A stretch of DNA of 64,000 nt, from the NCBI GenBank assembly GCA_044892525.1, contig CM097885.1, positions 9,116,001 to 9,180,000 on the forward strand. Direction: 5' to 3'. The position numbers and the translations under genes are program-made. This document shows positions 1-64,000 of the stretch, one piece after another; position 1 is the stretch's first letter; each line of letters starts with the position of its first letter. The DNA comes from Schmidtea polychroa (lineage: Eukaryota). The notes under the pieces are model-generated. The model saw only the letters and a list, made by a program, of their open reading frames with translations. It was not told the origin of the DNA and did no database searches.

Positions 1-1
1 C

Positions 2-202
2 TTGATTGATTTTCTTGCACGTCAAGCTTACCCTAATAACCGTAATTTTCTTATCAAAGCATTTCAAGTTGCTACGAAAATACCGCATGGATATATATTT
101 CTCGATTTCACACAACAATGTCCTGATGATATACGGATAAAAACAGATATTTTCAACCCAAAAGGTGCCATGGTTTATAAACAAAGTTCAAAACAAATTT
201 GA
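2..202 (+). pseudogene. Polinton packaging ATPase (FtsK/A32-like), C-terminal part
   Basis: LARQAYP...PHGYIFLDFTQQCPDDIRIKTDIF; the mirror copy extends upstream to GVTVIFITQNLFHQGG. Confidence 0.85.
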
Positions 203-369
203 AAACATATAAATCATGTTTTCAAAAACAAGGATATCAGGTTAAAAACAACTAAAAGTTCCACCAACAACTAGTTATACTCCATCTAAAGAACTTATTA
301 CAGAAAATATTTCTGCAATGAATCTTATTTCGAAAAATCCTAAACCTCTAACCTAAAAGTAAAACAAGT

Positions 370-693
370 AAGAAAGTAAAAGTTGTTAAAAATCATCGGA
401 GTTTCCCGTTTTTTAATACATTGTTAAAGGCACCAAGTATGAAAAGAAACAGTATTTTGCAATCATTTCCAAATTATATTGTCGATATTATACTTAAAGT
501 AGTCAAAGGCAAGATTAAAATCAGTAAATCTAAAAAGCAATTACTGAGTAAAGAAAACCTTTGTTATCATTAGTAAATAATAAAAATCGTCAACAAATGA
601 GAAAAATTATATATAAACAACAAGGGAAATTTATCGGTGCATTGATACCTTTAGCAATATCATTATTAGGTGGAATAATAGGAAGTCGATCAT
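370..693 (+). pseudogene. Small basic Polinton ORF remnant with C-terminal QxGxF-amphipathic segment
   Basis: Hand translation across frameshifts gives ...LLKAPSMKRNSILQSFP...KQQGKFIGALIPLAISLLGGIIGS; lies between ATPase and integrase. Confidence 0.45.
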
Positions 694-756
694 AAACAAT
701 GAGTGCTAATCCTTCATTACCCGACATTAAATTTAATATTAAATCTTCTTGTTGTA

Positions 757-1148
757 ATGGATAAGATTTGGACGAACCCCGAAGACGAAGCCGGTTTTGG
801 TGGAGTCGCAAAAATAAAGAAAAGAGTTCCGAATTCGAAAAAGGAAACCCAGAAGTTTGAACAGTTTGTACAGTTTGAACAAACCAATGCAGAAACGATT
901 TCCAACAAGAGCATATAAAACATGGAATAAATGATTTATGGCAAATGGATTTGATGGAGATGATACCCTATTCGAAAATTAACATTCGGTATAAATATAT
1001 TTTAACATGTATTGACGTATTCAGTTGGTTTGCTCGAGCAATACCAGTCAAGGTCAAAATCTGCAGATGAAATGTCAAAAGCTGTTAATAATTTATTTAA
1101 AAAGGACATCCTAATAACTTGCAAACGGATTTAGGTAATATTATTAAA

Positions 1149-1225
<77 letters not shown>

Positions 1226-1232
1226 GATTATG

Positions 1233-1273
<41 letters not shown>

Positions 1274-1901
1274 AGGTAAAGAATTCTACAACAGTAAAGT
1301 CAAGCAAATCCTCAATAAATTGAATATAAACCATTACTCGGTACATTATCAATACAAAGCTGCTCATGTTGAAAGATTTAAATGAACATTGAGAGATAGA
1401 TTAAAGAAATTCTTTGTACATCAAGGTAATAAAAAATGGATATTGGTTTTACCAAAAATAATAACCAGTTATAATCATTCATCACATCGAGGACTGAATA
1501 GATTAATGCCGATTGATATCACTTCAAAAACATTCTATTCTACAAAACCTGTAAAAATTACAAAACCTAAATATAAAGTAGGTGACCATGTTAGAATTAG
1601 TAAAATTAGTGCATCACCATTTATTAAACATTTCGATACAAATTAGAATGATGAAGTCTTTGTAATTTCAAAAGTAAATACTAGCCAGAGTCCTGTAATG
1701 ATTGTCATCAAAGACAATGATAATAATATTGTACAAGGAAAATTTTATGAGCAAGAATTACAAGTTATTCCTCCTCCAAAAGTATTTAGAATTCAAAAGA
1801 TATTGAAAACTAAAAAGGTCGGCAAGGATAAACAATACTATGTCAAGTGGCATGGATATCAAAACCCATCATGGATATCAAAAAAGGACCTTGTAAAGTG
1901 A
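757..1901 (+). pseudogene. Polinton retroviral-like (rve) integrase with C-terminal chromodomain, disrupted
   Basis: MDKIWTNPEDEAGFGG, WQMDL, CIDVFS, QTDLG-KEF, AHVERF, YNHSSHR, YKVGDHVRIS, GKFYEQELQ, YYVKWHGY..PSWI; several stops and frameshifts plus an (ATT)n insert. Confidence 0.95.
1139..1273 (+). repeat. (ATT)n microsatellite insert flanked by duplicated AGGTAA
   Basis: aggtaa at 1133-1138 and 1274-1279 around an (ATT)n tract. Confidence 0.95.
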
Positions 1902-2482
1902 ATTTTTATACTATTTTACCAAGCAATAGTTGCCCATTAATTCATCCAGATAATCAAGCCAGCAAATTTATGGTCAATCTCCAGAATCCGATTTCTTTAA
2001 ATAGTGACTGAGAAGTTGCACTGCAAGATTTTACATTCGTGTACAACACATTCCTATTTTATAGTCAATGTAAGATTTATTTCAAAAGATCTCATACTGC
2101 TTCCAGCTCAATTTTCAAAAACTTTGGTGTTACTTCATTGACTTTGTCTAAAATTACTGATTATAGAGAAACATATACTCAAGATTTCGAACGTGATAAT
2201 TACTGTGCTACATATATGCAAAGTATTGTTAGAAATCTGGGTTATTTAGATAAAAATTTGAATTGTGGAATAACTCTTGAAGAATTTAAAATCAAATACC
2301 CATTTTTCACATTTGTTTTAGCCCCCGAGTTTGATTTAAATCAGAGTCAACTACCACAAAACGTCAATTTACGACTGGATATAAAGTTTGCAAAGGCCAT
2401 TACAGAACTGGTACATGTTATTATATATGGAGTATTGGAAAATGAAGTTCAAATTACTGCAAATAGAACCGTGCTAGTATAA
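1898..2482 (+). pseudogene. Deletion fusion of minor capsid (penton/PX) N-terminus to major capsid (PY) C-terminus
   Basis: NFYTILPSNS..HPDNQASKFMVNLQNPISLNSD*EVALQD (penton-type start) runs into GITLEEF..YPFFTFVLAP..LRLDIKFAKA..VIIYGVLENEVQITANRTV (Polinton MCP-type end). Confidence 0.8.
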
Positions 2483-2547
2483 ATGTAAACAGAAATATAG
2501 AAATTTGTCATGGAGTTAGTGTTTTTGATACTGTTTAATTTTATTAC

Positions 2548-2895
2548 AGTAGTTCTGTTCAGGTTAATCGAATTGGAAAACAAATATTAGGAAATGAATT
2601 TTTAGGAGTTTTTCCTATCGATAAAATTGCTTATTTGAGCAATAATCAAGCCGTAATCGTCAATACTCATTCGTATCATCTTGGTGGAGAACATTGGATA
2701 GCTATATGTGTGAAACCTAGTGATATATTCGTATTCGATCCTATGGGTTTCTATTATCCTACTTTGTTGATATCTAAACTGCAAACAATTGGGAAAGCTA
2801 TTGTATATAATAAAACTATGTTTCAAAATCCATTGACTCAAACATGCGGTCAACACTGTTTGGCATGGTTGTTGTATAAAAAATTTGATGCTTAA
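2548..2895 (+). pseudogene. Adenain-like (adenoviral C5 family) cysteine protease
   Basis: FLGVFPID, IVNTH..GEHWIA, FDPMG, QNPLTQTCGQHC: catalytic H-D-Q-C present; no clear start codon. Confidence 0.9.
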
Positions 2896-3072
2896 TAAAT
2901 GTATACTGTATCATTTGTTTTTTATTTGTTGACAAAGATATATAATTAATTTAAAAAATATTATTATTATTTGTTAAATATTATTATTTTATGTTTAAAA
3001 TTATTATGTCATACTATTACATGTTCAGTGCATGCACAGTGCAAAGTAACAAAGCACTGAGTAATAAAGGCA

Positions 3073-5276
3073 TTGTATACATTGCCTAAAAATAAATATT
3101 TAGAATTTACTGATTGGAGTAAAACAGTCACTCCTCCGTTTGTTATTTACACCGACTTTGAGGCTATCTTACCTAAAGACACTCGCTACTTTCAACGTCA
3201 TCTGCTTATTTCTGCTGATATGCTTTTTATTAATAATTTTACCGGCGTAAAAATTAATAACTCGTTCACCGGTTTAGATTGCGTCGATCAATTTCTTACT
3301 GAAATTGAAATGATAGGGAAATATATTGTAACACCTTATTATTATAAACATTATCAAAAGAAAATGATAATTACAGATGAACAACAATTAATGTTTGCAA
3401 ACAGCACATCATGTTATTTGTGCAATAAGCCTTCAGTTAGCCCAGTTAAGGACAATGAATATTTTACCGGTCTATATCTTGGTGCCGCTTGTACGGTTTG
3501 TAATCTGTCAAGGCAAATTAGACATATCCTTCCTGTAGTATTTCATAATTTAAAGGGTTATGATCTGCATCATATCTTGAAATTTGGCCTTTCAAAATAT
3601 CATTCATGGAATATAAGCTGTATTCCTTTAACCAGCGAGAAATTTCTTAGTCTTTTTGCTAGGATTGACTCATTAACCGTTAAATTTATAGACTCTTATC
3701 AATTTGTAAGCGAGTTTTTAAATAATGCTGTCAAAACTTTATCATCTTTACCCTTGACCGAATCAGAATTTCAGGGTACAATAATAACTGCAAAGAGATT
3801 TTTTTCTTATGATGCCACAACTTCATTAGAGGTTTTGCATAACACTCGTCAGTTACCTCCTATTTGGAAAGATGTGACTCCCGCTGAATATGAGACAGCT
3901 CAAAGAATTTGGCTTGAAACTTCATTTACTTCACTTTTTGATTACATGATGGATACCGCTTTGCTTTACATAGATATAAATAATTTATATGGTTGGGCTT
4001 TAAGTCAACCATTACCTTGCAGTGACTTTTAATGGGTTACAGATGATAATTTATTAAATAATATAATTGTTGAGTGCACAACGGTAGATTTAGATCTACT
4101 TGATTATGGTTATACCATAGACGTGGATTTAGAAATACCGACGTCAATTCACGACAAACTGGACGATCTTCCCGTTGCCGCTGAAAAGATGTGTGTACCG
4201 GGTTCGAAAATAGAGAAGATGTTGCTTACACACAGCCCCAAGATGAACTACGTTCTTCATTGGAGGCTTCTGCAAATATTTATTAAATTAGGTGTTAAAA
4301 TATCACAAACTCATAGAGCAATTAAATTTAAACAAGATAAAATTTTCAAAAATTATATTAACACAAATACGGTGTTACGAGCAGCGCCGAGAAATAAACT
4401 TGATAAAAATTTTTATAAATTATTAAACAACAGTCTTTTACGGCAAGACAGTTGAAAATCTTAAAAAAACGTATTAATTTACGTCTGTGTAATTCTTCAC
4501 AGAAATTATTAACATTCTGTTCGAAACCAACTTTTCGAAAATCCACGAAAATAGATGATGACCTGATTTCGGTTTTATTGAGGAAGGATTGTATCTGTTT
4601 GAATAGACCTAGTTACATTGCTCAAACTGTACTAGATTTATCCAAACTCAGGATGTACCAGCAGCAGTATGAACAGTTGCAAAAATATCGCGACGAATTC
4701 AACTGCGAAATTAATATTGTTTCTGCGGACAGAGATTCCTTCTTCTTGGCAATTAAACATTGTAGTCTTGACATTCTTTTACCTGCGATGATTAGAGATC
4801 AATTATTAGATACTTCGAATTTTGACCCAAATCATCCTTTATATAGGAGGAACCTTGATTCTGTCATTGGTAAATTCAAAGACGAGAATAAAGGTTTATT
4901 ATATGAAGATTGGGTATTCTTGAGACCTAAATGTTACAGTTTAATGGGTGATGATGAAAGTATGAAGGCTAAGGGACTAACACATCAGTCGTATCTAGAT
5001 TGTTATTTAAACGATAAAATATACACAGTCCCTCAATTTAGAATAACATCGAAAAATCACCAACTTTTTGGTATTAAAAATAATAAAAGAGCCTTGACAT
5101 GTAGAGATGATAAGCGAAATTGGGTGGATAAAATTCAAAGTTTGGCATATGGCCATTATAGGGGAGGTGACACCGATATATTTATAGATTCAACAGAAGC
5201 TGTCTCAGCAGATGATCCAGATGATTTCCATGATCCAGCAGATGATAATTATTTTGGACATGATTATTTTCGATGA
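3073..5276 (+). pseudogene. polB: Protein-primed B-family DNA polymerase, family A, truncated, internally deleted, frameshifted
   Basis: YTDFE, FHNLKGYD, FIDSY, YIDINNLYG, KLLNNSL, DRDS (decayed DTDS), LRPKCY across ORFs 3073-4032, 4123-4455 and 4452-5276. Confidence 0.95.
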
Positions 5277-5570
5277 TGTGGTTAAATTATTTAATAAATG
5301 TATTGATTTTATTGCCTTGAGTTTTTTAGCAGTACCTTTGTGAACAATTTTTTATACATTATATGTGTGTGTGTGTGTAATAATAATATGTTAAAGTTTT
5401 GCCTTGAATATTTTTTAGCAGTACCTTTGTAAGCAGTACCCATAGGGGGACAGAATATCTTGTCGGATAAACTCAGACTATATATAATAATAATAATATT
5501 GCAAAGTATGTGCAAAGTATATGCAATAATTTTTTTCTGTCGACTTTAGCGTCAAAATAAGTATTTAAAA

Positions 5571-6725
5571 AGTAGGTAGTTAGTGGCTTACGGCAGCAAT
5601 AGGGGGGGGGGGGGGGTAAAAATGTTGGAAACTTTTGATTGCATAACTTTTTCCGTAGACATTTTTTGATTACATAATTGTTGCCGTAATGCCCAATGTT
5701 TTCTGGGATTTTAAATACAAAATTTTTTTTTTTTTTTTTTTTTTTTCAATAAACAAGCCAAGGATAAATATTATTTGGGTGGGTCTCCTTGGTCCTGAGA
5801 ATTTCAATAGAAAAAGGTAGTCTTCAATAAAAAAGCATGGATTTTTCACACTATAGTGAGGGGATCTTCTTGGTCATGAGAATTTCAATAGAAAAGGTGG
5901 TTTACATTAAAAAACGCATAGTAAATTTTTAAAATAAAGCAAATTATGGGTCTAAAATTTAAAAATAAAGTAAATGATGGATCTAAAAATTTAAGTAAAT
6001 CAAGGTTCAGATTTATTTTTGAAATAAAGTAAATTATGGTCTAAATAAGTAAATTATGGGCTAAGATTTTTCAATTAAAGTAAATAATGGTTCTAAAAAA
6101 TTAAATTACAGTAAATTATGGTCCAAATTTTTAAATTAAAGTAAATTATGGTTCTTAAAAATTAAATTAAAGTAAATTATGGTCAAAATTTTTGAATTAC
6201 AGTCCAAAAATTTAAATTAAAGTAAATTATGATCCAAATTTTTAAATTAAAGTAAATAATGGTTCTAAAAAATTAAATTAAAGTAAATAATGGTCCAAAT
6301 ATTTTAAATTACAGTAAATAATGGTTCTAAAAATTAAATTACAGTAAATAATGGTCAAAAATTTTAAAATTAAAGTAAATTATGGTTCTAAAAATTAAAT
6401 TAAAGTTAATTAAGGTCCAAATTTTAAAATTAAATAATCAATGGTAAAAAAAATTTAAATTAAAGTTAAATAAGTAAATTAAAGTAATAATTTTTAAATA
6501 AGTAAATTAAAGTAATGTAATAAGTAAATTAAAGTAAGATTTTTAAATTTATTAACAAAAATAGAAGGTGTTTGAGAATTGAAATTTTTTAATGGAAATT
6601 TTAATGAATTATTTTTTAAGTAATTTTTAATAGAAATTTTTATGAATAATTTTCAATGGTAATTTTTAATGGAAATTTTAATAGAATAATTTTTAAGATA
6701 ATTTTTAATGAAAATTTTTATGAAA
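5571..6725 (+). repeat. Polinton family B terminal inverted repeat (5'-AGTAGGTAG end, G-tract, ~30-bp subterminal tandem array)
   Basis: Homologous to the TSD-flanked ends at 59993/62674 and 42434/59320; array of aaagtaaattatggttctaaaaaattaaatt at ~5930-6560. Confidence 0.9.
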
Positions 6726-6726
6726 T

Positions 6727-6794
<68 letters not shown>

Positions 6795-6981
6795 TAATAT
6801 TAATAATATATCAACCAAATACTATACAACACATAAAAAATTAACTAAACACATAAAAATAACTAGGCACATAACAAAACATATAAACATTAACTAAACA
6901 CATAAAAATGAACTAGACACATAACAAACATAAAAATTTACCAAATAACAAATGTAAAGATATAAAATTTATTCAATAAAA

Positions 6982-9900
6982 TTAGTCCTCATCGGACAAA
7001 ATAACGTCATCGATATCGATGTCATCTTCTCCAAAATCTTCATTTAATTCTTCCTCATCTTCTCCATTTTTCTCCAACATTTTCTGAAACATTTTCTGCA
7101 ACAATTTCTCCAACATTTTCTCCAATATTTAATTCACTTAATCTTACATGCCCATATGCAAGACTAGTATTTTTCCCCACCCAAACCCTTTTGTCATCTT
7201 TGTTAGTTAGTGCTATTTTTGTGTTTTTAATTGTAAAAATTTGATGATTTTTGCTTGTTATTTTAGTCTGAGGAACCGAAAAAATCTGGTTAGTGTTATA
7301 ACAATCCAGGTATGACTGATGTTTTATGTCACTACCTTTCAATGTTACACCTTTAGCCTTTTTTGTTTCCTCATCACCCAACAAACTATAACATTTAGGT
7401 CTAAGAAAAACCCGCTCCTTATATTTAAGACCTTTATTCTCGTCTTTGAACTTTCCAATGACTGAATCAAGGTTCTTACTATATAAGGAATGACAACTAT
7501 TGTAATTGGAAGTATCCAATAAATTATCTCGAACCATTGCAGGTAAAAGAACCTCAAGTTTGCAGTTAATGACTTCGAGGAAAAAAGAATCTGTATCACC
7601 TGCAACGATATTAATTTTACAATTAAACTCATTGCGAAATGATTCCAGATCCTTATATTGCAATTCATACATTCTAAGTTTAGATAGATCAAGTACAGAT
7701 TGACCAATGTAACTCGGTCTATCTAAACATATAGAATCGGAATTCAATAGTGCTGCAATTAAATTATCTGCTATTTTAATAGATTTTTTAAAAGTCGGTT
7801 TTGACGAATATTTAACTAATTTACCGGCAGTTGTACAAAGACGAAGATTCATTCTTCTCTTTAAATTTTCAACTGTTTTGCCGTATAAACTATTATTTAG
7901 CAATTTATAATAATTTTTATCTAAGCTATTTACGCTTTTTGATCTTAATTCGGTATTTGTATCTATATATTTTTTAAAAATTGGTGATTGCTTAAATCTT
8001 ACACCCCTATTTACACGTGTTACTTTAACACCAAGTTCCAAATATAATTTTAATAATCTCCAATGAATAACATAATTAGATTTTGGAAGATGAGTTAATA
8101 ATAATTTTTCAACCTTAGACCCAGCAGGTTTCATTTTTTCAGCAGCTACAGGGAAATCATCCAACTTATCATGAAGCTCAGAAGGAATTACAAGATCAAC
8201 TTCAAGTGTGTATCCATAAGACAAAGATTCAAGATTTAAATTCCTACATTCATCCATTATTTTATCAAATCCATCAAGAACCCAACAAAATTCGCCACAA
8301 GGTAATGATTGACTTAAAGCCCAGCCATAAAGATTATTAATATCTATATATAGTAACTCAGTGTTCTCGTCGGTTTTTACGTAATGCTTATTCACAAAAG
8401 TAAGACCGCCTCTTATTCCACCCTCATAAAAGCTAAACATTTCGTTTTCAGTTATGAGTTCAATTGGTTCATTTAAAGACATTAATGCAGAAGACCAAGA
8501 CATGCCTGGAATTCCGAAATAATTCAATGGTTCCAATCTATTGTGAGCAATGGATTTCAACCGAAACTGATGAAAGAAATCAGCCAAAAGAAAACAATCA
8601 AGTTTTAGGTAGATCATCATATAATCTAATAAAGTTACGCAATTAGTTTCTACCCAAATCTCCTGAGCTTTTTCATACTCAAGCTCAGTGACACCCTCCC
8701 AGATTGGTGGTAATTCATAAGTAGTTTGGAGAATATCTAAAGAAGTGGCGAAATTATAAGGGAAGATTCCTTTTTCACTTACTATGGTGCCAGAAAAAGC
8801 AGAATTAGTAAAAGGCAAAGAATTCAAAGTTTTGACTGCTTTAGCCAAAGAATCATTGACAAATTGATACGAATCAATGAATCTTAGGCTAATTTTACCT
8901 AAATGAGCAATCAAAGATATAAATTTTTCCGTAGTTATTGGGATGCACCCTAAATTCCAATTTTTAAATTTATTTAATCCATATTTAAGTATATGGTGCA
9001 TATCGTATCCCTTCAAGTTGTGAAATACGATAGGCAAAATTTTATTTATTTTCCTATTTACGTTACATGTGCTACAAGCTGCACCCATGTATTTCCCCGT
9101 AAAATGATCGTGATCTCTAACAGGATCGACGATAGATTTCATACAAAGATAACAAACAGATGCACTAACAAATTGACGTTGTTCAATTTTTGTTAATTTC
9201 ATCATAGGTTTCCTACCCATTTTATAATAAAAAGGAAGAACCTTATTTAATGCTATATCCTCTATAGCACTTAAAAAACTCTCGACGCAATCTAAACCTA
9301 TGAACTGCTGATAAGATTTAGATCCGTCAAAGTTATTTACAAGTAAAAGACCAGCAGATATTGGCATGTGTCGTTGGAAATGATCATTATCAGAAGGTAA
9401 AATAGCCTCAAAATCTGCATAAACTACAAAAGGAGGAGTTACTGTTTTCGACCAGTCAGTAAACTGTAATAATTTATTTTGAGGGAAGGTGTAAAGAGTT
9501 GTTCCTAATTGATTACGTTTACATAATATTTCATGTTTTTCTAGCGCGTGTTTATTATTAAACCCATTCAAACACCGATGGCACCATAATGAACGTATGC
9601 GTGTAGGACAACTAGTGTTGATATGACAATTCATTAACTTATTTAAATTACTTATAGCAACGTAATGGAAATTGTTTCCTTTATTTAATAATAGTAAATT
9701 AATTACAGTTCCATTTAAAACTTTGGAACGATGTATAATATCTAAATGTGGGTGTTTTAATACGTAATTATCTATTAATTGTTTGTTATTGTCATAAGAA
9801 AAAACGTTAATTATTAAGCCTGGATTTTTGGCCTCGAATTTTCTAATATCTTTTAATTTCATGGGTAAGTCCAATGGATTATATATTAATTCAGATAAAT

Positions 9901-10760
9901 TATAACTGGATGTCCTATTTCTAGCATAACTACTAACCTCATCATATTTTAAAATAGCTAAAATGCTATATAAAAAACATGAATCATCGGTGTTTTTTAT
10001 ATTAATTAAACAATATTTATTTTTTAGATAAGTAGGTGTTTCAATGAAACTCCTACCACTTAATCTACTTAGCCTACTTATCTTTGTTATGGTGAAGTGA
10101 ATTTCTGTTATTTTTTTTTATGATCCAGCTACTTCCTAACTCTGTGATATTACTTATTTTCTCGTTTAGTTCCCTAATGCCTTCGTCAAAAAATGATGCA
10201 GTTAAAGGCTTTGCATAATTTGAGATATTATTAACCTTTATTTCCCCGTCTTTTTCAAATTCGATTGTTATTCCGAATTGAATTTTGACGGAGCCTAATT
10301 CGTTAATAATATCTCGTAATTTTTTTATTAGTTGTTCAGGAAATATTATTTCTTTTATATTTAAGTCGCTTGTATTTAAGCTTAATATTTGATGGGTACC
10401 TCTTAGATCTTTTTGTATTATTGGAACATTTCCACCTATTTGTATTATATTTAATCCATCCCAAGAGTCAAGGGAAATATTATCTAATCCGACCTGGGAT
10501 TCAACAACCAATCCATCATGGGATTCGACAACCAATCCATCATTGGATTCCACAAAAGGCAATCCGACCTGGGATTCAAAAGAAGAAGTATCTAATTTAA
10601 TTTTTTAATTTTTATTATTTTTTTCTATAGTTGAGGGTCTTTTAAAAACACTATCTTTTTTAAAATTAAACCTATCTAAATGATTTTTATGTTTATTATA
10701 AAAAACGCTATATGTTACGGGGTCACTAGTCTTACATACGGGACATATTTTAAAACACAT
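6982..10760 (-). pseudogene. polB: Protein-primed DNA polymerase B, family B, near intact (939-aa open core 7055..9874)
   Basis: Exo motifs YADFE, FHNLKGYD, YLKLD; Pol motifs YIDINNLYG, KLLNNSLYGK, GDTDS; CxxC..DHDH..CxxCN insert; one in-frame stop and two +1 A-run frameshifts separate the N- and C-termini. Confidence 0.95.
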
Positions 10761-11194
10761 TTTGACGCTAAAGTTGACTTATTTAACATTTTCATAATAA
10801 TTTAATAAAAATAATGTGATGAACCCACAAAGTAATATCATTTTTCATCAAATTGCAAAACAGTAATAACGTTTTCATAAAATTGTAACAAAGTAATAAC
10901 ATATTTCAGATAAATTTTCAACAGTTGTAAAATATTTAAGCAAATTGTAACAAGATTAGAAAATATTACAACAAAGTAGTAACATATTTCAGAAAATTTC
11001 AACAAATTTGTAAAATATTTATCAAATTGTAACTAAAATAATAAAAATATTGCAACAAAGTAATAAAATAATAATGGTAATTAAGACAAATCAATACATT
11101 ATTTCGAAGACGGACAACAAATTAAAAAGAATATTGTAACTAAAATAATAAAAATATTGCAACAAAGTAATAAAATAATACAACATTTTAAACT

Positions 11195-11620
11195 CTAGAT
11201 CAATCCATTTTATAGAAAATTAAATTTTATCTATATAATATATGAATAAATATCCAAGGAAATTACGTTAACGTATAATAAATACAAATTTATCGTAAAA
11301 ACATGTGTGTATTACACACAAAACAAGATACATAATTTCTAATCAATCCATTTTATAGAAAATTAAATTTTATCTATATATTATATGAATAAAATCCTAA
11401 GAAAATTACGTTAACTGTATGAAAAATACAAATTTATCATAAAAACATGTGTGTATTACACACAACATACGAGACATAATTTTTAATCAAGCTATTTTAT
11501 AGAAAATTAAATTTTATCTATATAATATATGAATAAAAATCCAAGAAAATTACGTTAACCGCGCGAAAAACTACAAATTTATTGTAAAAACATGTGTGCA
11601 TTACACACAAAGCATCAAAC
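11195..11620. repeat. Three ~145-bp tandem repeats with internal palindromes (mirror at ~12805-13228)
   Basis: Repeated ttttatagaaaattaaattttatctatata...ttacgttaac...aaaaacatgtgtgtattacacaca. Confidence 0.9.
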
Positions 11621-11730
11621 TGAAATTGTAATTGCGCGATGTTGTAGAGAATTAAATTCTGCCTATACATGGTTACACTTAAATCTCGATCAGACATGTG
11701 AAAAGAGACATAAAAGATAAAAAACAGTAG

Positions 11731-12692
11731 AGTAGTATGATGTGGGCTCCCCCGGCCATGTCCCCTCCAGATCACATATACCCCCTCCCCCCCCCCCGGG
11801 AAAAAATTTTATTTTTTTTTTAGAACGATGCCTAATATTTTTAGAACTATTACGTAATCAATGCCTAATATTTTTAGAACGAAGCCTAATATTTTTAGAA
11901 CTATTACGTAATTTTTTTTAAATTAAGTGATCCAGCGGGGACCTACTTTTTTTCTTCCCAAAAGTAATGTTCCCGCCAACAAATTTTATTAACCGATACC
12001 TCATCTTCAAGCTCAGTCCAAGACCTTTCGAATGAGCTATAGGTATCTTATATATCTTTAATAGTTTTAATGTTATTAACAATTGATGACCACCATCTTT
12101 TCAACGTTAAATTATTATTATTTTTCAAAATATTATTAAGTGATCCAGCGGGGACCTACTTTTTTTCATCCCAAAAATTAATGTTCCTGCCAACAGATTT
12201 TATTGACCGATAGCTTATTTTAAAGCTCTGTGCAAGAACTTTCTAATGAGATATAGATTTTTATCATACGATGACTCATCACATTTTTAGAACAAAGACA
12301 ATGACTCATCACATTTTTAGAATGATGTCTAATATTTTAGAATGATGCCTAATATTTTTAGAATGATTACGTCATACTTTTAGAACGAAGCCTAATATTT
12401 TTAGAATGATGCCTAATATTTTTAGAACTATTACGTAATCAATGCCTAATATTTTTAGAACTATTACGTAATTTTTTTAAATTAATTGGTCCAGCGGTGA
12501 CCTACTTTTTTTCTTCCCAAAAGTAATGTTTCCATCATCCGAATTTATTAATCAAACACTTATTTTAAAGCCCAGTGCAAAATCTATATACTGATATATA
12601 AATATTATTATTAACATTATTTTACACACGGGGGGGAGGGGGTATATGTGGCCGAGCGGGCTCCTGGCCGGGCGGGCCCACATCATACTACT
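11731..12692. mobile_element. Putative ~960-bp non-autonomous element with AGTAGT...ACTACT ends forming the palindrome centre
   Basis: agtagtatgatgtgggc / gcccacatcatactact ends; imperfect inner IR (cacatataccccctcccc / ggggagggggtatatgtg); internal direct repeats; similar end at ~63625-63639. Confidence 0.55.
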
Positions 12693-13662
12693 CTACTGTT
12701 TTTTATCTTTTATGTCTCTTTTCACATGTCTGATCGAGATTTAAGTGTAACCATGTATAGGCAGAATTTAATTCTCTACAACATGGCGCAATTACAATTT
12801 CAGTTTGATGCTTTGTGTGTAATGCACACATGTTTTTACAATAAATTTGTAGTTTTTCGCGCGGTTAACGTAATTTTCTTGGATTTTTATTCATATATTA
12901 TATAGATAAAATTTAATTTTCTATAAAATAGCTTGATTAAAAATTATGTCTCGTATGTTGTGTGTAATACACACATGTTTTTATGATAAATTTGTATTTT
13001 TCATACAGTTAACGTAATTTTCTTAGGATTTTATTCATATAATATATAGATAAAATTTAATTTTCTATAAAATGGATTGATTAGAAATTATGTATCTTGT
13101 TTTGTGTGTAATACACACATGTTTTTACGATAAATTTGTATTTATTATACGTTAACGTAATTTCCTTGGATATTTATTCATATATTATATAGATAAAATT
13201 TAATTTTCTATAAAATGGATTGATCTAGAGTTTAAAATGTTGTATTATTTTATTACTTTGTTGCAATATTTTTATTATTTTAGTTACAATATTCTTTTTA
13301 ATTTGTTGTCCGTCTTCGAAATAATGTATTGATTTGTCTTAATTACCATTATTATTTTATTACTTTGTTGCAATATTTTTATTATTTTAGTTACAATTTG
13401 ATAAATATTTTACAAATTTGTTGAAATTTTCTGAAATATGTTACTACTTTGTTGTAATATTTTCTAATCTTGTTACAATTTGCTTAAATATTTTACAACT
13501 GTTGAAAATTTATCTGAAATATGTTATTACTTTGTTACAATTTTATGAAAACGTTATTACTGTTTTGCAATTTGATGAAAAATGATATTACTTTGTGGGT
13601 TCATCACATTATTTTTATTAAATTATTATGAAAATGTTAAATAAGTCAACTTTAGCGTCAAA

Positions 13663-16600
13663 ATGTGTTTTAAAATATGTCCCGTATGTAAGACTAGTGA
13701 CCCCGTAACATATAGCGTTTTTTATAATAAACATAAAAATCATTTAGATAGGTTTAATTTTAAAAAAGATAGTGTTTTTAAAAGACCCTCAACTATAGAA
13801 AAAAATAATAAAAATTAAAAAATTAAATTAGATACTTCTTCTTTTGAATCCCAGGTCGGATTGCCTTTTGTGGAATCCAATGATGGATTGGTTGTCGAAT
13901 CCCATGATGGATTGGTTGTTGAATCCCAGGTCGGATTAGATAATATTTCCCTTGACTCTTGGGATGGATTAAATATAATACAAATAGGTGGAAATGTTCC
14001 AATAATACAAAAAGATCTAAGAGGTACCCATCAAATATTAAGCTTAAATACAAGCGACTTAAATATAAAAGAAATAATATTTCCTGAACAACTAATAAAA
14101 AAATTACGAGATATTATTAACGAATTAGGCTCCGTCAAAATTCAATTCGGAATAACAATCGAATTTGAAAAAGACGGGGAAATAAAGGTTAATAATATCT
14201 CAAATTATGCAAAGCCTTTAACTGCATCATTTTTTGACGAAGGCATTAGGGAACTAAACGAGAAAATAAGTAATATCACAGAGTTAGGAAGTAGCTGGAT
14301 CATAAAAAAAAATAACAGAAATTCACTTCACCATAACAAAGATAAGTAGGCTAAGTAGATTAAGTGGTAGGAGTTTCATTGAAACACCTACTTATCTAAA
14401 ACATAAATATTGTTTAATTAATATAAAAAACACCGATGATTCATGTTTTTTATATAGCATTTTAGCTATTTTAAAATATGATGAGGTTAGTAGTTATGCT
14501 AGAAATAGGACATCCAGTTATAATTTATCTGAATTAATATATAATCCATTGGACTTACCCATGAAATTAAAAGATATTAGAAAATTCGAGGCCAAAAATC
14601 CAGGCTTAATAATTAACGTTTTTTCTTATGACAATAACAAACAATTAATAGATAATTACGTATTAAAACACCCACATTTAGATATTATACATCGTTCCAA
14701 AGTTTTAAATGGAACTGTAATTAATTTACTATTATTAAATAAAGGAAACAATTTCCATTACGTTGCTATAAGTAATTTAAATAAGTTAATGAATTGTCAT
14801 ATCAACACTAGTTGTCCTACACGCATACGTTCATTATGGTGCCATCGGTGTTTGAATGGGTTTAATAATAAACACGCGCTAGAAAAACATGAAATATTAT
14901 GTAAACGTAATCAATTAGGAACAACTCTTTACACCTTCCCTCAAAATAAATTATTACAGTTTACTGACTGGTCGAAAACAGTAACTCCTCCTTTTGTAGT
15001 TTATGCAGATTTTGAGGCTATTTTACCTTCTGATAATGATCATTTCCAACGACACATGCCAATATCTGCTGGTCTTTTACTTGTAAATAACTTTGACGGA
15101 TCTAAATCTTATCAGCAGTTCATAGGTTTAGATTGCGTCGAGAGTTTTTTAAGTGCTATAGAGGATATAGCATTAAATAAGGTTCTTCCTTTTTATTATA
15201 AAATGGGTAGGAAACCTATGATGAAATTAACAAAAATTGAACAACGTCAATTTGTTAGTGCATCTGTTTGTTATCTTTGTATGAAATCTATCGTCGATCC
15301 TGTTAGAGATCACGATCATTTTACGGGGAAATACATGGGTGCAGCTTGTAGCACATGTAACGTAAATAGGAAAATAAATAAAATTTTGCCTATCGTATTT
15401 CACAACTTGAAGGGATACGATATGCACCATATACTTAAATATGGATTAAATAAATTTAAAAATTGGAATTTAGGGTGCATCCCAATAACTACGGAAAAAT
15501 TTATATCTTTGATTGCTCATTTAGGTAAAATTAGCCTAAGATTCATTGATTCGTATCAATTTGTCAATGATTCTTTGGCTAAAGCAGTCAAAACTTTGAA
15601 TTCTTTGCCTTTTACTAATTCTGCTTTTTCTGGCACCATAGTAAGTGAAAAAGGAATCTTCCCTTATAATTTCGCCACTTCTTTAGATATTCTCCAAACT
15701 ACTTATGAATTACCACCAATCTGGGAGGGTGTCACTGAGCTTGAGTATGAAAAAGCTCAGGAGATTTGGGTAGAAACTAATTGCGTAACTTTATTAGATT
15801 ATATGATGATCTACCTAAAACTTGATTGTTTTCTTTTGGCTGATTTCTTTCATCAGTTTCGGTTGAAATCCATTGCTCACAATAGATTGGAACCATTGAA
15901 TTATTTCGGAATTCCAGGCATGTCTTGGTCTTCTGCATTAATGTCTTTAAATGAACCAATTGAACTCATAACTGAAAACGAAATGTTTAGCTTTTATGAG
16001 GGTGGAATAAGAGGCGGTCTTACTTTTGTGAATAAGCATTACGTAAAAACCGACGAGAACACTGAGTTACTATATATAGATATTAATAATCTTTATGGCT
16101 GGGCTTTAAGTCAATCATTACCTTGTGGCGAATTTTGTTGGGTTCTTGATGGATTTGATAAAATAATGGATGAATGTAGGAATTTAAATCTTGAATCTTT
16201 GTCTTATGGATACACACTTGAAGTTGATCTTGTAATTCCTTCTGAGCTTCATGATAAGTTGGATGATTTCCCTGTAGCTGCTGAAAAAATGAAACCTGCT
16301 GGGTCTAAGGTTGAAAAATTATTATTAACTCATCTTCCAAAATCTAATTATGTTATTCATTGGAGATTATTAAAATTATATTTGGAACTTGGTGTTAAAG
16401 TAACACGTGTAAATAGGGGTGTAAGATTTAAGCAATCACCAATTTTTAAAAAATATATAGATACAAATACCGAATTAAGATCAAAAAGCGTAAATAGCTT
16501 AGATAAAAATTATTATAAATTGCTAAATAATAGTTTATACGGCAAAACAGTTGAAAATTTAAAGAGAAGAATGAATCTTCGTCTTTGTACAACTGCCGGT

Positions 16601-17441
16601 AAATTAGTTAAATATTCGTCAAAACCGACTTTTAAAAAATCTATTAAAATAGCAGATAATTTAATTGCAGCACTATTGAATTCCGATTCTATATGTTTAG
16701 ATAGACCGAGTTACATTGGTCAATCTGTACTTGATCTATCTAAACTTAGAATGTATGAATTGCAATATAAGGATCTGGAATCATTTCGCAATGAGTTTAA
16801 TTGTAAAATTAATATCGTTGCAGGTGATACAGATTCTTTTTTCCTCGAAGTCATTAACTGCAAACTTGAGGTTCTTTTACCTGCAATGGTTCGAGATAAT
16901 TTATTGGATACTTCCAATTACAATAGTTGTCATTCCTTATATAGTAAGAACCTTGATTCAGTCATTGGAAAGTTCAAAGACGAGAATAAAGGTCTTAAAT
17001 ATAAGGAGCGGGTTTTTCTTAGACCTAAATGTTATAGTTTGTTGGGTGATGAGGAAACAAAAAAGGCTAAAGGTGTAACATTGAAAGGTAGTGACATAAA
17101 ACATCAGTCATACCTGGATTGTTATAACACTAACCAGATTTTTTCGGTTCCTCAGACTAAAATAACAAGCAAAAATCATCAAATTTTTACAATTAAAAAC
17201 ACAAAAATAGCACTAACTAACAAAGATGACAAAAGGGTTTGGGTGGGGAAAAATACTAGTCTTGCATATGGGCATGTAAGATTAAGTGAATTAAATATTG
17301 GAGAAAATGTTGGAGAAATTGTTGCAGAAAATGTTTCAGAAAATGTTGGAGAAAAATGGAGAAGATGAGGAAGAATTAAATGAAGATTTTGGAGAAGATG
17401 ACATCGATATCGATGACGTTATTTTGTCCGATGAGGACTAA
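13663..17441 (+). pseudogene. polB: Protein-primed DNA polymerase B, family B, mirror copy (939-aa open core 14549..17368)
   Basis: Same 939-aa translation as the left copy; ATG at 13663, TAA at 13816, A9 frameshift near 14304-14312, frameshift near 17355 hiding an acidic tail ending at TAA 17441. Confidence 0.95.
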
Positions 17442-17628
17442 TTTTATTGAATAAATTTTATATCTTTACATTTGTTATTTGGTAAATTTTTATGTTTGTT
17501 ATGTGTCTAGTTCATTTTTATGTGTTTAGTTAATGTTTATATGTTTTGTTATGTGCCTAGTTATTTTTATGTGTTTAGTTAATTTTTTATGTGTTGTATA
17601 GTATTTGGTTGATATATTATTAATATTA

Positions 17629-17693
<65 letters not shown>

Positions 17694-17694
17694 A

Positions 17695-18844
17695 TTTCAT
17701 AAAAATTTTCATTAAAAATTATCTTAAAAATTATTCTATTAAAATTTCCATTAAAAATTACCATTGAAAATTATTCATAAAAATTTCTATTAAAAATTAC
17801 TTAAAAAATAATTCATTAAAATTTCCATTAAAAAATTTCAATTCTCAAACACCTTCTATTTTTGTTAATAAATTTAAAAATCTTACTTTAATTTACTTAT
17901 TACATTACTTTAATTTACTTATTTAAAAATTATTACTTTAATTTACTTATTTAACTTTAATTTAAATTTTTTTTACCATTGATTATTTAATTTTAAAATT
18001 TGGACCTTAATTAACTTTAATTTAATTTTTAGAACCATAATTTACTTTAATTTTAAAATTTTTGACCATTATTTACTGTAATTTAATTTTTAGAACCATT
18101 ATTTACTGTAATTTAAAATATTTGGACCATTATTTACTTTAATTTAATTTTTTAGAACCATTATTTACTTTAATTTAAAAATTTGGATCATAATTTACTT
18201 TAATTTAAATTTTTGGACTGTAATTCAAAAATTTTGACCATAATTTACTTTAATTTAATTTTTAAGAACCATAATTTACTTTAATTTAAAAATTTGGACC
18301 ATAATTTACTGTAATTTAATTTTTTAGAACCATTATTTACTTTAATTGAAAAATCTTAGCCCATAATTTACTTATTTAGACCATAATTTACTTTATTTCA
18401 AAAATAAATCTGAACCTTGATTTACTTAAATTTTTAGATCCATCATTTACTTTATTTTTAAATTTTAGACCCATAATTTGCTTTATTTTAAAAATTTACT
18501 ATGCGTTTTTTAATGTAAACCACCTTTTCTATTGAAATTCTCATGACCAAGAAGATCCCCTCACTATAGTGTGAAAAATCCATGCTTTTTTATTGAAGAC
18601 TACCTTTTTCTATTGAAATTCTCAGGACCAAGGAGACCCACCCAAATAATATTTATCCTTGGCTTGTTTATTGAAAAAAAAAAAAAAAAAAAAAAAATTT
18701 TGTATTTAAAATCCCAGAAAACATTGGGCATTACGGCAACAATTATGTAATCAAAAAATGTCTACGGAAAAAGTTATGCAATCAAAAGTTTGCAACATTT
18801 TTACCCCCCCCCCTATTGCTGCCGTAAGCCACTAACTACCTACT
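17695..18844 (-). repeat. Polinton family B TIR, mirror copy
   Basis: Reverse complement of 5571-6725, ends ctaactacctact. Confidence 0.9.
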
Positions 18845-19138
18845 TTTTAAATACTTATTTTGACGCTAAAGTCGACAGAAAAAAATTATTGCATATACTT
18901 TGCACATACTTTGCAATATTATTATTATTATATATAGTCTGAGTTTATCCGACAAGATATTCTGTCCCCCTATGGGTACTGCTTACAAAGGTACTGCTAA
19001 AAAATATTCAAGGCAAAACTTTAACATATTATTATTACACACACACACACATATAATGTATAAAAAATTGTTCACAAAGGTACTGCTAAAAAACTCAAGG
19101 CAATAAAATCAATACATTTATTAAATAATTTAACCACA

Positions 19139-21342
19139 TCATCGAAAATAATCATGTCCAAAATAATTATCATCTGCTGGATCATGGAAATCATCTGGAT
19201 CATCTGCTGAGACAGCTTCTGTTGAATCTATAAATATATCGGTGTCACCTCCCCTATAATGGCCATATGCCAAACTTTGAATTTTATCCACCCAATTTCG
19301 CTTATCATCTCTACATGTCAAGGCTCTTTTATTATTTTTAATACCAAAAAGTTGGTGATTTTTCGATGTTATTCTAAATTGAGGGACTGTGTATATTTTA
19401 TCGTTTAAATAACAATCTAGATACGACTGATGTGTTAGTCCCTTAGCCTTCATACTTTCATCATCACCCATTAAACTGTAACATTTAGGTCTCAAGAATA
19501 CCCAATCTTCATATAATAAACCTTTATTCTCGTCTTTGAATTTACCAATGACAGAATCAAGGTTCCTCCTATATAAAGGATGATTTGGGTCAAAATTCGA
19601 AGTATCTAATAATTGATCTCTAATCATCGCAGGTAAAAGAATGTCAAGACTACAATGTTTAATTGCCAAGAAGAAGGAATCTCTGTCCGCAGAAACAATA
19701 TTAATTTCGCAGTTGAATTCGTCGCGATATTTTTGCAACTGTTCATACTGCTGCTGGTACATCCTGAGTTTGGATAAATCTAGTACAGTTTGAGCAATGT
19801 AACTAGGTCTATTCAAACAGATACAATCCTTCCTCAATAAAACCGAAATCAGGTCATCATCTATTTTCGTGGATTTTCGAAAAGTTGGTTTCGAACAGAA
19901 TGTTAATAATTTCTGTGAAGAATTACACAGACGTAAATTAATACGTTTTTTTAAGATTTTCAACTGTCTTGCCGTAAAAGACTGTTGTTTAATAATTTAT
20001 AAAAATTTTTATCAAGTTTATTTCTCGGCGCTGCTCGTAACACCGTATTTGTGTTAATATAATTTTTGAAAATTTTATCTTGTTTAAATTTAATTGCTCT
20101 ATGAGTTTGTGATATTTTAACACCTAATTTAATAAATATTTGCAGAAGCCTCCAATGAAGAACGTAGTTCATCTTGGGGCTGTGTGTAAGCAACATCTTC
20201 TCTATTTTCGAACCCGGTACACACATCTTTTCAGCGGCAACGGGAAGATCGTCCAGTTTGTCGTGAATTGACGTCGGTATTTCTAAATCCACGTCTATGG
20301 TATAACCATAATCAAGTAGATCTAAATCTACCGTTGTGCACTCAACAATTATATTATTTAATAAATTATCATCTGTAACCCATTAAAAGTCACTGCAAGG
20401 TAATGGTTGACTTAAAGCCCAACCATATAAATTATTTATATCTATGTAAAGCAAAGCGGTATCCATCATGTAATCAAAAAGTGAAGTAAATGAAGTTTCA
20501 AGCCAAATTCTTTGAGCTGTCTCATATTCAGCGGGAGTCACATCTTTCCAAATAGGAGGTAACTGACGAGTGTTATGCAAAACCTCTAATGAAGTTGTGG
20601 CATCATAAGAAAAAAATCTCTTTGCAGTTATTATTGTACCCTGAAATTCTGATTCGGTCAAGGGTAAAGATGATAAAGTTTTGACAGCATTATTTAAAAA
20701 CTCGCTTACAAATTGATAAGAGTCTATAAATTTAACGGTTAATGAGTCAATCCTAGCAAAAAGACTAAGAAATTTCTCGCTGGTTAAAGGAATACAGCTT
20801 ATATTCCATGAATGATATTTTGAAAGGCCAAATTTCAAGATATGATGCAGATCATAACCCTTTAAATTATGAAATACTACAGGAAGGATATGTCTAATTT
20901 GCCTTGACAGATTACAAACCGTACAAGCGGCACCAAGATATAGACCGGTAAAATATTCATTGTCCTTAACTGGGCTAACTGAAGGCTTATTGCACAAATA
21001 ACATGATGTGCTGTTTGCAAACATTAATTGTTGTTCATCTGTAATTATCATTTTCTTTTGATAATGTTTATAATAATAAGGTGTTACAATATATTTCCCT
21101 ATCATTTCAATTTCAGTAAGAAATTGATCGACGCAATCTAAACCGGTGAACGAGTTATTAATTTTTACGCCGGTAAAATTATTAATAAAAAGCATATCAG
21201 CAGAAATAAGCAGATGACGTTGAAAGTAGCGAGTGTCTTTAGGTAAGATAGCCTCAAAGTCGGTGTAAATAACAAACGGAGGAGTGACTGTTTTACTCCA
21301 ATCAGTAAATTCTAAATATTTATTTTTAGGCAATGTATACAA
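19139..21342 (-). pseudogene. polB: pPolB family A remnant, mirror copy
   Basis: ORFs identical to 3073-5276. Confidence 0.95.
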
Positions 21343-21519
21343 TGCCTTTATTACTCAGTGCTTTGTTACTTTGCACTGTGCATGCACTGAACATGTAATA
21401 GTATGACATAATAATTTTAAACATAAAATAATAATATTTAACAAATAATAATAATATTTTTTAAATTAATTATATATCTTTGTCAACAAATAAAAAACAA
21501 ATGATACAGTATACATTTA

Positions 21520-21867
21520 TTAAGCATCAAATTTTTTATACAACAACCATGCCAAACAGTGTTGACCGCATGTTTGAGTCAATGGATTTTGAAACATAGT
21601 TTTATTATATACAATAGCTTTCCCAATTGTTTGCAGTTTAGATATCAACAAAGTAGGATAATAGAAACCCATAGGATCGAATACGAATATATCACTAGGT
21701 TTCACACATATAGCTATCCAATGTTCTCCACCAAGATGATACGAATGAGTATTGACGATTACGGCTTGATTATTGCTCAAATAAGCAATTTTATCGATAG
21801 GAAAAACTCCTAAAAATTCATTTCCTAATATTTGTTTTCCAATTCGATTAACCTGAACAGAACTACT
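21520..21867 (-). pseudogene. Adenain-like cysteine protease, mirror copy
   Basis: Translation identical to 2635-2895. Confidence 0.9.
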
Positions 21868-21932
21868 GTAATAAAATTAAACAGTATCAAAAACACTAAC
21901 TCCATGACAAATTTCTATATTTCTGTTTACAT

Positions 21933-22517
21933 TTATACTAGCACGGTTCTATTTGCAGTAATTTGAACTTCATTTTCCAATACTCCATATATAATAACAT
22001 GTACCAGTTCTGTAATGGCCTTTGCAAACTTTATATCCAGTCGTAAATTGACGTTTTGTGGTAGTTGACTCTGATTTAAATCAAACTCGGGGGCTAAAAC
22101 AAATGTGAAAAATGGGTATTTGATTTTAAATTCTTCAAGAGTTATTCCACAATTCAAATTTTTATCTAAATAACCCAGATTTCTAACAATACTTTGCATA
22201 TATGTAGCACAGTAATTATCACGTTCGAAATCTTGAGTATATGTTTCTCTATAATCAGTAATTTTAGACAAAGTCAATGAAGTAACACCAAAGTTTTTGA
22301 AAATTGAGCTGGAAGCAGTATGAGATCTTTTGAAATAAATCTTACATTGACTATAAAATAGGAATGTGTTGTACACGAATGTAAAATCTTGCAGTGCAAC
22401 TTCTCAGTCACTATTTAAAGAAATCGGATTCTGGAGATTGACCATAAATTTGCTGGCTTGATTATCTGGATGAATTAATGGGCAACTATTGCTTGGTAAA
22501 ATAGTATAAAAATTCAC
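21933..22517 (-). pseudogene. Penton/major capsid deletion fusion, mirror copy
   Basis: Translation identical to 2039-2482. Confidence 0.8.
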
Positions 22518-23141
22518 TTTACAAGGTCCTTTTTTGATATCCATGATGGGTTTTGATATCCATGCCACTTGACATAGTATTGTTTATCCTTGCCGACCTT
22601 TTTAGTTTTCAATATCTTTTGAATTCTAAATACTTTTGGAGGAGGAATAACTTGTAATTCTTGCTCATAAAATTTTCCTTGTACAATATTATTATCATTG
22701 TCTTTGATGACAATCATTACAGGACTCTGGCTAGTATTTACTTTTGAAATTACAAAGACTTCATCATTCTAATTTGTATCGAAATGTTTAATAAATGGTG
22801 ATGCACTAATTTTACTAATTCTAACATGGTCACCTACTTTATATTTAGGTTTTGTAATTTTTACAGGTTTTGTAGAATAGAATGTTTTTGAAGTGATATC
22901 AATCGGCATTAATCTATTCAGTCCTCGATGTGATGAATGATTATAACTGGTTATTATTTTTGGTAAAACCAATATCCATTTTTTATTACCTTGATGTACA
23001 AAGAATTTCTTTAATCTATCTCTCAATGTTCATTTAAATCTTTCAACATGAGCAGCTTTGTATTGATAATGTACCGAGTAATGGTTTATATTCAATTTAT
23101 TGAGGATTTGCTTGACTTTACTGTTGTAGAATTCTTTACCT

Positions 23142-23191
<50 letters not shown>

Positions 23192-23198
23192 CATAATC

Positions 23199-23272
<74 letters not shown>

Positions 23273-23664
23273 TTTAATAATATTACCTAAATCCGTTTGC
23301 AAGTTATTAGGATGTCCTTTTTAAATAAATTATTAACAGCTTTTGACATTTCATCTGCAGATTTTGACCTTGACTGGTATTGCTCGAGCAAACCAACTGA
23401 ATACGTCAATACATGTTAAAATATATTTATACCGAATGTTAATTTTCGAATAGGGTATCATCTCCATCAAATCCATTTGCCATAAATCATTTATTCCATG
23501 TTTTATATGCTCTTGTTGGAAATCGTTTCTGCATTGGTTTGTTCAAACTGTACAAACTGTTCAAACTTCTGGGTTTCCTTTTTCGAATTCGGAACTCTTT
23601 TCTTTATTTTTGCGACTCCACCAAAACCGGCTTCGTCTTCGGGGTTCGTCCAAATCTTATCCAT
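22514..23664 (-). pseudogene. Polinton chromo-integrase remnant, mirror copy
   Basis: Mirror of 757-1901; the (ATT)n insert is 6 nt longer. Confidence 0.95.
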
Positions 23665-24218
23665 TACAACAAGAAGATTTAATATTAAATTTAATGTCGG
23701 GTAATGAAGGATTAGCACTCATTGTTTATGATCGACTTCCTATTATTCCACCTAATAATGATATTGCTAAAGGTATCAATGCACCGATAAATTTCCCTTG
23801 TTGTTTATATATAATTTTTCTCATTTGTTGACGATTTTTATTATTTACTAATGATAACAAAGGTTTTCTTTACTCAGTAATTGCTTTTTAGATTTACTGA
23901 TTTTAATCTTGCCTTTGACTACTTTAAGTATAATATCGACAATATAATTTGGAAATGATTGCAAAATACTGTTTCTTTTCATACTTGGTGCCTTTAACAA
24001 TGTATTAAAAAACGGGAAACTCCGATGATTTTTAACAACTTTTACTTTCTTACTTGTTTTACTTTTAGGTTAGAGGTTTAGGATTTTTCGAAATAAGATT
24101 CATTGCAGAAATATTTTCTGTAATAAGTTCTTTAGATGGAGTATAACTAGTTGTTGGTGGAACTTTTAGTTGTTTTTAACCTGATATCCTTGTTTTTGAA
24201 AACATGATTTATATGTTT

Positions 24219-24480
24219 TCAAATTTGTTTTGAACTTTGTTTATAAACCATGGCACCTTTTGGGTTGAAAATATCTGTTTTTATCCGTATATCATCAGGA
24301 CATTGTTGTGTGAAATCGAGAAATATATATCCATGCGGTATTTTCGTAGCAACTTGAAATGCTTTGATAAGAAAATTACGGTTATTAGGGTAAGCTTGAC
24401 GTGCAAGAAAATCAATCAAGTGTTCGATGTGCACCACCTTGATGAAATAGATTTTGTGTTATGAAAATAACTGTTACACC
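24219..24480 (-). pseudogene. Polinton packaging ATPase remnant
   Basis: GVTVIFITQNLFHQGGAHRT then, after a deletion/frameshift, IDFLARQAYP... Confidence 0.88.
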
Positions 24481-24954
24481 AACACAGGAACTATTATTGA
24501 TTCACTATTTCCCCTATTGTAATTTCATCATAAAACATTTCCAATAAAACTTCACCCATTTAAATATTCAAAAGATTCCACCAGTCCCTCACCAAATATT
24601 TTGACCCATTTAAACATCCAACCGTCTACAGTTTTTACAATAATCAAGTGATTGGATATTTCTCTTAATTTTGATGATGACTTTATAATGATATTGAATT
24701 TTACTAAAGAATTTTTTCAATAATTATATTTTCCAGAGACTGAAACCGAACCCGAACCCGAAACCATCCAATCAACATTGAATATGGTTACAACTGATCC
24801 ACAGCATACTAATGTTGCAATTAGTTTATAATTGGCCAAATGCATCAATAAACTGATTTTTTAAAAATGTTTTTTTAGCAAATATTTCCAAAATAATAAA
24901 ACTGATGAAAAGCCAAAATAAATCAATTTTTATTGAAATGCTTTTTTAAATTTC

Positions 24955-26046
24955 TCATAATTTTTCAATTCTGCATCTGAGCAGCAATTTATTATTTTTG
25001 GCTGCAAATTCATAGATTGAGACATCACAATGATAAATGCCAATTGAATCATTTCTGTCCTTTGACGGTTTCTTCCATCCGGCATCACGAGGGCGATCTG
25101 AATAATTTGTCGACTGACTCTTATAAATGTTGCCATTTGCTGGATCGATCACATCGATTGTCACAGATTGTTTGAACGGCCAATCCAACTGCTTATCATT
25201 TTCCCCACGCATCAAACAGAAACCAACCCAAATTGCATCCCCATGACCCTTAGAAACCCTAATCATCATCCTCAAGCACATTTTGTAACCAACTAGCCCT
25301 GAATAAAATGACTCGCTGTAAATATATTGACTTCTCTTTTGTTGTGATAATTTATCGATGTTCCATTCAAAAAATCCATAATTTATATTTTTTTCATTTG
25401 TGCATTTCGTCATTTCAAGCTGCAACTGAATCGAAAATTCAAATATTTCAATAATAATTCAATAATTAACCTTTTCATTTTCCTGTTGCAGACGCTGCTC
25501 GCATTTCTTTTTCGTCTCACCAACTTGCTGTCTGATCTGCTTCGCATCAATAACAAATCAATAACAAATCAAATAAATAATCAAACTTGATTGGTTGATC
25601 CAATATTTGTCTCCATCTTCATTCTCAATGAGTGATTGTCATTCTTCACTGCCACCATTTCCTCATTCAATTTATCGAATTCCCCTCTGTTGTGCACTTC
25701 TTCCCTTTCAATATTGCACAATTTCATCTCCAATTACAAATACAAATAAAATTAATTACAAATAAAATTTTACATTGATATTATTAAATTGTTGTTTGAA
25801 TTGCGTGATTTCTCCTTTCAATTCAATAACTTCGTTAGGCAAATGCATATTCTCATCTCTCATTGATTGCATCTCATTGCATAAATTACTGATCTGATCA
25901 ATCAATAATTTGCTATGGCTTTCAATGTTCTCATTGAGATGGACTTTCATTTCGTTATTCACCACTTCATTCATTTCGCATCCAATTTTATTAAATGGAC
26001 ATCTGATTGGCTGATTGTTATCGAATTTAAATTTATTGCTCTTCAT
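24955..26046 (-). CDS. TRAF-like protein (TRAF Zn-finger remnant, coiled coil, MATH domain); multi-exon, possibly a pseudogene
   Basis: CPFNKIGC..MKVHLNENIESH; MATH motifs FEWNID, SESFYS..GYKMCL, LMRGEND..LDWPFKQSVT; three short GT-AG introns between ~25426 and ~25773; the penultimate exon (~65 nt) looks frameshifted. Confidence 0.85.
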
Positions 26047-26924
26047 TATTCCTATTACATTTATAAATTTTTAACATTTAACAACATTCATAAATCTTAC
26101 TTATTATATTAATTATTTCCTCTGACGTTTACAATTTTAATATTTTTAATTTGTATTTTAATGTAGATAAACAAACAATTTATAAATATTTTATTTTAGC
26201 ATTGAGCGAAATTCGATATTTTATTAATGTTAATTTTCAGTGTTTATTTTAAATATTCATTTATTTTAAATCTTATAAAATTATTTAAATTAAATTTTTA
26301 TAACAAAAAGTAAAATTTTTATGGAAATTTAAAGAACATTTTTAAACGGAAAATACAAATTAAAAATAGATCAAAATATAAAAATAAACATTTTTCATAA
26401 AATATTATTGGGAAACACTAAACGGGTTGTTAATGTATTCAGAAATGTTTGGGTTTTGGTCTTTGAAATAATGATTTCGTTATGGTTATAAATATTGGGA
26501 ATGATCCACAATTGGATAAGGATATTTCACTGATCCAAATATTAGAATATAATTCACTCAGAAGATTTAATATAAATCTTGAATCAAGAATTTTATGAAA
26601 TAATTAAAATAAGTCAATCGGGATAATGAAAATTTGTAGTAAAACGAATAAATAAATAAAATAATTATTCGTGAAAATGTTAAAAATGCAAATATTTTGT
26701 CTTATTCAAATAAGTTTCGAATCAATAATTATGAAAAAATCAATTAAATATTTCATTATGAAATTATTAAAATATTTCAAATTTTTTCATGATAATTATA
26801 AATATAGACAAATACTCATCGATGACTCATCGTTTAAAATTTCTATTTATTGTTGTTGATAAAATCATTGAATCCGAAAATTAATGTGCAGAATGCAGTA
26901 ATAATTTTTTTGTATTCATTTTAA

Positions 26925-27330
26925 GCACTATCTCTACGGAAGAAGATTCACGCTATGGACAGATCACAAGGCGATCACGTTTATGATGACAACCAAAAAG
27001 CCAATTACTTCTCAATTCCAAACCTGGATCAATTATTTGAGCAGTTTGGATATAATCGTTGAAGGGTGTTAATCACCAAAATGCAGACATGGTGTCCAGA
27101 ACTAAATGTGAAACGTGTGTTCAATGTCAAATGGCTCACGAAGAATTTAAGAAAGGAAAGATAAAAACTAGATTACTAGACTCGATCAGAGAAGAAGGTA
27201 GGGGCACCAATCAACAAATAAATTTGGAAGAAGAATTACGAAAGAAAACGATGATACCTGAAAACGAGATACAAGAAACCATAAAGGAAATACATCGACT
27301 ATTGTGTCATGCTGGAGTCGAGAAGATAGA
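26925..27330 (+). mobile_element. Ty3/Gypsy pol fragment (RNase H end to integrase zinc-binding start)
   Basis: TDHKAITFM..FQTWINYLSSLDI, KGVNHQNADMVSR, IKEIHRLLCHAGVEK. Confidence 0.8.
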
Positions 27331-27344
27331 TGAGAATCCTAATA

Positions 27345-30300
27345 ATAGTAATAATAATTCAACAACTAGATACCAACAACAACCAAGTACTTAAAACTAG
27401 ATACCAAGTACCATGTGCTAACAACCAACAAAAAACTAGATACTAACAGATTAGTGTCAACCACTAGGAACTAACAACCCACCAGATACTTACAACCAAA
27501 TACTAACAACTATGTACTTCTAACAAACAGCTTTCCACTAGATACTATCTTGGTACTATTTACAATCAAACACCAAGTACCAACTATCAGCTGCTAAGAA
27601 TTTTTAACTAGGTACTAATAAATAAGTACCAAATACATACAACTAAGTACTTACAACCGGATACTTACTACCATGTACTTAAAACCATTTACCAACAACT
27701 AGGTACCAAGTACTAACAACCAACAACAAATTCAATCGAGAAATTAACAAATACCAACCTACAACTAGATTACAACAGCCAACAAACAACTAGATACCAA
27801 CAATATATCCTCACAAGCAACCAACTAAATACCAAATACAAAGTACTAACTCTCAAACATCTAGATACTTAAAACTTTCAACTAACTAAATATTCTTCAT
27901 TGTATTTTATCAAATACTTTGCAAATAAATAAAATTTTTTATTTGTGTTAGAATTCATAAATATTTTGAATTACAAACAGTAGAAAAAACCTTTCTAAGA
28001 AAAATGTATAAATTTATCAAAAATGATGATTTTCGTTAAAAAAATGAATAATTGTCAACTCAGCCACTTTAAAACACCACATGGAATTGAAAATAATTTA
28101 AATATTTTAAAATTACAACGAAAGACTATAGAATTATAATTTTTATTCACAAGAGATCTGCTTAACTTTTAATTGATTACTAACATACGTACTGATTTAT
28201 TATTGCAAAGTAAAAATTTCATGCTTATTCAATAAGTAGTCATTGTTAATTCGATTTATTATATATAGTCTGATTTTATCCGACAGGATGTTTTGTCCCC
28301 TATGGGTATTGGTCGTAAGGGTATTGGTCACACTCAACCCCTCCCAACCTACCCATTAACTAGATACTAAGGATCAGTTAACAATTAGATACCAACAACT
28401 AGCAACTAGATACCAACAATGTATTCAAATCATAATTAAAAAACAGCTTATTTTTCAAAAATTATTTAAATCAATATTTTAATTGAATATATTTTAATTA
28501 GAAAATGCAAATTAAAAATATTTCGAAGTCTAAAATAATTAAAAAATAAAAAAGTAAAAATTAAAAATATTTTACCATTAGTTTATTTGAAACGAAGAAA
28601 CATGAAGGAAAATGCGAAGAATTCAAATTCAATTCACTGAAAGAAAAATAGCAAAAAGATGCGAGAAATAAATAAAATGGAAGAGAAAGAAAAGTAATAA
28701 CCAGATACTCGGATGAAGTCATATCTACTGGTGGTAAGTCTGAAAACTTCAATAGCGCTTTACGCTTATTTAAAAAAAAAGCAGTTATAGCATGTATCAA
28801 ATGGCGAAATTTGGCCATGACGTAATGCCTTACATATCGGAGGTGGCCCTTCAATCCAAAAAAGTCGGGATTTTGGTCAGGAAGTGTAGAAGGCTATTAG
28901 CAACATGGTTACGATGTTCACAAGTTATATAAAAAATTCCACACAATCGAGAAGTGTCTAGTCTAGGTTCAAGGGATCACTTGTGATTTCTAGATCACAA
29001 TCTGAAAGCAGATACAGAAGATTATCGATTTTCGTGTCGGGATACACACGGACGGTTCACTGCTATCGCATCATCTATCTCAGGAACTCCTGCGGCAGTT
29101 CCGATCATCAAGAAGCCACGTAAAGCAAGGTCCAGTAAGTTTGAGTGATAGAAGATTAGAGAATTAGGAACGGATAAGAATGTCAAGCACGAGAAATGAT
29201 AAAACACCGAACAATGTTTTATTAAGTAGGGATAATGATCGATTTACTTTTGACAATGAAATCTTTACAGATAATTGGGATTGACTTCAACTTTAAATTA
29301 TATTTATCTTTATTTAGGCGGAGAATGACAAAAGTTGAAAAATATGGACCTAAAACATCGACAACTAAATAAAATTGATCTTTATTTGAAGAAATCTATC
29401 GATTGATTTTAATTAGTAAATAAATCGGTTGAATATCGATAAAATGATCATTTAAAGAAATATATTTGAAGAAATATATTTTATTGAATGGATAAATTTA
29501 ATCTTTCAATGTGACCTAGTCAGTTATATTTATTTTAAATTTCGAGTACAGTGATTAACAAAAATTTAATTATAACCAGTTTTATCATTAGATTTTATAA
29601 ATTATTTAGGGTTAATGACCAATTTATTTTACATGTTTTATAGGTAAATATTCGTGATAATATGAATTAAAGTTAGAATTATAGTCATTTAAAGGGGATT
29701 TTAAGCAATCTTATTAGTCTGAGGTAAATATATAACCTTTTAAGGATATATATCGATAAAATACTAATCTTTAAAGATAGAGTTATTTCAGGGAAATTTG
29801 ATGCTTTTTAGATGATTTTAGTGAATTATTTGTAATAATATGGATTAAGGGTAGAAATATAGTCATTTAAGAGATTTTAAGGAATCTTGTTAGTTTGAGG
29901 TGAATATATGATCTTTAACAAGTACTTATCGATAAGATACTAATCTTAAAAGATAGAGATGATTCTTTTTAGATGATTTTATTAGAGAATTCGCTTGAAT
30001 ATACCAATTATTGTCATTTAAATGAATTTTCTGGTTTGTTAGATGTTATCATTAGTTTTCTAGTCTCTCTTGAAATTTAATGATAATTATTTTTATTGTA
30101 GATTGACGACATTGATGATTGTAATGAATTCATATTGATTTTTTGAATATATTAAGCAATCAGTCAATCAATTTAAGTACATGTATTACTTTTACAAAAA
30201 TAATTAAAAATAATTTTATTTCAATTAATTTATTCAATCTAAATCAATTATCTACTAGATCTTATTTCAAAGATTTTTTATTAATTTATTATCTTAGTTG

Positions 30301-31753
30301 ATTCAATTTGAATGATCAAATATTTTTTTTATTTACTGGATGATTAATGATTAGAATTCATTCTTGTCCATTAATTACATTTTTATAATAATTATTTGGT
30401 ATATTTTGAATAATTTAAATTTTTACAAAAATTTAATCAATTTTTACCTAGTTATTGATGCCTTGAGTTCAATTAATGTTTCATCTAATTTGTCAAGTGA
30501 AGAGTATTTGCTTTTATAGATCTATTTGGTAATACATAGTTGTTGGTTGTTAGTAGTTAGTACTTGGTAGTTGGTATCTGATTGACTTTTTAGATTTTGA
30601 TAAGATATTGTATGTGATGAAGATTATTTTGTATTTAATTGCTATTATTTTAATTGTTGTTAGTTGATTGTTGGTACTTTATATCTGGTTGATAGTTTTT
30701 TGCTGATAGTCTTGGTATCTTGTTGTAAGTACTTAACTGATAGCGTTTGGTATATTGTTGTAAGTACTTGGTATCTAGTTGAAAATACGTGTTTATAGTT
30801 ACTGGTAGATGATATTAAGTTGTTGGTATCTTGTACTTGGTAGTTGGTGCGGTGTTGTTAGTATCTAGTTGTAGGTTGATATTTGTTAATTTCTCGATGG
30901 GTTTTGATGCTGGTTGTAAGTACTTGGTATCTAGTTGTTAGCTGGTTGTTAGTACTTAGTAGCTAGTTAATGGGTAGGTGTGGGGATTGAGAGTTAGCAA
31001 TATCCTTACGACCAGTACCCTTACGACTAATACCCTTACGAATAGTACCTTTACGACTAATACCCTTACGACCAGTACCCTTACGACCTGTACCCTTAGC
31101 TGGTTGTTAGTACTTAGTAGCTAGTTAATTGGTAGGTGGGGGGTTGAGTGTTAGCAATATCCTTACGACCAGTACCCTTACGACCAAAACCCCTACGACT
31201 AGTACCTTTACGAATAGTACCTTTACGACTAATACCCTTACGACTAGTACCCTCAGGGGGTCAAAACATCCTGTCGGATAAACTCAGAGTATATATAATA
31301 AAACTGATCAACAATAAGTATTTATTGAATGCGATTTTTACTTTGCAATAATAAGTCAGTAGTTATCATTTAAAAGAAGAATGTTTTGTAAATTAGAATT
31401 CATTAGTCTTTCATTGTAATTTAAATTATTTTGAATTTCACGTGGTGTTTTAAAGTGATTGAGTTGTGGTTTTTTGATGAAAATCAACATTTTTGTTAAA
31501 TTTAGACATTTTGAAAAGGTTTTTCTACTGATTGTAATTAAAATTATTATAGAAGCTGTATAAAAAATTAATTTAAAAAAAATACAATTCATAAAATACA
31601 ATAAAGAATATTTAGTTGATTGTAAGTAGTTAGTTGTAAGTATGTGGTTGTTTGAGAGTTAGTTAGTACGTGGTATCATGTTGAAAGTATTTGGTACTTA
31701 TTTGTTAGCACCTAGTTAAAAATATTTAGTAACCCATTGTTGGTAACTGTTGA

Positions 31754-31825
<72 letters not shown>

Positions 31826-33770
31826 TCATTAAAATTTTCATTAAAAATTAACTTAAAAAATTATTTCATTAAAATTTAATTTAAAAATTAACTTAAAAAA
31901 TTTTACATTTAAAATTAACTTAAAAATAGTTTCCATTTAAATTTTCATTAAAAATTACATTTCTCAAAAAAGTTGGTGGTTATTCAATCTTTTGATAATA
32001 AATTTAAAAATCTTAGTTTAATTTACTTATTACATTACTTATTTAAAAATTATTACTTTAATTTACTCATTTAGCTTTAATTTAAAATTTAAACCATAGT
32101 TTTCTTTAATTTAAAATTTTGAACCTTAATTTACTTATTTAAAATTTTTAACTTTAATTTACTTAACCTTAATTTACCTATTTATCCTTTATTACTTAAT
32201 TTTACACCATAATTTACTAAACAACTAATTATAACCCTTATTTTCATATTTAACTAATAATTTCATGTGGTCATTGATTAATTGACGAAGATTTGCATCT
32301 AAAATTAACATTGAAAATCCCAGAAAACTTTCATCCTAAATTGACTTTAACTTTAATATTTTAAATCATTGATTAGTTAATTTTAAAATTAAACATTAAT
32401 TTACCTATTTAACCAATAATTTCATGTGGTCATCTGGTTATAAGTACTTGGTATCTAGTTGACAGTGCTTAGTACTAGGTATCTTGTACTTGGTTGTTAG
32501 TACTTGGTTGATAATGCTTAGTACCTGGTTGTTAGTTGATTGTTGGTACTTGGTAGGTGGTAGCTAGTTGTTAGCTGGTTGTTTGAGAGTTAGTTAGTAC
32601 GTGGTAATTTGTAGCTAGTTGTTAGCTTGTTTTTTTAGTTGTTAGTACTTGGTAGGTGGTTGTAGGTACTTAGAAGTTGGTTGATAATGCTTAGTACCTG
32701 GTTGTTGACGGTTGTGAGTAGTTGGTATCTCGTACCTAGTTGGTTACTTGTTTATGGTTGTTAGTACTTGTTAGGTGGTTGTAGGTACTTAGTATCAGGT
32801 AACTGGTTGTTAGTAACTAGTTGTAGGTTGTAGGTACTTAGTAGTTGGTTGATGATGCTTAGTACCTGGTTGTTGACGGTCGTGAGTACTTGCTAGGTGG
32901 TAGCTAGTTGGTTGCATGTTTTTGGTTGTTAGTATCTAGTTGTAGGTATCTGGTTGTTAATACATGTTCGTAAGTTACTGGTTGTTGGTACTAAGTTGTT
33001 GGTTTGTTGTTGAATTATTATTAAAATTTGTCTTTGAAAAATATTTCAAAAAAATTTTCATTAAAAATTATCTTAAAAATTTCCATCTAAAATTATCATT
33101 GAAAATTATTTCATAAAAATTTTCATTAAAAAATTTCAATTCTCAAACACCTACTATTATTCCAACTTTTTTTTAATAAATTTAAAAATCTTACTTTAAT
33201 TTACTTATTACATTACTTATTTAAAAATTATTACTTTAATTTACTTATTCAACTTTAATTAAAAATATTTTACCATTGATTACTTAATTTAAAAATTTGG
33301 ACCTTAATTAACTTTAATTTAATTTTTTAGAACCTTTATTTAGTTATTTGAGCCCATTCATTACTTTAATTAAAAATTTGAACCATTATTTACTTTAATT
33401 TAAAAATTTGAAACTTAATTTACTTTAATTTAAAAATTTGAACCTTAATTTACTTAATTGAGCCCTTAATTAACTTTAATTTAAAAATTTGAACCATTAT
33501 TTACTTTAATTTAAAAATTTGAACCTTAATTAACTTATTTGAGCCCATTGATAACTTTTATTCAAAAATCTAAGCCAATAATTACTTTAATTCAAAAATA
33601 TGAACCTTAATTTACTTATTTGGACCATAATTTACTTTAATTCAAAAATCTTAGCCCATAATTTACTGTAATTCAATTTTTTAGACCCATAATTTGCTTT
33701 ATTTTAAAAAATTTACCACGTTTTTTAGTGTAGACCGCCTTTTTCTATTGAAATTCTCAGGACCAAGGAG
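27345..33770. repeat. Older, diverged and truncated relative of the giant element arm, with an internal fold-back
   Basis: 29210-33770 is colinear with 53530-58200; 27345-28400 is an inverted homolog of ~30700-31760. Confidence 0.8.
28268..31289. mobile_element. ~3-kb unit bounded by TA-flanked inverted (G/C)TCTGAGTTTATCCGACA ends with 15-bp subterminal repeats
   Basis: gtctgattttatccgacagg at 28268, cctgtcggataaactcagag ending 31289; cccttacgaccagta arrays at ~31003-31250. Confidence 0.55.
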
Positions 33771-34050
33771 ACGTAAATCCCGGTCCGATCCTGGTCCAAG
33801 GGAGCGACCTTCATCCAAACTACTCTCGTTCCACAGCACTATTTCGTTGCCATAATTGCCAAATCAATCATACGGGACTTTGCAAGATAGAAAAACCGAA
33901 AAAATATATATTGATACCGAAAAACACAGAATACATCATTACGAACAATGGATTAAAAACGTTCGGACAATTTGAGTCAGGTAGTATTATCAAAATTTAC
34001 AAGTTGAGTCGCAATCCAAAGGAAAATCGAGATCGACTGTAGATTATTTT

Positions 34051-34812
34051 CTAAGCAAAGTTTTCTCCGTCGGCGATTATCTCGTCGATGTCGACAGGTA
34101 ATCGACAATCCGAGAGGAATCTGATACCGTTGGCCGGAACAATACGGAAAACTTCTTTCGAGGGGATCGAATGAGTGGATGTTATTTCCGTTATTTTCGA
34201 CTGCGCCGCAAATAAGGACGCTTCGAGTGCCTTCATTGCATTCCTGCGTTTTGTGTTCTTCTCGGCCCTGGTCGGATGCTTGCGTTTACGAGGTGGCGGA
34301 ATTTCTCCTACAGTCGTGGTGATGGTAGGTGCCACAAGAATTGGAGCCAGAATTGGGTCAGAAAGACCGCCTTTCATCGGTAGATAGCCCGACAGCACCG
34401 GAGCTGGGATGGGCGGCAGATGCGAGCCGTGCCCTTGACAATTTGAAGTGGACGACGTTGATGGCTTGTGATGGAGAGGAAAAACGTTCGATCCATCCAA
34501 GACGGGATATTCGCGTACCCGCTTAGCTGATTCTGCCTCCGTGTAGACCTTGTGGAGGGCTTCGGACTGTGCCTTTATTGCGAGTCTTTGACAGCGGCTC
34601 TCCTCCAGGAGGCTGTCTCTGCAATGCTCTAACCTGAGGATCTTACTTCGTTCCTCTTTCATTTGTGGCGGGGAGAACCACGAGCCTTCATAAAGGTCTA
34701 TGCGCTTCTTTAGAGCCCCGATATATAAATGGAGTTGAGCGATGTCCGCGTTCTTGTCAGCACAAGAAAAACACGGTCGAAGTTCTTTAACCTTGTTGGA
34801 CGGTGTAGGCAT
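34051..34812 (-). CDS. Hypothetical 253-aa protein (coiled-coil-like, Pro-rich and basic segments)
   Basis: ATG-initiated open ORF in a visibly GC-richer island; no family recognised. Confidence 0.5.
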   Translation of the reverse strand: MPTPSNKVKELRPCFSCADKNADIAQLHLYIGALKKRIDLYEGSWFSPPQMKEERSKILRLEHCRDSLLEESRCQRLAIKAQSEALHKVYTEAESAKRVREYPVLDGSNVFPLHHKPSTSSTSNCQGHGSHLPPIPAPVLSGYLPMKGGLSDPILAPILVAPTITTTVGEIPPPRKRKHPTRAEKNTKRRNAMKALEASLFAAQSKITEITSTHSIPSKEVFRIVPANGIRFLSDCRLPVDIDEIIADGENFA

Positions 34813-37639
34813 CTAGAAAATTAATCATGTTTCATACGTAGCCGCAATACTTATTAACGTATTATTTGCAATTTAGAACCTAGACTCAAAGATTCCATTC
34901 ATCCTACCACCCAACCGCACATGCTAAAACGACTCATTTCACATATCCCGACGCTCCACATTCATTCGGTTATGAAACAACATTCCAGTCGATTTGTTCA
35001 TTCCTGATAATTGAGAGAAGAAAACGGGGGAAAATCTTCGAATTTAATTTACTCAGCATAAAAATTAACATTCATACTCGGGTCGGATAACCACCACCTA
35101 TTGCATTTTTAGTTAATTATTATCATCAATTTTGTCCTCTTTCGTAAAATAAAAAGAAATCTAAAATCCAATCTTTGGGATCGTGGTTTGTTGATTTGTA
35201 TCTACTTAATGTTACCGAGTCGAATGAGAGTTCATTTCTATTTATTGTGCACGGTTAATTCTGATTGACGTGAAAACTTTAAAATATATACTATCAGATA
35301 ATGCATCATAGATTAGACTATCACGCTTTTCAAAAATGTGCTGTATTTGTCGCCATAGTGACGCCTTCTCGTGGGTGTGTGTGTTATATTTAATTTTCGT
35401 TAAGTGGACTAGTATGTGCTGCTGCGTTAGTCAGAATTCAAACCTCTCGTGAGCTATCATCTATCTAGGTTGGACTAGGAAATTTAGTGCCTTGTTACTT
35501 TACTGTGACTCGTTCTACTGTTCTGAGCAATTATAAACATTATTATGCAAAAGTGATGTCATAGAATAGTCTTCTGGATTTATTCACCATTCTACTGGGA
35601 GGAATCTCACTATAGGTGTGCATGTAGGTGTGTATTTGTGAGACGCAGTAGATTTGAATTTTCATCAGACATTATATGGGTAACAGCCTGAGCCTGTGTG
35701 TGTCAACTTCAGAGAATAGCGATTGAATCAGAACTACTAAGCTAAGTTCTTATCACACTGTCGGCCAAAGACAACTATCACCCACGCATTAACCGAACAA
35801 GTGGTTTGTTATCATCTCTATTAGAGTTTTGTCGGTTACTCAATTCGGTTGGTTATCCTCTGACTGAAATTCATTCACCAATTTACTGATAACTCCTACA
35901 GCGGTTTCTCAATTCAATTAGCAATTAGTCGATAAGTCTGTCAGCGATTTCTTTCCTTTTTACCGTGAGTAATCTGATAACTTCTCCCGATTTATTTTTC
36001 CTCTTTTCAGAAAAGCGATGCTTATCAACTATTCAAAGTCAATAATCTAGCCTAAAAGTACATCGTAAGTGGGTTTTGGCGCTAACGCTCTGGCGATCTA
36101 AATCAGATGACGTCCCAAAAGGCATTATATTGCAGAAATTCGTTGGATTTATTCGTAAGTGATGATCGACAAGGTCCTCTTCCAATCACTCTAATCGACA
36201 AGCTGAGAATCAAGAAAATATTCCTCTGTCTATGTAGACTTTTCCTAATTAGTGCGAATGTAAATGTGATTCTCAAATCCGAATTGTCCCTTTTTGAAAA
36301 TCTAACACGTCTCAGGAATTATTGGAAAGTTCGATGTGACGGAATAATCGATGGAGCATCCTATGAACGATCGCGATCGGTGAAGGAAATTTTCACTTCC
36401 CAACTGAATTTTTCAAACTACTGAGTCTCTTCACCCCTCATGACACACCCAAGAAGGCATTCATTGCTGCCGCCATTCTTGCACCGTCATGAGGGACCAA
36501 TCGACTCTTTCATATTCAATAAAAGGATAATTTGCACATAATCACAAGCATATAAAAATTAGATGAATAAATAAAATTTACCCGGCGACCATATCGTTTG
36601 GGCTCCAAGTATGATGTCTCTTTTCCATACTATCACATATCCGGTCACAATATTAATGAACATCTCATTGATCATTATCGCATTCTACAAAATTCTAATT
36701 TCCTCTCAACTTCTTCTGGATGCATATCATGAAGATTTCTCGCGGCCGTGTTCTCCACCGTGGCCTACTCCTTGCTCGTCCACATCATACTTGAAACTCT
36801 CAGACAATACAGTCGTCGGCACCATGAAGAAAAACTATTTGCCTTTAAATAAATTTATTGCATTAAATTGTTCTTGTTATCTTCCTAAAAGTTTACTAAA
36901 TTGGTTCATAAATAACTCAGCATAAAATTTAACCATAATTAATGCAACATAAAATCAAACCGTAAACAACTCGACATACCTTGAGTTTTCGAAAACTGAA
37001 TTCAATCTGTAGAAGTCAAAGGTTGTCCTGAATCGTTGAGTTATTATAAATTTCTGCTTAGAGTTGCTTTAGTAGTTCGTTGGTCTAGTCTTCCGTAATA
37101 TACTTCAAGTATAGGTTCTGAAATTTGTAAAGTCTGCGATCGTGGATTAAAAGTGGTTTCTGTTAATCAATATCGTCCCTGTAATAGTTTGGTTAAAAGT
37201 GGTATTCTATTAATTTTTCGCGTTTCTTATATACTATTTCTCGTCCAATCAGGGCTCAGTTAGGTTGTAATTTTTAATATTTATTATTATTTTATGTTTT
37301 TATTATAATATATTAGCTTTTAATAACTTAACTTATTTCTTATTATAATTTTATTTATTTTTATTATTTTTATTATTTTTCTCCTATTTTTCCTGCTGAT
37401 TTATGGCTACTTTATTGCCATATGATTTTTTGTTTTAATTAGGCTTAAAGATATTTTTATTTTTATTTATTGCTTTAATTTCTCGTTTATTTTCTCTCAC
37501 TTTTTCGCTTATTCTATTTCTACTTTATCCGCTGGGTGTTTTAAATCCTTTCTCTTTTGTCTTCTTCCCAAATCTTGGGGGTTTTATTTATTTATTACTT
37601 ATTCTTATTTCTTTTTATGGGTATTTTATTGTTTCCTTA

Positions 37640-38381
37640 TTTACTGGGAATTCAGCCGCTGCTTTCGTATCACCACTTACTGCTTCTCCTGTAATGTTTA
37701 TGATGTGAGGATTATTTCGATGTTTAAATCTACTAGCAACGAAAGTTTCACTTATGTCACTTGCCTCAGCTTGATTGTAATTAACAATTCTTTTAGCTTT
37801 TTCTATTATGATAGATTAACTTAATGGCATATTGCGTTTATTTTCGTCTTCAATCCATATAGACAGTCGTTTTTCCATTTCCTCTATAATGTAATTTCTA
37901 GAAAGGGTAATTCTAGTTGCAGAGTTTGACGTAGTTGCAGTTGCCGATGACATTATTTTTTAATTAAGTTGTCTTTATTGTTAAAGTTGCCAAATTCCAT
38001 GCAGCACTAATTTGAGATTGACGTTCACCAGAATCTAATCTTCTAATCACTTGCATTTTAGTTTCCAGTGAAATGATTTTTCTGGTTGCTTTATTTTCTT
38101 ATTTTTCATTATCACCTATGATAAAAACTAAAGAGCATAATATTTGTCAATGTATTAATCGTTATAGTATTATATAAATTTATACTCACAATAATGTCAA
38201 CAAATGTTTCAAATAATAAAAATCCTCATGTAACACCGCACCAAACAAAAAACACAACTGTACTGTTTCGTGGCGAATCCCCATAGTTCTACGAGCAATT
38301 TCGAGGATTTCCTGCGTTGAAATAAAAGAGTGCTAAACCGAAACAGCGCTAAACGAAACAGCGTTAAGCGGCGTTTTACTG
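37640..38381 (-). mobile_element. Tigger/pogo transposon 5' fragment (CENP-B-type HTH pseudogene plus one TIR)
   Basis: RKIISLETKMQVIRRLDSGERQSQI..EMEKRLSIWIED..MPLS*SIIIEKAK..ITGEAVSGD..AAAEFP; minus-strand end TA|CAGTAAAACGCCGCTTAACG. Confidence 0.88.
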
Positions 38382-39156
38382 TATTCCTAGAATAATTTGA
38401 AAATCGAATATGAATTGATTTAATATTAAACTCAATGCAATTGGATCAAATGAATAACTGTGTAATATGAACAGCTACAATATAGTATGTTAACGGAATC
38501 GCAGATAATTCAACAGAAAGCACTGATTATTATCTCACATTTTCCAATTCTTTGAATCTTGTGAAATTCTGTGAAATGTTTAACATAGGAGTCCAAGGTA
38601 GACAGCAACGAGCAAGGGATTGGGTAAATCATAAATCATAGAAATGGCTGAATAGAAATCTGGAAATTTGACCAATAGAAAGAGAGAAACTAGCAAACTG
38701 CTGTAGAATCAATCAAATACAATTCATTAGGAAATTATTAATCAGTGAACTGTACCAGTAGGTAGACATGTCATCAGGACATTGATTTTTTCTTTTTTTT
38801 TATATAGGTCAATCAACTATAAACATGTCACCTCTAGGACACTATATAAAATAAGTAGGTCAAGCCAAAAATATGTAGGTCAACTCAAGAATTATATAGG
38901 TCAACTCAAAAATATATAGGTCAACTCAAAATTTTTGAATATGCATGACTTTCTCATGGTCTTTTACGAAATTTTCCTAAGTTTGTATGAAATTCAACCG
39001 ATTTTATCGATTTTTCACAAATTTTCTGTTTTTATGTATGTCAAGGTGAAATTTTATTTTTTAAAGGTTATATTGATCGATGGCTTATTTTAAAACCAGC
39101 TGCAAGACCTTTTTAATGAGCTGTAGATATCATTATTATCATTAGTAGTTTTAAAG

Positions 39157-39529
39157 GAGAACAGGATACTTCCCCCTTGGACATTTCACCCCTGTCATTC
39201 TTCCCTGGACATTTACCCCAAGGATATTCACCCCATGAAATTTAAAATAAAATATAATGATCAATATAATGAATGACAGAGGGGAAATGTCCAGGGGGAA
39301 ATATCCTGTTCCCAATAAAAATATATACCATTGCGACATTTTGAGTGTGTTATGTTACATTCAAAAGGCTGGGGGAAATGTCCAGGGGAGAATGATAAGG
39401 GGAAAATATCCTGGGGGAAATGTCCAGGGGAAAAGGTATGAGGGGAAAGGCTGGGGAGAAATTTCCAGAGAAGAATGACAGGGTGGAAATGTATGGGGGA
39501 AATGTCTAGGGGGACAATATCCTAGACTC
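39157..39529. mobile_element. MULE-like MITE
   Basis: Imperfect TIRs gagaacaggata..cccccttggacatt / aatgtctaggggg..tatcctagactc; internal ggggaaatgtccagggg repeats; TSD (g/t)ttttaaag, 8-9 bp. Confidence 0.75.
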
Positions 39530-40333
39530 TTTTTAAAGATATTAACAATTGATGACTAGTATCTTTTTCAAGGTCATATTATTATTTTTCAAGGTCATAT
39601 TATTATTTATTTAAGGTCATATTTTAAAATTTTAAATTTTCAGACTTCCCATCAATGGATTCTATTGATTGATGGTTCATTCGAAAGGTATTTGAGAGGT
39701 AAGTATGACGGTCAGACCGTCAAAGGCTATTTTTCAAACCTTATAAAATGTATATCAACACATGGTATACTCTGAGTTTATCTGACAACATATTTTGTCC
39801 CCATATGGGGATTGGTGGCAAGGGTACTGGTCACACTCAACATGTCACAAAAGTATATTATTATTACATTTATTATTTTTTCAAGGTCATATTTTCAAAA
39901 TTAATATTTTATGAGTTCACGACCATGGACTTTATTGAACAATAGCTCATTTTAAAGGTTGTTCAAAAGGCTTCACATGAAAATATTGTTAATAATAGTA
40001 TTATTATCACTAGTATATATTTTATATATTTTATCATCTTATGAGTACTACTCACACTGAACATGTTACAAGGATATATTAATTTAATAATAATAATACA
40101 GGGTTTCTCAAAAATTTTAATTCGTTTGTCAAATGTCTTAATCCATTTTTCAAAAGTCGTCATCATTTTTTCTAAAGTCTTAATCCATTTTTTCAACATT
40201 CTCACTAGCTTCAACGGAAACAATAAAAAAATATAAAATGTATTTTAATACTTCGATCAACTTTAAATCATTCACGCATACTATTTTACCATATAAATCG
40301 ATTGCAATTTACAAAGTATAAAAATTACAAAAA

Positions 40334-41618
40334 ATGCACCATATGCAATCAAACCCCAAAATACATCGTGTACAACTGACAAACCAAATCAGGGAGTTAA
40401 TATGCTCAAAGTTCGAGGCAGGAAAAGGACCGAGTGAGATTTCCAGAAAACTTGCAATCAACGCAAAGACTGTCACGAGCGTAATCCGGGTGTATAGTTC
40501 CACCGGAAGAATCCATGCAATAAAGACGAAAAGTGGAAGACCAAAATCATTAAATGAAGCTGCTGTACAGTCTTTACAGTCACAGATACAAGAAAACGTA
40601 TCAGTGACTTTAAATGCTATGAAGAGAAGATTACATTCCGATCTAAACGTTGTAGCATCTCATTCGACAATAGCTAGATCAATTAAAGCGTTTGAATACA
40701 CACTCAAAAGGGTTCGATTGATACCCGAACGAAGAAACTCGGCTGATAATATCGAAAGGCGTTTCGAATATGCATCCGATTTCGTGCTCTTGAACGACGA
40801 GAAAACTTTTTTTGTTGATGAAATGGGACTTAGCTGTTCTAAGAGGTTGAATTATGGTCGCAGCCTAAGAGGAACAACACCCAGGAAACCAGTGCGATCC
40901 ATAAGATCGAAAAATATTTCGACCGCTGCTGCAATATCTAAAAATACTGTCATGCATTTCAGCACTCGCGATACTGCATTCAATAGTAATCATTTTGGTG
41001 TTTTTTTGCAAGAGCTCAATGAAAAACTATCAACTTTAGGCATTGAAAATGCAACAATAATAATGGATAATGCCACGATTCACAATACCGACGAAATTCG
41101 AACTATATTTGCAAATTCTGACCATGATTTACTATTTCTTCCTCCATACTCCCCTTAATTAAATCCAATTGAAGAGGTGTTTTCAAAATGGGAACATATT
41201 GTTAAATCGATGGAATGCAATCAAGCAGATGAGTTATTGAGGGCTATAGCCCAGGGGTCTCAAACACGTGGCCCGCAACGAAAAAACATAGATTTGTAAT
41301 TTAACCAAACTTATTTAACAATTAAAATCATAATTGGCTGTATAAATTAAAACTTATCTTTTTAATTATTTTTATTTATACATATGACGTCTAGTACAAT
41401 TTAATAATTTTAATTAAATAAATATTAACGTCGGTGTTTCAGACTCCACATGTTCTGAAAAACAATTATTTATGTTGCGGCCCGCAGGCCAGTTTGAGTT
41501 TGAAACCCCTGCTATAGCCAGTGCCCACTTGGATATTACGCCCGAAGATTGTTTGCAGTATGTTCAACATATGAAAAGTTTCATAAGAAAAGGAGCCGAA
41601 GAGAACCTATTTAAATGA
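40334..41618 (+). pseudogene. DD34E transposase with a premature stop and a MITE insertion
   Basis: HTH N-terminus, FVDEMG, IMDNATIH, LPPYSP*LNPIE (34 residues between D and E); the frame resumes after the MITE. Confidence 0.93.
41252..41511. mobile_element. hAT (Charlie/Buster-type) MITE, 260 bp
   Basis: TIRs caggggtctcaaac / gtttgaaacccctg; perfect 8-bp TSD ctatagcc. Confidence 0.95.
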
Positions 41619-41772
41619 TAATTTTTGAATTCCCGGGTTTTTATGTTTATTTAATTATATAATCGCTCAAATATTATTTACTTCATTTAATATTTTTTTT
41701 TAAATAACACTTTTTTTTTGAAAAATGGATTAAGACATTTGACAAACGGATTAAAATTTTTGAGAAACCCTG

Positions 41773-41819
<47 letters not shown>

Positions 41820-42090
41820 CTATTATTACTTGCAAAGTTCTTATTATTATTTTATATTCAAAGTTTCATTATTATTTACTTAAATATTCATAAAATTTAA
41901 TTTCTGCATCAATTTCATGACTATTTTCAACATTTTCATTATTATTATTAGAAGCTGCTAACGCATCTTTTAAATTATTTTTTATATCCGGTTCAAAAGT
42001 TAACGTCATAATTCCAAGTATTTATTTAATGAAATATTGTATAATTTCTAAACAAATTTTCAGCGTTGAATAAAATATTTTAAAAACCAT

Positions 42091-42262
42091 TAAAACAATA
42101 AAGTGATAATTTAAGCCTTCTGCTGCGAACAATGTATTTAATGAAAAAATATTCGACTTTAAGTAACCCTTGTCAATTGACAAGGCCTATTTTATAGTCG
42201 ACAAAAATTCATTAAATACATTGTTCGCAGCAAAAGGCTTAAATTATCACTTTATTGTTTTA
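42091..42262. repeat. ~170-bp hairpin with ~55-bp arms and a perfect 18-bp central palindrome
   Basis: taaaacaataaagtgataatttaagcctt.. / ..aaggcttaaattatcactttattgtttta; centre ccttgtcaattgacaagg at 42168-42185. Confidence 0.92.
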
Positions 42263-44049
42263 TTTTTATTATTATTATTATTATTGCAAATATTAGTGAC
42301 AAACCTGAAGTATTTATTTTTACACACATACTTTAAATAATGGGGTAGAGAATTATTGTGTGTTTGCTTTAGGTAATAATTAAGAGTGTATTGACATTCG
42401 AAATGGAGTGCCAACAGAAAATTGGTATATATAAGTAGGTAGATAGTGGCCTACGGGAACAATTACCCCCCCCCCCCCCGGGGGGGGGGGGGTTGTTCCC
42501 AAATTTTTATTACGCAATTGTTCCCAACTCATTTTTTTGCTTTCAGGGATTTTTGGTCCAAATTTTTTTTTTATCACACTATAGTGAGAGGGTCTTGATG
42601 GTCCTGGGAATTTCTATACAAAAATCCGACTATCAATAAAAAAGTCAAGGATTATTCACACTATAGTGAGGGGGTCTCGATGGTCCTGGGATTTTCAATA
42701 CAAATAAAATTTTTTCTATACAAAAATCCGACTACCACTAAAAAAGCCAAGGATTATTCACACTATAGTGAGGGGGTCTCGATGGTCCTGGGATTTTCAA
42801 TACAAAAAATTTTTTTCTATACAAAAATCCTACTATCAATAAAAAAGCATGGTAATTTAAGGTCTCAGGATATTTTCAATACAAAAATCCGATTGTCACT
42901 AAAAAAGCATGGATTTTTCTAGGTCAATTCAGGTGGGTCTCCTTGGTCCTGAGAATTTCAATAGAAAAAGGCGGTCTTCAATAAAAAAGCATGGTAATTT
43001 AAGGTCTCAGGATATTTTCAATACAAATAGGCGGTCTACACTAAAAAAACCAAGGATTTTTCAGACTATAGTGAGGTGAGTCTCCTTGGACCTGAGAAAA
43101 AGGTGGTCTACACTGAAAAACGTGGTAAATTTTTCAATTAAAGTAAATTATGGTTCTAAAAAATTAAATTAAAGTAAATTATGGTTCTAAAAATTTAATT
43201 ACAGTAAATTATGGCTCAAATTTTTCAATTAAAGTAAATAATGGTTCTAAAAAATTAAATTACAGTAAATAATGGCTCAAAAATTTAAATTAAAGTAAAT
43301 TATGGTCCAAATTTTTCAATTAAAGTAAATAATGGTTCTAAAAAATTAAATTACAGTAAATGATGGTCCAAATTTTTCAATTAAAGTAAATTATGGTTCA
43401 AATTTTTCAAATAAGGTAATTATGGTTCTAAAAAATTAAATTAAAGTAAATTAAGGTTCTAAAAATTAAATTACAGTAAATAATGGTTCTAAAAAATTAA
43501 ATTAAAGTAAATTATGGTCCAAATTTTAAAATTAAAGTAAATTATGGTTCTAAAAAATTAAATTAAAGTAAATTAAGGTTCTTAAAAATTAAATTACAGT
43601 AAATAATGGTCCAAATTTTAAAATTAAGTAATCAAAGTAAAAAATAAAAATTAAAGTTAAATAAGTAAATTAAAGTAATAATTTTTTAAATAAGTAAATT
43701 AAAGTAATGTAATAAGTAAATTAAAGTAAGATTTTAAAATTTAATTACAAAATAATAGAAGGTGTTTGAGAATTGAAATTTTTTAATGAAAATTTTTATG
43801 AAATAATTTTTAAGTAATTTTTAATAGAAATTTTAATGAAATATTTTTCAATGGTAATTTTTAATGGAAATTTTTATGGAATAATTTTTTAAGTAATTTT
43901 TAATGGAAATTTTTATGAAATATTTTTCAATGATAATTTTAGATGGAAATTTTTATGAAATATTTTTCAATGATAATTTTAGATGGAAATTTTTAAGATA
44001 ATTTTTAATGAAAATTTTTATGAAATATTTTTCAAAGACAAATTTTAAT

Positions 44050-45110
44050 AATAATTCAACAACAAACCAACAACTTAGTACCAACAACCAGTAACTTATG
44101 AACATGTATTAACAACCAGATACCTACAACTAGTTACTAACAACCAGTTACCTGATACCAGATACCTACAACTAGTTACCTGATACCAACTACTAACAAC
44201 CACCTACCCATTAACTAGCTACAACCAGCTAACAACTAGATACCACGTACTAAATAACTCTCAAACAACCAAGTACTTACAACTAATTACCAGATACCAA
44301 GTACTATCAACCAGCTTACAACCTGATACCAACAACTAACAACCAACTACCAAGTACTTACAACTAGATACTAACAACCAGTTACCTGATACCAAGTACC
44401 TACAACTAGATACCACGTACTAAATAACTCTCAAACAACCAAGTACCTACAACTAATTACCAGATACCAAGTACTATCAACCAGCTAACAACCTGATACC
44501 AACTACTCACAACCAGATAACAACTAACAACCAGATACCAAGTACTTACAACTAGTTACTAACAACTAGCTACCAACTACTAAGTACTAACAACCAACAT
44601 CAACCAGGTACTAAGCATTATCAACCAAGTACTAACAACTAGATACCTAGTTACAAACAACCCGCTAACAACTAACAACTAGATACCAAGTACCAGTAAA
44701 TTACGAACATGTATTAACAACCAGATACCTACAACTAGTTACTAACAACTAGTTACCTGATAGCAACCAACTAGCTACCAACTACTAAGTACCTACAACC
44801 AACATCAACCAGGTACTAAGCATTAATTACCAACTACTAAGTACCTACAACCAACTAACAACCACCTACCAAGTACTAAGCATTATCAACCAACTACTAA
44901 GTACCTACAACCAACTAGCTACCACCTACAACTAGATACTAACAACCAGTTACCAACTACTAAGCATTAATTACCTACAACTAGTTACTAACAACTAGCT
45001 ACCAAGTACATACAACCAGACACTAAGCATTATCAACCAAGTACTAACAACCAAGTACAAGATACCTAGTACTGTCAACTAGATACCAAACACTTACAAC
45101 CAGATGACCA
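44050..45110. repeat. Degenerate strand-asymmetric short-unit repeat (caactagataccaagtactaacaac-like); also ~27350-27880, 32430-33010, 56080-57300
   Basis: Directly visible shuffled short modules. Confidence 0.85.
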
Positions 45111-45473
45111 CATGAAATTATTGGTTAAATATGAAAATAAGGGTTATAATTAGTTGTTTAGTAAATTATGGTGTAAAATTAAGTAATAAAGCATAAATAG
45201 GTAAATTAAGGATAAGTAAATTAAAGTTAAAAAATTAAATTAAAGTTAATTAAGGTCCAAATTTTAAAAATAAGTAATCAATGTTCTAAAAAATTAAATT
45301 AAAGTTAAATAAGTAAATTAAAGTAATAATTTTTAAAGAATTTAATTAAAGTAATAATTTTTAAATAAGTAATGTAATAAGTAAATTAAAGTAAGATTTT
45401 TAATTTTATTATCAAAAGATTGAATAACCACCAACTTTTTTGAGAAATGTAATTTATAATGAAAATTTAAATG

Positions 45474-45539
<66 letters not shown>

Positions 45540-45977
45540 TAATAATAATTCAACAGTTACCAACAATCGGTTACTGATTATTTTTTAACTAGGTGCTAAC
45601 AAATACTTACAACTAGATACCACGTACTAACTAACTCTCAAACAACCAGATACTTACAACTAACTACTAAATATTCTTCACTGTATTTTATGAAATGCTT
45701 TTTAAATTAATATTTTTTATACAGCTTCTATAATAATTTTAATTACAATCAGTAGAAAAACCTTTTCAAAATGTCTAAATTTAACAAAAATGTTGATTTT
45801 CATCAAAAAACCACAACTCAACCACTTTAAAACACCACGTGGAATTCAAAATAATTACAATGAAAGACTAATGAATTCTAATTTACAAAACATTCTTCTT
45901 TTAAATGATAACTTATTATTGCAAAGTAAAAATCACATTCAATAAATACTTATTATTGATCAGTTTTATTATATATA

Positions 45978-48900
45978 CTCTGAGTTTATCCGACAGGATG
46001 TTTTGACCCCCTAAGGGTACAGGTCGTAAGGGTATTAGTCGTAAGGGTACTGGTCGTAAAGGTACTAGTCGTAGGGGTATTGGTAACACTTAACCACAAC
46101 CTACCCATTAACTAGCTACTAAGTACTAACCACTAGGTTTCAAACAACAACTACTAACAACCACCATCAAAACCCATCGAGAAATTAACAAATATCAACC
46201 TACAACTATATAACAATCAGTAAACAACACTGTACCAACTACCAAATACAAGATACCAACAACTTAGTACCAACAATCAACTAACAACACATAAAAATAA
46301 TAGCAATTAAATACAAAATATTCTTCATCGCATACACTATTTTCTTATCAAAATCTAAGAAGTCAATCAGATACCAACTACCAAGTACCAAGTACTAACA
46401 ACCAACTACCTAGAACCAACAACTATGTACTAACAAATTGATCTTTAAAAGCAAATACTCTTCACTTGAAAAATTGGATGAAAAATTATTTGAACTCAAG
46501 GCATCAATAACTTGGTAAAAATTGATTAAATAATTGTAAAAATTTAAATTATTCAAAATAAATATCATAAAAATTTAATTAATGGACAAGAAAAAATTCT
46601 AATCATCCAATAAATAAAAAAAAATGCTGATCATTCAAGTTGAATCAACTAAGATAATAAATTAATAAGATAAGATCTAGTAGATAATTGATTAAGATTG
46701 AATAAATTAATTTAAATAAAATTAAATTTAATTATTTTTGTAAAAGTAATACATGTACTCAAATTGATTGACTGATTTCTCAATATATTCAAAAAAATCA
46801 GTATAAATTCATTACAATTATCAAAGTCAGCAATCTACAATAAAAATAATTATCATAAAATTCCAAAAGAGACTAGATAACTAATGATAACATCTAATAA
46901 ACCAGTAAATTTATTTAAATGACAATAATTGGTATATCCTAGTGAATTCTCCAATTTCTCATTTCCTCCCAAATATATCAATATGTAAAGATTAGTATTG
47001 TAATGATAAATACTTGTTAAAGATCATATATTCACCTCAAACTAACAAGATTCCTTAAAATCCCCTTAAATGACTATATTTCTACCCTTAATTCATATTA
47101 TTACAAATATTTCACTAAAATCATCTAAAAAGCATCAAATTTCCCTGAAATAACTCTATCTTTTAAGATTGATATTTTAATGATAAGTACTTGTTAAAGA
47201 TCATATATTCCCCTCAGACTAATAAGATTGCTCAAACTCCCCTTTAAATGACTATAATTCTAACTTTAATTCCTATTATCATACATGTTTCACTATTGAT
47301 AAAACCGGTTATAATTAACTTTTTGTTAATCACTGTACTCGAAATTTAAAATAAATATAACTGACTAGGTCCCATTAAAAGATTAAATTTATCCATTCAA
47401 TAAAATATATTTCTTCAAATGATCATTTTTACCAATATTCAACCGATTTAATTACTAATTAAAATCAAGATTTCTTCCAATAAAGATCAATTTTATTTAG
47501 TCGATGTTTTAAGTCCATATTTCTAAACTTTTGTCATTCTCCGCCTAAATAAAGATAAAAATAAATTAAAGTTGATATCAATCCCAATTATCTGTAAAGA
47601 TTTCATTGTCAAAACCAAGTAAATCGATCATTATCCCTACTTAATAAAACATTGTTCTAAATTAATTTACTGTGCATTAATCACAACCTAATAAAACGAT
47701 ATAATTATTATTGATTCATAACTGACTAATGTATTGCAATTTCCTTAAAAAAACATTGATATTTTACCAACATCACCCTTAAAAAATCATATATTCCCAT
47801 CGAAACCCTTCCCTCATTAAAAGCAACCGACTATATCTCCCTTACAATAATATATTCCCATCTTAACCCATCTCACATTAAATCTAACCGACTATATCCC
47901 CTTAAAAGATCATATTTTCCCCATCTTAACCGATCTCTCATTAAATCTAACCAACAATATCCCATCTTAACCGATCTCTCATTAAATCTAACCGACTATA
48001 TCCCTTTAAAAATCATATATTCCCATCTCTCATTAAATCTAATCGATAATATCCCATCTTATCCGATCTCTCAGCAAATATTTCTACCCTTTTAAACATC
48101 TATCCGATTATATCCCTTAATTTCCCTAAAGATTCCACCCACTTGAACCCTTTAATATATATCAATCCTCTTAATATCCTTAGAGAACTTCAAAAAGTAT
48201 GAATTTTCATAAACTGTTAAAGACACCAGGCATTCTTCCATTGAAATAATTTAGAAGCTAAATAATAAGAGCACACTAAAAGATCAAAATTTACTAAAAT
48301 TTTCTACAAATATTTACCATCAAATACTGGAGATGATATATATTGATTGATCATAATTCTTCATCGATTCAACCAATCATTTTCAAGCAATAACAGCAAA
48401 CTAAATTTCTGTATATCCTACAATAATTATCAAGTAAATTTAAAGTCATTGATAAATATTCTTAGAAAATTATTGAAAAAAATTATCTAGTCAAATATAT
48501 TACAAAGTTATCATCAAAAATTTATTCTATCACTTAATTATTAACCTAATTGTCAATGAAATTAATTTTTATTTAAAAACTATTCAATAAAATACAACTA
48601 ATTATCAAGAAATTAACTAAATTTATCAATTAAATTTATCACCATTAAAACTTTTAATCAGTCAACATGAAATTCTTAGAAAATTATTCAATATCCTCAT
48701 AAAAATTTATCCTACCACTTCATTATTGTAAAATCTCTAATTATTAACCTCATTGAAAATAATTTTTATTTAAAATTAAAAAAAAAAAAAACAAGTCAAT
48801 AAAAATACATCCAATTATCAAGAAATTATTAAATATTCATTCAATAAACATGAAATTTGCAAAAATGTTAGAAATCCATGAAAATGATAGATATCTACAA

Positions 48901-49175
48901 AAATTACGCATATTCACAAAAAAGTACGGAAATTCATGAAAATAATAGAAAATTACAAAAAATGATAGAAATTCATAAAAATGATAGAAATTTACTTGAA
49001 TAAAACCATCAACTCTAAAAAATTATCAATACCTTAAACAACAAATTTGTCTAAATTCAAATAAAAACATTAAATACCTTTACGACTAATACCCTTGCGA
49101 CATGTTGAATGTGAGTAGTACCCTTGTGAGCAATACCCATAGGGGGACAGAATATTTTGTCGGATAAACTCAGAG
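45978..49175. mobile_element. ~3.2-kb unit bounded by TA-flanked CTCTGAGTTTATCCGACA inverted ends, nested in the left arm
   Basis: tata|ctctgagtttatccgacagg ... tgtcggataaactcagag|tata. Confidence 0.55.
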
Positions 49176-50292
49176 TATATATTAATTAACTCATTTATCA
49201 TTGAATTAGTCAAATTATCGCAAATTTCGATAAAAAATCTAAAGTGGTAAGCAATGTAAAGAGAAATATTCTTTAAATTTTGATAAAATTAGCAATGAAG
49301 GTGGTAAGAATCTTCATTAAAGTGAGGAAATTATTCATTACTCGATTCAAATGGGTGAAAATAATTGGTAGAATAATCCATTAATGGAGGTAGATAATGA
49401 GAAGTGGCATAGATAAGAAGAAGGTGGATAAGAATGGAAGTATATTAATTGAATTTATTTAAAATTATTTCATAAAATTCATAAATTTAATAAAAAAAAA
49501 ACTTTTAAAACAAATATTTGTGGGGATGTTTTAAGTGAATAATTAGTGGAAAATAAAGGGGATATAAGTGAATAATTAATGGAGAATCGGGGGAATATAG
49601 GAGATTAAATAGTGGGATAATGAGAATCGGTGGAATATAAGTGAGAAGGATATGTAATTTAAACTATTTTATTACGTAACAAGCCACGACTAGTTTATTA
49701 CATAACAAGCCGTGACTAGTTTATAATTTTTATTTTAATTATATTTTGAATATCATTCTATTGTTTAATTTCAATAATAACTTTAAAAAATCTATAATAA
49801 TTAATAAATTAATATCTTGTTAACATTTATTTGAGAATTTAAAAAACTTTACTTAAAATTAGTGAAGTATTTAATTTTAATTGTATTTTATAAGACATAT
49901 ATTTGAGTATTAACTTATTTTGATTGGAGTATCACATTTAATATTGTGATGATTGTTTTCTAAATCGAAATATTTAGTGTAAAATAGTAAATTTAATAAT
50001 AAATAGCTACAATATTAAAGGTCTTTTTTTAAAAAAAATATTTACTTTCTATTACCTAATTCCATCATTAAGTTTAAAAAGTCTATAACTGTTAATAATT
50101 CAATTTCTTATTCACATTTTCTAATAAAACTTATATTTTTAAATTTAGTGTAAAGAATTTAATTTTAATTGTATTTTATAAGTCATTTATTTGAATATTT
50201 ATCTTATTTTTATTGAAAGGAGTAATATAATTCATATTATGATATTCGTTTCGAAATATTTAGTGTAGAATCGTAAATTTAATAGTATATAG

Positions 50293-51126
50293 CAACGGTG
50301 GGCAAATGCGGCTCTTCGTTGAGTAAACTGCGGCTCATTGATAATTGAATTTTTGATAATTGAATTTGAAAATTGAATTCGATTTTTTTATTTTGAAATT
50401 TTTTCAACTGAATTTTTAAAAAAAAATTTTTTGTTGCAATTGTATTTTTATAAATGTTAAAAAAAAGAATTGCAAGCGGGTTTCAAATGTAGGTTTGAAG
50501 ATTTGAAAAGTTTTAAATCTACATTTGCATTTTTTGTGAACCCATTTATTTGTGATATTATTGAAGATGGATTTCCAATTTCTGAAGTAATACTTGTTAA
50601 AAAAGCGGTTGGGGAATTGGAGTTATAAGATATGAAAGAGGACCAGGCTTTGCAAATGCACCATAAAGTTACTTCTATAATTGAATTTTGGAAACTCGTA
50701 CCAGAGGCAAAATATCCACACTTAAAACAAGCTGCTTGCCATCTAATTTCAATTTTTGGTACAACATATTGTTGTGAATCTTTGTACTCCACAATGAAGT
50801 TCGTGAAGTCGAAATATCGTTCACAGTTGACCAATCAGCATCTTACAGAATTGCTGCGAACAGCTTTAACAAAGTATACACCAAATTTCAAAGATTTGAC
50901 GAAAAGTCTTCGTTAATTCAAGAAATTTTATTACTTTTTATTAATGGATTTTTATTATATTTTATGTTTGTTACTTAAATTTTGAAATAATTGTTTTTAA
51001 TAGCGTTTAAGTCTTTTTTAATCAAATTAATGAAATAAAAAAAAATATGTAGTTCACTATGGTGGCTCTTTAAAAAATAAATTTTCGGAAAATGTCTCTC
51101 ATTGAACTCATGCGTGCCCACCCTTG
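50293..51126 (+). mobile_element. hAT Buster/Charlie (SPIN/GTF2IRD2-like) internal-deletion derivative
   Basis: TIRs caacggtgggca / tgcccacccttg; perfect 8-bp TSD gtatatag (nnnTAnnn). Confidence 0.93.
50632..50916 (+). pseudogene. hAT transposase C-terminal dimerisation domain fragment
   Basis: EFWK..KYPHLKQAA..LISIFGTTYCCESLYSTMKFVKSKYRSQLT. Confidence 0.9.
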
Positions 51127-52011
51127 GTATATAGCTATTATTGCAAGTACTTATACAACAAAAACTTTTTTATTTCTAATGTTTTATTCCATAAATAAGT
51201 TTTAAAGTATATAACTGGTAATAAATTAATTTCTTATTTAAATTTATTTAAAAAAGCTTTACTTATAAAATTTATATTTTCGAAGACTTATATTTGAATA
51301 TTAACTTATATTGATTGAAAAGGGTAATTGATTTAGAAATTATTTAGTGTAAATAAAAACATTTAAATTATTGAGGTATTAAAGTACCTATTCAAAAATT
51401 AAAAAAAAAAAAAGACCTAATCAATAATTTTCAATAAAATACTATTCACAGCTTGTTATGTAATAAACTAGTCACGGCTTGTTATGTAATAAACTAGTCG
51501 TGGCTTGTTATGTAATAAAATAGTTTAAATTACATATCCTTCTCACTTATATTCCACCGATTCTCATTATCCCACTATTTAATCTCCTATATTCCCCCGA
51601 TTCTCCATTAATTATTCACTTATATCCCCTTTATTTTCCACTAATTATTCACTTAAAACATCCCCACAAATATTTGTTTTAAAAGTTTTTTTTTTATTAA
51701 ATTTATGAATTTTATGAAATAATTTTAAATAAATTCAATTAATATACTTCCATTCTTATCCACCTTCTTCTTATCTATGCCACTTCTCATTATCTACCTC
51801 CATTAATGGATTATTCTACCAATTATTTTCACCCATTTGAATCGAGTAATGAATAATTTCCTCACTTTAATGAAGATTCTTACCACCTTCATTGCTAATT
51901 TTATCAAAATTTAAAGAATATTTCTCTTTACATTGCTTACCACTTTAGATTTTTTATCGAAATTTGCGATAATTTTAATGATTCAATGAAGAATGAGTTA
52001 ATTAATATATA

Positions 52012-55000
52012 CTCTGAGTTTATCCGACAAAATATTCTGTCCCCCTATGGGTATTGCTCACAAGGGTACTACTCACATTCAACATGTCGCAAGGGTATTA
52101 GTCGTAAAGGTATTTAATGTTTTTATTTGAATTTAGACAAATTTGTTGTTTAAGGTATTGATAATTTTTTAGAGTTGATGGTTTTATTCAAGTAAATTTC
52201 TATCATTTTTATGAATTTCTATCATTTTTTGTAATTTTCTATTATTTTCATGAATTTCCGTACTTTTTTGTGAATATGCGTAATTTTTGTAGATATCTAT
52301 CATTTTCATGGATTTCTAACATTTTTGCAAATTTCATGTTTATTGAATGAATATTTAATAATTTCTTGATAATTGGATGTATTTTTATTGACTTGTTTTT
52401 TTTTTTTTAATTTTAAATAAAAATTATTTTCAATGAGGTTAATAATTAGAGATTTTACAATAATGAAGTGGTAGGATAAATTTTTATGAGGATATTGAAT
52501 AATTTTCTAAGAATTTCATGTTGACTGATTAAAAGTTTTAATGGTGATAAATTTAATTGATAAATTTAGTTAATTTCTTGATAATTAGTTGTATTTTATT
52601 GAATAGTTTTTAAATAAAAATTAATTTCATTGACAATTAGGTTAATAATTAAGTGATAGAATAAATTTTTGATGATAACTTTGTAATATATTTGACTAGA
52701 TAATTTTTTTCAATAATTTTCTAAGAATATTTATCAATGACTTTAAATTTACTTGATAATTATTGTAGGATATACAGAAATTTAGTTTGCTGTTATTGCT
52801 TGAAAATGATTGGTTGAATCGATGAAGAATTATGATCAATCAATATATATCATCTCCAGTATTTGATGGTAAATATTTGTAGAAAATTTTAGTAAATTTT
52901 GATCTTTTAGTGTGCTCTTATTATTTAGCTTCTAAATTATTTCAATGGAAGAATGCCTGGTGTCTTTAACAGTTTATGAAAATTCATACTTTTTGAAGTT
53001 CTCTAAGGATATTAAGAGGATTGATATATATTAAAGGGTTCAAGTGGGTGGAATCTTTAGGGAAATTAAGGGATATAATCGGATAGATGTTTAAAAGGGT
53101 AGAAATATTTGCTGAGAGATCGGATAAGATGGGATATTATCGATTAGATTTAATGAGAGATGGGAATATATGATTTTTAAAGGGATATAGTCGGTTAGAT
53201 TTAATGAGAGATCGGTTAAGATGGGATATTGTTGGTTAGATTTAATGAGAGATCGGTTAAGATGGGGAAAATATGATCTTTTAAGGGGATATAGTCGGTT
53301 AGATTTAATGTGAGATGGGTTAAGATGGGAATATATTATTGTAAGGGAGATATAGTCGGTTGCTTTTAATGAGGGAAGGGTTTCGATGGGAATATATGAT
53401 TTTTTAAGGGTGATGTTGGTAAAATATCAATGTTTTTTTAAGGAAATTGCAATACATTAGTCAGTTATGAATCAATAATAATTATATCGTTTTATTAGGT
53501 TGTGATTAATGCACAGTAAATTAATTTAGAACAATGTTTTATTAAGTAGGGATAATGATCGATTTACTTGGTTTTGACAATGAAATCTTTACAGATAATT
53601 GGGATTGATATCAACTTTAATTTATTTTTATCTTTATTTAGGCGGAGAATGACAAAAGTTTAGAAATATGGACTTAAAACATCGACTAAATAAAATTGAT
53701 CTTTATTGGAAGAAATCTTGATTTTAATTAGTAATTAAATCGGTTGAATATTGGTAAAAATGATCATTTGAAGAAATATATTTTATTGAATGGATAAATT
53801 TAATCTTTTAATGGGACCTAGTCAGTTATATTTATTTTAAATTTCGAGTACAGTGATTAACAAAAAGTTAATTATAACCGGTTTTATCAATAGTGAAACA
53901 TGTATGATAATAGGAATTAAAGTTAGAATTATAGTCATTTAAAGGGGAGTTTGAGCAATCTTATTAGTCTGAGGGGAATATATGATCTTTAACAAGTACT
54001 TATCATTAAAATATCAATCTTAAAAGATAGAGTTATTTCAGGGAAATTTGATGCTTTTTAGATGATTTTAGTGAAATATTTGTAATAATATGAATTAAGG
54101 GTAGAAATATAGTCATTTAAGGGGATTTTAAGGAATCTTGTTAGTTTGAGGTGAATATATGATCTTTAACAAGTATTTATCATTACAATACTAATCTTTA
54201 CATATTGATATATTTGGGAGGAAATGAGAAATTGGAGAATTCACTAGGATATACCAATTATTGTCATTTAAATAAATTTACTGGTTTATTAGATGTTATC
54301 ATTAGTTATCTAGTCTCTTTTGGAATTTTATGATAATTATTTTTATTGTAGATTGCTGACTTTGATAATTGTAATGAATTTATACTGATTTTTTTGAATA
54401 TATTGAGAAATCAGTCAATCAATTTGAGTACATGTATTACTTTTACAAAAATAATTAAATTTAATTTTATTTAAATTAATTTATTCAATCTTAATCAATT
54501 ATCTACTAGATCTTATCTTATTAATTTATTATCTTAGTTGATTCAACTTGAATGATCAGCATTTTTTTTTATTTATTGGATGATTAGAATTTTTTCTTGT
54601 CCATTAATTAAATTTTTATGATATTTATTTTGAATAATTTAAATTTTTACAATTATTTAATCAATTTTTACCAAGTTATTGATGCCTTGAGTTCAAATAA
54701 TTTTTCATCCAATTTTTCAAGTGAAGAGTATTTGCTTTTAAAGATCAATTTGTTAGTACATAGTTGTTGGTTCTAGGTAGTTGGTTGTTAGTACTTGGTA
54801 CTTGGTAGTTGGTATCTGATTGACTTCTTAGATTTTGATAAGAAAATAGTGTATGCGATGAAGAATATTTTGTATTTAATTGCTATTATTTTTATGTGTT
54901 GTTAGTTGATTGTTGGTACTAAGTTGTTGGTATCTTGTATTTGGTAGTTGGTACAGTGTTGTTTACTGATTGTTATATAGTTGTAGGTTGATATTTGTTA

Positions 55001-55208
55001 ATTTCTCGATGGGTTTTGATGGTGGTTGTTAGTAGTTGTTGTTTGAAACCTAGTGGTTAGTACTTAGTAGCTAGTTAATGGGTAGGTTGTGGTTAAGTGT
55101 TACCAATACCCCTACGACTAGTACCTTTACGACCAGTACCCTTACGACTAATACCCTTACGACCTGTACCCTTAGGGGGTCAAAACATCCTGTCGGATAA
55201 ACTCAGAG
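52012..55208. mobile_element. Mirror of the 45978-49175 unit
   Basis: Reverse-complement copy. Confidence 0.55.
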
Positions 55209-55646
55209 TATATATAATAAAACTGATCAATAATAAGTATTTATTGAATGTGATTTTTACTTTGCAATAATAAGTTATCATTTAAAAGAAGAATGTTTTG
55301 TAAATTAGAATTCATTAGTCTTTCATTGTAATTATTTTGAATTCCACGTGGTGTTTTAAAGTGGTTGAGTTGTGGTTTTTTGATGAAAATCAACATTTTT
55401 GTTAAATTTAGACATTTTGAAAAGGTTTTTCTACTGATTGTAATTAAAATTATTATAGAAGCTGTATAAAAAATATTAATTTAAAAAGCATTTCATAAAA
55501 TACAGTGAAGAATATTTAGTAGTTAGTTGTAAGTATCTGGTTGTTTGAGAGTTAGTTAGTACGTGGTATCTAGTTGTAAGTATTTGTTAGCACCTAGTTA
55601 AAAAATAATCAGTAACCGATTGTTGGTAACTGTTGAATTATTATTA

Positions 55647-55712
<66 letters not shown>

Positions 55713-58700
55713 CATTTAAATTTTCATTATAAATTACATTTCTCAAAAAAGTTGGTGGTTATTCAATCTTTTGATAATAAAATTAAAAATCTTACTTTAA
55801 TTTACTTATTACATTACTTATTTAAAAATTATTACTTTAATTAAATTCTTTAAAAATTATTACTTTAATTTACTTATTTAACTTTAATTTAATTTTTTAG
55901 AACATTGATTACTTATTTTTAAAATTTGGACCTTAATTAACTTTAATTTAATTTTTTAACTTTAATTTACTTATCCTTAATTTACCTATTTATGCTTTAT
56001 TACTTAATTTTACACCATAATTTACTAAACAACTAATTATAACCCTTATTTTCATATTTAACCAATAATTTCATGTGGTCATCTGGTTGTAAGTGTTTGG
56101 TATCTAGTTGACAGTACTAGGTATCTTGTACTTGGTTGTTAGTACTTGGTTGATAATGCTTAGTGTCTGGTTGTATGTACTTGGTAGCTAGTTGTTAGTA
56201 ACTAGTTGTAGGTAATTAATGCTTAGTAGTTGGTAACTGGTTGTTAGTATCTAGTTGTAGGTGGTAGCTAGTTGGTTGTAGGTACTTAGTAGTTGGTTGA
56301 TAATGCTTAGTACTTGGTAGGTGGTTGTTAGGTGGTTGTAGGTACTTAGTAGTTGGTAATTAATGCTTAGTACCTGGTTGTTTTTGGTTGATAGTACTTA
56401 GTAGTTGGTAGCTAGTTGGTTGCTATCAGGTAACTAGTTGTTAGTAACTAGTTGTAGGTATCTGGTTGTTAATACATGTTCGTAATTTACTGGTACTTGG
56501 TATCTAGTTGTTAGTTGTTAGCGGGTTGTTTGTAACTAGGTATCTAGTTGTTAGTACTTGGTTGATAATGCTTAGTACCTGGTTGATGTTGGTTGTTAGT
56601 ACTTAGTAGTTGGTAGCTAGTTGTTAGTAACTAGTTGTAAGTACTTGGTATCTGGTTGTTAGTTGTTATCTGGTTGTGAGTAGTTGGTATCAGGTTGTTA
56701 GCTGGTTGATAGTACTTGGTATCTGGTAATTAGTTGTAGGTACTTGGTTGTTTGAGAGTTATTTAGTACGTGGTATCTAGTTGTAGGTACTTGGTATCAG
56801 GTAACTGGTTGTTAGTAACTAGTTGTAAGTACTTGGTAGTTGGTTGTTAGTTGTTGGTATCAGGTTGTAAGCTGGTTGATAGTACTTGGTATCTGGTAAT
56901 TAGTTGTAAGTACTTGGTTGTTTGAGAGTTATTTAGTACGTGGTATCTAGTTGTAGGTACTTGGTATCAGGTAACTGGTTGTTAGTATCTAGTTGTAAGT
57001 ACTTGGTAGTTGGTGGTTAGTTGTTGGTATCAGGTTGTAAGCTGGTTGATAGTACTTGGTATCTGGTAATTAGTTGTAAGTACTTGGTTGTTTGAGAGTT
57101 ATTTAGTACGTGGTATCTAGTTGTTAGCTGGTTGTAGCTAGTTAATGGGTAGGTGGTATCAGGTAACTAGTTGTAGGTATCTAGTTGTAGATATCTGGTA
57201 TCAGGTAACTGGTTGTTAGTAACTAGTTGTAGGTATCTGGTTGTTAATACATGTTCATAAGTTACTGGTTGTTGGTACTAAGTTGTTGGTTTGTTGTTGA
57301 ATTATTATTAAAATTTGTCTTTGAAAAATATTTCATAAAAATTTTCATTAAAAATTATCTTAAAAATTTCCATCTAAAATTATCATTGAAAAATATTTCA
57401 TAAAAATTTCCATCTAAAATTATCATTGAAAAATATTTCTTAAAAATTTCCATTAAAAATTACTTAAAAAATTATTCCATAAAAATTTCCATTAAAAATT
57501 ACCATTGAAAAATATTTCATTAAAATTTCTATTAAAAATTACTTAAAAATTATTTCATAAAAATTTTCATTAAAAAATTTCAATTCTCAAACGCCTTCTA
57601 TTATTTTGTAATTAAATTTTAAATTATTACTTTAATTTACTTATTTAAAATTTTTTACCATTGATTACTTAATTTAAAAATTTGGACCATTATTTACTGT
57701 AATTTAATTTTTAAGAACTTAAATTTACTTTAATTCAAAAATTTGGACCATTATTTACTTTAATTGAAAAATCTGGACCATAATTTACTGTAATTTAATA
57801 TTTTAGAACCATAATTTACTTTAATTTAATTTTTAGAACCATTATTTACTGTAATTTAATTTTTTAGGACCATTATTACCTTATTTGAAAATTTGAGCCA
57901 TAATTTACTTTAATTTAATTTTTTAGAACCATTATTTACTTTAATTTAAAAATTTGAGCCATAATTTACTGTAATTTAATTTTTTAGGACCATAATTACC
58001 TTATTTGAAAAATTTGAACCATAATTTACTTTAATTGAAAAATTTGGACCATAATTTACTGTAATTTAAAAATCTTAGTCCATAATTTACTGTAATTCAA
58101 TTTTTAGACCCATAATTTACTGTAATTTTAAAAAATTTACCACGTTTTTTAGTGTAGACCACCTTTGTCTATTGAAATTCTCAGGACCAAGGAGACCCAC
58201 CTTAATTTAATTCGAAAAATCCATGCTTTTTTATTGATAGTCGGATTTTTGTATTGAAAATATCCTGAGACCTTAAATTACCATGCTTCTTTATTGAAGA
58301 CTCACCTCACTATAGTCTGAAAAATCCTTGGCTTTTTTAGTGGTAGTCGGATTTTTGTATTGAAAATATCCTGAGACCTTAAATTACCACGTTTTTTTTT
58401 AGTGTAGACCACCTATTTCTCAGGACCAAGGAGACTCACCTCACTATAGTCTGAAAAATCCTTGGCTTTTTTAGTGTAGACCGGCTTTTTGTATTGAAAA
58501 TATCCTGAGACCTTAAATTACCATGCTTTTTTATTGAAGATCAGCTTTTGTATTGAAAATATCCTAAGACCTTAAATTACCATGCTTTTTTAGTGAAGAC
58601 CAGTTTTTGTATTGAAAATATCCTGAGACCTTAAATTACCATGCCTTTTTATTGATAGTCGGATTTTTGTATTGAAAATATCATGAGACCTTAAATTACC

Positions 58701-59992
58701 ATGCTTTTTTAGTGTAGACCAGCTTTTTGTATTGAAAATATCCTGAGACCTTAAATTACCACGTTTTTTTAGTGTAGACCACCTATTTCTCAGGACCAAG
58801 GAGACTCACCTCACTATAGTCTGAAAAATCCTTGGCTTTTTTAGTGTAGACCACCTATTTGTATTGAAAATATCCTGAGACCTTAAATTACCATGCTTTT
58901 TAGTGTAGACCAGCTTTTTGTATTGAAAAATTTTTTTGTATTGAAAATCCCAGGACCATCGAGACCCCCTCACTATAGTCTGAAAAATCCTTGGCTTTTT
59001 TAGTGTAGACCGGCTTTTTGTATTGAAAAAAATTTTTTGTATTGAAAATCCCAGGACCATCGAGACCCCCTCACTATAGTCTGAAAATTCCATGCTTTTT
59101 TATTGATAGTCGGATTTTTGTATTGAAAAATTTAATTTGTATTGAAAATCCCAGGACCATCGAGACCCCCTCACTATAGTGTGATAAAAAAAAATTTGGA
59201 CCAAAAATCCCTGAAAGCAAAAAAATGAGTTGGGAACAATTGCGTAATAAAAATTTGGGAACAACCCCCCCCCCCCCGGGGGGGGGGGTAATTGTTCCCG
59301 TAGGCCACTATCTACCTACTTATATACAGACTGATATTTCAGTCAAAGCACCCAAAAAATCATTTGCGAAGAAGAATTGCAAATTCAGTAATTGATATTG
59401 CAATATAAATTTGAGCATACAGATTTACATAACCGAGCTCAGGTGATAGCATTTAGAGACTATTAGCAAAGAAAACAAGACAAAAAGAGAACCTTATATA
59501 ACATTACATAATTGACTGTGTGAAAAGGTGAATATTTTATTTTGTAATATATCATTATTCTTATCAAATAAAAGTCTTGAACGAGCCAGTGTTTGACTTA
59601 TTTATTTATATAGGATCATCAAGTTGAGATTCTTGGAACCTCAACACATGTTAATTTCTGTATGGTTAATATTATTTATAGATATTATACAGCTGGTTAA
59701 TTTCAACATCGATATATTGAAGCCGAACTTATCAAATAGATTTTGAATTACTTAATGTTTGAAAGATTTATTTATTTTGGCCAGGAATATATAATCTTCA
59801 TCATTTATTGTTAGAAGTTTATCTATTATTAAAAAAGAATGATCGCAATCAATAGACAATTCTTGTACCTTATTTAAAATAATTAAATTACTAAATAATT
59901 ATAACATCAAACCTGTGGATCGTTTGAAGACATCGAGGAATATTTGTGAATGTTGTAAATGAAGTTATTAGACCTATTTATATATATATATG

Positions 59993-60877
59993 AGTAGGTA
60001 GTTAGGGGCTCCCGGCAACAATAGGGGGAGGGGGGGGGGGGGTAAAAAATGTTGCAACTTCTGATTGCGTAACTTTTGCCGTAGACATTTTTTTTATTAC
60101 ATAATTGTTCCCGTACGCTCCAATGACTTTTTTTTCTGGGATTTTCAATAGAAAAATTGTTTTCAATACAAAAAGTCAAGGATAAGTCAGTACTATTTGG
60201 ATGGGTTTCCTTGGTCCTGAGAATTTCAATACAAAATCCGGCTATCATTAAAAAAGCATGGATTATTCTGAGTGAGGGGGTCTCGACGGTCCTGAGAATT
60301 TCAATAGAAAAAGGTGGTCTACACTAAAAAGCATGGAATAATTTAGACTATAATGAGGGGTCACCTTGGTCCTATGATTTTCAATAAAAAAGGGGGGGGG
60401 GGGGGGTTTACACTTAAAAAACACGGTAGTTTTTGAATTAAAGCAAATTATGGTCTAAAATTTAAAATTAAAGTTAATTTAGGTCTAAATTTTTTCAGTT
60501 AAAGTTAATTAAGACTCAAATAAGTAAAGTAAGATTCTAAAAAATTAAATTAAAGTAAATTAAGGTCTAAAATTTAAAATTAGAGTTAATTAAGATCCAA
60601 ATTGAAAAATTAAGTAATCAATGGTCAAAATTTTTAAATAAGTAAATTAATGTAATAATTTTTAAATAAGTAATATAATAAGTAAATTAAAGTAAAATTT
60701 TAAAATTCATTAACAAAAAGTTGGAATAATAGTCAGTAATTGAGAATTGAAATTTTTTAATGAAAATTTTTATGAAATTTTTTTAGGATAATTTTAAATG
60801 AAAATTTTAATGTAATAATTTTTTATGTAAATTTTTTTTAAGTTATTTTTTTTTATAGATTAATAATAATAATTATT

Positions 60878-60934
<57 letters not shown>

Positions 60935-62674
60935 GTAATAATAGTAATAATATTTCAACCAAATACTATACAACACATAAAAATAACTAGACACATATCA
61001 AAACATATAAACATTAACTAAACACATAAAAATAACTAGACACAAAACAAACATAAAAATTTACCAAACACATAAAAAGAACAAAATTAAAGATATAAAA
61101 TTTTATTTAATAAAATCATTCTTCATCAGATAAAATAATGTCATTAATATCAGCTTCTCCAACAACTTCTCCAATATCTTCTCCAACATCTTCTTCATCA
61201 AATTCTTCTCCAACAATTTCTCCAACATTTAAATAACTTAATCTTACATGCCCATATGCTAAACTAGTATTTTTCCCCAGCCAAACCCTTTTGTCATCTG
61301 CGTTAGTTAGTGCTATTTTAGTATTTTTAATTGTAAAAATTTGATGATTTTTGCTTGTTATTTTTGTTTGAGGAATCGAAAAAATTTGATTAGTGTTATA
61401 ACAATCCAGATATGACTGATGTTTTATGTCACTACCTTTCAATGTTACACCTTTAGACTTTTTTGTTTCCTCATCACCCAACAAGCTATAACACTGAGGT
61501 CTAAGAAATACCCATTCCTTATATTTAAGACCTTTATTCTCGTCTTTGAACTTTCCAATGACAAAATCAAGGTTCTTACTATATAAGGAATGTCAACTAT
61601 TGTAATTGGAAGTATCTAATAAATTATCTCGAATCATTGCAGGTAGAAGAACCTCAAGTTTACAGTTAATTACTTCGAGGAAAAAAGAGTCTGTATCACC
61701 TGCAACGATATTAATTTTACAACTAAACTCATTGCGAAATGATTCTAAATCCTTATATTGTAATTCATACATTCTAAATTTAGATAGATCAAGTACAGAC
61801 TGACCAATGTAACCTGGTCTATCTAAACATATAGAATCTGAATTCAATAATGCTGCAATTAAATTATCATCTAAAATAACTTAAAAAATTATTCCATTAA
61901 AATTTTCATTTTAAATTATCCTAAAAAAAATTGATCTATAAAAAATTTCAGTAAAAAAATTACTTAAAAAAAAATATTTCATAAAAATTTTCAATTCTCA
62001 ATTACTGAATATTATTCCAACTTTTTGTTAATAAATTTTAAAATTTTACTAAATTTACTCATTATATTACTTATTTAAAAATTATTACATTTATTTACTT
62101 ATTTAAAAATTTTGACCATTGATTACTTAATTTTTCAATTTGGATCTTAATTAACTCTAATTTTAAATTTTAGACCTTAATTTACTTTAATTTAATTTTT
62201 TAGAATCTTACTTTACTTATTTGAGTCTTAATTAACTTTAACTGAAAAAATTTAGACCTAAATTAACTTTAATTTTAAATTTTAGACCATAATTTGCTTT
62301 AATTCAAAAATTTACCATGATTTTTTAGTGTAAACCCCCCTTTTTTATTGAAAATCACAGGACCAAGGTGACCAATCATTACAATCTAAATAATTCCATG
62401 CTTTTTAGTGTAGACCACCTTTTTCTATTGAAATTCTCAGGACCATCGAGACTCCTTCACTATAGTCTGAATAATCCATGCTTTTTTTATTGATAGCCGG
62501 ATTTTGTATTGCAATTCTCAGGACCAAGGAGACCCATCCAAATAATACTGACTTATCCTTGGCTCTTTGTATTATGTAATCAAAAAATATGTCTACGGCA
62601 AAAATTATGCAATCACAAGTTGCAACATTTTTACCCCCCCCCCTATTGTTTCCGGGAGCCCCTAACTTCCTACT
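59993..62674. mobile_element. 2.7-kb non-autonomous mini-Polinton (family B) with ~0.8-kb TIRs
   Basis: Ends agtaggtagttaggggctcccgg / ccgggagcccctaacttcctact; non-palindromic 6-bp TSD tatatg at 59987-59992 and 62675-62680. Confidence 0.95.
61116..61870 (-). pseudogene. polB: pPolB family B 3' fragment
   Basis: Near-identical to the C-terminus of the 939-aa polymerase (GDTDSFF, KGVTLKGSDIKHQ); retains the acidic tail. Confidence 0.95.
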
Positions 62675-62686
62675 TATATGTTTCAT

Positions 62687-62818
<132 letters not shown>

Positions 62819-62899
62819 TATAATAATTATAATAATACTTATAATAATAATATTTTTACTTTATTAAAACAAATTAAGACAACATTTGCGCGCACGGAT

Positions 62900-63639
62900 T
62901 TCCCTTTGAACTACCTTTAAAATGACCCCTTGATCAATAAAATCCAAGCAAAGGTACTCTCAAAATATTAATTTTAAGAAAATACACACACGCAATCTTT
63001 AATTAAACTATATATCCGCCATCTTGAAAAATATGACCTTGACCTTTGAAAGTATGACCATGATACTTACATCTCAAATACCTTTCGAATGATATATATA
63101 TATATAATGATATATATATATATATTATAAGGTTTGAAAAATTCGAAGGTTTTTACCCTTTGAAGGTTATTGACCAACCATACACCTTCGAGGATATGAC
63201 CATTAGATAGACCTCTCAAATACTTTTCGTCTGGTATATATATTATAAAGTTTGGAAAAAATTCGAAGGTTTTTACCCTTTGAAGGCCGAGGACCCACCA
63301 TTCACCTTTGAGGGTATGACCATTAGATATACCTCTCAAATACCTTTCGAGTGATACCCTTTGGTGAAGATTTGACCTTAAAAAATATATCCTTGGCCTT
63401 AAAAAATATGACCTTGACCTTTAAAATATGACCTTGGCCTTAAAAATATGACCTTGATGAGTCATCCAATGACATTGAATGAGTCATGGTCTTTGTTTCG
63501 ATGACCTTGATGAGTCATCCAATGACCTTGATGAGTCATCGGATGAGTCATGGCCTTTGTTTCAATGACACTGATGAGTCATATGTCTTTGTTTAAAATT
63601 TGACCTTGACATGTGCCAGTGGTGACACATCCTACTACT
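62900..63639 (-). repeat. Putative element end with subterminal repeats, terminating ...cacatcctactact
   Basis: Tandem atatgaccttg and gatgagtcat repeats; end resembles 12679-12692; inverted homology to ~39560-39720. Confidence 0.5.
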
Positions 63640-64000
63640 CATATTTATCGAAATGACTTCTATTTATATTTTGAACATCTATTAATTATAATGATAATAT
63701 GAATGCATTTTTTATACATGTATCTTCTATTTATCTTTATTTGGTTATTCGTTTTTAATAAAATTCCCATTTTTTCGATTTTTCTTTTTGAATTAGATGC
63801 AAAATAATTTTTCTATATATTGTCCTGCATATGCTTTAATTTCCATACAGGTAATTTAAACAATGTTACATTTTCATGTATGTGAGGAACCCAGGATGGA
63901 TAATGACCTACCGAGCTTTTTTCCAATTTACAGGGTAACATTATTACGGAAACAGGTTTGAAGATGGTCTTTTCTCTTAATTTTTCTATTATCTGAATAG

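Follow-up and report, generated by a model that had tools for sequence, protein, structure and literature searches.

A near-perfect palindrome hinged on a Polinton-type piece runs beyond a Polinton terminus in Schmidtea polychroa

The window analysed here, a 64-kb stretch of Schmidtea polychroa DNA, opens with a near-perfect palindrome that is hinged exactly on the imperfect inverted ends of a Polinton-type piece, termed C. We propose that the mirror, at least 11.7 kb per arm, was likely formed in the chromosome through fold-back copying and not by transposition. The hinge, the spacer, the mirrored flanks devoid of a TSD, the lesions shared by the arms and their near-identity through the terminus of a family B Polinton are all directly visible. 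Fold-back inverted duplication is well known in itself; the new part is a mirror that runs beyond a Polinton terminus.

Self-BLAST of the window returned a single inverted match between 1-11,793 and 24,420-12,630, with 99.763% identity over 11,801 columns (E 0.0), which bears out the original prediction of a near-perfect palindrome of at least 24 kb and places an 836-bp spacer between the arms. Excluding the hinge, the arms differ by three substitutions in 11,725 bp, at 5,628/18,792, 10,021/14,402 and 11,638/12,785, the very three that had been named, and by tract-length changes. The anticipated differences in the G-tract (15 vs 10) and in the (ATT)n tract within the family A integrase (25+13 vs 24+16 units) were likewise recovered; an (AAT)n tract has 20 vs 19 units, and a 24-T tract is of equal length in both arms. 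The mirror does cross the family B terminus into family A, as had been claimed: identity between the arms shows no step across the terminus (5,571/18,844), and the mirror reaches base 1, so that its outer limit lies beyond the window. All three substitutions fall in B; the 5,570 bp of A contain none, which has P=0.14 under a uniform distribution. This placement is also predicted by an assembly misjoin or by a two-step variant of the fold-back, both of which are set out below.

Table 1. Positions of the palindrome, its component elements and the control elements in the 64-kb window
Feature	Position	Strand	Remarks
Palindrome left arm	1-11,793	+	open at base 1
Decayed family A cassette	1-5,570	+	protein evidence (tblastx, Pfam, BLAST)
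Family A: ATPase C-terminus	14-178		
Family A: small conserved ORF piece	585-680		
Family A: integrase with chromodomain	869-1,865		broken; contains (ATT)n
Family A: putative minor-capsid N-terminus	1,904-2,038		
Family A: putative double-jelly-roll-like capsid C-terminus	~2,010-2,480		
Family A: adenovirus-type protease	~2,540-2,895		
Family A: pPolB	3,040-5,276		N-terminally truncated, three frames
Family B end: AGTAGGTAG terminus, G-tract, satellite arrays, pPolB	5,571-11,725	+	left flank TTAAAA
Family B satellite arrays	within 5,571-11,725		30-bp at 6,047-6,471; 83-bp; 144-bp at 11,194-11,611
pPolB of family B, left-arm copy	7,055-10,754	-	one residue unlike right copy in open frame
Hinge piece C, AGTAG...CTACT ends	11,726-12,697	.	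972 bp, gene-less; flanks AAAAAC left / GTTTTT right, mirrored, no TSD
C left terminal inverted repeat	11,726-11,793	+	68 bp; vs right: 22 bp identical, 10 mismatches/25 bp, 21 bp identical
Unduplicated spacer	11,794-12,629	.	836 bp; ~200-bp unit x3 + 21-bp repeats; related pieces at 39,065-39,605
C right terminal inverted repeat	12,630-12,697	-	counterpart of 11,726-11,793
Palindrome right arm	12,630-24,420	-	reverse complement of 1-11,793
Family B end, mirror copy	12,698-18,844	-	right flank TTTTAA, mirrored, no TSD
pPolB of family B	13,669-17,368	+	exonuclease and polymerase motifs in a 1,020-codon open frame (14,306-17,368)
Family A cassette, mirror copy	18,845-24,420	-	0 substitutions vs 1-5,570
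Family A ATPase continuation beyond visible mirror	24,421-24,800	-	tblastx to 24,477; remainder by eye
TRAF-like host-type gene pieces adjoining A ATPase	24,955-26,070	-	MATH domain 24,955-25,458; coiled-coil piece 25,756-26,070
Control: 16.9-kb palindromic element, AG..CT ends	42,434-59,320	.	TATATA both sides, outer flanks unrelated
Control: deletion derivative of family B retaining the pPolB 3' end	59,993-62,674	.	long TIRs (86%), true TATATG TSD

The duplication of two nested Polinton families, also part of the original prediction, is supported by protein evidence (pPolB for B; integrase, ATPase, protease and pPolB for A). In family A the integrase, the A32-like ATPase, the adenovirus-type protease and pPolB are all present and all broken, and a deletion junction joins protease and pPolB near 2,900-3,040. 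Direct Pfam matches were obtained for the protease, PolB and chromodomain, and tblastx linked the integrase, ATPase and protease to the rve, Pox_A32 and Peptidase_C5 ORFs of the related locus L065. A 156-aa capsid-like piece scored 0.96 to double-jelly-roll clusters, at low recognition; it had no Pfam match, and BLAST matched it only weakly (E 0.001) with the putative MCP of L065. The search for TIRs and a TSD of family A found no A terminus on either side within the window. The TRAF-like pieces at 24,955-26,070 may or may not lie inside the mirror.

AG...CT end letters are typical of Polinton/Maverick elements, and the family B ends read AGTAGG at 5,571/18,844 and at 59,993/62,674, with inverted termini present. 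The B polymerase is a protein-primed PolB (PF03175, E 4.8e-31, with catalytic motifs) whose closest relatives are 60% identical. Its N-terminal part is interrupted near 14,309 by a single stop codon and a frameshift, lesions that are identical in both arms; an intron at this break was rejected, the tblastn frames abutting without a gap. Between 5,571 and 18,844 only pPolB-related frames were found, with no integrase, ATPase, protease or capsid genes, and this B copy is, judged from its sequence, a non-autonomous derivative. Over the outer 1.3 kb of B the arms are 99.3% alike, compared with 70% and 86% in the two control elements. Among 92 related pPolB loci (80 metagenome, 12 viral; none from the same species), the best DNA identity was 68%, and eight had an inverted repeat of at least 100 bp, the longest being 1,183 bp at 83%, a count in which short-read contigs would miss long palindromes.

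The termini of C match at 58 of 68 positions, with the ten mismatches clustered in 25 bp (11,748-11,772), and its stem is a strong fold (z = -11, the folded sequence having taken in 10 mirrored flank bases). Neither this hinge piece nor the ten mismatches had been named in the original prediction. This candidate element was covered by contigs in all four runs compared; no second whole copy exists within the 64-kb window, and its 22-nt terminus had no match among metagenome contigs. The flanks are mirrored at both B and C, in contrast to the direct 6-bp flanks at 59,993-62,674 (a TSD) and at 42,434-59,320 (TATATA), and no TSD of 5-8 bp is present at the B copy 5,571-18,844 (flanks TTAAAA/TTTTAA). 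In the 16.9-kb control element the arms are ~70-90% alike in their outer part and 99.8% in their inner part, and the hinge is a 29-bp tandem repeat; patchy homogenisation between arms is seen in neighbouring elements. Since neighbouring palindromes with diverged arms exist, the palindrome habit can be regarded as biological in this genome. The idea that every palindrome here is TIR-hinged was dropped, the 28,262/31,290 motif being an internal module that also occurs in the 16.9-kb element.

We consider a fold-back inverted duplication primed on the C termini, with its two-step variant counted in, to be on balance the probable origin of the palindrome. The hallmark of such events is found here in the form of an unduplicated 836-bp spacer bounded by 68-bp inverted homology. 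The original prediction had offered a recent fold-back duplication or arm-to-arm gene conversion; the former is favoured by the imperfect hinge repeat, the unduplicated spacer, the lack of a TSD at B and C and the shared lesions, whereas conversion alone is insufficient, as it cannot create mirrored flanks at places lacking prior homology. Initially, family B would have inserted close to the polymerase end of a decayed family A Polinton, with C inside B. A break located at C or immediately to its right may then have yielded a single-stranded 3' end, whereupon the right terminus of C would have annealed to the left one, looping out the 836-bp spacer. Outward synthesis over B and then A, for at least 11.7 kb, would have replaced the original right flank of C, and a second rearrangement, at a site not locatable from the window, would have healed the product, the arms presumably acquiring their three substitutions and several slippage changes later. 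In the two-step variant, which predicts the same final sequence, a B palindrome would have come first, and the cutting of a hairpin or cruciform, or sister-chromatid exchange, would have extended the mirror into A. In human inverted duplications, fold-back spacers range from 766 to 70,466 bp and inverted Alu/L1 hinges occur in 3 of 21 cases (PMC3907307). Fold-back products usually require a second rearrangement for stability (PMC7467729); the stretch 24,421-64,000 shows no such event. Two simpler origins were rejected: two separate head-to-head B insertions, since lesions and the A flank are common to both arms, and a long-TIR element inserted normally, since there is no TSD and the flanks are mirrored.

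Contigs from 4 of 17 runs were compared over the region 11,600-17,280; the other runs include seven sediment and biofilm runs with a small share, which carry no information about habitat. In all four, the parts of the palindrome are real and multi-copy, although contig depths are no copy number; among the 32 pieces listed of ~93,900, none bridges either hinge junction. The letters at 14,878, 15,007 and 17,009 are common to both arms and rare among the contigs. Together with the shared pPolB stop and frameshift and the decayed A genes, these rare letters point to one already mutated copy that was recopied recently. At position 14,402 the left-arm letter makes up nearly all contig depth in the four runs, and at 5,628 the right-arm letter is found in the other three of four termini; each arm bears a private, derived change.

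The alternative of a haplotype misjoin seems rather unlikely to us. It supposes a real 13.3-kb B palindrome, the spacer of which was flipped on the other haplotype (or else the graph was ambiguous), the contig entering through one flank and exiting through that of the other, with arm differences that are allelic. The A flank with zero substitutions and only microsatellite differences, and the missing TSD, are both consistent with it, and a study concerning de Bruijn unitigs presents palindromes as a known weak spot of assembly graphs (10.1101/2022.01.20.477068). It requires, however, local near-homozygosity: three or fewer differences in 11,725 bp have P=0.003 at an assumed heterozygosity of 0.1%, and 1e-21 at 0.5%. 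The distance to be bridged from spacer to flank is only ~7 kb, and the 16.9-kb neighbour, with its unique flanks, was resolved in this very assembly.

It can also be hypothesised, with considerable doubt, that Polinton snap-back copying overruns its terminus, TIR pieces serving as hinges, and that the Polinton polymerase or integrase drives multi-kb inverted duplication of the host chromosome. If true, Polintons would directly generate segmental palindromes, and the locus would be a caught intermediate of Polinton replication. A somewhat smaller chance is given to a composite snap-back replicon, in which strand displacement, protein-primed at an outer Polinton terminus, folds back at C and the resulting free palindrome with A-side ends integrates whole. 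Within the window there are indeed palindromic elements that end in AG..CT and lie between 6-bp direct flanks. Snap-back forms also occur for phi29, adenovirus mini-chromosomes and Streptomyces linear plasmids, the palindromic replicons of phi29 and the panhandle repair of adenovirus being snap-back or copy-back relatives. Snap-back genomes are documented for AAV (PMC8235507). Nevertheless, Polinton termini were found for B alone, no right-end AG..CT terminus of the whole mirror occurring in 24,421-40,051, and the ATPase gives way to unrelated repeats and a TRAF-like gene. Polintons measure 13-25 kb, whereas a unit extending as far as the next terminus would be longer than 55 kb; family A, in addition, is heavily decayed.

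An inverted triplication by fork template switching (ODIRA type) is very unlikely; C would be one junction, with a second hinge and a third copy bearing the true C flank upstream of the window. It makes DNA loss unnecessary, and its signature is that junctions retain short inverted repeats, yet the yeast hinges are ~5-nt repeats lying 40-80 nt apart (PMC10766186), compared with a loop of 836 nt here, and a third copy is absent from 24,421-64,000. The least probable reading is a single-molecule artefact, either an MDA amplification chimera or a fold-back read primed at the C termini: the strong C stem would make a good hinge, and whole-genome amplification yields palindromic reads, 40-50% of reads in one test (10.1101/173872), but the private change of each arm, the G15 vs G10 difference and slippage in both (ATT)n halves argue against one molecule read twice, as do the three substitutions and the slippage seen in three tract segments, with T24 equal in both arms.

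Foldback transposons (Drosophila FB, Galileo) have very long tandem-repeat TIRs, direct TSDs and unique flanks; the long tandem-repeat TIRs are shared here, but the flanks are mirrored and the ends are of Polinton type. The fold-backs described for human (Hermetz et al, PMC3907307) and yeast (PMC7467729) resemble our palindrome in their unduplicated spacer, inverted edge homology and near-identical arms, and dispersed repeats can be the hinge. They differ in that our palindrome pivots on the paired TIRs of a single small transposon-like piece and duplicates nested Polinton sequence; it is presumably germline and interstitial, with its healing junction outside the view. As in Polinton/Maverick elements (10.1101/2023.08.22.554363), the palindrome contains pPolB, integrase, protease, ATPase and putative capsid remnants together with long TIRs rich in satellites, and a family B derivative shows a 6-bp TSD; unlike them, the whole palindrome has no TSD or outer TIR in view, B consists of one end plus pPolB, doubled, and A is decayed. 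The AAV snapback genomes (PMC8235507) have one terminus and adjacent genes inverted-duplicated around an asymmetric loop, which fits B (5,571-18,844) well, but such genomes end at the viral terminus, whereas the mirror here overruns the B terminus by at least 5.57 kb. Among the Polinton/Maverick literature matches listed, titles and abstract openings describe neither palindromic Polintons nor a mirror beyond a Polinton terminus.

Were the locus a misjoin, it would serve as a warning of false palindromes in Polinton-rich assemblies. To our knowledge, Polinton replication has never been observed directly, and the fold-back 'racket' model is inferential. A germline inverted duplication flush on Polinton-type termini, beside TSD-bearing palindromic relatives, would provide dated products with which to test fold-back and strand-displacement models, and would also show such elements rearranging the host chromosome.

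The near-perfect palindrome of the original prediction is real: in a self-BLAST of the window (28% GC, 0 N), the two arms match in inverted orientation at 99.763%. Full alignment of the arms contains three substitutions outside the hinge, exactly those that had been named, and a further 10 mismatches packed into one patch. The length differences proposed for the G-tract (15 vs 10) and (ATT)n (25+13 vs 24+16) also hold; (AAT)n differs by one unit (20 vs 19), and a 24-T tract is equally long in both arms. Base 1 still lies inside the mirror, and its outer limit is thus beyond view, as had been anticipated. If 3e-9 to 1e-8 substitutions per site per generation are assumed, the arm divergence of 2.6e-4 (95% 0.5-7.5e-4) corresponds to an age of roughly 10^4 generations.

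Read outward from the centre, each arm comprises a 68-bp terminus of the hinge piece C, the satellites and pPolB of family B, the B terminus, and the decayed cassette of family A. The pPolB of B keeps an open frame of 1,020 codons (PF03175, E 4.8e-31; motifs present; best relatives at 60% identity); the N-terminal part of the gene is interrupted near 14,309 by a frameshift and a single stop, identical in both arms. Family A retains an ATPase, an integrase with chromodomain, capsid-like remnants, a protease, and a truncated pPolB spread over three frames. The pPolB genes of A and B share only 64-68% DNA identity, so the earlier distinction of two Polinton families is correct. No terminus of family A is visible in the window; its ATPase runs on past 24,420 and is directly adjoined by TRAF-like gene pieces, either host gene or captured cargo. 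Against the Polinton features outlined in 10.1101/2023.08.22.554363, A and B are Polinton derivatives, whereas the palindrome as a whole, with neither a target-site duplication (TSD) nor an outer TIR in view, is not a Polinton.

The mirror centre is not random sequence. Piece C is gene-less, spans 972 bp and has AGTAG...CTACT ends; its termini share 58 of 68 bases, with stretches of 22 and 21 identical bases on either side of a patch holding 10 mismatches, and, on folding, pair into a long stem closing an 836-base loop. No TSD is present at C, whose flanks are mirrored (the left ends AAAAAC, the right begins GTTTTT), nor at the B termini, where TTAAAA and TTTTAA mirror each other. By comparison, two neighbouring elements look like normal insertions: the B derivative is flanked by TATATG on both sides, and the 16.9-kb palindromic element by TATATA with unrelated outer flanks, the latter being weaker evidence since TATATA is self-complementary. 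Outer-arm identity in these two is 86% and 70%, respectively, vs 99.3% for the outer 1.3 kb of B in the mirror. Together with the mirrored flanks, this indicates that one arm was freshly copied from the other, and that the right arm is not B's original other end.

Features of the window and of related Polinton-like loci
Feature	Position	Strand	Remarks
Mirror arms	1-11,793 vs 24,420-12,630		inverted
Arm substitutions	5,628/18,792; 10,021/14,402; 11,638/12,785		
Mismatch patch	11,748-11,772		
Piece C	11,726-12,697		
Hairpin-like motif GTC(G/T)GATAAACTCAGA, then TA run	5,461; 18,954; 28,279; 31,272; 45,995; 49,158; 52,029; 55,191; variant near 39,770		recurrent; common to family A's end and gene-less palindromes
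TRAF-like pieces	24,955-26,070	-	MATH domain, coiled coil
Retroelement integrase fragment	27,056-27,394		
Older truncated relative of 16.9-kb element	27,349-33,772		arms only 73-84% alike; cut left by the integrase fragment, right by GC-rich sequence
253-codon ORF	34,051-34,812	-	in 42% GC island; no Pfam match; probably belongs to retroelement
AGTAG-ended gene-less pieces	38,757-40,052; about 62,900-63,639		partly related to C; no TSD pair found at either
Tc1/mariner (DDE_3) transposase frame	40,322-41,158	+	stops early
16.9-kb palindromic element	42,434-59,320		inner-arm mismatches clustered (44,793-44,805; 49,196-49,211); identity falls at 44,232/56,954, within a satellite; C14-G13 hairpin just inside each terminus
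hAT-like element	50,292-51,127		inside spacer of 16.9-kb palindrome; GTATATAG on both sides; putative transposase C-terminal remnant, by eye
B deletion derivative, 2.7 kb	59,993-62,674		TATATG TSD; only one arm has the pPolB 3' end (92% to B); TIR identity uneven, near 99% over 60,430-60,750 and about 88% outside, suggesting arm-to-arm conversion
L088, Polinton-like contig (viral collection)	2,260-3,424; 10,852-12,034		1.18-kb inverted repeat, 83%, set away from contig's left end
L065, Polinton-like locus	330-755; 4,845-5,549		ORFs resembling dUTPase and deoxynucleoside kinase, assigned by eye

A search with 7,000-16,000 listed 17 sequencing runs, as contigs only, and contigs of four of these, from two studies, were aligned to 11,600-17,280, a span without the B/A junction. 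Every run had contigs in all 30 bins, 1,630 to 89,109 in total per run, most under 99% alike; the spacer, hinge ends and pPolB of B are therefore real, multi-copy sequence, while the contigs do not prove the mirror itself, and none of the 32 matches listed (of about 93,900) for these runs and this span bridges either hinge junction. At 14,402 nearly all contig depth carries the left-arm letter (the exceptions amount to ~600 of 1.13 million in one run, X14, and 0 in the other three), and of the four B termini, the three remaining ones carry the right-arm letter at 5,628, hence a private change in each arm. The letter common to both arms at 14,878, 15,007 and 17,009 is in the minority or absent among the contigs. 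This pattern suggests that the copy which was duplicated had by then diverged from its family, the arms changing separately afterwards; the contig comparisons draw on the 40 differences listed out of 237, and contigs lose rare variants.

A technical origin of the mirror, by misjoin or amplification chimera, is unlikely, though its probability is appreciable. The main rival, a misjoin of haplotypes at a genuine B palindrome, predicts the identical flanks and missing TSD, but it requires local heterozygosity below about 0.1%, and this assembly did resolve the longer neighbouring element; we consider it unlikely. A composite snap-back replicon, for which phi29 and adenovirus offer precedents, is quite improbable, as no outer terminus occurs before 40,052. 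AAV provides a further precedent, as described in PMC8235507. Inverted triplication, as outlined in PMC10766186, requires a third copy, and none lies right of the mirror in the window, which leaves it very improbable. An amplification chimera of the kind reported in 10.1101/173872 would account for the hinge, yet it leaves the differences between the arms unexplained, and is the least credible.

The most likely reading is the recent fold-back duplication originally proposed, in view of the inverted homology at the spacer edges and the mirrored flanks lacking a TSD. It can be hypothesised that a break occurred at or near the right end of C, that the C termini paired with each other, and that copying would have proceeded outward, through B, into A. 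Alternatively, B may have become palindromic first, with hairpin cleavage or sister exchange, processes known from yeast work, then leading to the same final sequence; the confinement of all three substitutions to B leans towards this two-step route, at P=0.14 only. Short inverted homology flanking an unduplicated spacer is the signature of fold-back inverted duplication. The human cases summarised in PMC3907307 have spacers of 766-70,466 bp, with inverted Alu or L1 pairs at the hinge in 3 of 21, and the yeast account reports loops of up to thousands of bases and second rearrangements stabilising the products (PMC7467729). Among the paper titles and abstract openings listed, none describes a palindromic Polinton or a mirror running past a terminus. 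The mirror most likely represents a known type of rearrangement in a variant form and an unusual setting; the present case adds a TIR pair acting as hinge and a mirror that overruns the terminus into the flank.

Follow-up and report, generated by a model that had tools for sequence, protein, structure and literature searches.

Organization of the locus

The window analysed here is a 64,000-nucleotide stretch of Schmidtea polychroa DNA. Between two Polinton/Maverick-type ends, at 5571 and 18844, it carries two divergent copies of pPolB on either side of a spacer (Table 1). An earlier note had described this layout (TIR, pPolB, spacer, pPolB, TIR) and had taken the polymerase pair to be the only recognizable genes between the ends. 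Both statements are borne out: no matches were obtained by blastx of 11700-13660 and 17370-19150 against 998 ORFs from related loci, by a Pfam scan of short ORFs of the centre (all 6 scanned) or by an Rfam search over 11600-18900. Gene searches inside 5571-18844 found no rve integrase and no match to ATPase, protease or major and minor capsid genes; remnants of these lie in the flanking family-A arms, which are the sole location of an integrase remnant.

Table 1. Features of the locus and of comparator elements in the window
Feature	Position	Strand	Remarks
Whole visible palindrome	1-24420		Arms 1-11793 and 12630-24420 (identity 99.76%); truncated at the left edge of the window
Unit (family-B end, pPolB, central element, pPolB, family-B end)	5571-18844		13,274 bp; flanks mirrored, without direct TSD
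Left family-B terminus (AGTAGG..., G-run) with its subterminal tandem arrays	5571-6800	+	
Right family-B terminus and subterminal arrays	17615-18844	-	
pPolB pseudogene, left copy	7055-10760	-	Same two breaks as right copy
pPolB pseudogene, right copy	13663-17368	+	ATG 13663; in-frame stop 13816-13818; frame break in A-run near 14304-14311
Central element (family C)	11726-12697		972 bp; Polinton-like ends; mirrored flanks AAAAAC / GTTTTT; no TSD
Central element, left inverted repeat	11726-11794	+	Arm identity breaks at 11748, the proposed fold-back point
Central element, right inverted repeat	12630-12697	-	10 mismatches in 68 columns against left
Tandem arrays upstream of pPolB, non-coding (units of 144, 83 and 31 bp)	12698-13662		Mirror at 10761-11725
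Decayed second Polinton, family A	18845-24860	-	Mirror at 1-5570
Family-A pPolB, 5'-truncated	19139-21375		Within the - strand element
Family-A protease remnant	21520-21876		
Family-A major capsid piece, probable	21939-22301		
Family-A integrase remnant	22517-23497		
Family-A A32-like ATPase piece	24237-24480		
Family-A pPolB remnant, left arm	3040-5276	+	68% nucleotide identity to family-B pPolB
U2, palindromic element with related ends	42434-59320		16.9 kb; no pPolB; TATATA (6 bp) on both sides
U3, family-B deletion derivative	59993-62674		Keeps 3' piece of pPolB, 6.5% diverged from unit; direct 6-bp TSD TATATG

Examination of the unit's ends shows that they start AGTAGGTAGT, near but not identical to the (AGT)2 motif given for Polintons in PMC8097293, and that a single substitution separates them over 1473 columns. 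Exact copies of the terminal 17-mer stand at 5571-5587 (+) and 18828-18844 (-), against a mean of 0.04 matches in shuffled sequence. A pattern picked after these ends had been seen, AGTAG plus a G/C run of at least 7, occurs at 10 of the 99 AGTAG sites in the window, that is at 8 places: six family-B ends and the two ends of the central element. On insertion the family leaves direct target-site duplications (TSDs) of 6 bp, as at U3 and at U2, the flanks of which are unrelated apart from TATATA. The unit and the central element have none; the unit's own flanks are mirrored (TTAAAA / TTTTAA), just as the earlier note had cautioned.

Two broken copies of pPolB

The two pPolB copies differ by 1 substitution in 3709 bp. 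The main ORF of each (1020 aa; 7055-10117 on the - strand and 14306-17368 on the + strand) contains exonuclease and palm motifs, matches the pPolB domain PF03175 (E=4.8e-31), is 60% identical to a 1242-aa homolog and retains the exonuclease and palm residues invariant in 25 aligned proteins. Ahead of it, codon 52 of both copies is an in-frame stop, followed by a frame break. The middle ORF (176 aa) has no Met, and the first Met of the main ORF is residue 86, past the invariant Cys47. Judging from motifs, the frame break probably sits in the terminal-protein domain required for priming, within its last strand. The breaks are not introns, because homologs are collinear through both; a natural split between terminal protein and polymerase was likewise ruled out, there being no Met ahead of residue 86. 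The unit codes for no whole polymerase.

The earlier note had gone on to suggest that the excised unit would be a two-origin linear replicon equipped with a polymerase of its own. The near-identity of the ends and the preserved exonuclease and palm residues speak for such a replicon, as does the supposed origin of cytoplasmic linear plasmids, which are thought to derive from polintons via loss of the capsid module (10.1101/2024.03.18.585575). Plasmids of the pGKL1 type, as described there, share with the unit inverted ends, a polinton-type pPolB and the lack of a capsid module, but they replicate as free molecules whose terminal-protein-fused polymerase is intact, whereas the unit is chromosomal and its polymerase is broken twice. 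The proposal is unsupported for the present copy, in which both pPolB are broken and the ends of the unit are not the ends of the duplication, and we consider a working replicon highly improbable for the unit in its present form.

The unit is the core of a larger palindrome

The mirror symmetry continues past both ends of the unit through 1-5570 and 18845-24420, reaching the window edge, so that the unit forms only the core of a longer palindrome, 24.4 kb or more in length, the outer arms of which are a second, decayed Polinton. The fragments of this family-A element were assigned through a relative, L017, in which pPolB stands head-to-head with a block of ATPase, integrase, capsid and protease genes; PHROGs named 0 of the 6 fragments. 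The capsid piece is a weak lead, probably a major capsid protein judging from PF21738, which is found in 30% of its Atlas top cluster at a low recognition score. The idea that the whole palindrome is one family-A composite, excised and reinserted, is unsupported, since no AGTAG-plus-run end lies between 18845 and 42433.

The divergence of the four arm segments is 0.03-0.10%. The few differences between the arms are homopolymer and microsatellite lengths plus three transversions, two of them C/G, a class that accounts for 5 to 7 of the roughly 200-270 sites that vary per run in the family contigs. The arm-specific bases stand at 5628, 10021/14402 and 11638/12785. All three substitutions fall within the unit (3 in 6177 bp of arm) and none in the mirrored flank (0 in 5570 bp outside one microsatellite), a split that has P=0.145 under one event and leans weakly to two. 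At 14878, 15335 and 17009 the arms share bases from which 91-100% of contig depth differs in all four runs. Given that both pPolB copies have the same in-frame stop, the same frame break and these rare bases, one aged copy appears to have been written onto both arms.

Such near-identity could also arise as an artefact, in which an amplification chimera folded at the inner repeats of the central element, or a misjoin, wrote one real family-B arm and its flank twice. The arm differences are few and partly of consensus-error type, and whole-genome amplification can introduce false inverted duplications into long-read assemblies, a precedent reported in PMC6218980. Contigs from 4 of 17 runs were compared with the locus; none shows the inverted junction among the 15 of 257 joints listed, but these contigs are too short to span the centre and hence uninformative. 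However, each arm has a derived base of its own, which is less expected from one molecule read twice: at 14402 the left arm matches 99.9-100% of contig depth, and at 5628 the right arm matches both ends of U3. Moreover, the neighbouring U2 and U3 were assembled with distinct flanks. We regard an artefact as quite unlikely.

The central element

The interior of the central element comprises three ~150-bp units and short tandem units. Its inverted repeats (68 bp, 85% identical, 14.7% diverged) contain AGTAGT and are present in one copy only within the window; their exact motif has no match in viral contigs. With Polinton-type inverted ends and no Pfam matches, the element may be a non-autonomous Polinton derivative. 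The near-perfect identity of the palindrome's arms stops 22 bases into the left repeat, and the resulting spacer of ~0.8 kb is single copy in the locus with inverted homology at both edges. The element is deep in all four runs, and no loose contig end lies at its border among 24 of 3038 listed.

A possible fold-back origin

Together these features make it most likely that the unit is one half of a dead Polinton plus the mirror image of that half. We favour, at about even confidence, a one-off fold-back primed by the inner repeats of the central element. A family-B Polinton would have entered the older, decayed family-A Polinton, since a sharp family-B end lies within the latter. This copy carried the small element, with its 68-bp diverged inverted ends, ~1 kb upstream of pPolB; it aged, and its pPolB broke. 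Later, in single-stranded DNA exposed across the small element by a resected break or by strand-displacement copying, the two ends could have paired, and synthesis primed at the paired end would have copied the family-B arm and family-A flank back on themselves. Replication would then yield a palindrome with the interior of the small element as its unique centre, and the remainder of the family-B copy (integrase, capsid side and second end) would have been lost. Given that pPolB stands head-to-head with the gene block in L017, the fold sits where that block would begin.

In favour of the fold-back are the 5570-bp overrun of the mirror beyond the unit's ends, the break of identity inside a diverged inner repeat, the gene breaks and rare bases common to both arms, and the absence of a direct TSD at the unit and at the inner element. 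Published fold-back duplications described by Hermetz et al. (PMC3907307) have single-copy spacers of 766-70,466 bp bounded by inverted homology, with 82-95% identical repeats at 3 of 21 junctions, and in the yeast work of Ait Saada et al. (PMC10164571) inverted repeats diverged by up to 25% fold back in single-stranded DNA. The present palindrome resembles these cases (PMC3907307; PMC10164571) in its near-identical arms, its ~0.8-kb single-copy spacer and the diverged inverted repeats of mobile-element origin that edge it; it differs in that priming would come from repeats of just 68 bp, both belonging to a single small Polinton-like element as its ends, and in that pPolB offers a further possible route through template switching. 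Against the fold-back, the outer end of the palindrome lies outside the window, and the central element is not rare DNA, judging by contig depth. Moreover, at 68 bp the inner repeat falls short of the Alu repeats used in yeast, which are ~300 bp long.

A recurring palindromic family as an alternative

Contigs cover 11740-17420 in 30 of 30 bins in all four runs, and the depths of the centre and of pPolB are of the same order (in run X15, 121-209 at five listed sites of the centre and 92-317 at five in 5' pPolB), where summed contig depth is not copy number and serves only as a rough sign of an abundant centre. This abundance suggests that family B may carry the central element as a fixed part, possibly within a family-wide palindrome. 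The unit might accordingly belong to a Polinton derivative that is palindromic, carries only the polymerase and recurs as a copy-back genome, with the small inverted-repeat element as its native centre. Such a derivative would have been moved in trans by the integrase of an intact helper, its arms equalised at each round of copying, and inserted into family A; the mirrored flank would be secondary, arising from a fold-back that the 6-kb arms triggered later or from an assembler exiting through the wrong arm. Consistent with this, related ends in U2 bound a long palindromic element that has a 6-bp duplication and flanks of unrelated sequence, and the arm substitutions are confined to the unit. 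However, the unit has no direct TSD, and the bases shared by the arms but near-absent from family contigs would require a rare donor lineage or arm-to-arm conversion. A recurring family also predicts a centre at about half the depth of pPolB; the depths show otherwise, with the same caution on summed contig depth.

A single-protein query for relatives gave 1 weak match in metagenome contigs and none in viral contigs, and an alignment query recovered 5 viral and 36 genome-collection loci, all at no more than 36% identity. A second, inverted pPolB is found in 0 of the 40 loci with a pPolB match, which are distant relatives with just 14 of at least 8 kb, and this too stands against a recurring family. 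The family-B end motif has three matches in viral contigs, which lack pPolB and do not otherwise resemble the window; they were judged to be chance. We consider the recurring family somewhat unlikely. A broader conjecture, which we put forward tentatively as rather unlikely, is that family B spawned a mobile, capsid-less and integrase-less class (end, pPolB, core, pPolB, end) in which the small Polinton-ended core is a built-in turn-back site; its intact members would act as polymerase helpers for palindromic satellites that lack genes and would form a living link from Polintons to linear plasmids, and the present copy would be a dead member.

Relation to known systems and implications

In copy-back (snap-back) defective viral genomes, one genome end is duplicated as a mirror image and the other half is replaced. 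The unit likewise has one end mirrored in place of its other half, but here the mirror takes in flanking sequence as well and an integration footprint is absent, so that the unit need not have formed on a free genome. Nor need 5571-18844 have moved as one unit. With Polintons/Mavericks, as described in PMC8097293 and 10.1101/2023.08.22.554363, the locus shares the polinton-type pPolB (PF03175), TIRs starting AGT, the 13-25 kb size range and, in U2 and U3, the 6-bp duplications; the unit differs in lacking integrase, ATPase, protease, capsid and a direct TSD, and in its two mirrored, broken pPolB with arms spanning nearly the whole unit. In the Polinton-driven rearrangements at eri-6/7 of C. 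elegans (10.1101/2024.01.15.575659), clustered Polinton remnants and inverted ends are similarly tied to local rearrangement, and pPolB plus a TIR without integrase is described at 10 loci, but those are inversions between copies, whereas here there is an inverted duplication with a unique centre.

If the palindrome arose by a one-off fold-back, it offers a clear example from nature of a large inverted duplication primed by the very ends of a small Polinton-type element, and a caution that two ends around a polymerase need not mean a replicon. If the layout instead recurs with TSDs, Polintons would shed copy-back genomes with a defined turning point, which would provide a direct handle on the proposed model of Polinton replication and on how linear plasmids might derive from Polintons.

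Extent and anatomy of the palindrome

The palindrome extends well beyond the unit: positions 1-11793 match 12630-24420 reversed at 99.76% identity, as seen up to the left edge of the window, where the left arm exits. The earlier note delimited the unit correctly, with a 17-base end motif at 5571 (+) and 18844 (-). This motif recurs in related form at 42434/59320 and 59993/62674, giving 9 matches in the window against 0.04 expected, a total that includes 3 three-mismatch matches in a tandem array. Its reading of two divergent pPolB copies also holds (1020-aa ORFs, both directed outward), and ORF, Pfam, Rfam and blastx-type searches of the interior detected no other gene. The unit's flanks are, as it proposed, inverted rather than directly duplicated, with mirror-image sequence on both sides. 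The 32 bases directly outside the unit end (5539-5570) resemble positions 13645-13675, where pPolB starts, at 87.5%; the unit may have inserted into a promoter box or the start of a related gene. The DNA of the window is AT-rich and contains Tc1/mariner, TRAF/MATH and retrotransposon pieces, a content compatible with an animal genome.

The outer 5570 bp of the palindrome are free of substitutions except in one ATT/ATG microsatellite. Within the unit, the arms differ by three substitutions (5628, 10021/14402 and 11638/12785; P=0.145 for all three falling inside it) and by run-length differences. All three are transversions and two are C/G, a class seldom seen among the variants of the family; they would reflect consensus errors, or else damage suffered while the DNA was single-stranded. 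Amplification can generate false inverted duplications (PMC6218980). None of the run contigs spans the palindromic stretch (257 joints and 3038 loose ends in all, of which 15 and 24 were listed). We regard an artefactual mirror as improbable.

Features of the window
Feature	Position	Remarks
Unit	5571-18844	family-B ends
Central element	11726-12697	972 bp
Truncated family-A pPolB	3040-5276, 19139-21375	5'-truncated and internally deleted
TRAF-like gene	24955-26070	MATH domain and coiled coil; same strand as, and immediately upstream of, the family-A ATPase
Older palindromic element of U2 type, truncated	27340-33775	70-84% like U2
Relatives of central-element interior units	39065-39605	73-81%
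Tc1/mariner transposase remnant	40322-41158	DDE_3
U2	42434-59320	palindromic
Insert in U2 spacer	50290-51132	125-aa ORF
U3	59993-62674	family-B deletion derivative
Shared 55-70-base motif	5417-5490, 28256-28311, 31246-31301, 45966-46020, 49114-49182 and mirrors	87-91%; family-A flank and U2-type elements

One dead polymerase on both arms

The pPolB gene starts with an ATG at 13663 and carries a stop at 13816-13818 and a frame break in an A-run near 14304-14311. A 1242-aa homolog aligns in one frame up to residue 226, beginning with its residue 14 at 13669, and in a different frame from residue 226 onward. The main ORF has its first Met only at residue 86 and retains the catalytic residues that are invariant across 25 aligned proteins. 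Judging by motif, and following the polinton terminal-protein domain as described in 10.1101/2024.03.18.585575, the frame break would fall in the last strand of that domain. Contigs from other copies differ from the unit in 4/4 runs at both the stop (66-99% of depth) and the A-run (18-24%), figures that apply to these two sites and do not give the share of whole pPolB copies. On sequence grounds both polymerase copies are dead, and the proposal of a working plasmid-like replicon with its own polymerase is not sustained.

Both arms share bases that are rare in the family: among the 40 of 323 variable sites listed, 97-100% of contig depth reads another base than both arms at 15335 and 17009, and 91-100% at 14878, in 4/4 runs each, with only two arm-specific bases in the same 4.7-kb stretch. 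The arms were therefore made alike, by duplication or conversion, after the copy had drifted from its family, and both carry what was a single aged pPolB copy.

An element at the centre

The 800 bp that separate the ungapped arms belong to the central element, and near-perfect arm identity ends at 11748, 22 bases into it. An identical 20-mer marks its start and end and occurs nowhere else in the window. Its inverted repeats (68 bp, 64-67% GC, 10 mismatches) pair as a closing stem in the folded strand (z = -11), and its flanks are mirrored under either choice of end. The ends are built like those of family B, namely AGTAG, a GC-rich stretch, then a C or G run; this pattern, defined after the ends had been seen, maps to 8 places across the window, which are the six family-B ends and the two central-element ends. 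The repeats also include an (AGT)2 motif, described from vertebrate Mavericks (PMC8097293). The centre of the palindrome is itself an element, and it is abundant in the contigs of 4/4 runs.

Family-A flanks and U2

By their gene content, the outer arms are a second, decayed Polinton (family A). They carry a protease together with integrase and chromodomain pieces. In a distant relative, locus L017, they have four protein matches: protease, integrase, A32-like ATPase and a probable capsid protein of 446 aa. Gene order agrees with L017 as far as the protease, after which family A has a same-direction pPolB, absent there from L017. This pPolB, placed after the other family-A genes, shares 68% identity with the inner pPolB. 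It may be that family A, too, arose by copy-back. The adjacent TRAF-like gene is either a host gene or cargo.

U2 was confirmed as a palindrome with a 6-bp duplication. Divergence is 0.24% between its inner arms and 12.7% between its outer ends, which looks as though the arms had been homogenised more recently than the ends. The short insert in its spacer, with GTATATAGC repeated on both sides, encodes an ORF with no Pfam match; by its appearance this insert may be hAT-like.

Origin of the structure

Directly observed are the nesting of the ends, the point where arm identity breaks, the lesions common to both copies and the mirror-image flanks, together with direct 6-bp duplications at both other family elements (U2 and U3). 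We propose that the central element's two ends annealed to each other within single-stranded DNA, and that the paired end would then have primed synthesis back over the B arm and on into the A flank. Fold-back by this route has been described in human inverted duplications (PMC3907307) and, in yeast, between spaced repeats of diverged sequence (PMC10164571). In L017 pPolB is oriented away from an ATPase-integrase-capsid-protease block, so that the mirror would have taken the place of this block. An integrase homolog lies near pPolB in 12/14 related loci of at least 8 kb, and an inverted second pPolB in 0/40 loci with a pPolB match; both counts come from far relatives and have little bearing on family B.

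Alternatively, the unit could belong, as a dead copy, to a palindromic class that recurs. In the runs, centre and pPolB agree in abundance to within an order of magnitude, so that the centre may be a fixed component of family B; U2 illustrates that a long palindromic element with related ends inserts as a unit; the confinement of the arm substitutions to the unit counts weakly against a single fold-back; and a 13-kb palindromic element could have led the assembler to mirror one flank. We consider this origin rather unlikely.

Palindromic polymerase-only Polintons were absent from the titles and abstracts searched, a scope that excludes subscription papers and repeat databases and does not establish absence from print. 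The 52-base terminal palindromes described in 10.64898/2026.07.28.741278 are a different feature from the unit's palindrome; PMC6431247, 10.1101/2023.08.22.554363, 10.1101/2024.01.15.575659 and 10.1101/2022.07.12.499685 were also consulted. Contigs with a Polinton-like pPolB turn up at 36 loci in prokaryote genomes assembled from metagenomes (most of L010-L045), probably as eukaryotic or viral contigs binned along.

The structure is real and odd, and is not a working plasmid-like replicon. Its most likely reading, which we hold with about as much confidence as doubt, is that half of a dead Polinton was folded back on itself about a mini-element nested within it.

Follow-up and report, generated by a model that had tools for sequence, protein, structure and literature searches.

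An inverted repeat with Polinton-type ends at the axis of a palindromic Polinton derivative in Schmidtea polychroa: a probable ancestral fold-back primer

Introduction

How does a long genomic palindrome come to turn around on a small unit without genes, whose two ends resemble those of a mobile element? The question is raised by a window of 64,000 nt from Schmidtea polychroa (the whole stretch of DNA analysed here; GCA_044892525.1, CM097885.1:9,116,001-9,180,000, forward strand). The original prediction for this locus held that a small terminal-inverted-repeat element had nucleated a fold-back. There is precedent for such a mechanism: in the parts of the respective sources cited here, the Tetrahymena rDNA palindrome arises by fold-back synthesis from a 42-bp repeat beside a break (PMC3734650), and yeast inversions are attributed to fold-back, flap trimming and fill-in (PMC10622511; PMC10164571).

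Results

The unit at the turning point of the palindrome

The arms of the palindrome (1-11793 and 12630-24420) are 99.76% identical, and its outer limit lies past the left window edge. At the turning point an 836-bp spacer separates two 63-bp inverted repeats. The central features are as follows.

11731 to 12692, no strand: non-coding core unit of 962 bp with inward-facing AGTAGT//ACTACT ends (sequence analysis)
11731 to 11793, plus strand: left inverted-repeat copy (17 perfect positions, 25 with 10 mismatches, 21 perfect)
11794 to 12629, plus strand: 836-bp spacer with three direct modules (starting at 11923, 12136 and 12482), 21-bp repeats and TGACTCATCA words
12630 to 12692, minus strand: right inverted-repeat copy, whose variable segment consists of two 16-bp subunits
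11194 to 11611, no strand: 144-bp tandem array at the left arm tip (repeat analysis)
12812 to 13229, no strand: 144-bp tandem array at the right arm tip (repeat analysis)

The predicted AGTAGT-ended unit at the palindrome turn was thus confirmed, and the three 14-mers quoted in the prediction were each found in place, with AGTAGTATGATGTG starting at 11731 on the plus strand and at 12692 on the minus strand. Perfect arm identity, which had been claimed up to 11747/12676, is unbroken from 11639 to that point, the difference closest to the palindrome centre being at 11638; over the whole of 1-11747 the claim did not hold, the arms differing by 4 substitutions (1232 in a microsatellite, 5628, 10021 and 11638) and by 4 short indel events, all in simple repeats. 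Moving inward past 11747/12676, 10 mismatches in 11748-11772 are followed by 21 perfect pairs (11773-11793 with 12630-12650), giving a gap-free repeat with 53 of 63 positions paired. The score of this inward extension (28) was reached by 0 of 5000 shuffles of the inner region, in agreement with the diverged continuation that had been proposed. The arms start flush with the outer repeat edge, where both unit ends join identical flank base for base, and the spacer is retained once; identical flush flanks at both ends are what fold-back priming predicts. Folding energies of -61.0 and -63.3 kcal/mol were calculated for the repeat stem, one per strand, and the stem persists when the whole unit is folded to minimum energy.

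Within the spacer, the modules, the 21-bp repeats and the TGACTCATCA words all keep a single orientation, and no inverted matches between separate spacer parts were detected at E<0.08. The longest stop-free frame in the unit has 61 codons; pPolB, integrase and a capsid module are absent between its ends, an Rfam scan of 11000-13700 gave no match at E<=1, and a tRNA scan of the window returned none. The unit is flanked by CAGTAG and CTACTG, which are inverted copies and not a direct 6-bp target duplication. Since fold-back would erase a target duplication, its absence only lowers the standing of the unit as a member of the Polintons/Mavericks, and the unit is at most a non-autonomous Polinton derivative.

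Age of the inverted repeat

The mismatch within the repeat is 16% (10/63), compared with 4 substitutions in 11,747 bp of arms, and both end variants are very deep in four public sequencing runs (see below), which together support the earlier proposal that the inverted repeat is older than the arms. The left copy ends in a C-tract whose length differs among copies, with variants at 11787 in 4 of 4 runs; a G-tract variant at 12630 likewise appears in 4 of 4. The mismatches are clustered (p=0.0005) between the perfect outer 17 bp and inner 21 bp, and 7 of the 10 fall within one 16-bp subunit, the second. The two subunits are 13/16 alike in the right copy vs 8/16 in the left copy, and in the second subunit 5 of the 7 differences are places where the right copy has the letter of its first. 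One templated change may therefore explain much of the divergence, in which case 16% overstates the age of the repeat.

A 13.3-kb palindromic Polinton derivative around the unit

The unit is embedded in a larger element, itself bordered by a decayed Polinton.

5571 to 18844, no strand: palindromic Polinton derivative of 13,274 bp with the unit at its axis (arms 99.66% identical over 6223 columns)
13669 to 17368, plus strand: protein-primed DNA polymerase B, directed outward from the unit and carrying an endonuclease VII-like insert (longest ATG frame 14561-17368)
7055 to 10754, minus strand: left-arm counterpart of the polymerase in mirror image (ATG frame 7055-9862)
19139 to 23542, minus strand: decayed Polinton outside the 13.3-kb element and within the mirror, with polymerase pieces, adenovirus-type protease, chromodomain and integrase core
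879 to 5276, plus strand: mirror copy of the decayed Polinton, with 0 substitutions against the right copy outside one microsatellite

The outer ends of 5571-18844 read AGTAGG...CCTACT and are followed by end-type repeats, so that the element combines Polinton-type outer ends with pPolB. Given the AGTAGG termini at 5571 and 18844 beyond the polymerase, together with these end-type repeats, the unit marks the centre of symmetry of a palindromic element of 13,274 bp. The outer ends match those of a 2.7-kb element in the window that has a TATATG duplication (p=0.002). The flanks of 5571-18844, TTAAAA and TTTTAA, are inverted, with no direct 6-bp duplication.

Polymerase homology extends from 13669 to about 17290 and is split over two frames with a switch near 14310, identically in both arms. 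The closest relatives are metagenome proteins of up to 61% identity. Searches for flanked polymerase relatives returned 0 of 7 candidate stretches in viral contigs and 1 of 64 stretches in metagenome contigs, the latter (26% identity, on a 3752-bp contig) being left out of the analysis. An endonuclease VII-like insert lies at 15257-15364 (Pfam PF02945, E=0.0011, under the curated cut-off) and is flagged in many homologs too. Endonuclease VII-like nucleases cut branched DNA. A search for structural relatives of the insert gave 0 at E<=1, and we accordingly claim no flap-trimming role for it; an HNH insert in pPolB is already described in the part of the source cited here (10.1101/2023.08.22.554363).

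The mirror goes on for at least 5570 bp outside 5571-18844, through the decayed Polinton (window 1-5570 and 18845-24420), with 0 substitutions apart from one microsatellite. The inner arms carry 3 substitutions in 6177 bp vs 0-1 in 5570 bp of the outer mirror, a comparison (p=0.15-0.35) that does not separate one event from two. We read the outer mirror as a later, separate event, either a second fold-back via the 6.2-kb arms or an assembly error, and by our own estimate the chance that the outer 5.6 kb are such an error is about one in three. Just beyond the mirrored part of the decayed Polinton, at 24955-25458 on the minus strand, lies a MATH/TRAF-domain frame (152 aa from ATG, Pfam E=1e-21), possibly Polinton cargo.

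Relatives of the unit and of its ends in the window

The hexamer AGTAGT occurs 23 times on the plus strand and 21 times on the minus strand of the window and so has little meaning by itself. In vertebrates, (AGT)2//(ACT)2 is the commonest Maverick end motif (PMC8097293), and the 63-bp repeat falls within the Maverick terminal repeat lengths of 46-1447 bp given in the same source and under the 100-1500 bp given for Polintons (10.1101/2023.08.22.554363), as far as the cited parts of both extend. Three further features of the window bear on the unit.

62900 to 63639, minus strand: related end, with AGTAGTAGGATGTG at 63639 and repeat words common with the spacer (inner limit approximate)
42434 to 59320, no strand: gene-less comparison palindrome of 16.9 kb with AGTAGG ends and TATATA on either side
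59993 to 62674, no strand: comparison derivative of 2.7 kb, flanked by a direct TATATG duplication and containing a 3' piece of polymerase

The end at 63639, where AGTAGTAGGATGTG starts on the minus strand, had been taken as unrelated to the unit. The two proved to be related: nucleotides 7-45 of the 63639 end resemble the left end of the unit (shuffle p=0.002; right end p=0.082), and all occurrences of TGACTCATCA in the window lie either in the unit (two) or behind 63639 (four). A partner end for 63639 with a matching 6-bp flank was not found in the window. Modules common to the unit spacer and to the DNA behind 63639 also occur at 39065-40052, with no AGTAGT end of that type. The unit ends show a weak likeness to the end at 33824 (p=0.014 and 0.028; 21 pairs tested, uncorrected) and no detectable relation to the AGTAGG ends past six letters (p=0.35-1.0). 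No autonomous element carrying a unit-type end was found in the window.

Neither comparison element carries the AGTAGT unit: the centre of 42434-59320 holds a hAT remnant instead, and none lies within 59993-62674, so that an AGTAGT-type core is present in 1 of the 3 mirror-type AGTAG-ended elements of the window, a small sample. The hAT remnant (50287-51137, in the spacer of the 16.9-kb palindrome) has short inverted ends with TATATAGC on both sides. The 2.7-kb element has inverted ends of about 840 bp and a polymerase 3' part 93% identical to 16650-17317, and we read it as a copy-back or deletion derivative.

Several other observations concern the remainder of the window. Positions 27400-33824 hold a relative of the gene-less palindrome that has a single arm (matching 45104-47657 at 72-84%) and a third end type, AGTAGTTTGGATG, at 33824 on the minus strand, with no partner end in the window. 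A short common module recurs at 18900-19010, 28255-28340, 39765-39850 and 49114-49190 (behind the decayed polymerase and in gene-less arms). A Tc1/mariner-type transposase frame lies at 40334-41158 (DDE_3, E=4e-18), and a weak integrase zinc-binding match at 26900-27390 (E=0.006) is probably an LTR-retrotransposon scrap.

Copy level in public sequencing runs

Sixteen public runs contain part of 11612-14600, and six contain at least half of its words. Contigs of four runs (two studies), the best matching of which may be the source sample, were placed on this stretch at 85% likeness, and eight runs with a small share (0.06-0.18) were left out. Between 5314 and 81149 contigs were placed per run, covering 30 of 30 bins in all four, and summed depth at 11787, 12630 and 13912-14600, which is not a copy number, exceeded the median depth of each run's listed contigs by a factor of 148 to 4144. 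Both unit end variants and, equally, the arms reach very high depth in the four runs, indicating that the end variants are family features and not products of the 11731-12692 locus. The ratio of arm-tip to repeat bins was 0.82 and 1.34 in the two runs (one study) closest to the window and 3.2 and 3.5 in the other pair, which belongs to the second study, suggesting that most arm copies in the latter may be without the unit core.

Read depth continues across the unit boundaries, and no loose ends at 11730/11731 or 12692/12693 were seen among the 24 of 2461 rows listed, which is a hint only, as short overlaps may escape placement. Among the 32 of 94,664 contig pieces listed, five with 13-22 differences track the arm and stop at 12688, five letters (AGTAG) inside the unit; judged by the length of their records, two of these continue for 129 and 47 letters unlike the unit and three end within 10 letters. 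Diverged arm copies therefore share the start of a Polinton-type end at their tip. Two further pieces of the 32 stop at 12701, with 171 other letters beyond. No piece among those listed crosses from the arm into the end-specific segment, so that we infer a palindrome at family level rather than see it, and a second full arm-unit-arm copy was absent from the same pieces. Sequence past a loose end at 12621 gave no window match at 3 mismatches, and the unit-end pattern was found in 0 stretches of viral and metagenome contigs, from both of which Schmidtea polychroa may be absent. Among the 15 of 224 joints listed, 11735 to 12829 and 11735 to 13229 came from one contig each in one run (sides 27 / 21). 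Joints known from one contig with short sides are often spurious, and these two could be noise or turns without the unit; if the latter, the arm tip may fold back without the 63-bp repeat.

A proposed ancestral fold-back and its alternatives

The explanation that we favour, tentatively, is that the family arose in an ancestor through fold-back, with a Polinton 3' end as the primer, and that the core has been inherited since. The unit would be what is left of a member of the AGTAGT-ended family to which 63639 belongs, a miniature derivative free of genes but with a Polinton-type end on either side. It would first have lain within an AGTAGG-ended Polinton, on the upstream side of its polymerase gene. 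A break would have exposed a 3' end on one strand, at one of the ACTACT ends or past it, and this single strand would have paired with the inverted copy 836 nt off. A polymerase would then have extended the paired 3' end, copying the arm to the AGTAGG terminus. The product of events in this order would be the 13.3-kb palindrome 5571-18844 with two usable ends; the palindrome would afterwards have dispersed with the unit carried along as an inherited core, expected in most copies.

Protein-primed replicons displace long single strands, for which panhandle formation has been put forward (PMC11886824), and a Polinton would thus offer a fold-back substrate without a chromosome break. According to the cited parts of the yeast work, fold-back of single-stranded DNA tolerates 25% divergence and spacers of up to 30 kb with 320-bp Alu repeats (PMC10164571), a precedent set by repeats of 320 bp as against the 63 bp here, and inverted duplications are primed by an imperfect repeat of 11 bp lying close to a break (PMC10622511). 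Several findings speak against the favoured explanation, among them the tip-to-repeat ratios of the second study, the absence of a second full copy from the pieces listed and the two possible unit-free joints. Both mismatches of the yeast 11-bp repeat were corrected after fold-back in the account cited (PMC10622511), whereas 10 mismatches persist here, and 5571-18844 lacks a direct target duplication.

The closest competitor, which we regard as unlikely, is the form in which the mechanism was originally envisaged: a free, dispersed mini-Polinton inserted here, was cut at one end by a Polinton integrase and, through a single fold-back, gave rise to the whole palindrome of at least 24 kb. Geometry and energetics fit it equally well, the related 63639 end with its different flank shows that this end type moves, and a single event agrees with the arm divergence (p=0.15-0.35) and is simpler than two. 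The spacer is also at least as deep as the arms, as free copies would give, but modules common to other repeats explain that depth as well. Much of the original idea of a nucleating terminal-inverted-repeat element stands, namely the older repeat, the Maverick motif, the flush arms, the stable stem and, within the sources cited, the yeast precedent. The part that is not supported is a free dispersed element acting at this locus: there is no target duplication at the unit, no stand-alone copy was found in viral or metagenome contigs (perhaps without Schmidtea polychroa), depth is continuous with no boundary loose end among the 24 of 2461 rows listed, AGTAG is already present at the tip of diverged arm copies, 63639 has no partner end in the window, and two of the three mirror-type elements lack such a core. 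The feature is real, the fold-back mechanism is plausible and probably ancestral, and the status of the unit as a free element is unproven.

That the repeat marks a boundary rather than an origin seems improbable to us. The unit would have landed in the spacer of an older copy-back palindrome, and later arm-to-arm copying, as in panhandle repair, would have halted at the heterology of the unit. The other two mirror-type elements of the window do turn without such a unit, the hAT insertion with TATATAGC on both sides in the 16.9-kb palindrome indicates that spacers gather passengers, two contigs hint at unit-free centres with the same tip, and panhandles are invoked for homology restoration in protein-primed replicons in the cited part of that work (PMC11886824). 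Against this, both flanks must be erased exactly to the unit ends, which again needs pairing in the register of the repeat, and each unit-free joint comes from one contig with short sides, a class that is often spurious.

Decidedly improbable, in our judgement, is that the inward ends are a working self-priming origin, in which a polymerase-only linear half of 7.1 kb (11731-18844 or 5571-12692), with one AGTAGG and one AGTAGT end, regenerates the palindrome in each cycle, its 3' ACTACT end folding onto the internal inverted copy to yield a 13.3-kb product with two integrase-ready ends. Each half with the core does start and finish with an AGTAG-type terminus, the mismatches of the repeat cluster (p=0.0005) between perfectly paired outer 17 bp and inner 21 bp, and AGTAG is retained at the tip of diverged copies. 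Repeated cycling ought, however, to remove the 10 mismatches, neither a free nor an integrated 7.1-kb form was seen, inner and outer ends are not detectably related past six letters (p=0.35-1.0), and the adjacent palindromes do without such an origin.

It is very improbable that the full mirror, inner arms included, is an artefact created during assembly or library preparation by reads that fold back at the repeat: the arms are near-perfect and no single read was shown across both junctions, but the inner arms differ at 3 non-repeat positions, the right-arm letter at 14402 is missing from three runs and leaves in the fourth 818 out of a depth of 1,162,884, which weakly suggests a change that is real and private, and the window has mirror-type elements with clean duplications. 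A literature search on fold-back assembly artefacts found no paper.

Some other candidates were rejected. Flip-flop isomers of one terminal hairpin do not agree with variable segments that are not reverse complements, and insertion exactly midway in a perfect palindrome would have left a direct 6-mer complementary to itself, and none is seen here. A head-to-head junction of two Polintons, or a circle junction, does not fit unit ends that face inward. True ends five bases inward with a TA duplication would fit the point at which five contigs lose arm homology, but they are disfavoured, because the AGTAGTA of the unit recurs at 63639 beside another flank.

Discussion

The unit at 11731-12692 probably once primed the fold-back that made the mirror element, and it looks like the inherited core of a many-copy family. 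As in the Tetrahymena rDNA palindrome and the yeast palindromes built on short repeats, an older short inverted repeat with its spacer kept forms the axis of long arms. The present case differs from both in that the repeat is a Polinton-type end pair of 63 bp, 84% paired and 836 bp apart, that the product resembles a mobile element with its own outer ends and not a chromosome or amplicon, and that the break is a putative one, suggested by the geometry.

MITEs are small non-autonomous elements with terminal inverted repeats, short and non-coding. The unit resembles them in being short and non-coding, with terminal inverted repeats and high-copy sequence; it differs from them in its length of 962 bp, its Polinton-type ends and the lack of a target duplication or of a stand-alone copy. 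As the unit has neither the target duplication nor the genes of a Polinton, we name it a Polinton-derived core, and neither a full member nor an established MITE.

Wang et al. are said to have found in 1991 that an internal repeat can direct the copying of an adenovirus minichromosome end. In adenovirus/PRD1 panhandle repair, as in the fold-back favoured here, displaced single strands pair via inverted repeats under an end-homology model (PMC11886824); in Polintons such panhandles would be putative, and the cited part of that work describes direct panhandle evidence as still lacking.

With Polintons/Mavericks the unit shares its (AGT)2//(ACT)2 ends and its repeat length, and polymerase, protease, integrase core and chromodomain lie nearby. 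Unlike them, it is gene-free, lacks a direct 6-bp duplication and has its ends turned inward at the axis of another element, which has 6.2-kb arms and carries the polymerase twice. In the cited parts of two further reports, butterfly Polintons have gene-bearing terminal repeats of about 2 kb and were amplified after uptake of TE cargo (10.1101/2025.02.07.637071), and inversions at C. elegans eri-6/7 are driven by Polinton ends (10.1101/2024.01.15.575659). Among the literature titles and abstract openings searched, a scope outside which Repbase reports, most subscription journals and supplements fall, no palindromic Polintons centred on internal ends were found. The fold-back mechanism is textbook knowledge and its setting here is new, and neighbouring elements gain the same shape without the core.

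Polinton replication has been deduced from sequence, and single-stranded, end-paired intermediates have been proposed by analogy. A Polinton end pair at the axis of flush mirrored arms would be the footprint of such an intermediate if its 3' end primed synthesis. Should a self-priming origin prove true, it would mean a hairpin-primed life cycle in the Polinton class and a sequence record of a single-stranded intermediate so far only modelled. If the core is instead the trace of one founder accident, it would still explain how a one-ended fragment regained two ends and spread.

Follow-up and report, generated by a model that had tools for sequence, protein, structure and literature searches.

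We analysed a 64,000-nt stretch of the Schmidtea polychroa genome, hereafter the window (GCA_044892525.1, contig CM097885.1, 9,116,001-9,180,000, forward strand), in which a palindromic element of 16,887 bp with AGTAGG.../...CCTACT termini occupies positions 42434-59320 (Table 1). The sequence AGTAGGTAG begins at 42434, its complement finishes at 59320, and TATATA lies outside each end. The left (7,291 bp) and right (7,858 bp) arms make up 89.7% of the 16,887 bp and enclose a centre of 1,738 bp, and the inner arms (44232-49724 vs 51463-56954) are 99.76% complementary across 5,494 nt, with perfect (100%) complementarity for 4,559 nt. These results confirm that the inverted symmetry is real, and they agree with the original prediction of a symmetric element that has AGTAGG/CCTACT ends beside TATATA and arms of ~7.3 and ~7.9 kb filling ~90% of its length. 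The outer 1.8 kb on the left and 2.4 kb on the right consist of tandem arrays with units of 30, 60, 100, 142 and 170 nt; these arrays are unlike between the arms, left and right aligning at only 75-87%, and the right-arm version (56955-59153) has no near-identical copy elsewhere, its best other match being 91%. Because TATATA is its own reverse complement, a target duplication at this locus is indistinguishable from six more symmetric bases; once past these 6 bp, the two flanks are unlike. Short contigs from public runs covered window positions 41400-60400 as tens of thousands of short pieces drawn from all copies, with no spanning piece among those listed and no empty-site joint among the 15 listed (841 further). 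One 76-nt public contig crosses the junction of left flank and element end, reaching just 24 nt into the element, less than the bridging threshold.

Table 1. Features of the focal palindrome and its relatives, in window coordinates
Feature	Position	Strand	Basis
Left flanking TATATA, putative 6-bp target duplication, ambiguous since palindromic	42428..42433	.	sequence
Left terminus, starts AGTAGGTAG; 30 nt conserved with pol-bearing elements, then C14G13 hairpin (42455-42500)	42434..42600	+	
Left outer arm, tandem arrays of 102-, 142-, 30- and 13/40-nt units	42601..44231	+	
Left inner arm; non-coding, C-rich strand bias, short 7/21-nt repeats	44232..49724	+	
Loop part A, degenerate direct repeats of ~250-290 nt, unmirrored	49725..50292	.	
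834-nt hAT MITE in loop; ends CAAcGGTGGGCA / CAAgGGTGGGCA; 8-bp duplication GTATATAG	50293..51126	+	
Loop part B; opens with the 8-nt target duplicate of the MITE	51127..51462	.	
Right inner arm, mirror of 44232-49724	51463..56954	-	
Right outer arm, tandem arrays exceeding those of the left arm by ~570 nt	56955..59153	-	
Right terminus, ends ...CTACCTACT	59154..59320	-	
Right flanking TATATA	59321..59326	.	
Pol-bearing palindrome; pol ORFs 7055-10117 (-) and 14306-17368 (+); loop 11812-12611	5571..18844	.	
Single-arm relative of the gene-less arm, older and diverged (72-90%)	29209..33772	+	
2.7-kb deletion derivative of the pol-bearing type; non-palindromic 6-bp duplication TATATG	59993..62674	+	

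A Pfam search identified a hAT dimerisation fragment at 50629-50916, inside the loop MITE. Apart from this fragment, no Pfam domain was detected in the 20 ORFs of at least 50 aa in the arms and centre of the focal element, as expected from the earlier claim that no Polinton gene lies inside, and Rfam gave no match, at E up to 1 for positions 42434-51500. The same ORFs yielded no protein-primed polymerase domain in the Pfam search, whereas the element's siblings encode one. No retroviral-like integrase was found in the focal element or in four fetched pol-bearing palindromes, and neither the gene-less nor the polymerase-bearing palindromes yielded a capsid, packaging ATPase or protease gene. 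Across the genome, an rve search returned only LTR-type integrases among 150 scored of 12,351 candidates, Pox_A32 ATPase and adenain searches gave weak matches elsewhere in the genome, and a search for the NCLDV capsid family gave no match, its control also giving none. An inverted rve pair 14 kb apart was rejected as integrase partner, the fetched locus being gypsy-like; likewise rejected as helper source was ATPase locus L038, which adjoins an LTR retroelement and holds five ORFs without assignment.

Probing the genome with 1,301 nt of arm gave 3,317 first-look candidates. The 40 that were scored were all ~100% identical to the probe, and 30 of them form 15 convergent plus/minus pairs with an internal spacing of 4.2-7.1 kb. 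A terminus probe gave 2,098 candidates, the 40 scored being 96-100% identical over 201 nt, and a 71-nt marker probe gave 8, too few for a census. These results support a gene-less family that is very abundant, with copies in the thousands, and very young. Ten of the 15 arm pairs were fetched as full loci, all from one assembly; the copies measured 14.7-17.0 kb and differed in private variants and array lengths. Direct, non-palindromic, perfect 6-bp duplications (AATAAA, AGCGCC, GAAGTG, ATTAAG, TTCATG and TATATT) were present at 6/10 copies; the others comprised two without duplication, one with mirrored flanks and one incomplete copy. The results showed that gene-less palindromes were inserted as whole units with 6-bp target duplications, and the search for such direct duplications at other copies, proposed with the original prediction, was answered at these six loci. 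In the copy with mirrored flanks (L026), the two flanks match at 604/604 nt. Integration is no explanation for mirrored flanks. The usual ~0.9-kb loop was found in 8/10 gene-less copies, with arm-loop boundaries that shift by subfamily, and one loop common to most copies points to descent from one founder. The axis of L014 falls ~0.5 kb within the usual loop; L016 is joined differently and lacks the usual loop segments. The MITE-bearing loop is complete at five further loci.

The window also contains a polymerase-bearing palindrome, whose 1,020-aa polymerase ORF is matched by PF03175 (Pfam, E 4.8e-31). This palindrome has no direct duplication; its symmetry extends into the flanks, 8.5 kb of which are mirrored, with a second axis. 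Symmetry continuing into flanks elsewhere, which the original prediction had counted against itself, was thus seen here and at L026 (1/10), and not at the six loci with clean duplications. A genome search for pPolB gave 20,920 candidates, of which 45 were scored; 32 of these are arranged as 16 minus/plus pairs, and in 45/45 the polymerase reading frame is open, with hardly any sequence difference between hits, which speaks for a polymerase that is under selection or was active very recently. In all four fetched pol-bearing palindromes, arms of 6.2-6.9 kb enclose a loop of 0.7-0.83 kb and each arm holds one open ORF of 1,207-1,306 aa, the two polymerase ORFs being the only ones of at least 150 aa. 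Six-bp duplications flank three of the four (CGCTTA, TTCTAT and GACCCC), and the fourth lies within an ATA microsatellite. With the 1,306-aa polymerase ORF, Pfam returned only a weak Endonuclease_7 match and a PDB sequence search no match.

We compared the ends of the two families. Within the terminal 30 nt, 22 positions are invariant over 12 ends of gene-less, pol-bearing and deletion-derivative elements, and the sub-terminal repeats of the gene-less arm share 82% identity with pol-bearing elements over ~0.95 kb. Judged by sequence comparison, the terminal 30 nt and the sub-terminal repeats are homologous between gene-less and pol-bearing siblings. No homology of the inner 5.5 kb of the gene-less arm to the polymerase element was detected by BLAST, so the arm is probably not simply one folded-back helper end. 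The outer ~1.5 kb had been described as homologous to the TIR of the element at 59993; against polymerase-bearing elements this held for the terminal 30 nt and for ~0.3-0.95 kb of sub-terminal repeats, and did not extend to the full 1.5 kb. Likewise, the element at 59993, taken for a TSD-flanked pPolB-bearing element, does carry the duplication TATATG and keeps only ~670 nt of the 3' end of the polymerase gene. As the pol-bearing siblings are also palindromic, the mirror build is a lineage trait and not only that of a defective by-product; the equally palindromic pPolB relatives do not fit a snap-back form that arose sporadically from an ordinary Polinton with short TIRs. Overall, the earlier reading of the focal element is partly supported.

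Substitutions were then compared between arms. In the polymerase family (3.06 kb, 10 arms), 13/14 variable sites were mirrored in both arms. In the gene-less family (gap-free columns, ~5.3 kb, 21 arms), 15 private sites were mirrored and 3 shared sites were mirrored in every carrier, the remainder being 3 mixed sites, 1 shared site confined to one arm in each carrier and 33 sites changed in a single arm. A change seen in one arm usually recurs at the mirror position of its partner in either family, which indicates that the arms template each other, and the 33 one-arm differences indicate that this homogenisation is not constant. Three substitutions shared by L020, L024 and L028, which lie at different loci, were mirrored in 6/6 arms; the active lineage therefore already carried them in mirrored form when these copies were inserted.

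These results make it very probable that the focal element is a real, mobile, Polinton-derived element that depends on functions supplied in trans. It fits a non-autonomous derivative, its ends being common to gene-bearing elements of the same genome and genes being absent; given the homology of its ends with the ends of pPolB-bearing elements, it is most naturally read as being copied in trans. The more specific reading, on which we are evenly divided, is a non-autonomous Maverick/Polinton-derived element that is nearly all one long inverted repeat, with 7-8-kb arms and a ~0.9-kb loop, and is propagated by fold-back copying. The siblings' polymerase would copy the gene-less element from its ends, and an integrase-type enzyme encoded elsewhere would insert it. 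During strand-displacement copying, the released single strand may fold into a long hairpin, an extreme 'racket' or 'panhandle'; alternatively, the polymerase may copy back along its own product. Through the fold-back or copy-back step, the next round would again start from a duplex end and the arms would become mutual templates, which would explain the mirrored substitutions. Counted against this reading are the failure to find an integrase in either type of palindrome, the inner 5.5 kb, apparently unrelated to the polymerase element, the absence of a duplication in 2/10 copies, the mirrored flanks at L026 and at the window's pol element, the 33 one-arm differences and the differing outer arms of the focal element.

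Polintons were reportedly described by Kapitonov and Jurka in 2006 with a 6-bp duplication and AG/CT ends. The elements studied here resemble Polintons/Mavericks in having AG...CT ends with 6-bp duplications (6/10 gene-less copies, 3/4 pol-bearing palindromes and the 2.7-kb derivative) and, for the gene-less elements, a size of 15-17 kb. The introduction of PMC10748475 gives Polinton TIRs of 100-1,500 bp and target duplications of 5-8 bp. Compared with these published TIRs of 0.1-1.5 kb, the 7.3- and 7.9-kb arms form ~90% of the element; moreover, the gene-less element is without any gene, and its siblings carry the polymerase only, twice. A literature search of article texts found no description of palindromic or multi-kb-TIR Polintons.

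A second comparison is with SYREC and snap-back genomes. Deuring et al. are said to have described in 1981 an adenovirus 12 SYREC with the same viral end on both sides and a large palindromic non-viral interior. Like these genomes, the focal element is genome-sized, carries the same end twice, has a palindromic unrelated interior and holds no viral genes; the same end lies on both arms, with ~1 kb of outer homology to the pol-bearing element and none in the inner 5.5 kb. However, SYREC and snap-back genomes are extrachromosomal by-products of infected cultures, whereas the present family is resident in the germ line, with thousands of integrated copies, target duplications and polymerase-bearing relatives of the same build. 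Defective genomes of this type need a helper for replication, according to PMC2396429. The kalilo element of Neurospora and the adenovirus panhandle model offer a further likeness, in a protein-primed polymerase and identical ends that are kept alike. A reference title cited in PMC9863843 has the adenovirus system duplicating panhandle single strands. Unlike the present families, protein-primed linear plasmids and viruses are organellar or episomal, make no 6-bp duplications and have arms far shorter relative to the genome. Where kalilo inserts, target DNA lies on both sides as long inverted repeats, an arrangement that resembles the mirrored flanks at L026 and at the window's pol element.

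The mirrored substitutions could equally stem from gene conversion between arms in the chromosome, and homogenisation through a fold-back replication intermediate, rather than by such conversion, is proposed tentatively, at slightly less than an even chance. Conversion between long inverted repeats is an established process, as in large sex-chromosome palindromes. Under this alternative, the founder palindrome arose once and was copied faithfully, the arms being kept alike only by chromosomal gene conversion with no fold-back intermediate. The single loop in most copies fits a single founder, and the 33 one-arm differences and the private array asymmetry show that arms drift after insertion. 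However, the substitutions of L020, L024 and L028, mirrored in six arms, predate the insertions, the 13/14 mirrored sites of the polymerase family, in barely differing copies, would need very frequent conversion, and the L014 axis ~0.5 kb inside the usual loop suggests that turn-round points change; we regard conversion alone as rather unlikely. A wider form of the fold-back reading is also rather unlikely: a whole lineage of Maverick/Polinton descendants, both polymerase-only (one gene per arm) and gene-less, would be 'hairpin replicons', copied in every protein-primed round by way of a fold-back or copy-back single strand, so that either arm is overwritten from its partner. The mirror build would be handed down in this way, and the occasional mirrored flanks would be collateral fold-back duplications of host DNA set off by the palindromes.

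A foldback-type cut-and-paste transposon, with Polinton likeness confined to the ends and an external DDE transposase moving both families while the polymerase is uninvolved, appears improbable. The long arms, partly of tandem arrays, recall the Foldback (FB) transposons of Drosophila, which likewise have very long inverted arms, partly tandem repeats, a short loop and many non-coding copies, and neither family has an integrase, capsid, ATPase or protease gene (the capsid search was empty, as was its control). However, FB elements are members of a different superfamily and duplicate 9 bp of target; the duplications here are of 6 bp and, with the AG...CT ends, match those of Polintons, and the ends match polymerase-bearing elements. 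Additionally, all 45 scored of 20,920 candidates have an open polymerase ORF that hardly differs between them, and thousands of copies at ~99.9% identity fit replicative spread. Finally, an assembly artefact, with the mirror structure made by the assembler or by fold-back chimeric reads, is scarcely credible: the perfectly mirrored flanks at L026 (604/604 nt) and the window's pol element (8.5 kb, second axis) are the product expected of a mis-join through a long inverted repeat, but the focal flanks are unlike beyond 6 bp, at 6/10 other loci the two flanks differ from each other and carry matching non-palindromic duplications, copies differ in private variants, array lengths and the passenger MITE, and the same build recurs in two families at dozens of loci.

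To our knowledge, the way in which Polintons/Mavericks replicate has never been shown, and the protein-primed single-strand 'racket' model rests on gene content alone. A very young animal family with thousands of copies, inverted ends enlarged to 90% of the element and arm-to-arm copying opens this model to simple assays, and if the hairpin-replicon reading is true, the mirrored substitutions would be the first genomic footprint of the postulated single-strand Polinton intermediate. The two families also indicate that a virus-like element can shed all but its ends, or all but its ends and polymerase, and still multiply on a massive scale. So many long perfect palindromes probably promote genome instability and assembly errors, and they probably also supply small-RNA pathways with long hairpin RNA.

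The focal gene-less palindrome (window 42434-59320) carried inverted symmetry with AGTAGG/CCTACT ends, as the original prediction had described. Its termini consisted of AGTAGGTAG from 42434 and the complement of AGTAGGTAG finishing at 59320. The inner arms (44232-49724 and 51463-56954) were 99.76% paired across 5,494 nt, with 4,559 nt perfect, and the complete arms (7,291 and 7,858 bp) accounted for 89.7% of the 16,887-bp element, matching the predicted share of ~90%. The absence of Polinton genes inside was likewise confirmed: apart from a hAT fragment, 20 ORFs of at least 50 aa from the arm and centre contained no Pfam domain, and Rfam returned zero matching families in the element. TATATA abutted both ends, and beyond those 6 bases the flanks were unlike. 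This motif had been taken for a target duplication; its presence on both sides held, but because it is its own reverse complement, it proves no duplication at this locus. The 1,738-bp centre housed an 834-nt hAT MITE flanked by an 8-bp duplication of its own; the MITE belongs to a family with numerous copies at 99%.

Tandem arrays formed the outer parts of the element, 1.8 kb on the left and 2.4 kb on the right, and were unlike in unit content and length. The right outer arm (window 56900-59320) had a best full-length genome match of 91% and no near-identical counterpart, while sister copies had the left-type outer arm on either side at 99-100%, indicating that the asymmetry is private to the focal locus; the rest of the element was ~100% identical to many copies. 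The unmatched right outer arm suggests either a rearrangement private to this copy or sequence exchange with a different subfamily. A strong, perfect sub-terminal hairpin of the gene-less ends, here at 42455-42500 and 59254-59299, C14G13 within GGGAACAA/TTGTTCCC (-27.9 kcal/mol, z -4.55), varied in C/G run lengths among copies, and polymerase-type ends had a plain G-run in its place. The arm stretches 44100-45100 and 56100-57300 showed strong strand bias (GC skew about -0.4 and +0.4) and were built of degenerate 7/14/21-nt repeats resembling ACCAACTAC.

Features in and near the focal element, and insertion sites of ten fetched gene-less copies
Feature	Window position or loci	Details
TRAF/MATH ORF	24955-25458	
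Older single-arm relative of gene-less arm	29209-33772	72-90% identical; points toward 34 kb
Tc1/mariner-type transposase ORF	40322-41158	DDE_3 and HTH domains; 1.3 kb left of focal element
Non-autonomous hAT element in loop	50293-51126	834 nt; 8-bp duplication GTATATAG; 12-nt inverted ends; dimerisation-domain remnant
Perfect direct non-palindromic 6-bp duplication	6/10 loci	AATAAA, AGCGCC, GAAGTG, ATTAAG, TTCATG, TATATT
Duplication absent	2/10 loci	L010 (right end reads CCTTCT), L020
Right end beyond fetched DNA	1/10 loci	L022
Mirror-image flanks	1/10 loci	L026; 604/604 nt at 100%

A 1,301-nt arm probe yielded 3,317 first-look candidates genome-wide, and all 40 scored matches were ~100% identical, with 30 of them forming 15 plus/minus pairs at 4.2-7.1 kb spacing. 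Similarly, a 201-nt end probe yielded 2,098 candidates, of which 40 were scored (96-100% identical). We fetched 10 of the 15 pairs, leaving out the focal locus, three pairs sharing its spacing and one other; copies with both ends located were 14,669-17,045 bp long, and the direct 6-bp duplications anticipated at other copies were found at 6 of the 10 (table). The gene-less palindrome is thus a family that moves as a unit. Relative to the commonest arm type, its copies carried 0-5 substitutions in 3.1 kb (28 in one L010 arm), indicating a very young family. The usual loop (~0.9 kb, degenerate direct repeats) was common to 8 of the 10 fetched copies; the junction at L016 was free of the usual loop segments, and the widest inter-arm gap was 1,272 nt (L010). 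In the copy spanning L014 and L015 (G000:C2:85681000-85699400), with the clean duplication AGCGCC, the axis lay ~0.5 kb within the usual loop and zero unpaired loop remained, suggesting that turn-round points can change. The MITE-bearing loop was found complete at five other loci, so the palindrome was copied after acquiring this passenger; among these loci, two pairs 12-19 kb apart may be local duplications.

The polymerase-bearing element of the window contained a 1,020-aa ORF (7055-10117) matching PF03175 (E 4.8e-31). Searching the genome with this ORF gave 20,920 candidates; the 45 that were scored all had open frames and 99-100% identity, and 32 formed 16 minus/plus pairs 7.1-8.5 kb apart. 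All four fetched pairs were palindromes whose 6.2-6.9-kb arms, alike at 99.5-99.8%, enclosed a loop of 0.70-0.83 kb, and three had recognisable AGTAGG ends (13.3-14.5 kb). Each arm carried one open outward-reading ORF (1,207-1,306 aa), with no further ORF of at least 150 aa in the four palindromes. Three showed 6-bp duplications (CGCTTA, TTCTAT, GACCCC), and the fourth was embedded in an ATA microsatellite. These results indicate that the mirror build is the norm of the lineage and not peculiar to the gene-less form.

Kinship between the two types was evident at their ends, where 22 of the terminal 30 positions were invariant over 12 ends from gene-less, polymerase-bearing and deletion-derivative elements, and the gene-less copies L018 and L022 matched the polymerase element of the window at 29/30. 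The proposed outer-end homology held for the terminal 30 nt and the sub-terminal repeats (82% identity over ~0.95 kb), not for the whole 1.5 kb, and the inner 5.5 kb of the gene-less arm showed no detectable homology to the polymerase element. The neighbour at 59993-62674, previously described as duplication-flanked and pPolB-bearing, had a clean duplication (TATATG) but proved to be a 2.7-kb deletion derivative retaining only the 3' 670 nt of the gene. Overall, the observation was confirmed and its reading as a snap-back non-autonomous Polinton partly supported: the element is gene-less and mobile with Polinton-type ends, but polymerase-bearing siblings share its mirror build.

An alignment of the polymerase region covered 3.06 kb in 10 arms, taken from the four fetched elements and that of the window. 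Of 14 variable sites, 13 were mirrored in both arms of all carriers (8 private to one element, 5 common to two) and 1 was single-arm. The gene-less alignment (~5.3 kb, 21 arms, gap-free columns only; one L010 arm excluded by a 95% identity filter) revealed 15 private mirrored sites and 3 common to L020, L024 and/or L028 and mirrored in every carrier; the remaining sites were 3 mixed, 1 shared by one arm each and 33 single-arm. Chance is not a credible source of identical independent changes at mirror positions. The shared mirrored sites show that mirroring arose in the active lineage, prior to the L020, L024 and L028 insertions. The two arms of a copy appear to act as templates for one another.

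Beyond the ends, duplications, abundance, kinship and mirrored changes established here, we propose that the sibling-encoded polymerase could replicate the gene-less element from its ends, and that an integrase-type enzyme encoded elsewhere would insert it. Integrase was absent from both palindrome types, and a genome-wide rve search found no source among the best 150 of 12,351 candidates. The displaced single strand might snap back to form a hairpin of 7-8 kb, or the polymerase might copy back along its own product; either route would restore a duplex end and make one arm the template for the other. In protein-primed systems, single-strand fold-back has its counterpart in the adenovirus panhandle idea. 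The proposed fold-back would push this idea and the 'racket' model of Polinton propagation, as outlined in PMC4196379, to an extreme. Obligate fold-back replication, with the mirrored substitutions as its footprint, is a tentative reading that we consider rather doubtful. For the fold-back templating step, the main rival is chromosomal gene conversion between arms, which could equally account for the mirrored substitutions.

The original prediction held that symmetry should not continue into the flanks at other loci; clean duplications bounded 6 of the 10 copies, but mirrored flanks appeared at L026 and also around the polymerase element of the window. In the gene-less copy spanning L026 and L027 (G000:C1:217762500-217780800), the fetched left flank was the reverse complement of the right flank. 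The polymerase element of the window (ends 5571 and 18844) centred a second giant palindrome within window 1-27352 and the 10 kb preceding it (L009), with mirror-image flanks TTAAAA/TTTTAA and no direct duplication. This symmetry began 2,931 nt ahead of the window and extended to 27352, and the mirrored flank (~8.5 kb per side) took in a degraded older polymerase gene (3061-5276) and the MATH ORF. Upstream, a second axis joined 25878 to 27352, and a further polymerase palindrome was present (pair 11-22 kb before the window start), giving the region a zig-zag arrangement of successive inverted copies. The mirrored flanks arose either because the palindromes provoked fold-back duplication of host DNA or because the assembler mis-joined sequence across long inverted repeats.

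Among known systems, Drosophila FB elements are similar in shape to the gene-less palindrome, but their target duplication differs. Its closest functional analogue is provided by snap-back defective genomes and the adenovirus 12 'symmetric recombinant', in which viral ends reportedly enclose a large palindrome of foreign DNA; those are culture by-products, whereas this is a germ-line family. The helper requirement of defective genomes is described in PMC2396429. The focal family shares the ends and duplications of Polintons/Mavericks, but the gene-less element has neither defining gene, and its arms are 5-50 times longer than the published TIRs (100-1,500 bp in the introduction of PMC10748475). 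Passages of two planarian papers, applicable if this genome is planarian, present Polintons as an abundant, piRNA-repressed class and give nothing on structure, and the literature searched, supplements aside, yielded no account of Polintons that are palindromic or have multi-kb TIRs. We class the family as a palindromic lineage of the Polinton/Maverick type whose members carry either the polymerase alone or no genes.

The window lies at 9.12-9.18 Mb on a 272-Mb contig, in a genome of 781 Mb that includes four contigs of chromosome size, and is AT-rich (most 2-kb bins ~23-33% GC; a single bin 42%). The TRAF/MATH and Tc1-type transposase ORFs are in keeping with an animal genome, and its size, chromosome number and base composition would fit a freshwater planarian. 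A GC-richer stretch starting at ~34 kb bears an unassigned 253-aa ORF (34051-34812). Elsewhere in the genome (L038, G000:C2:101942000-101950000), an open 242-aa Pox_A32-like packaging ATPase ORF adjoins an LTR retroelement, and the five open ORFs that come after it have no Pfam match; this region may be a piece of another virus-like element.
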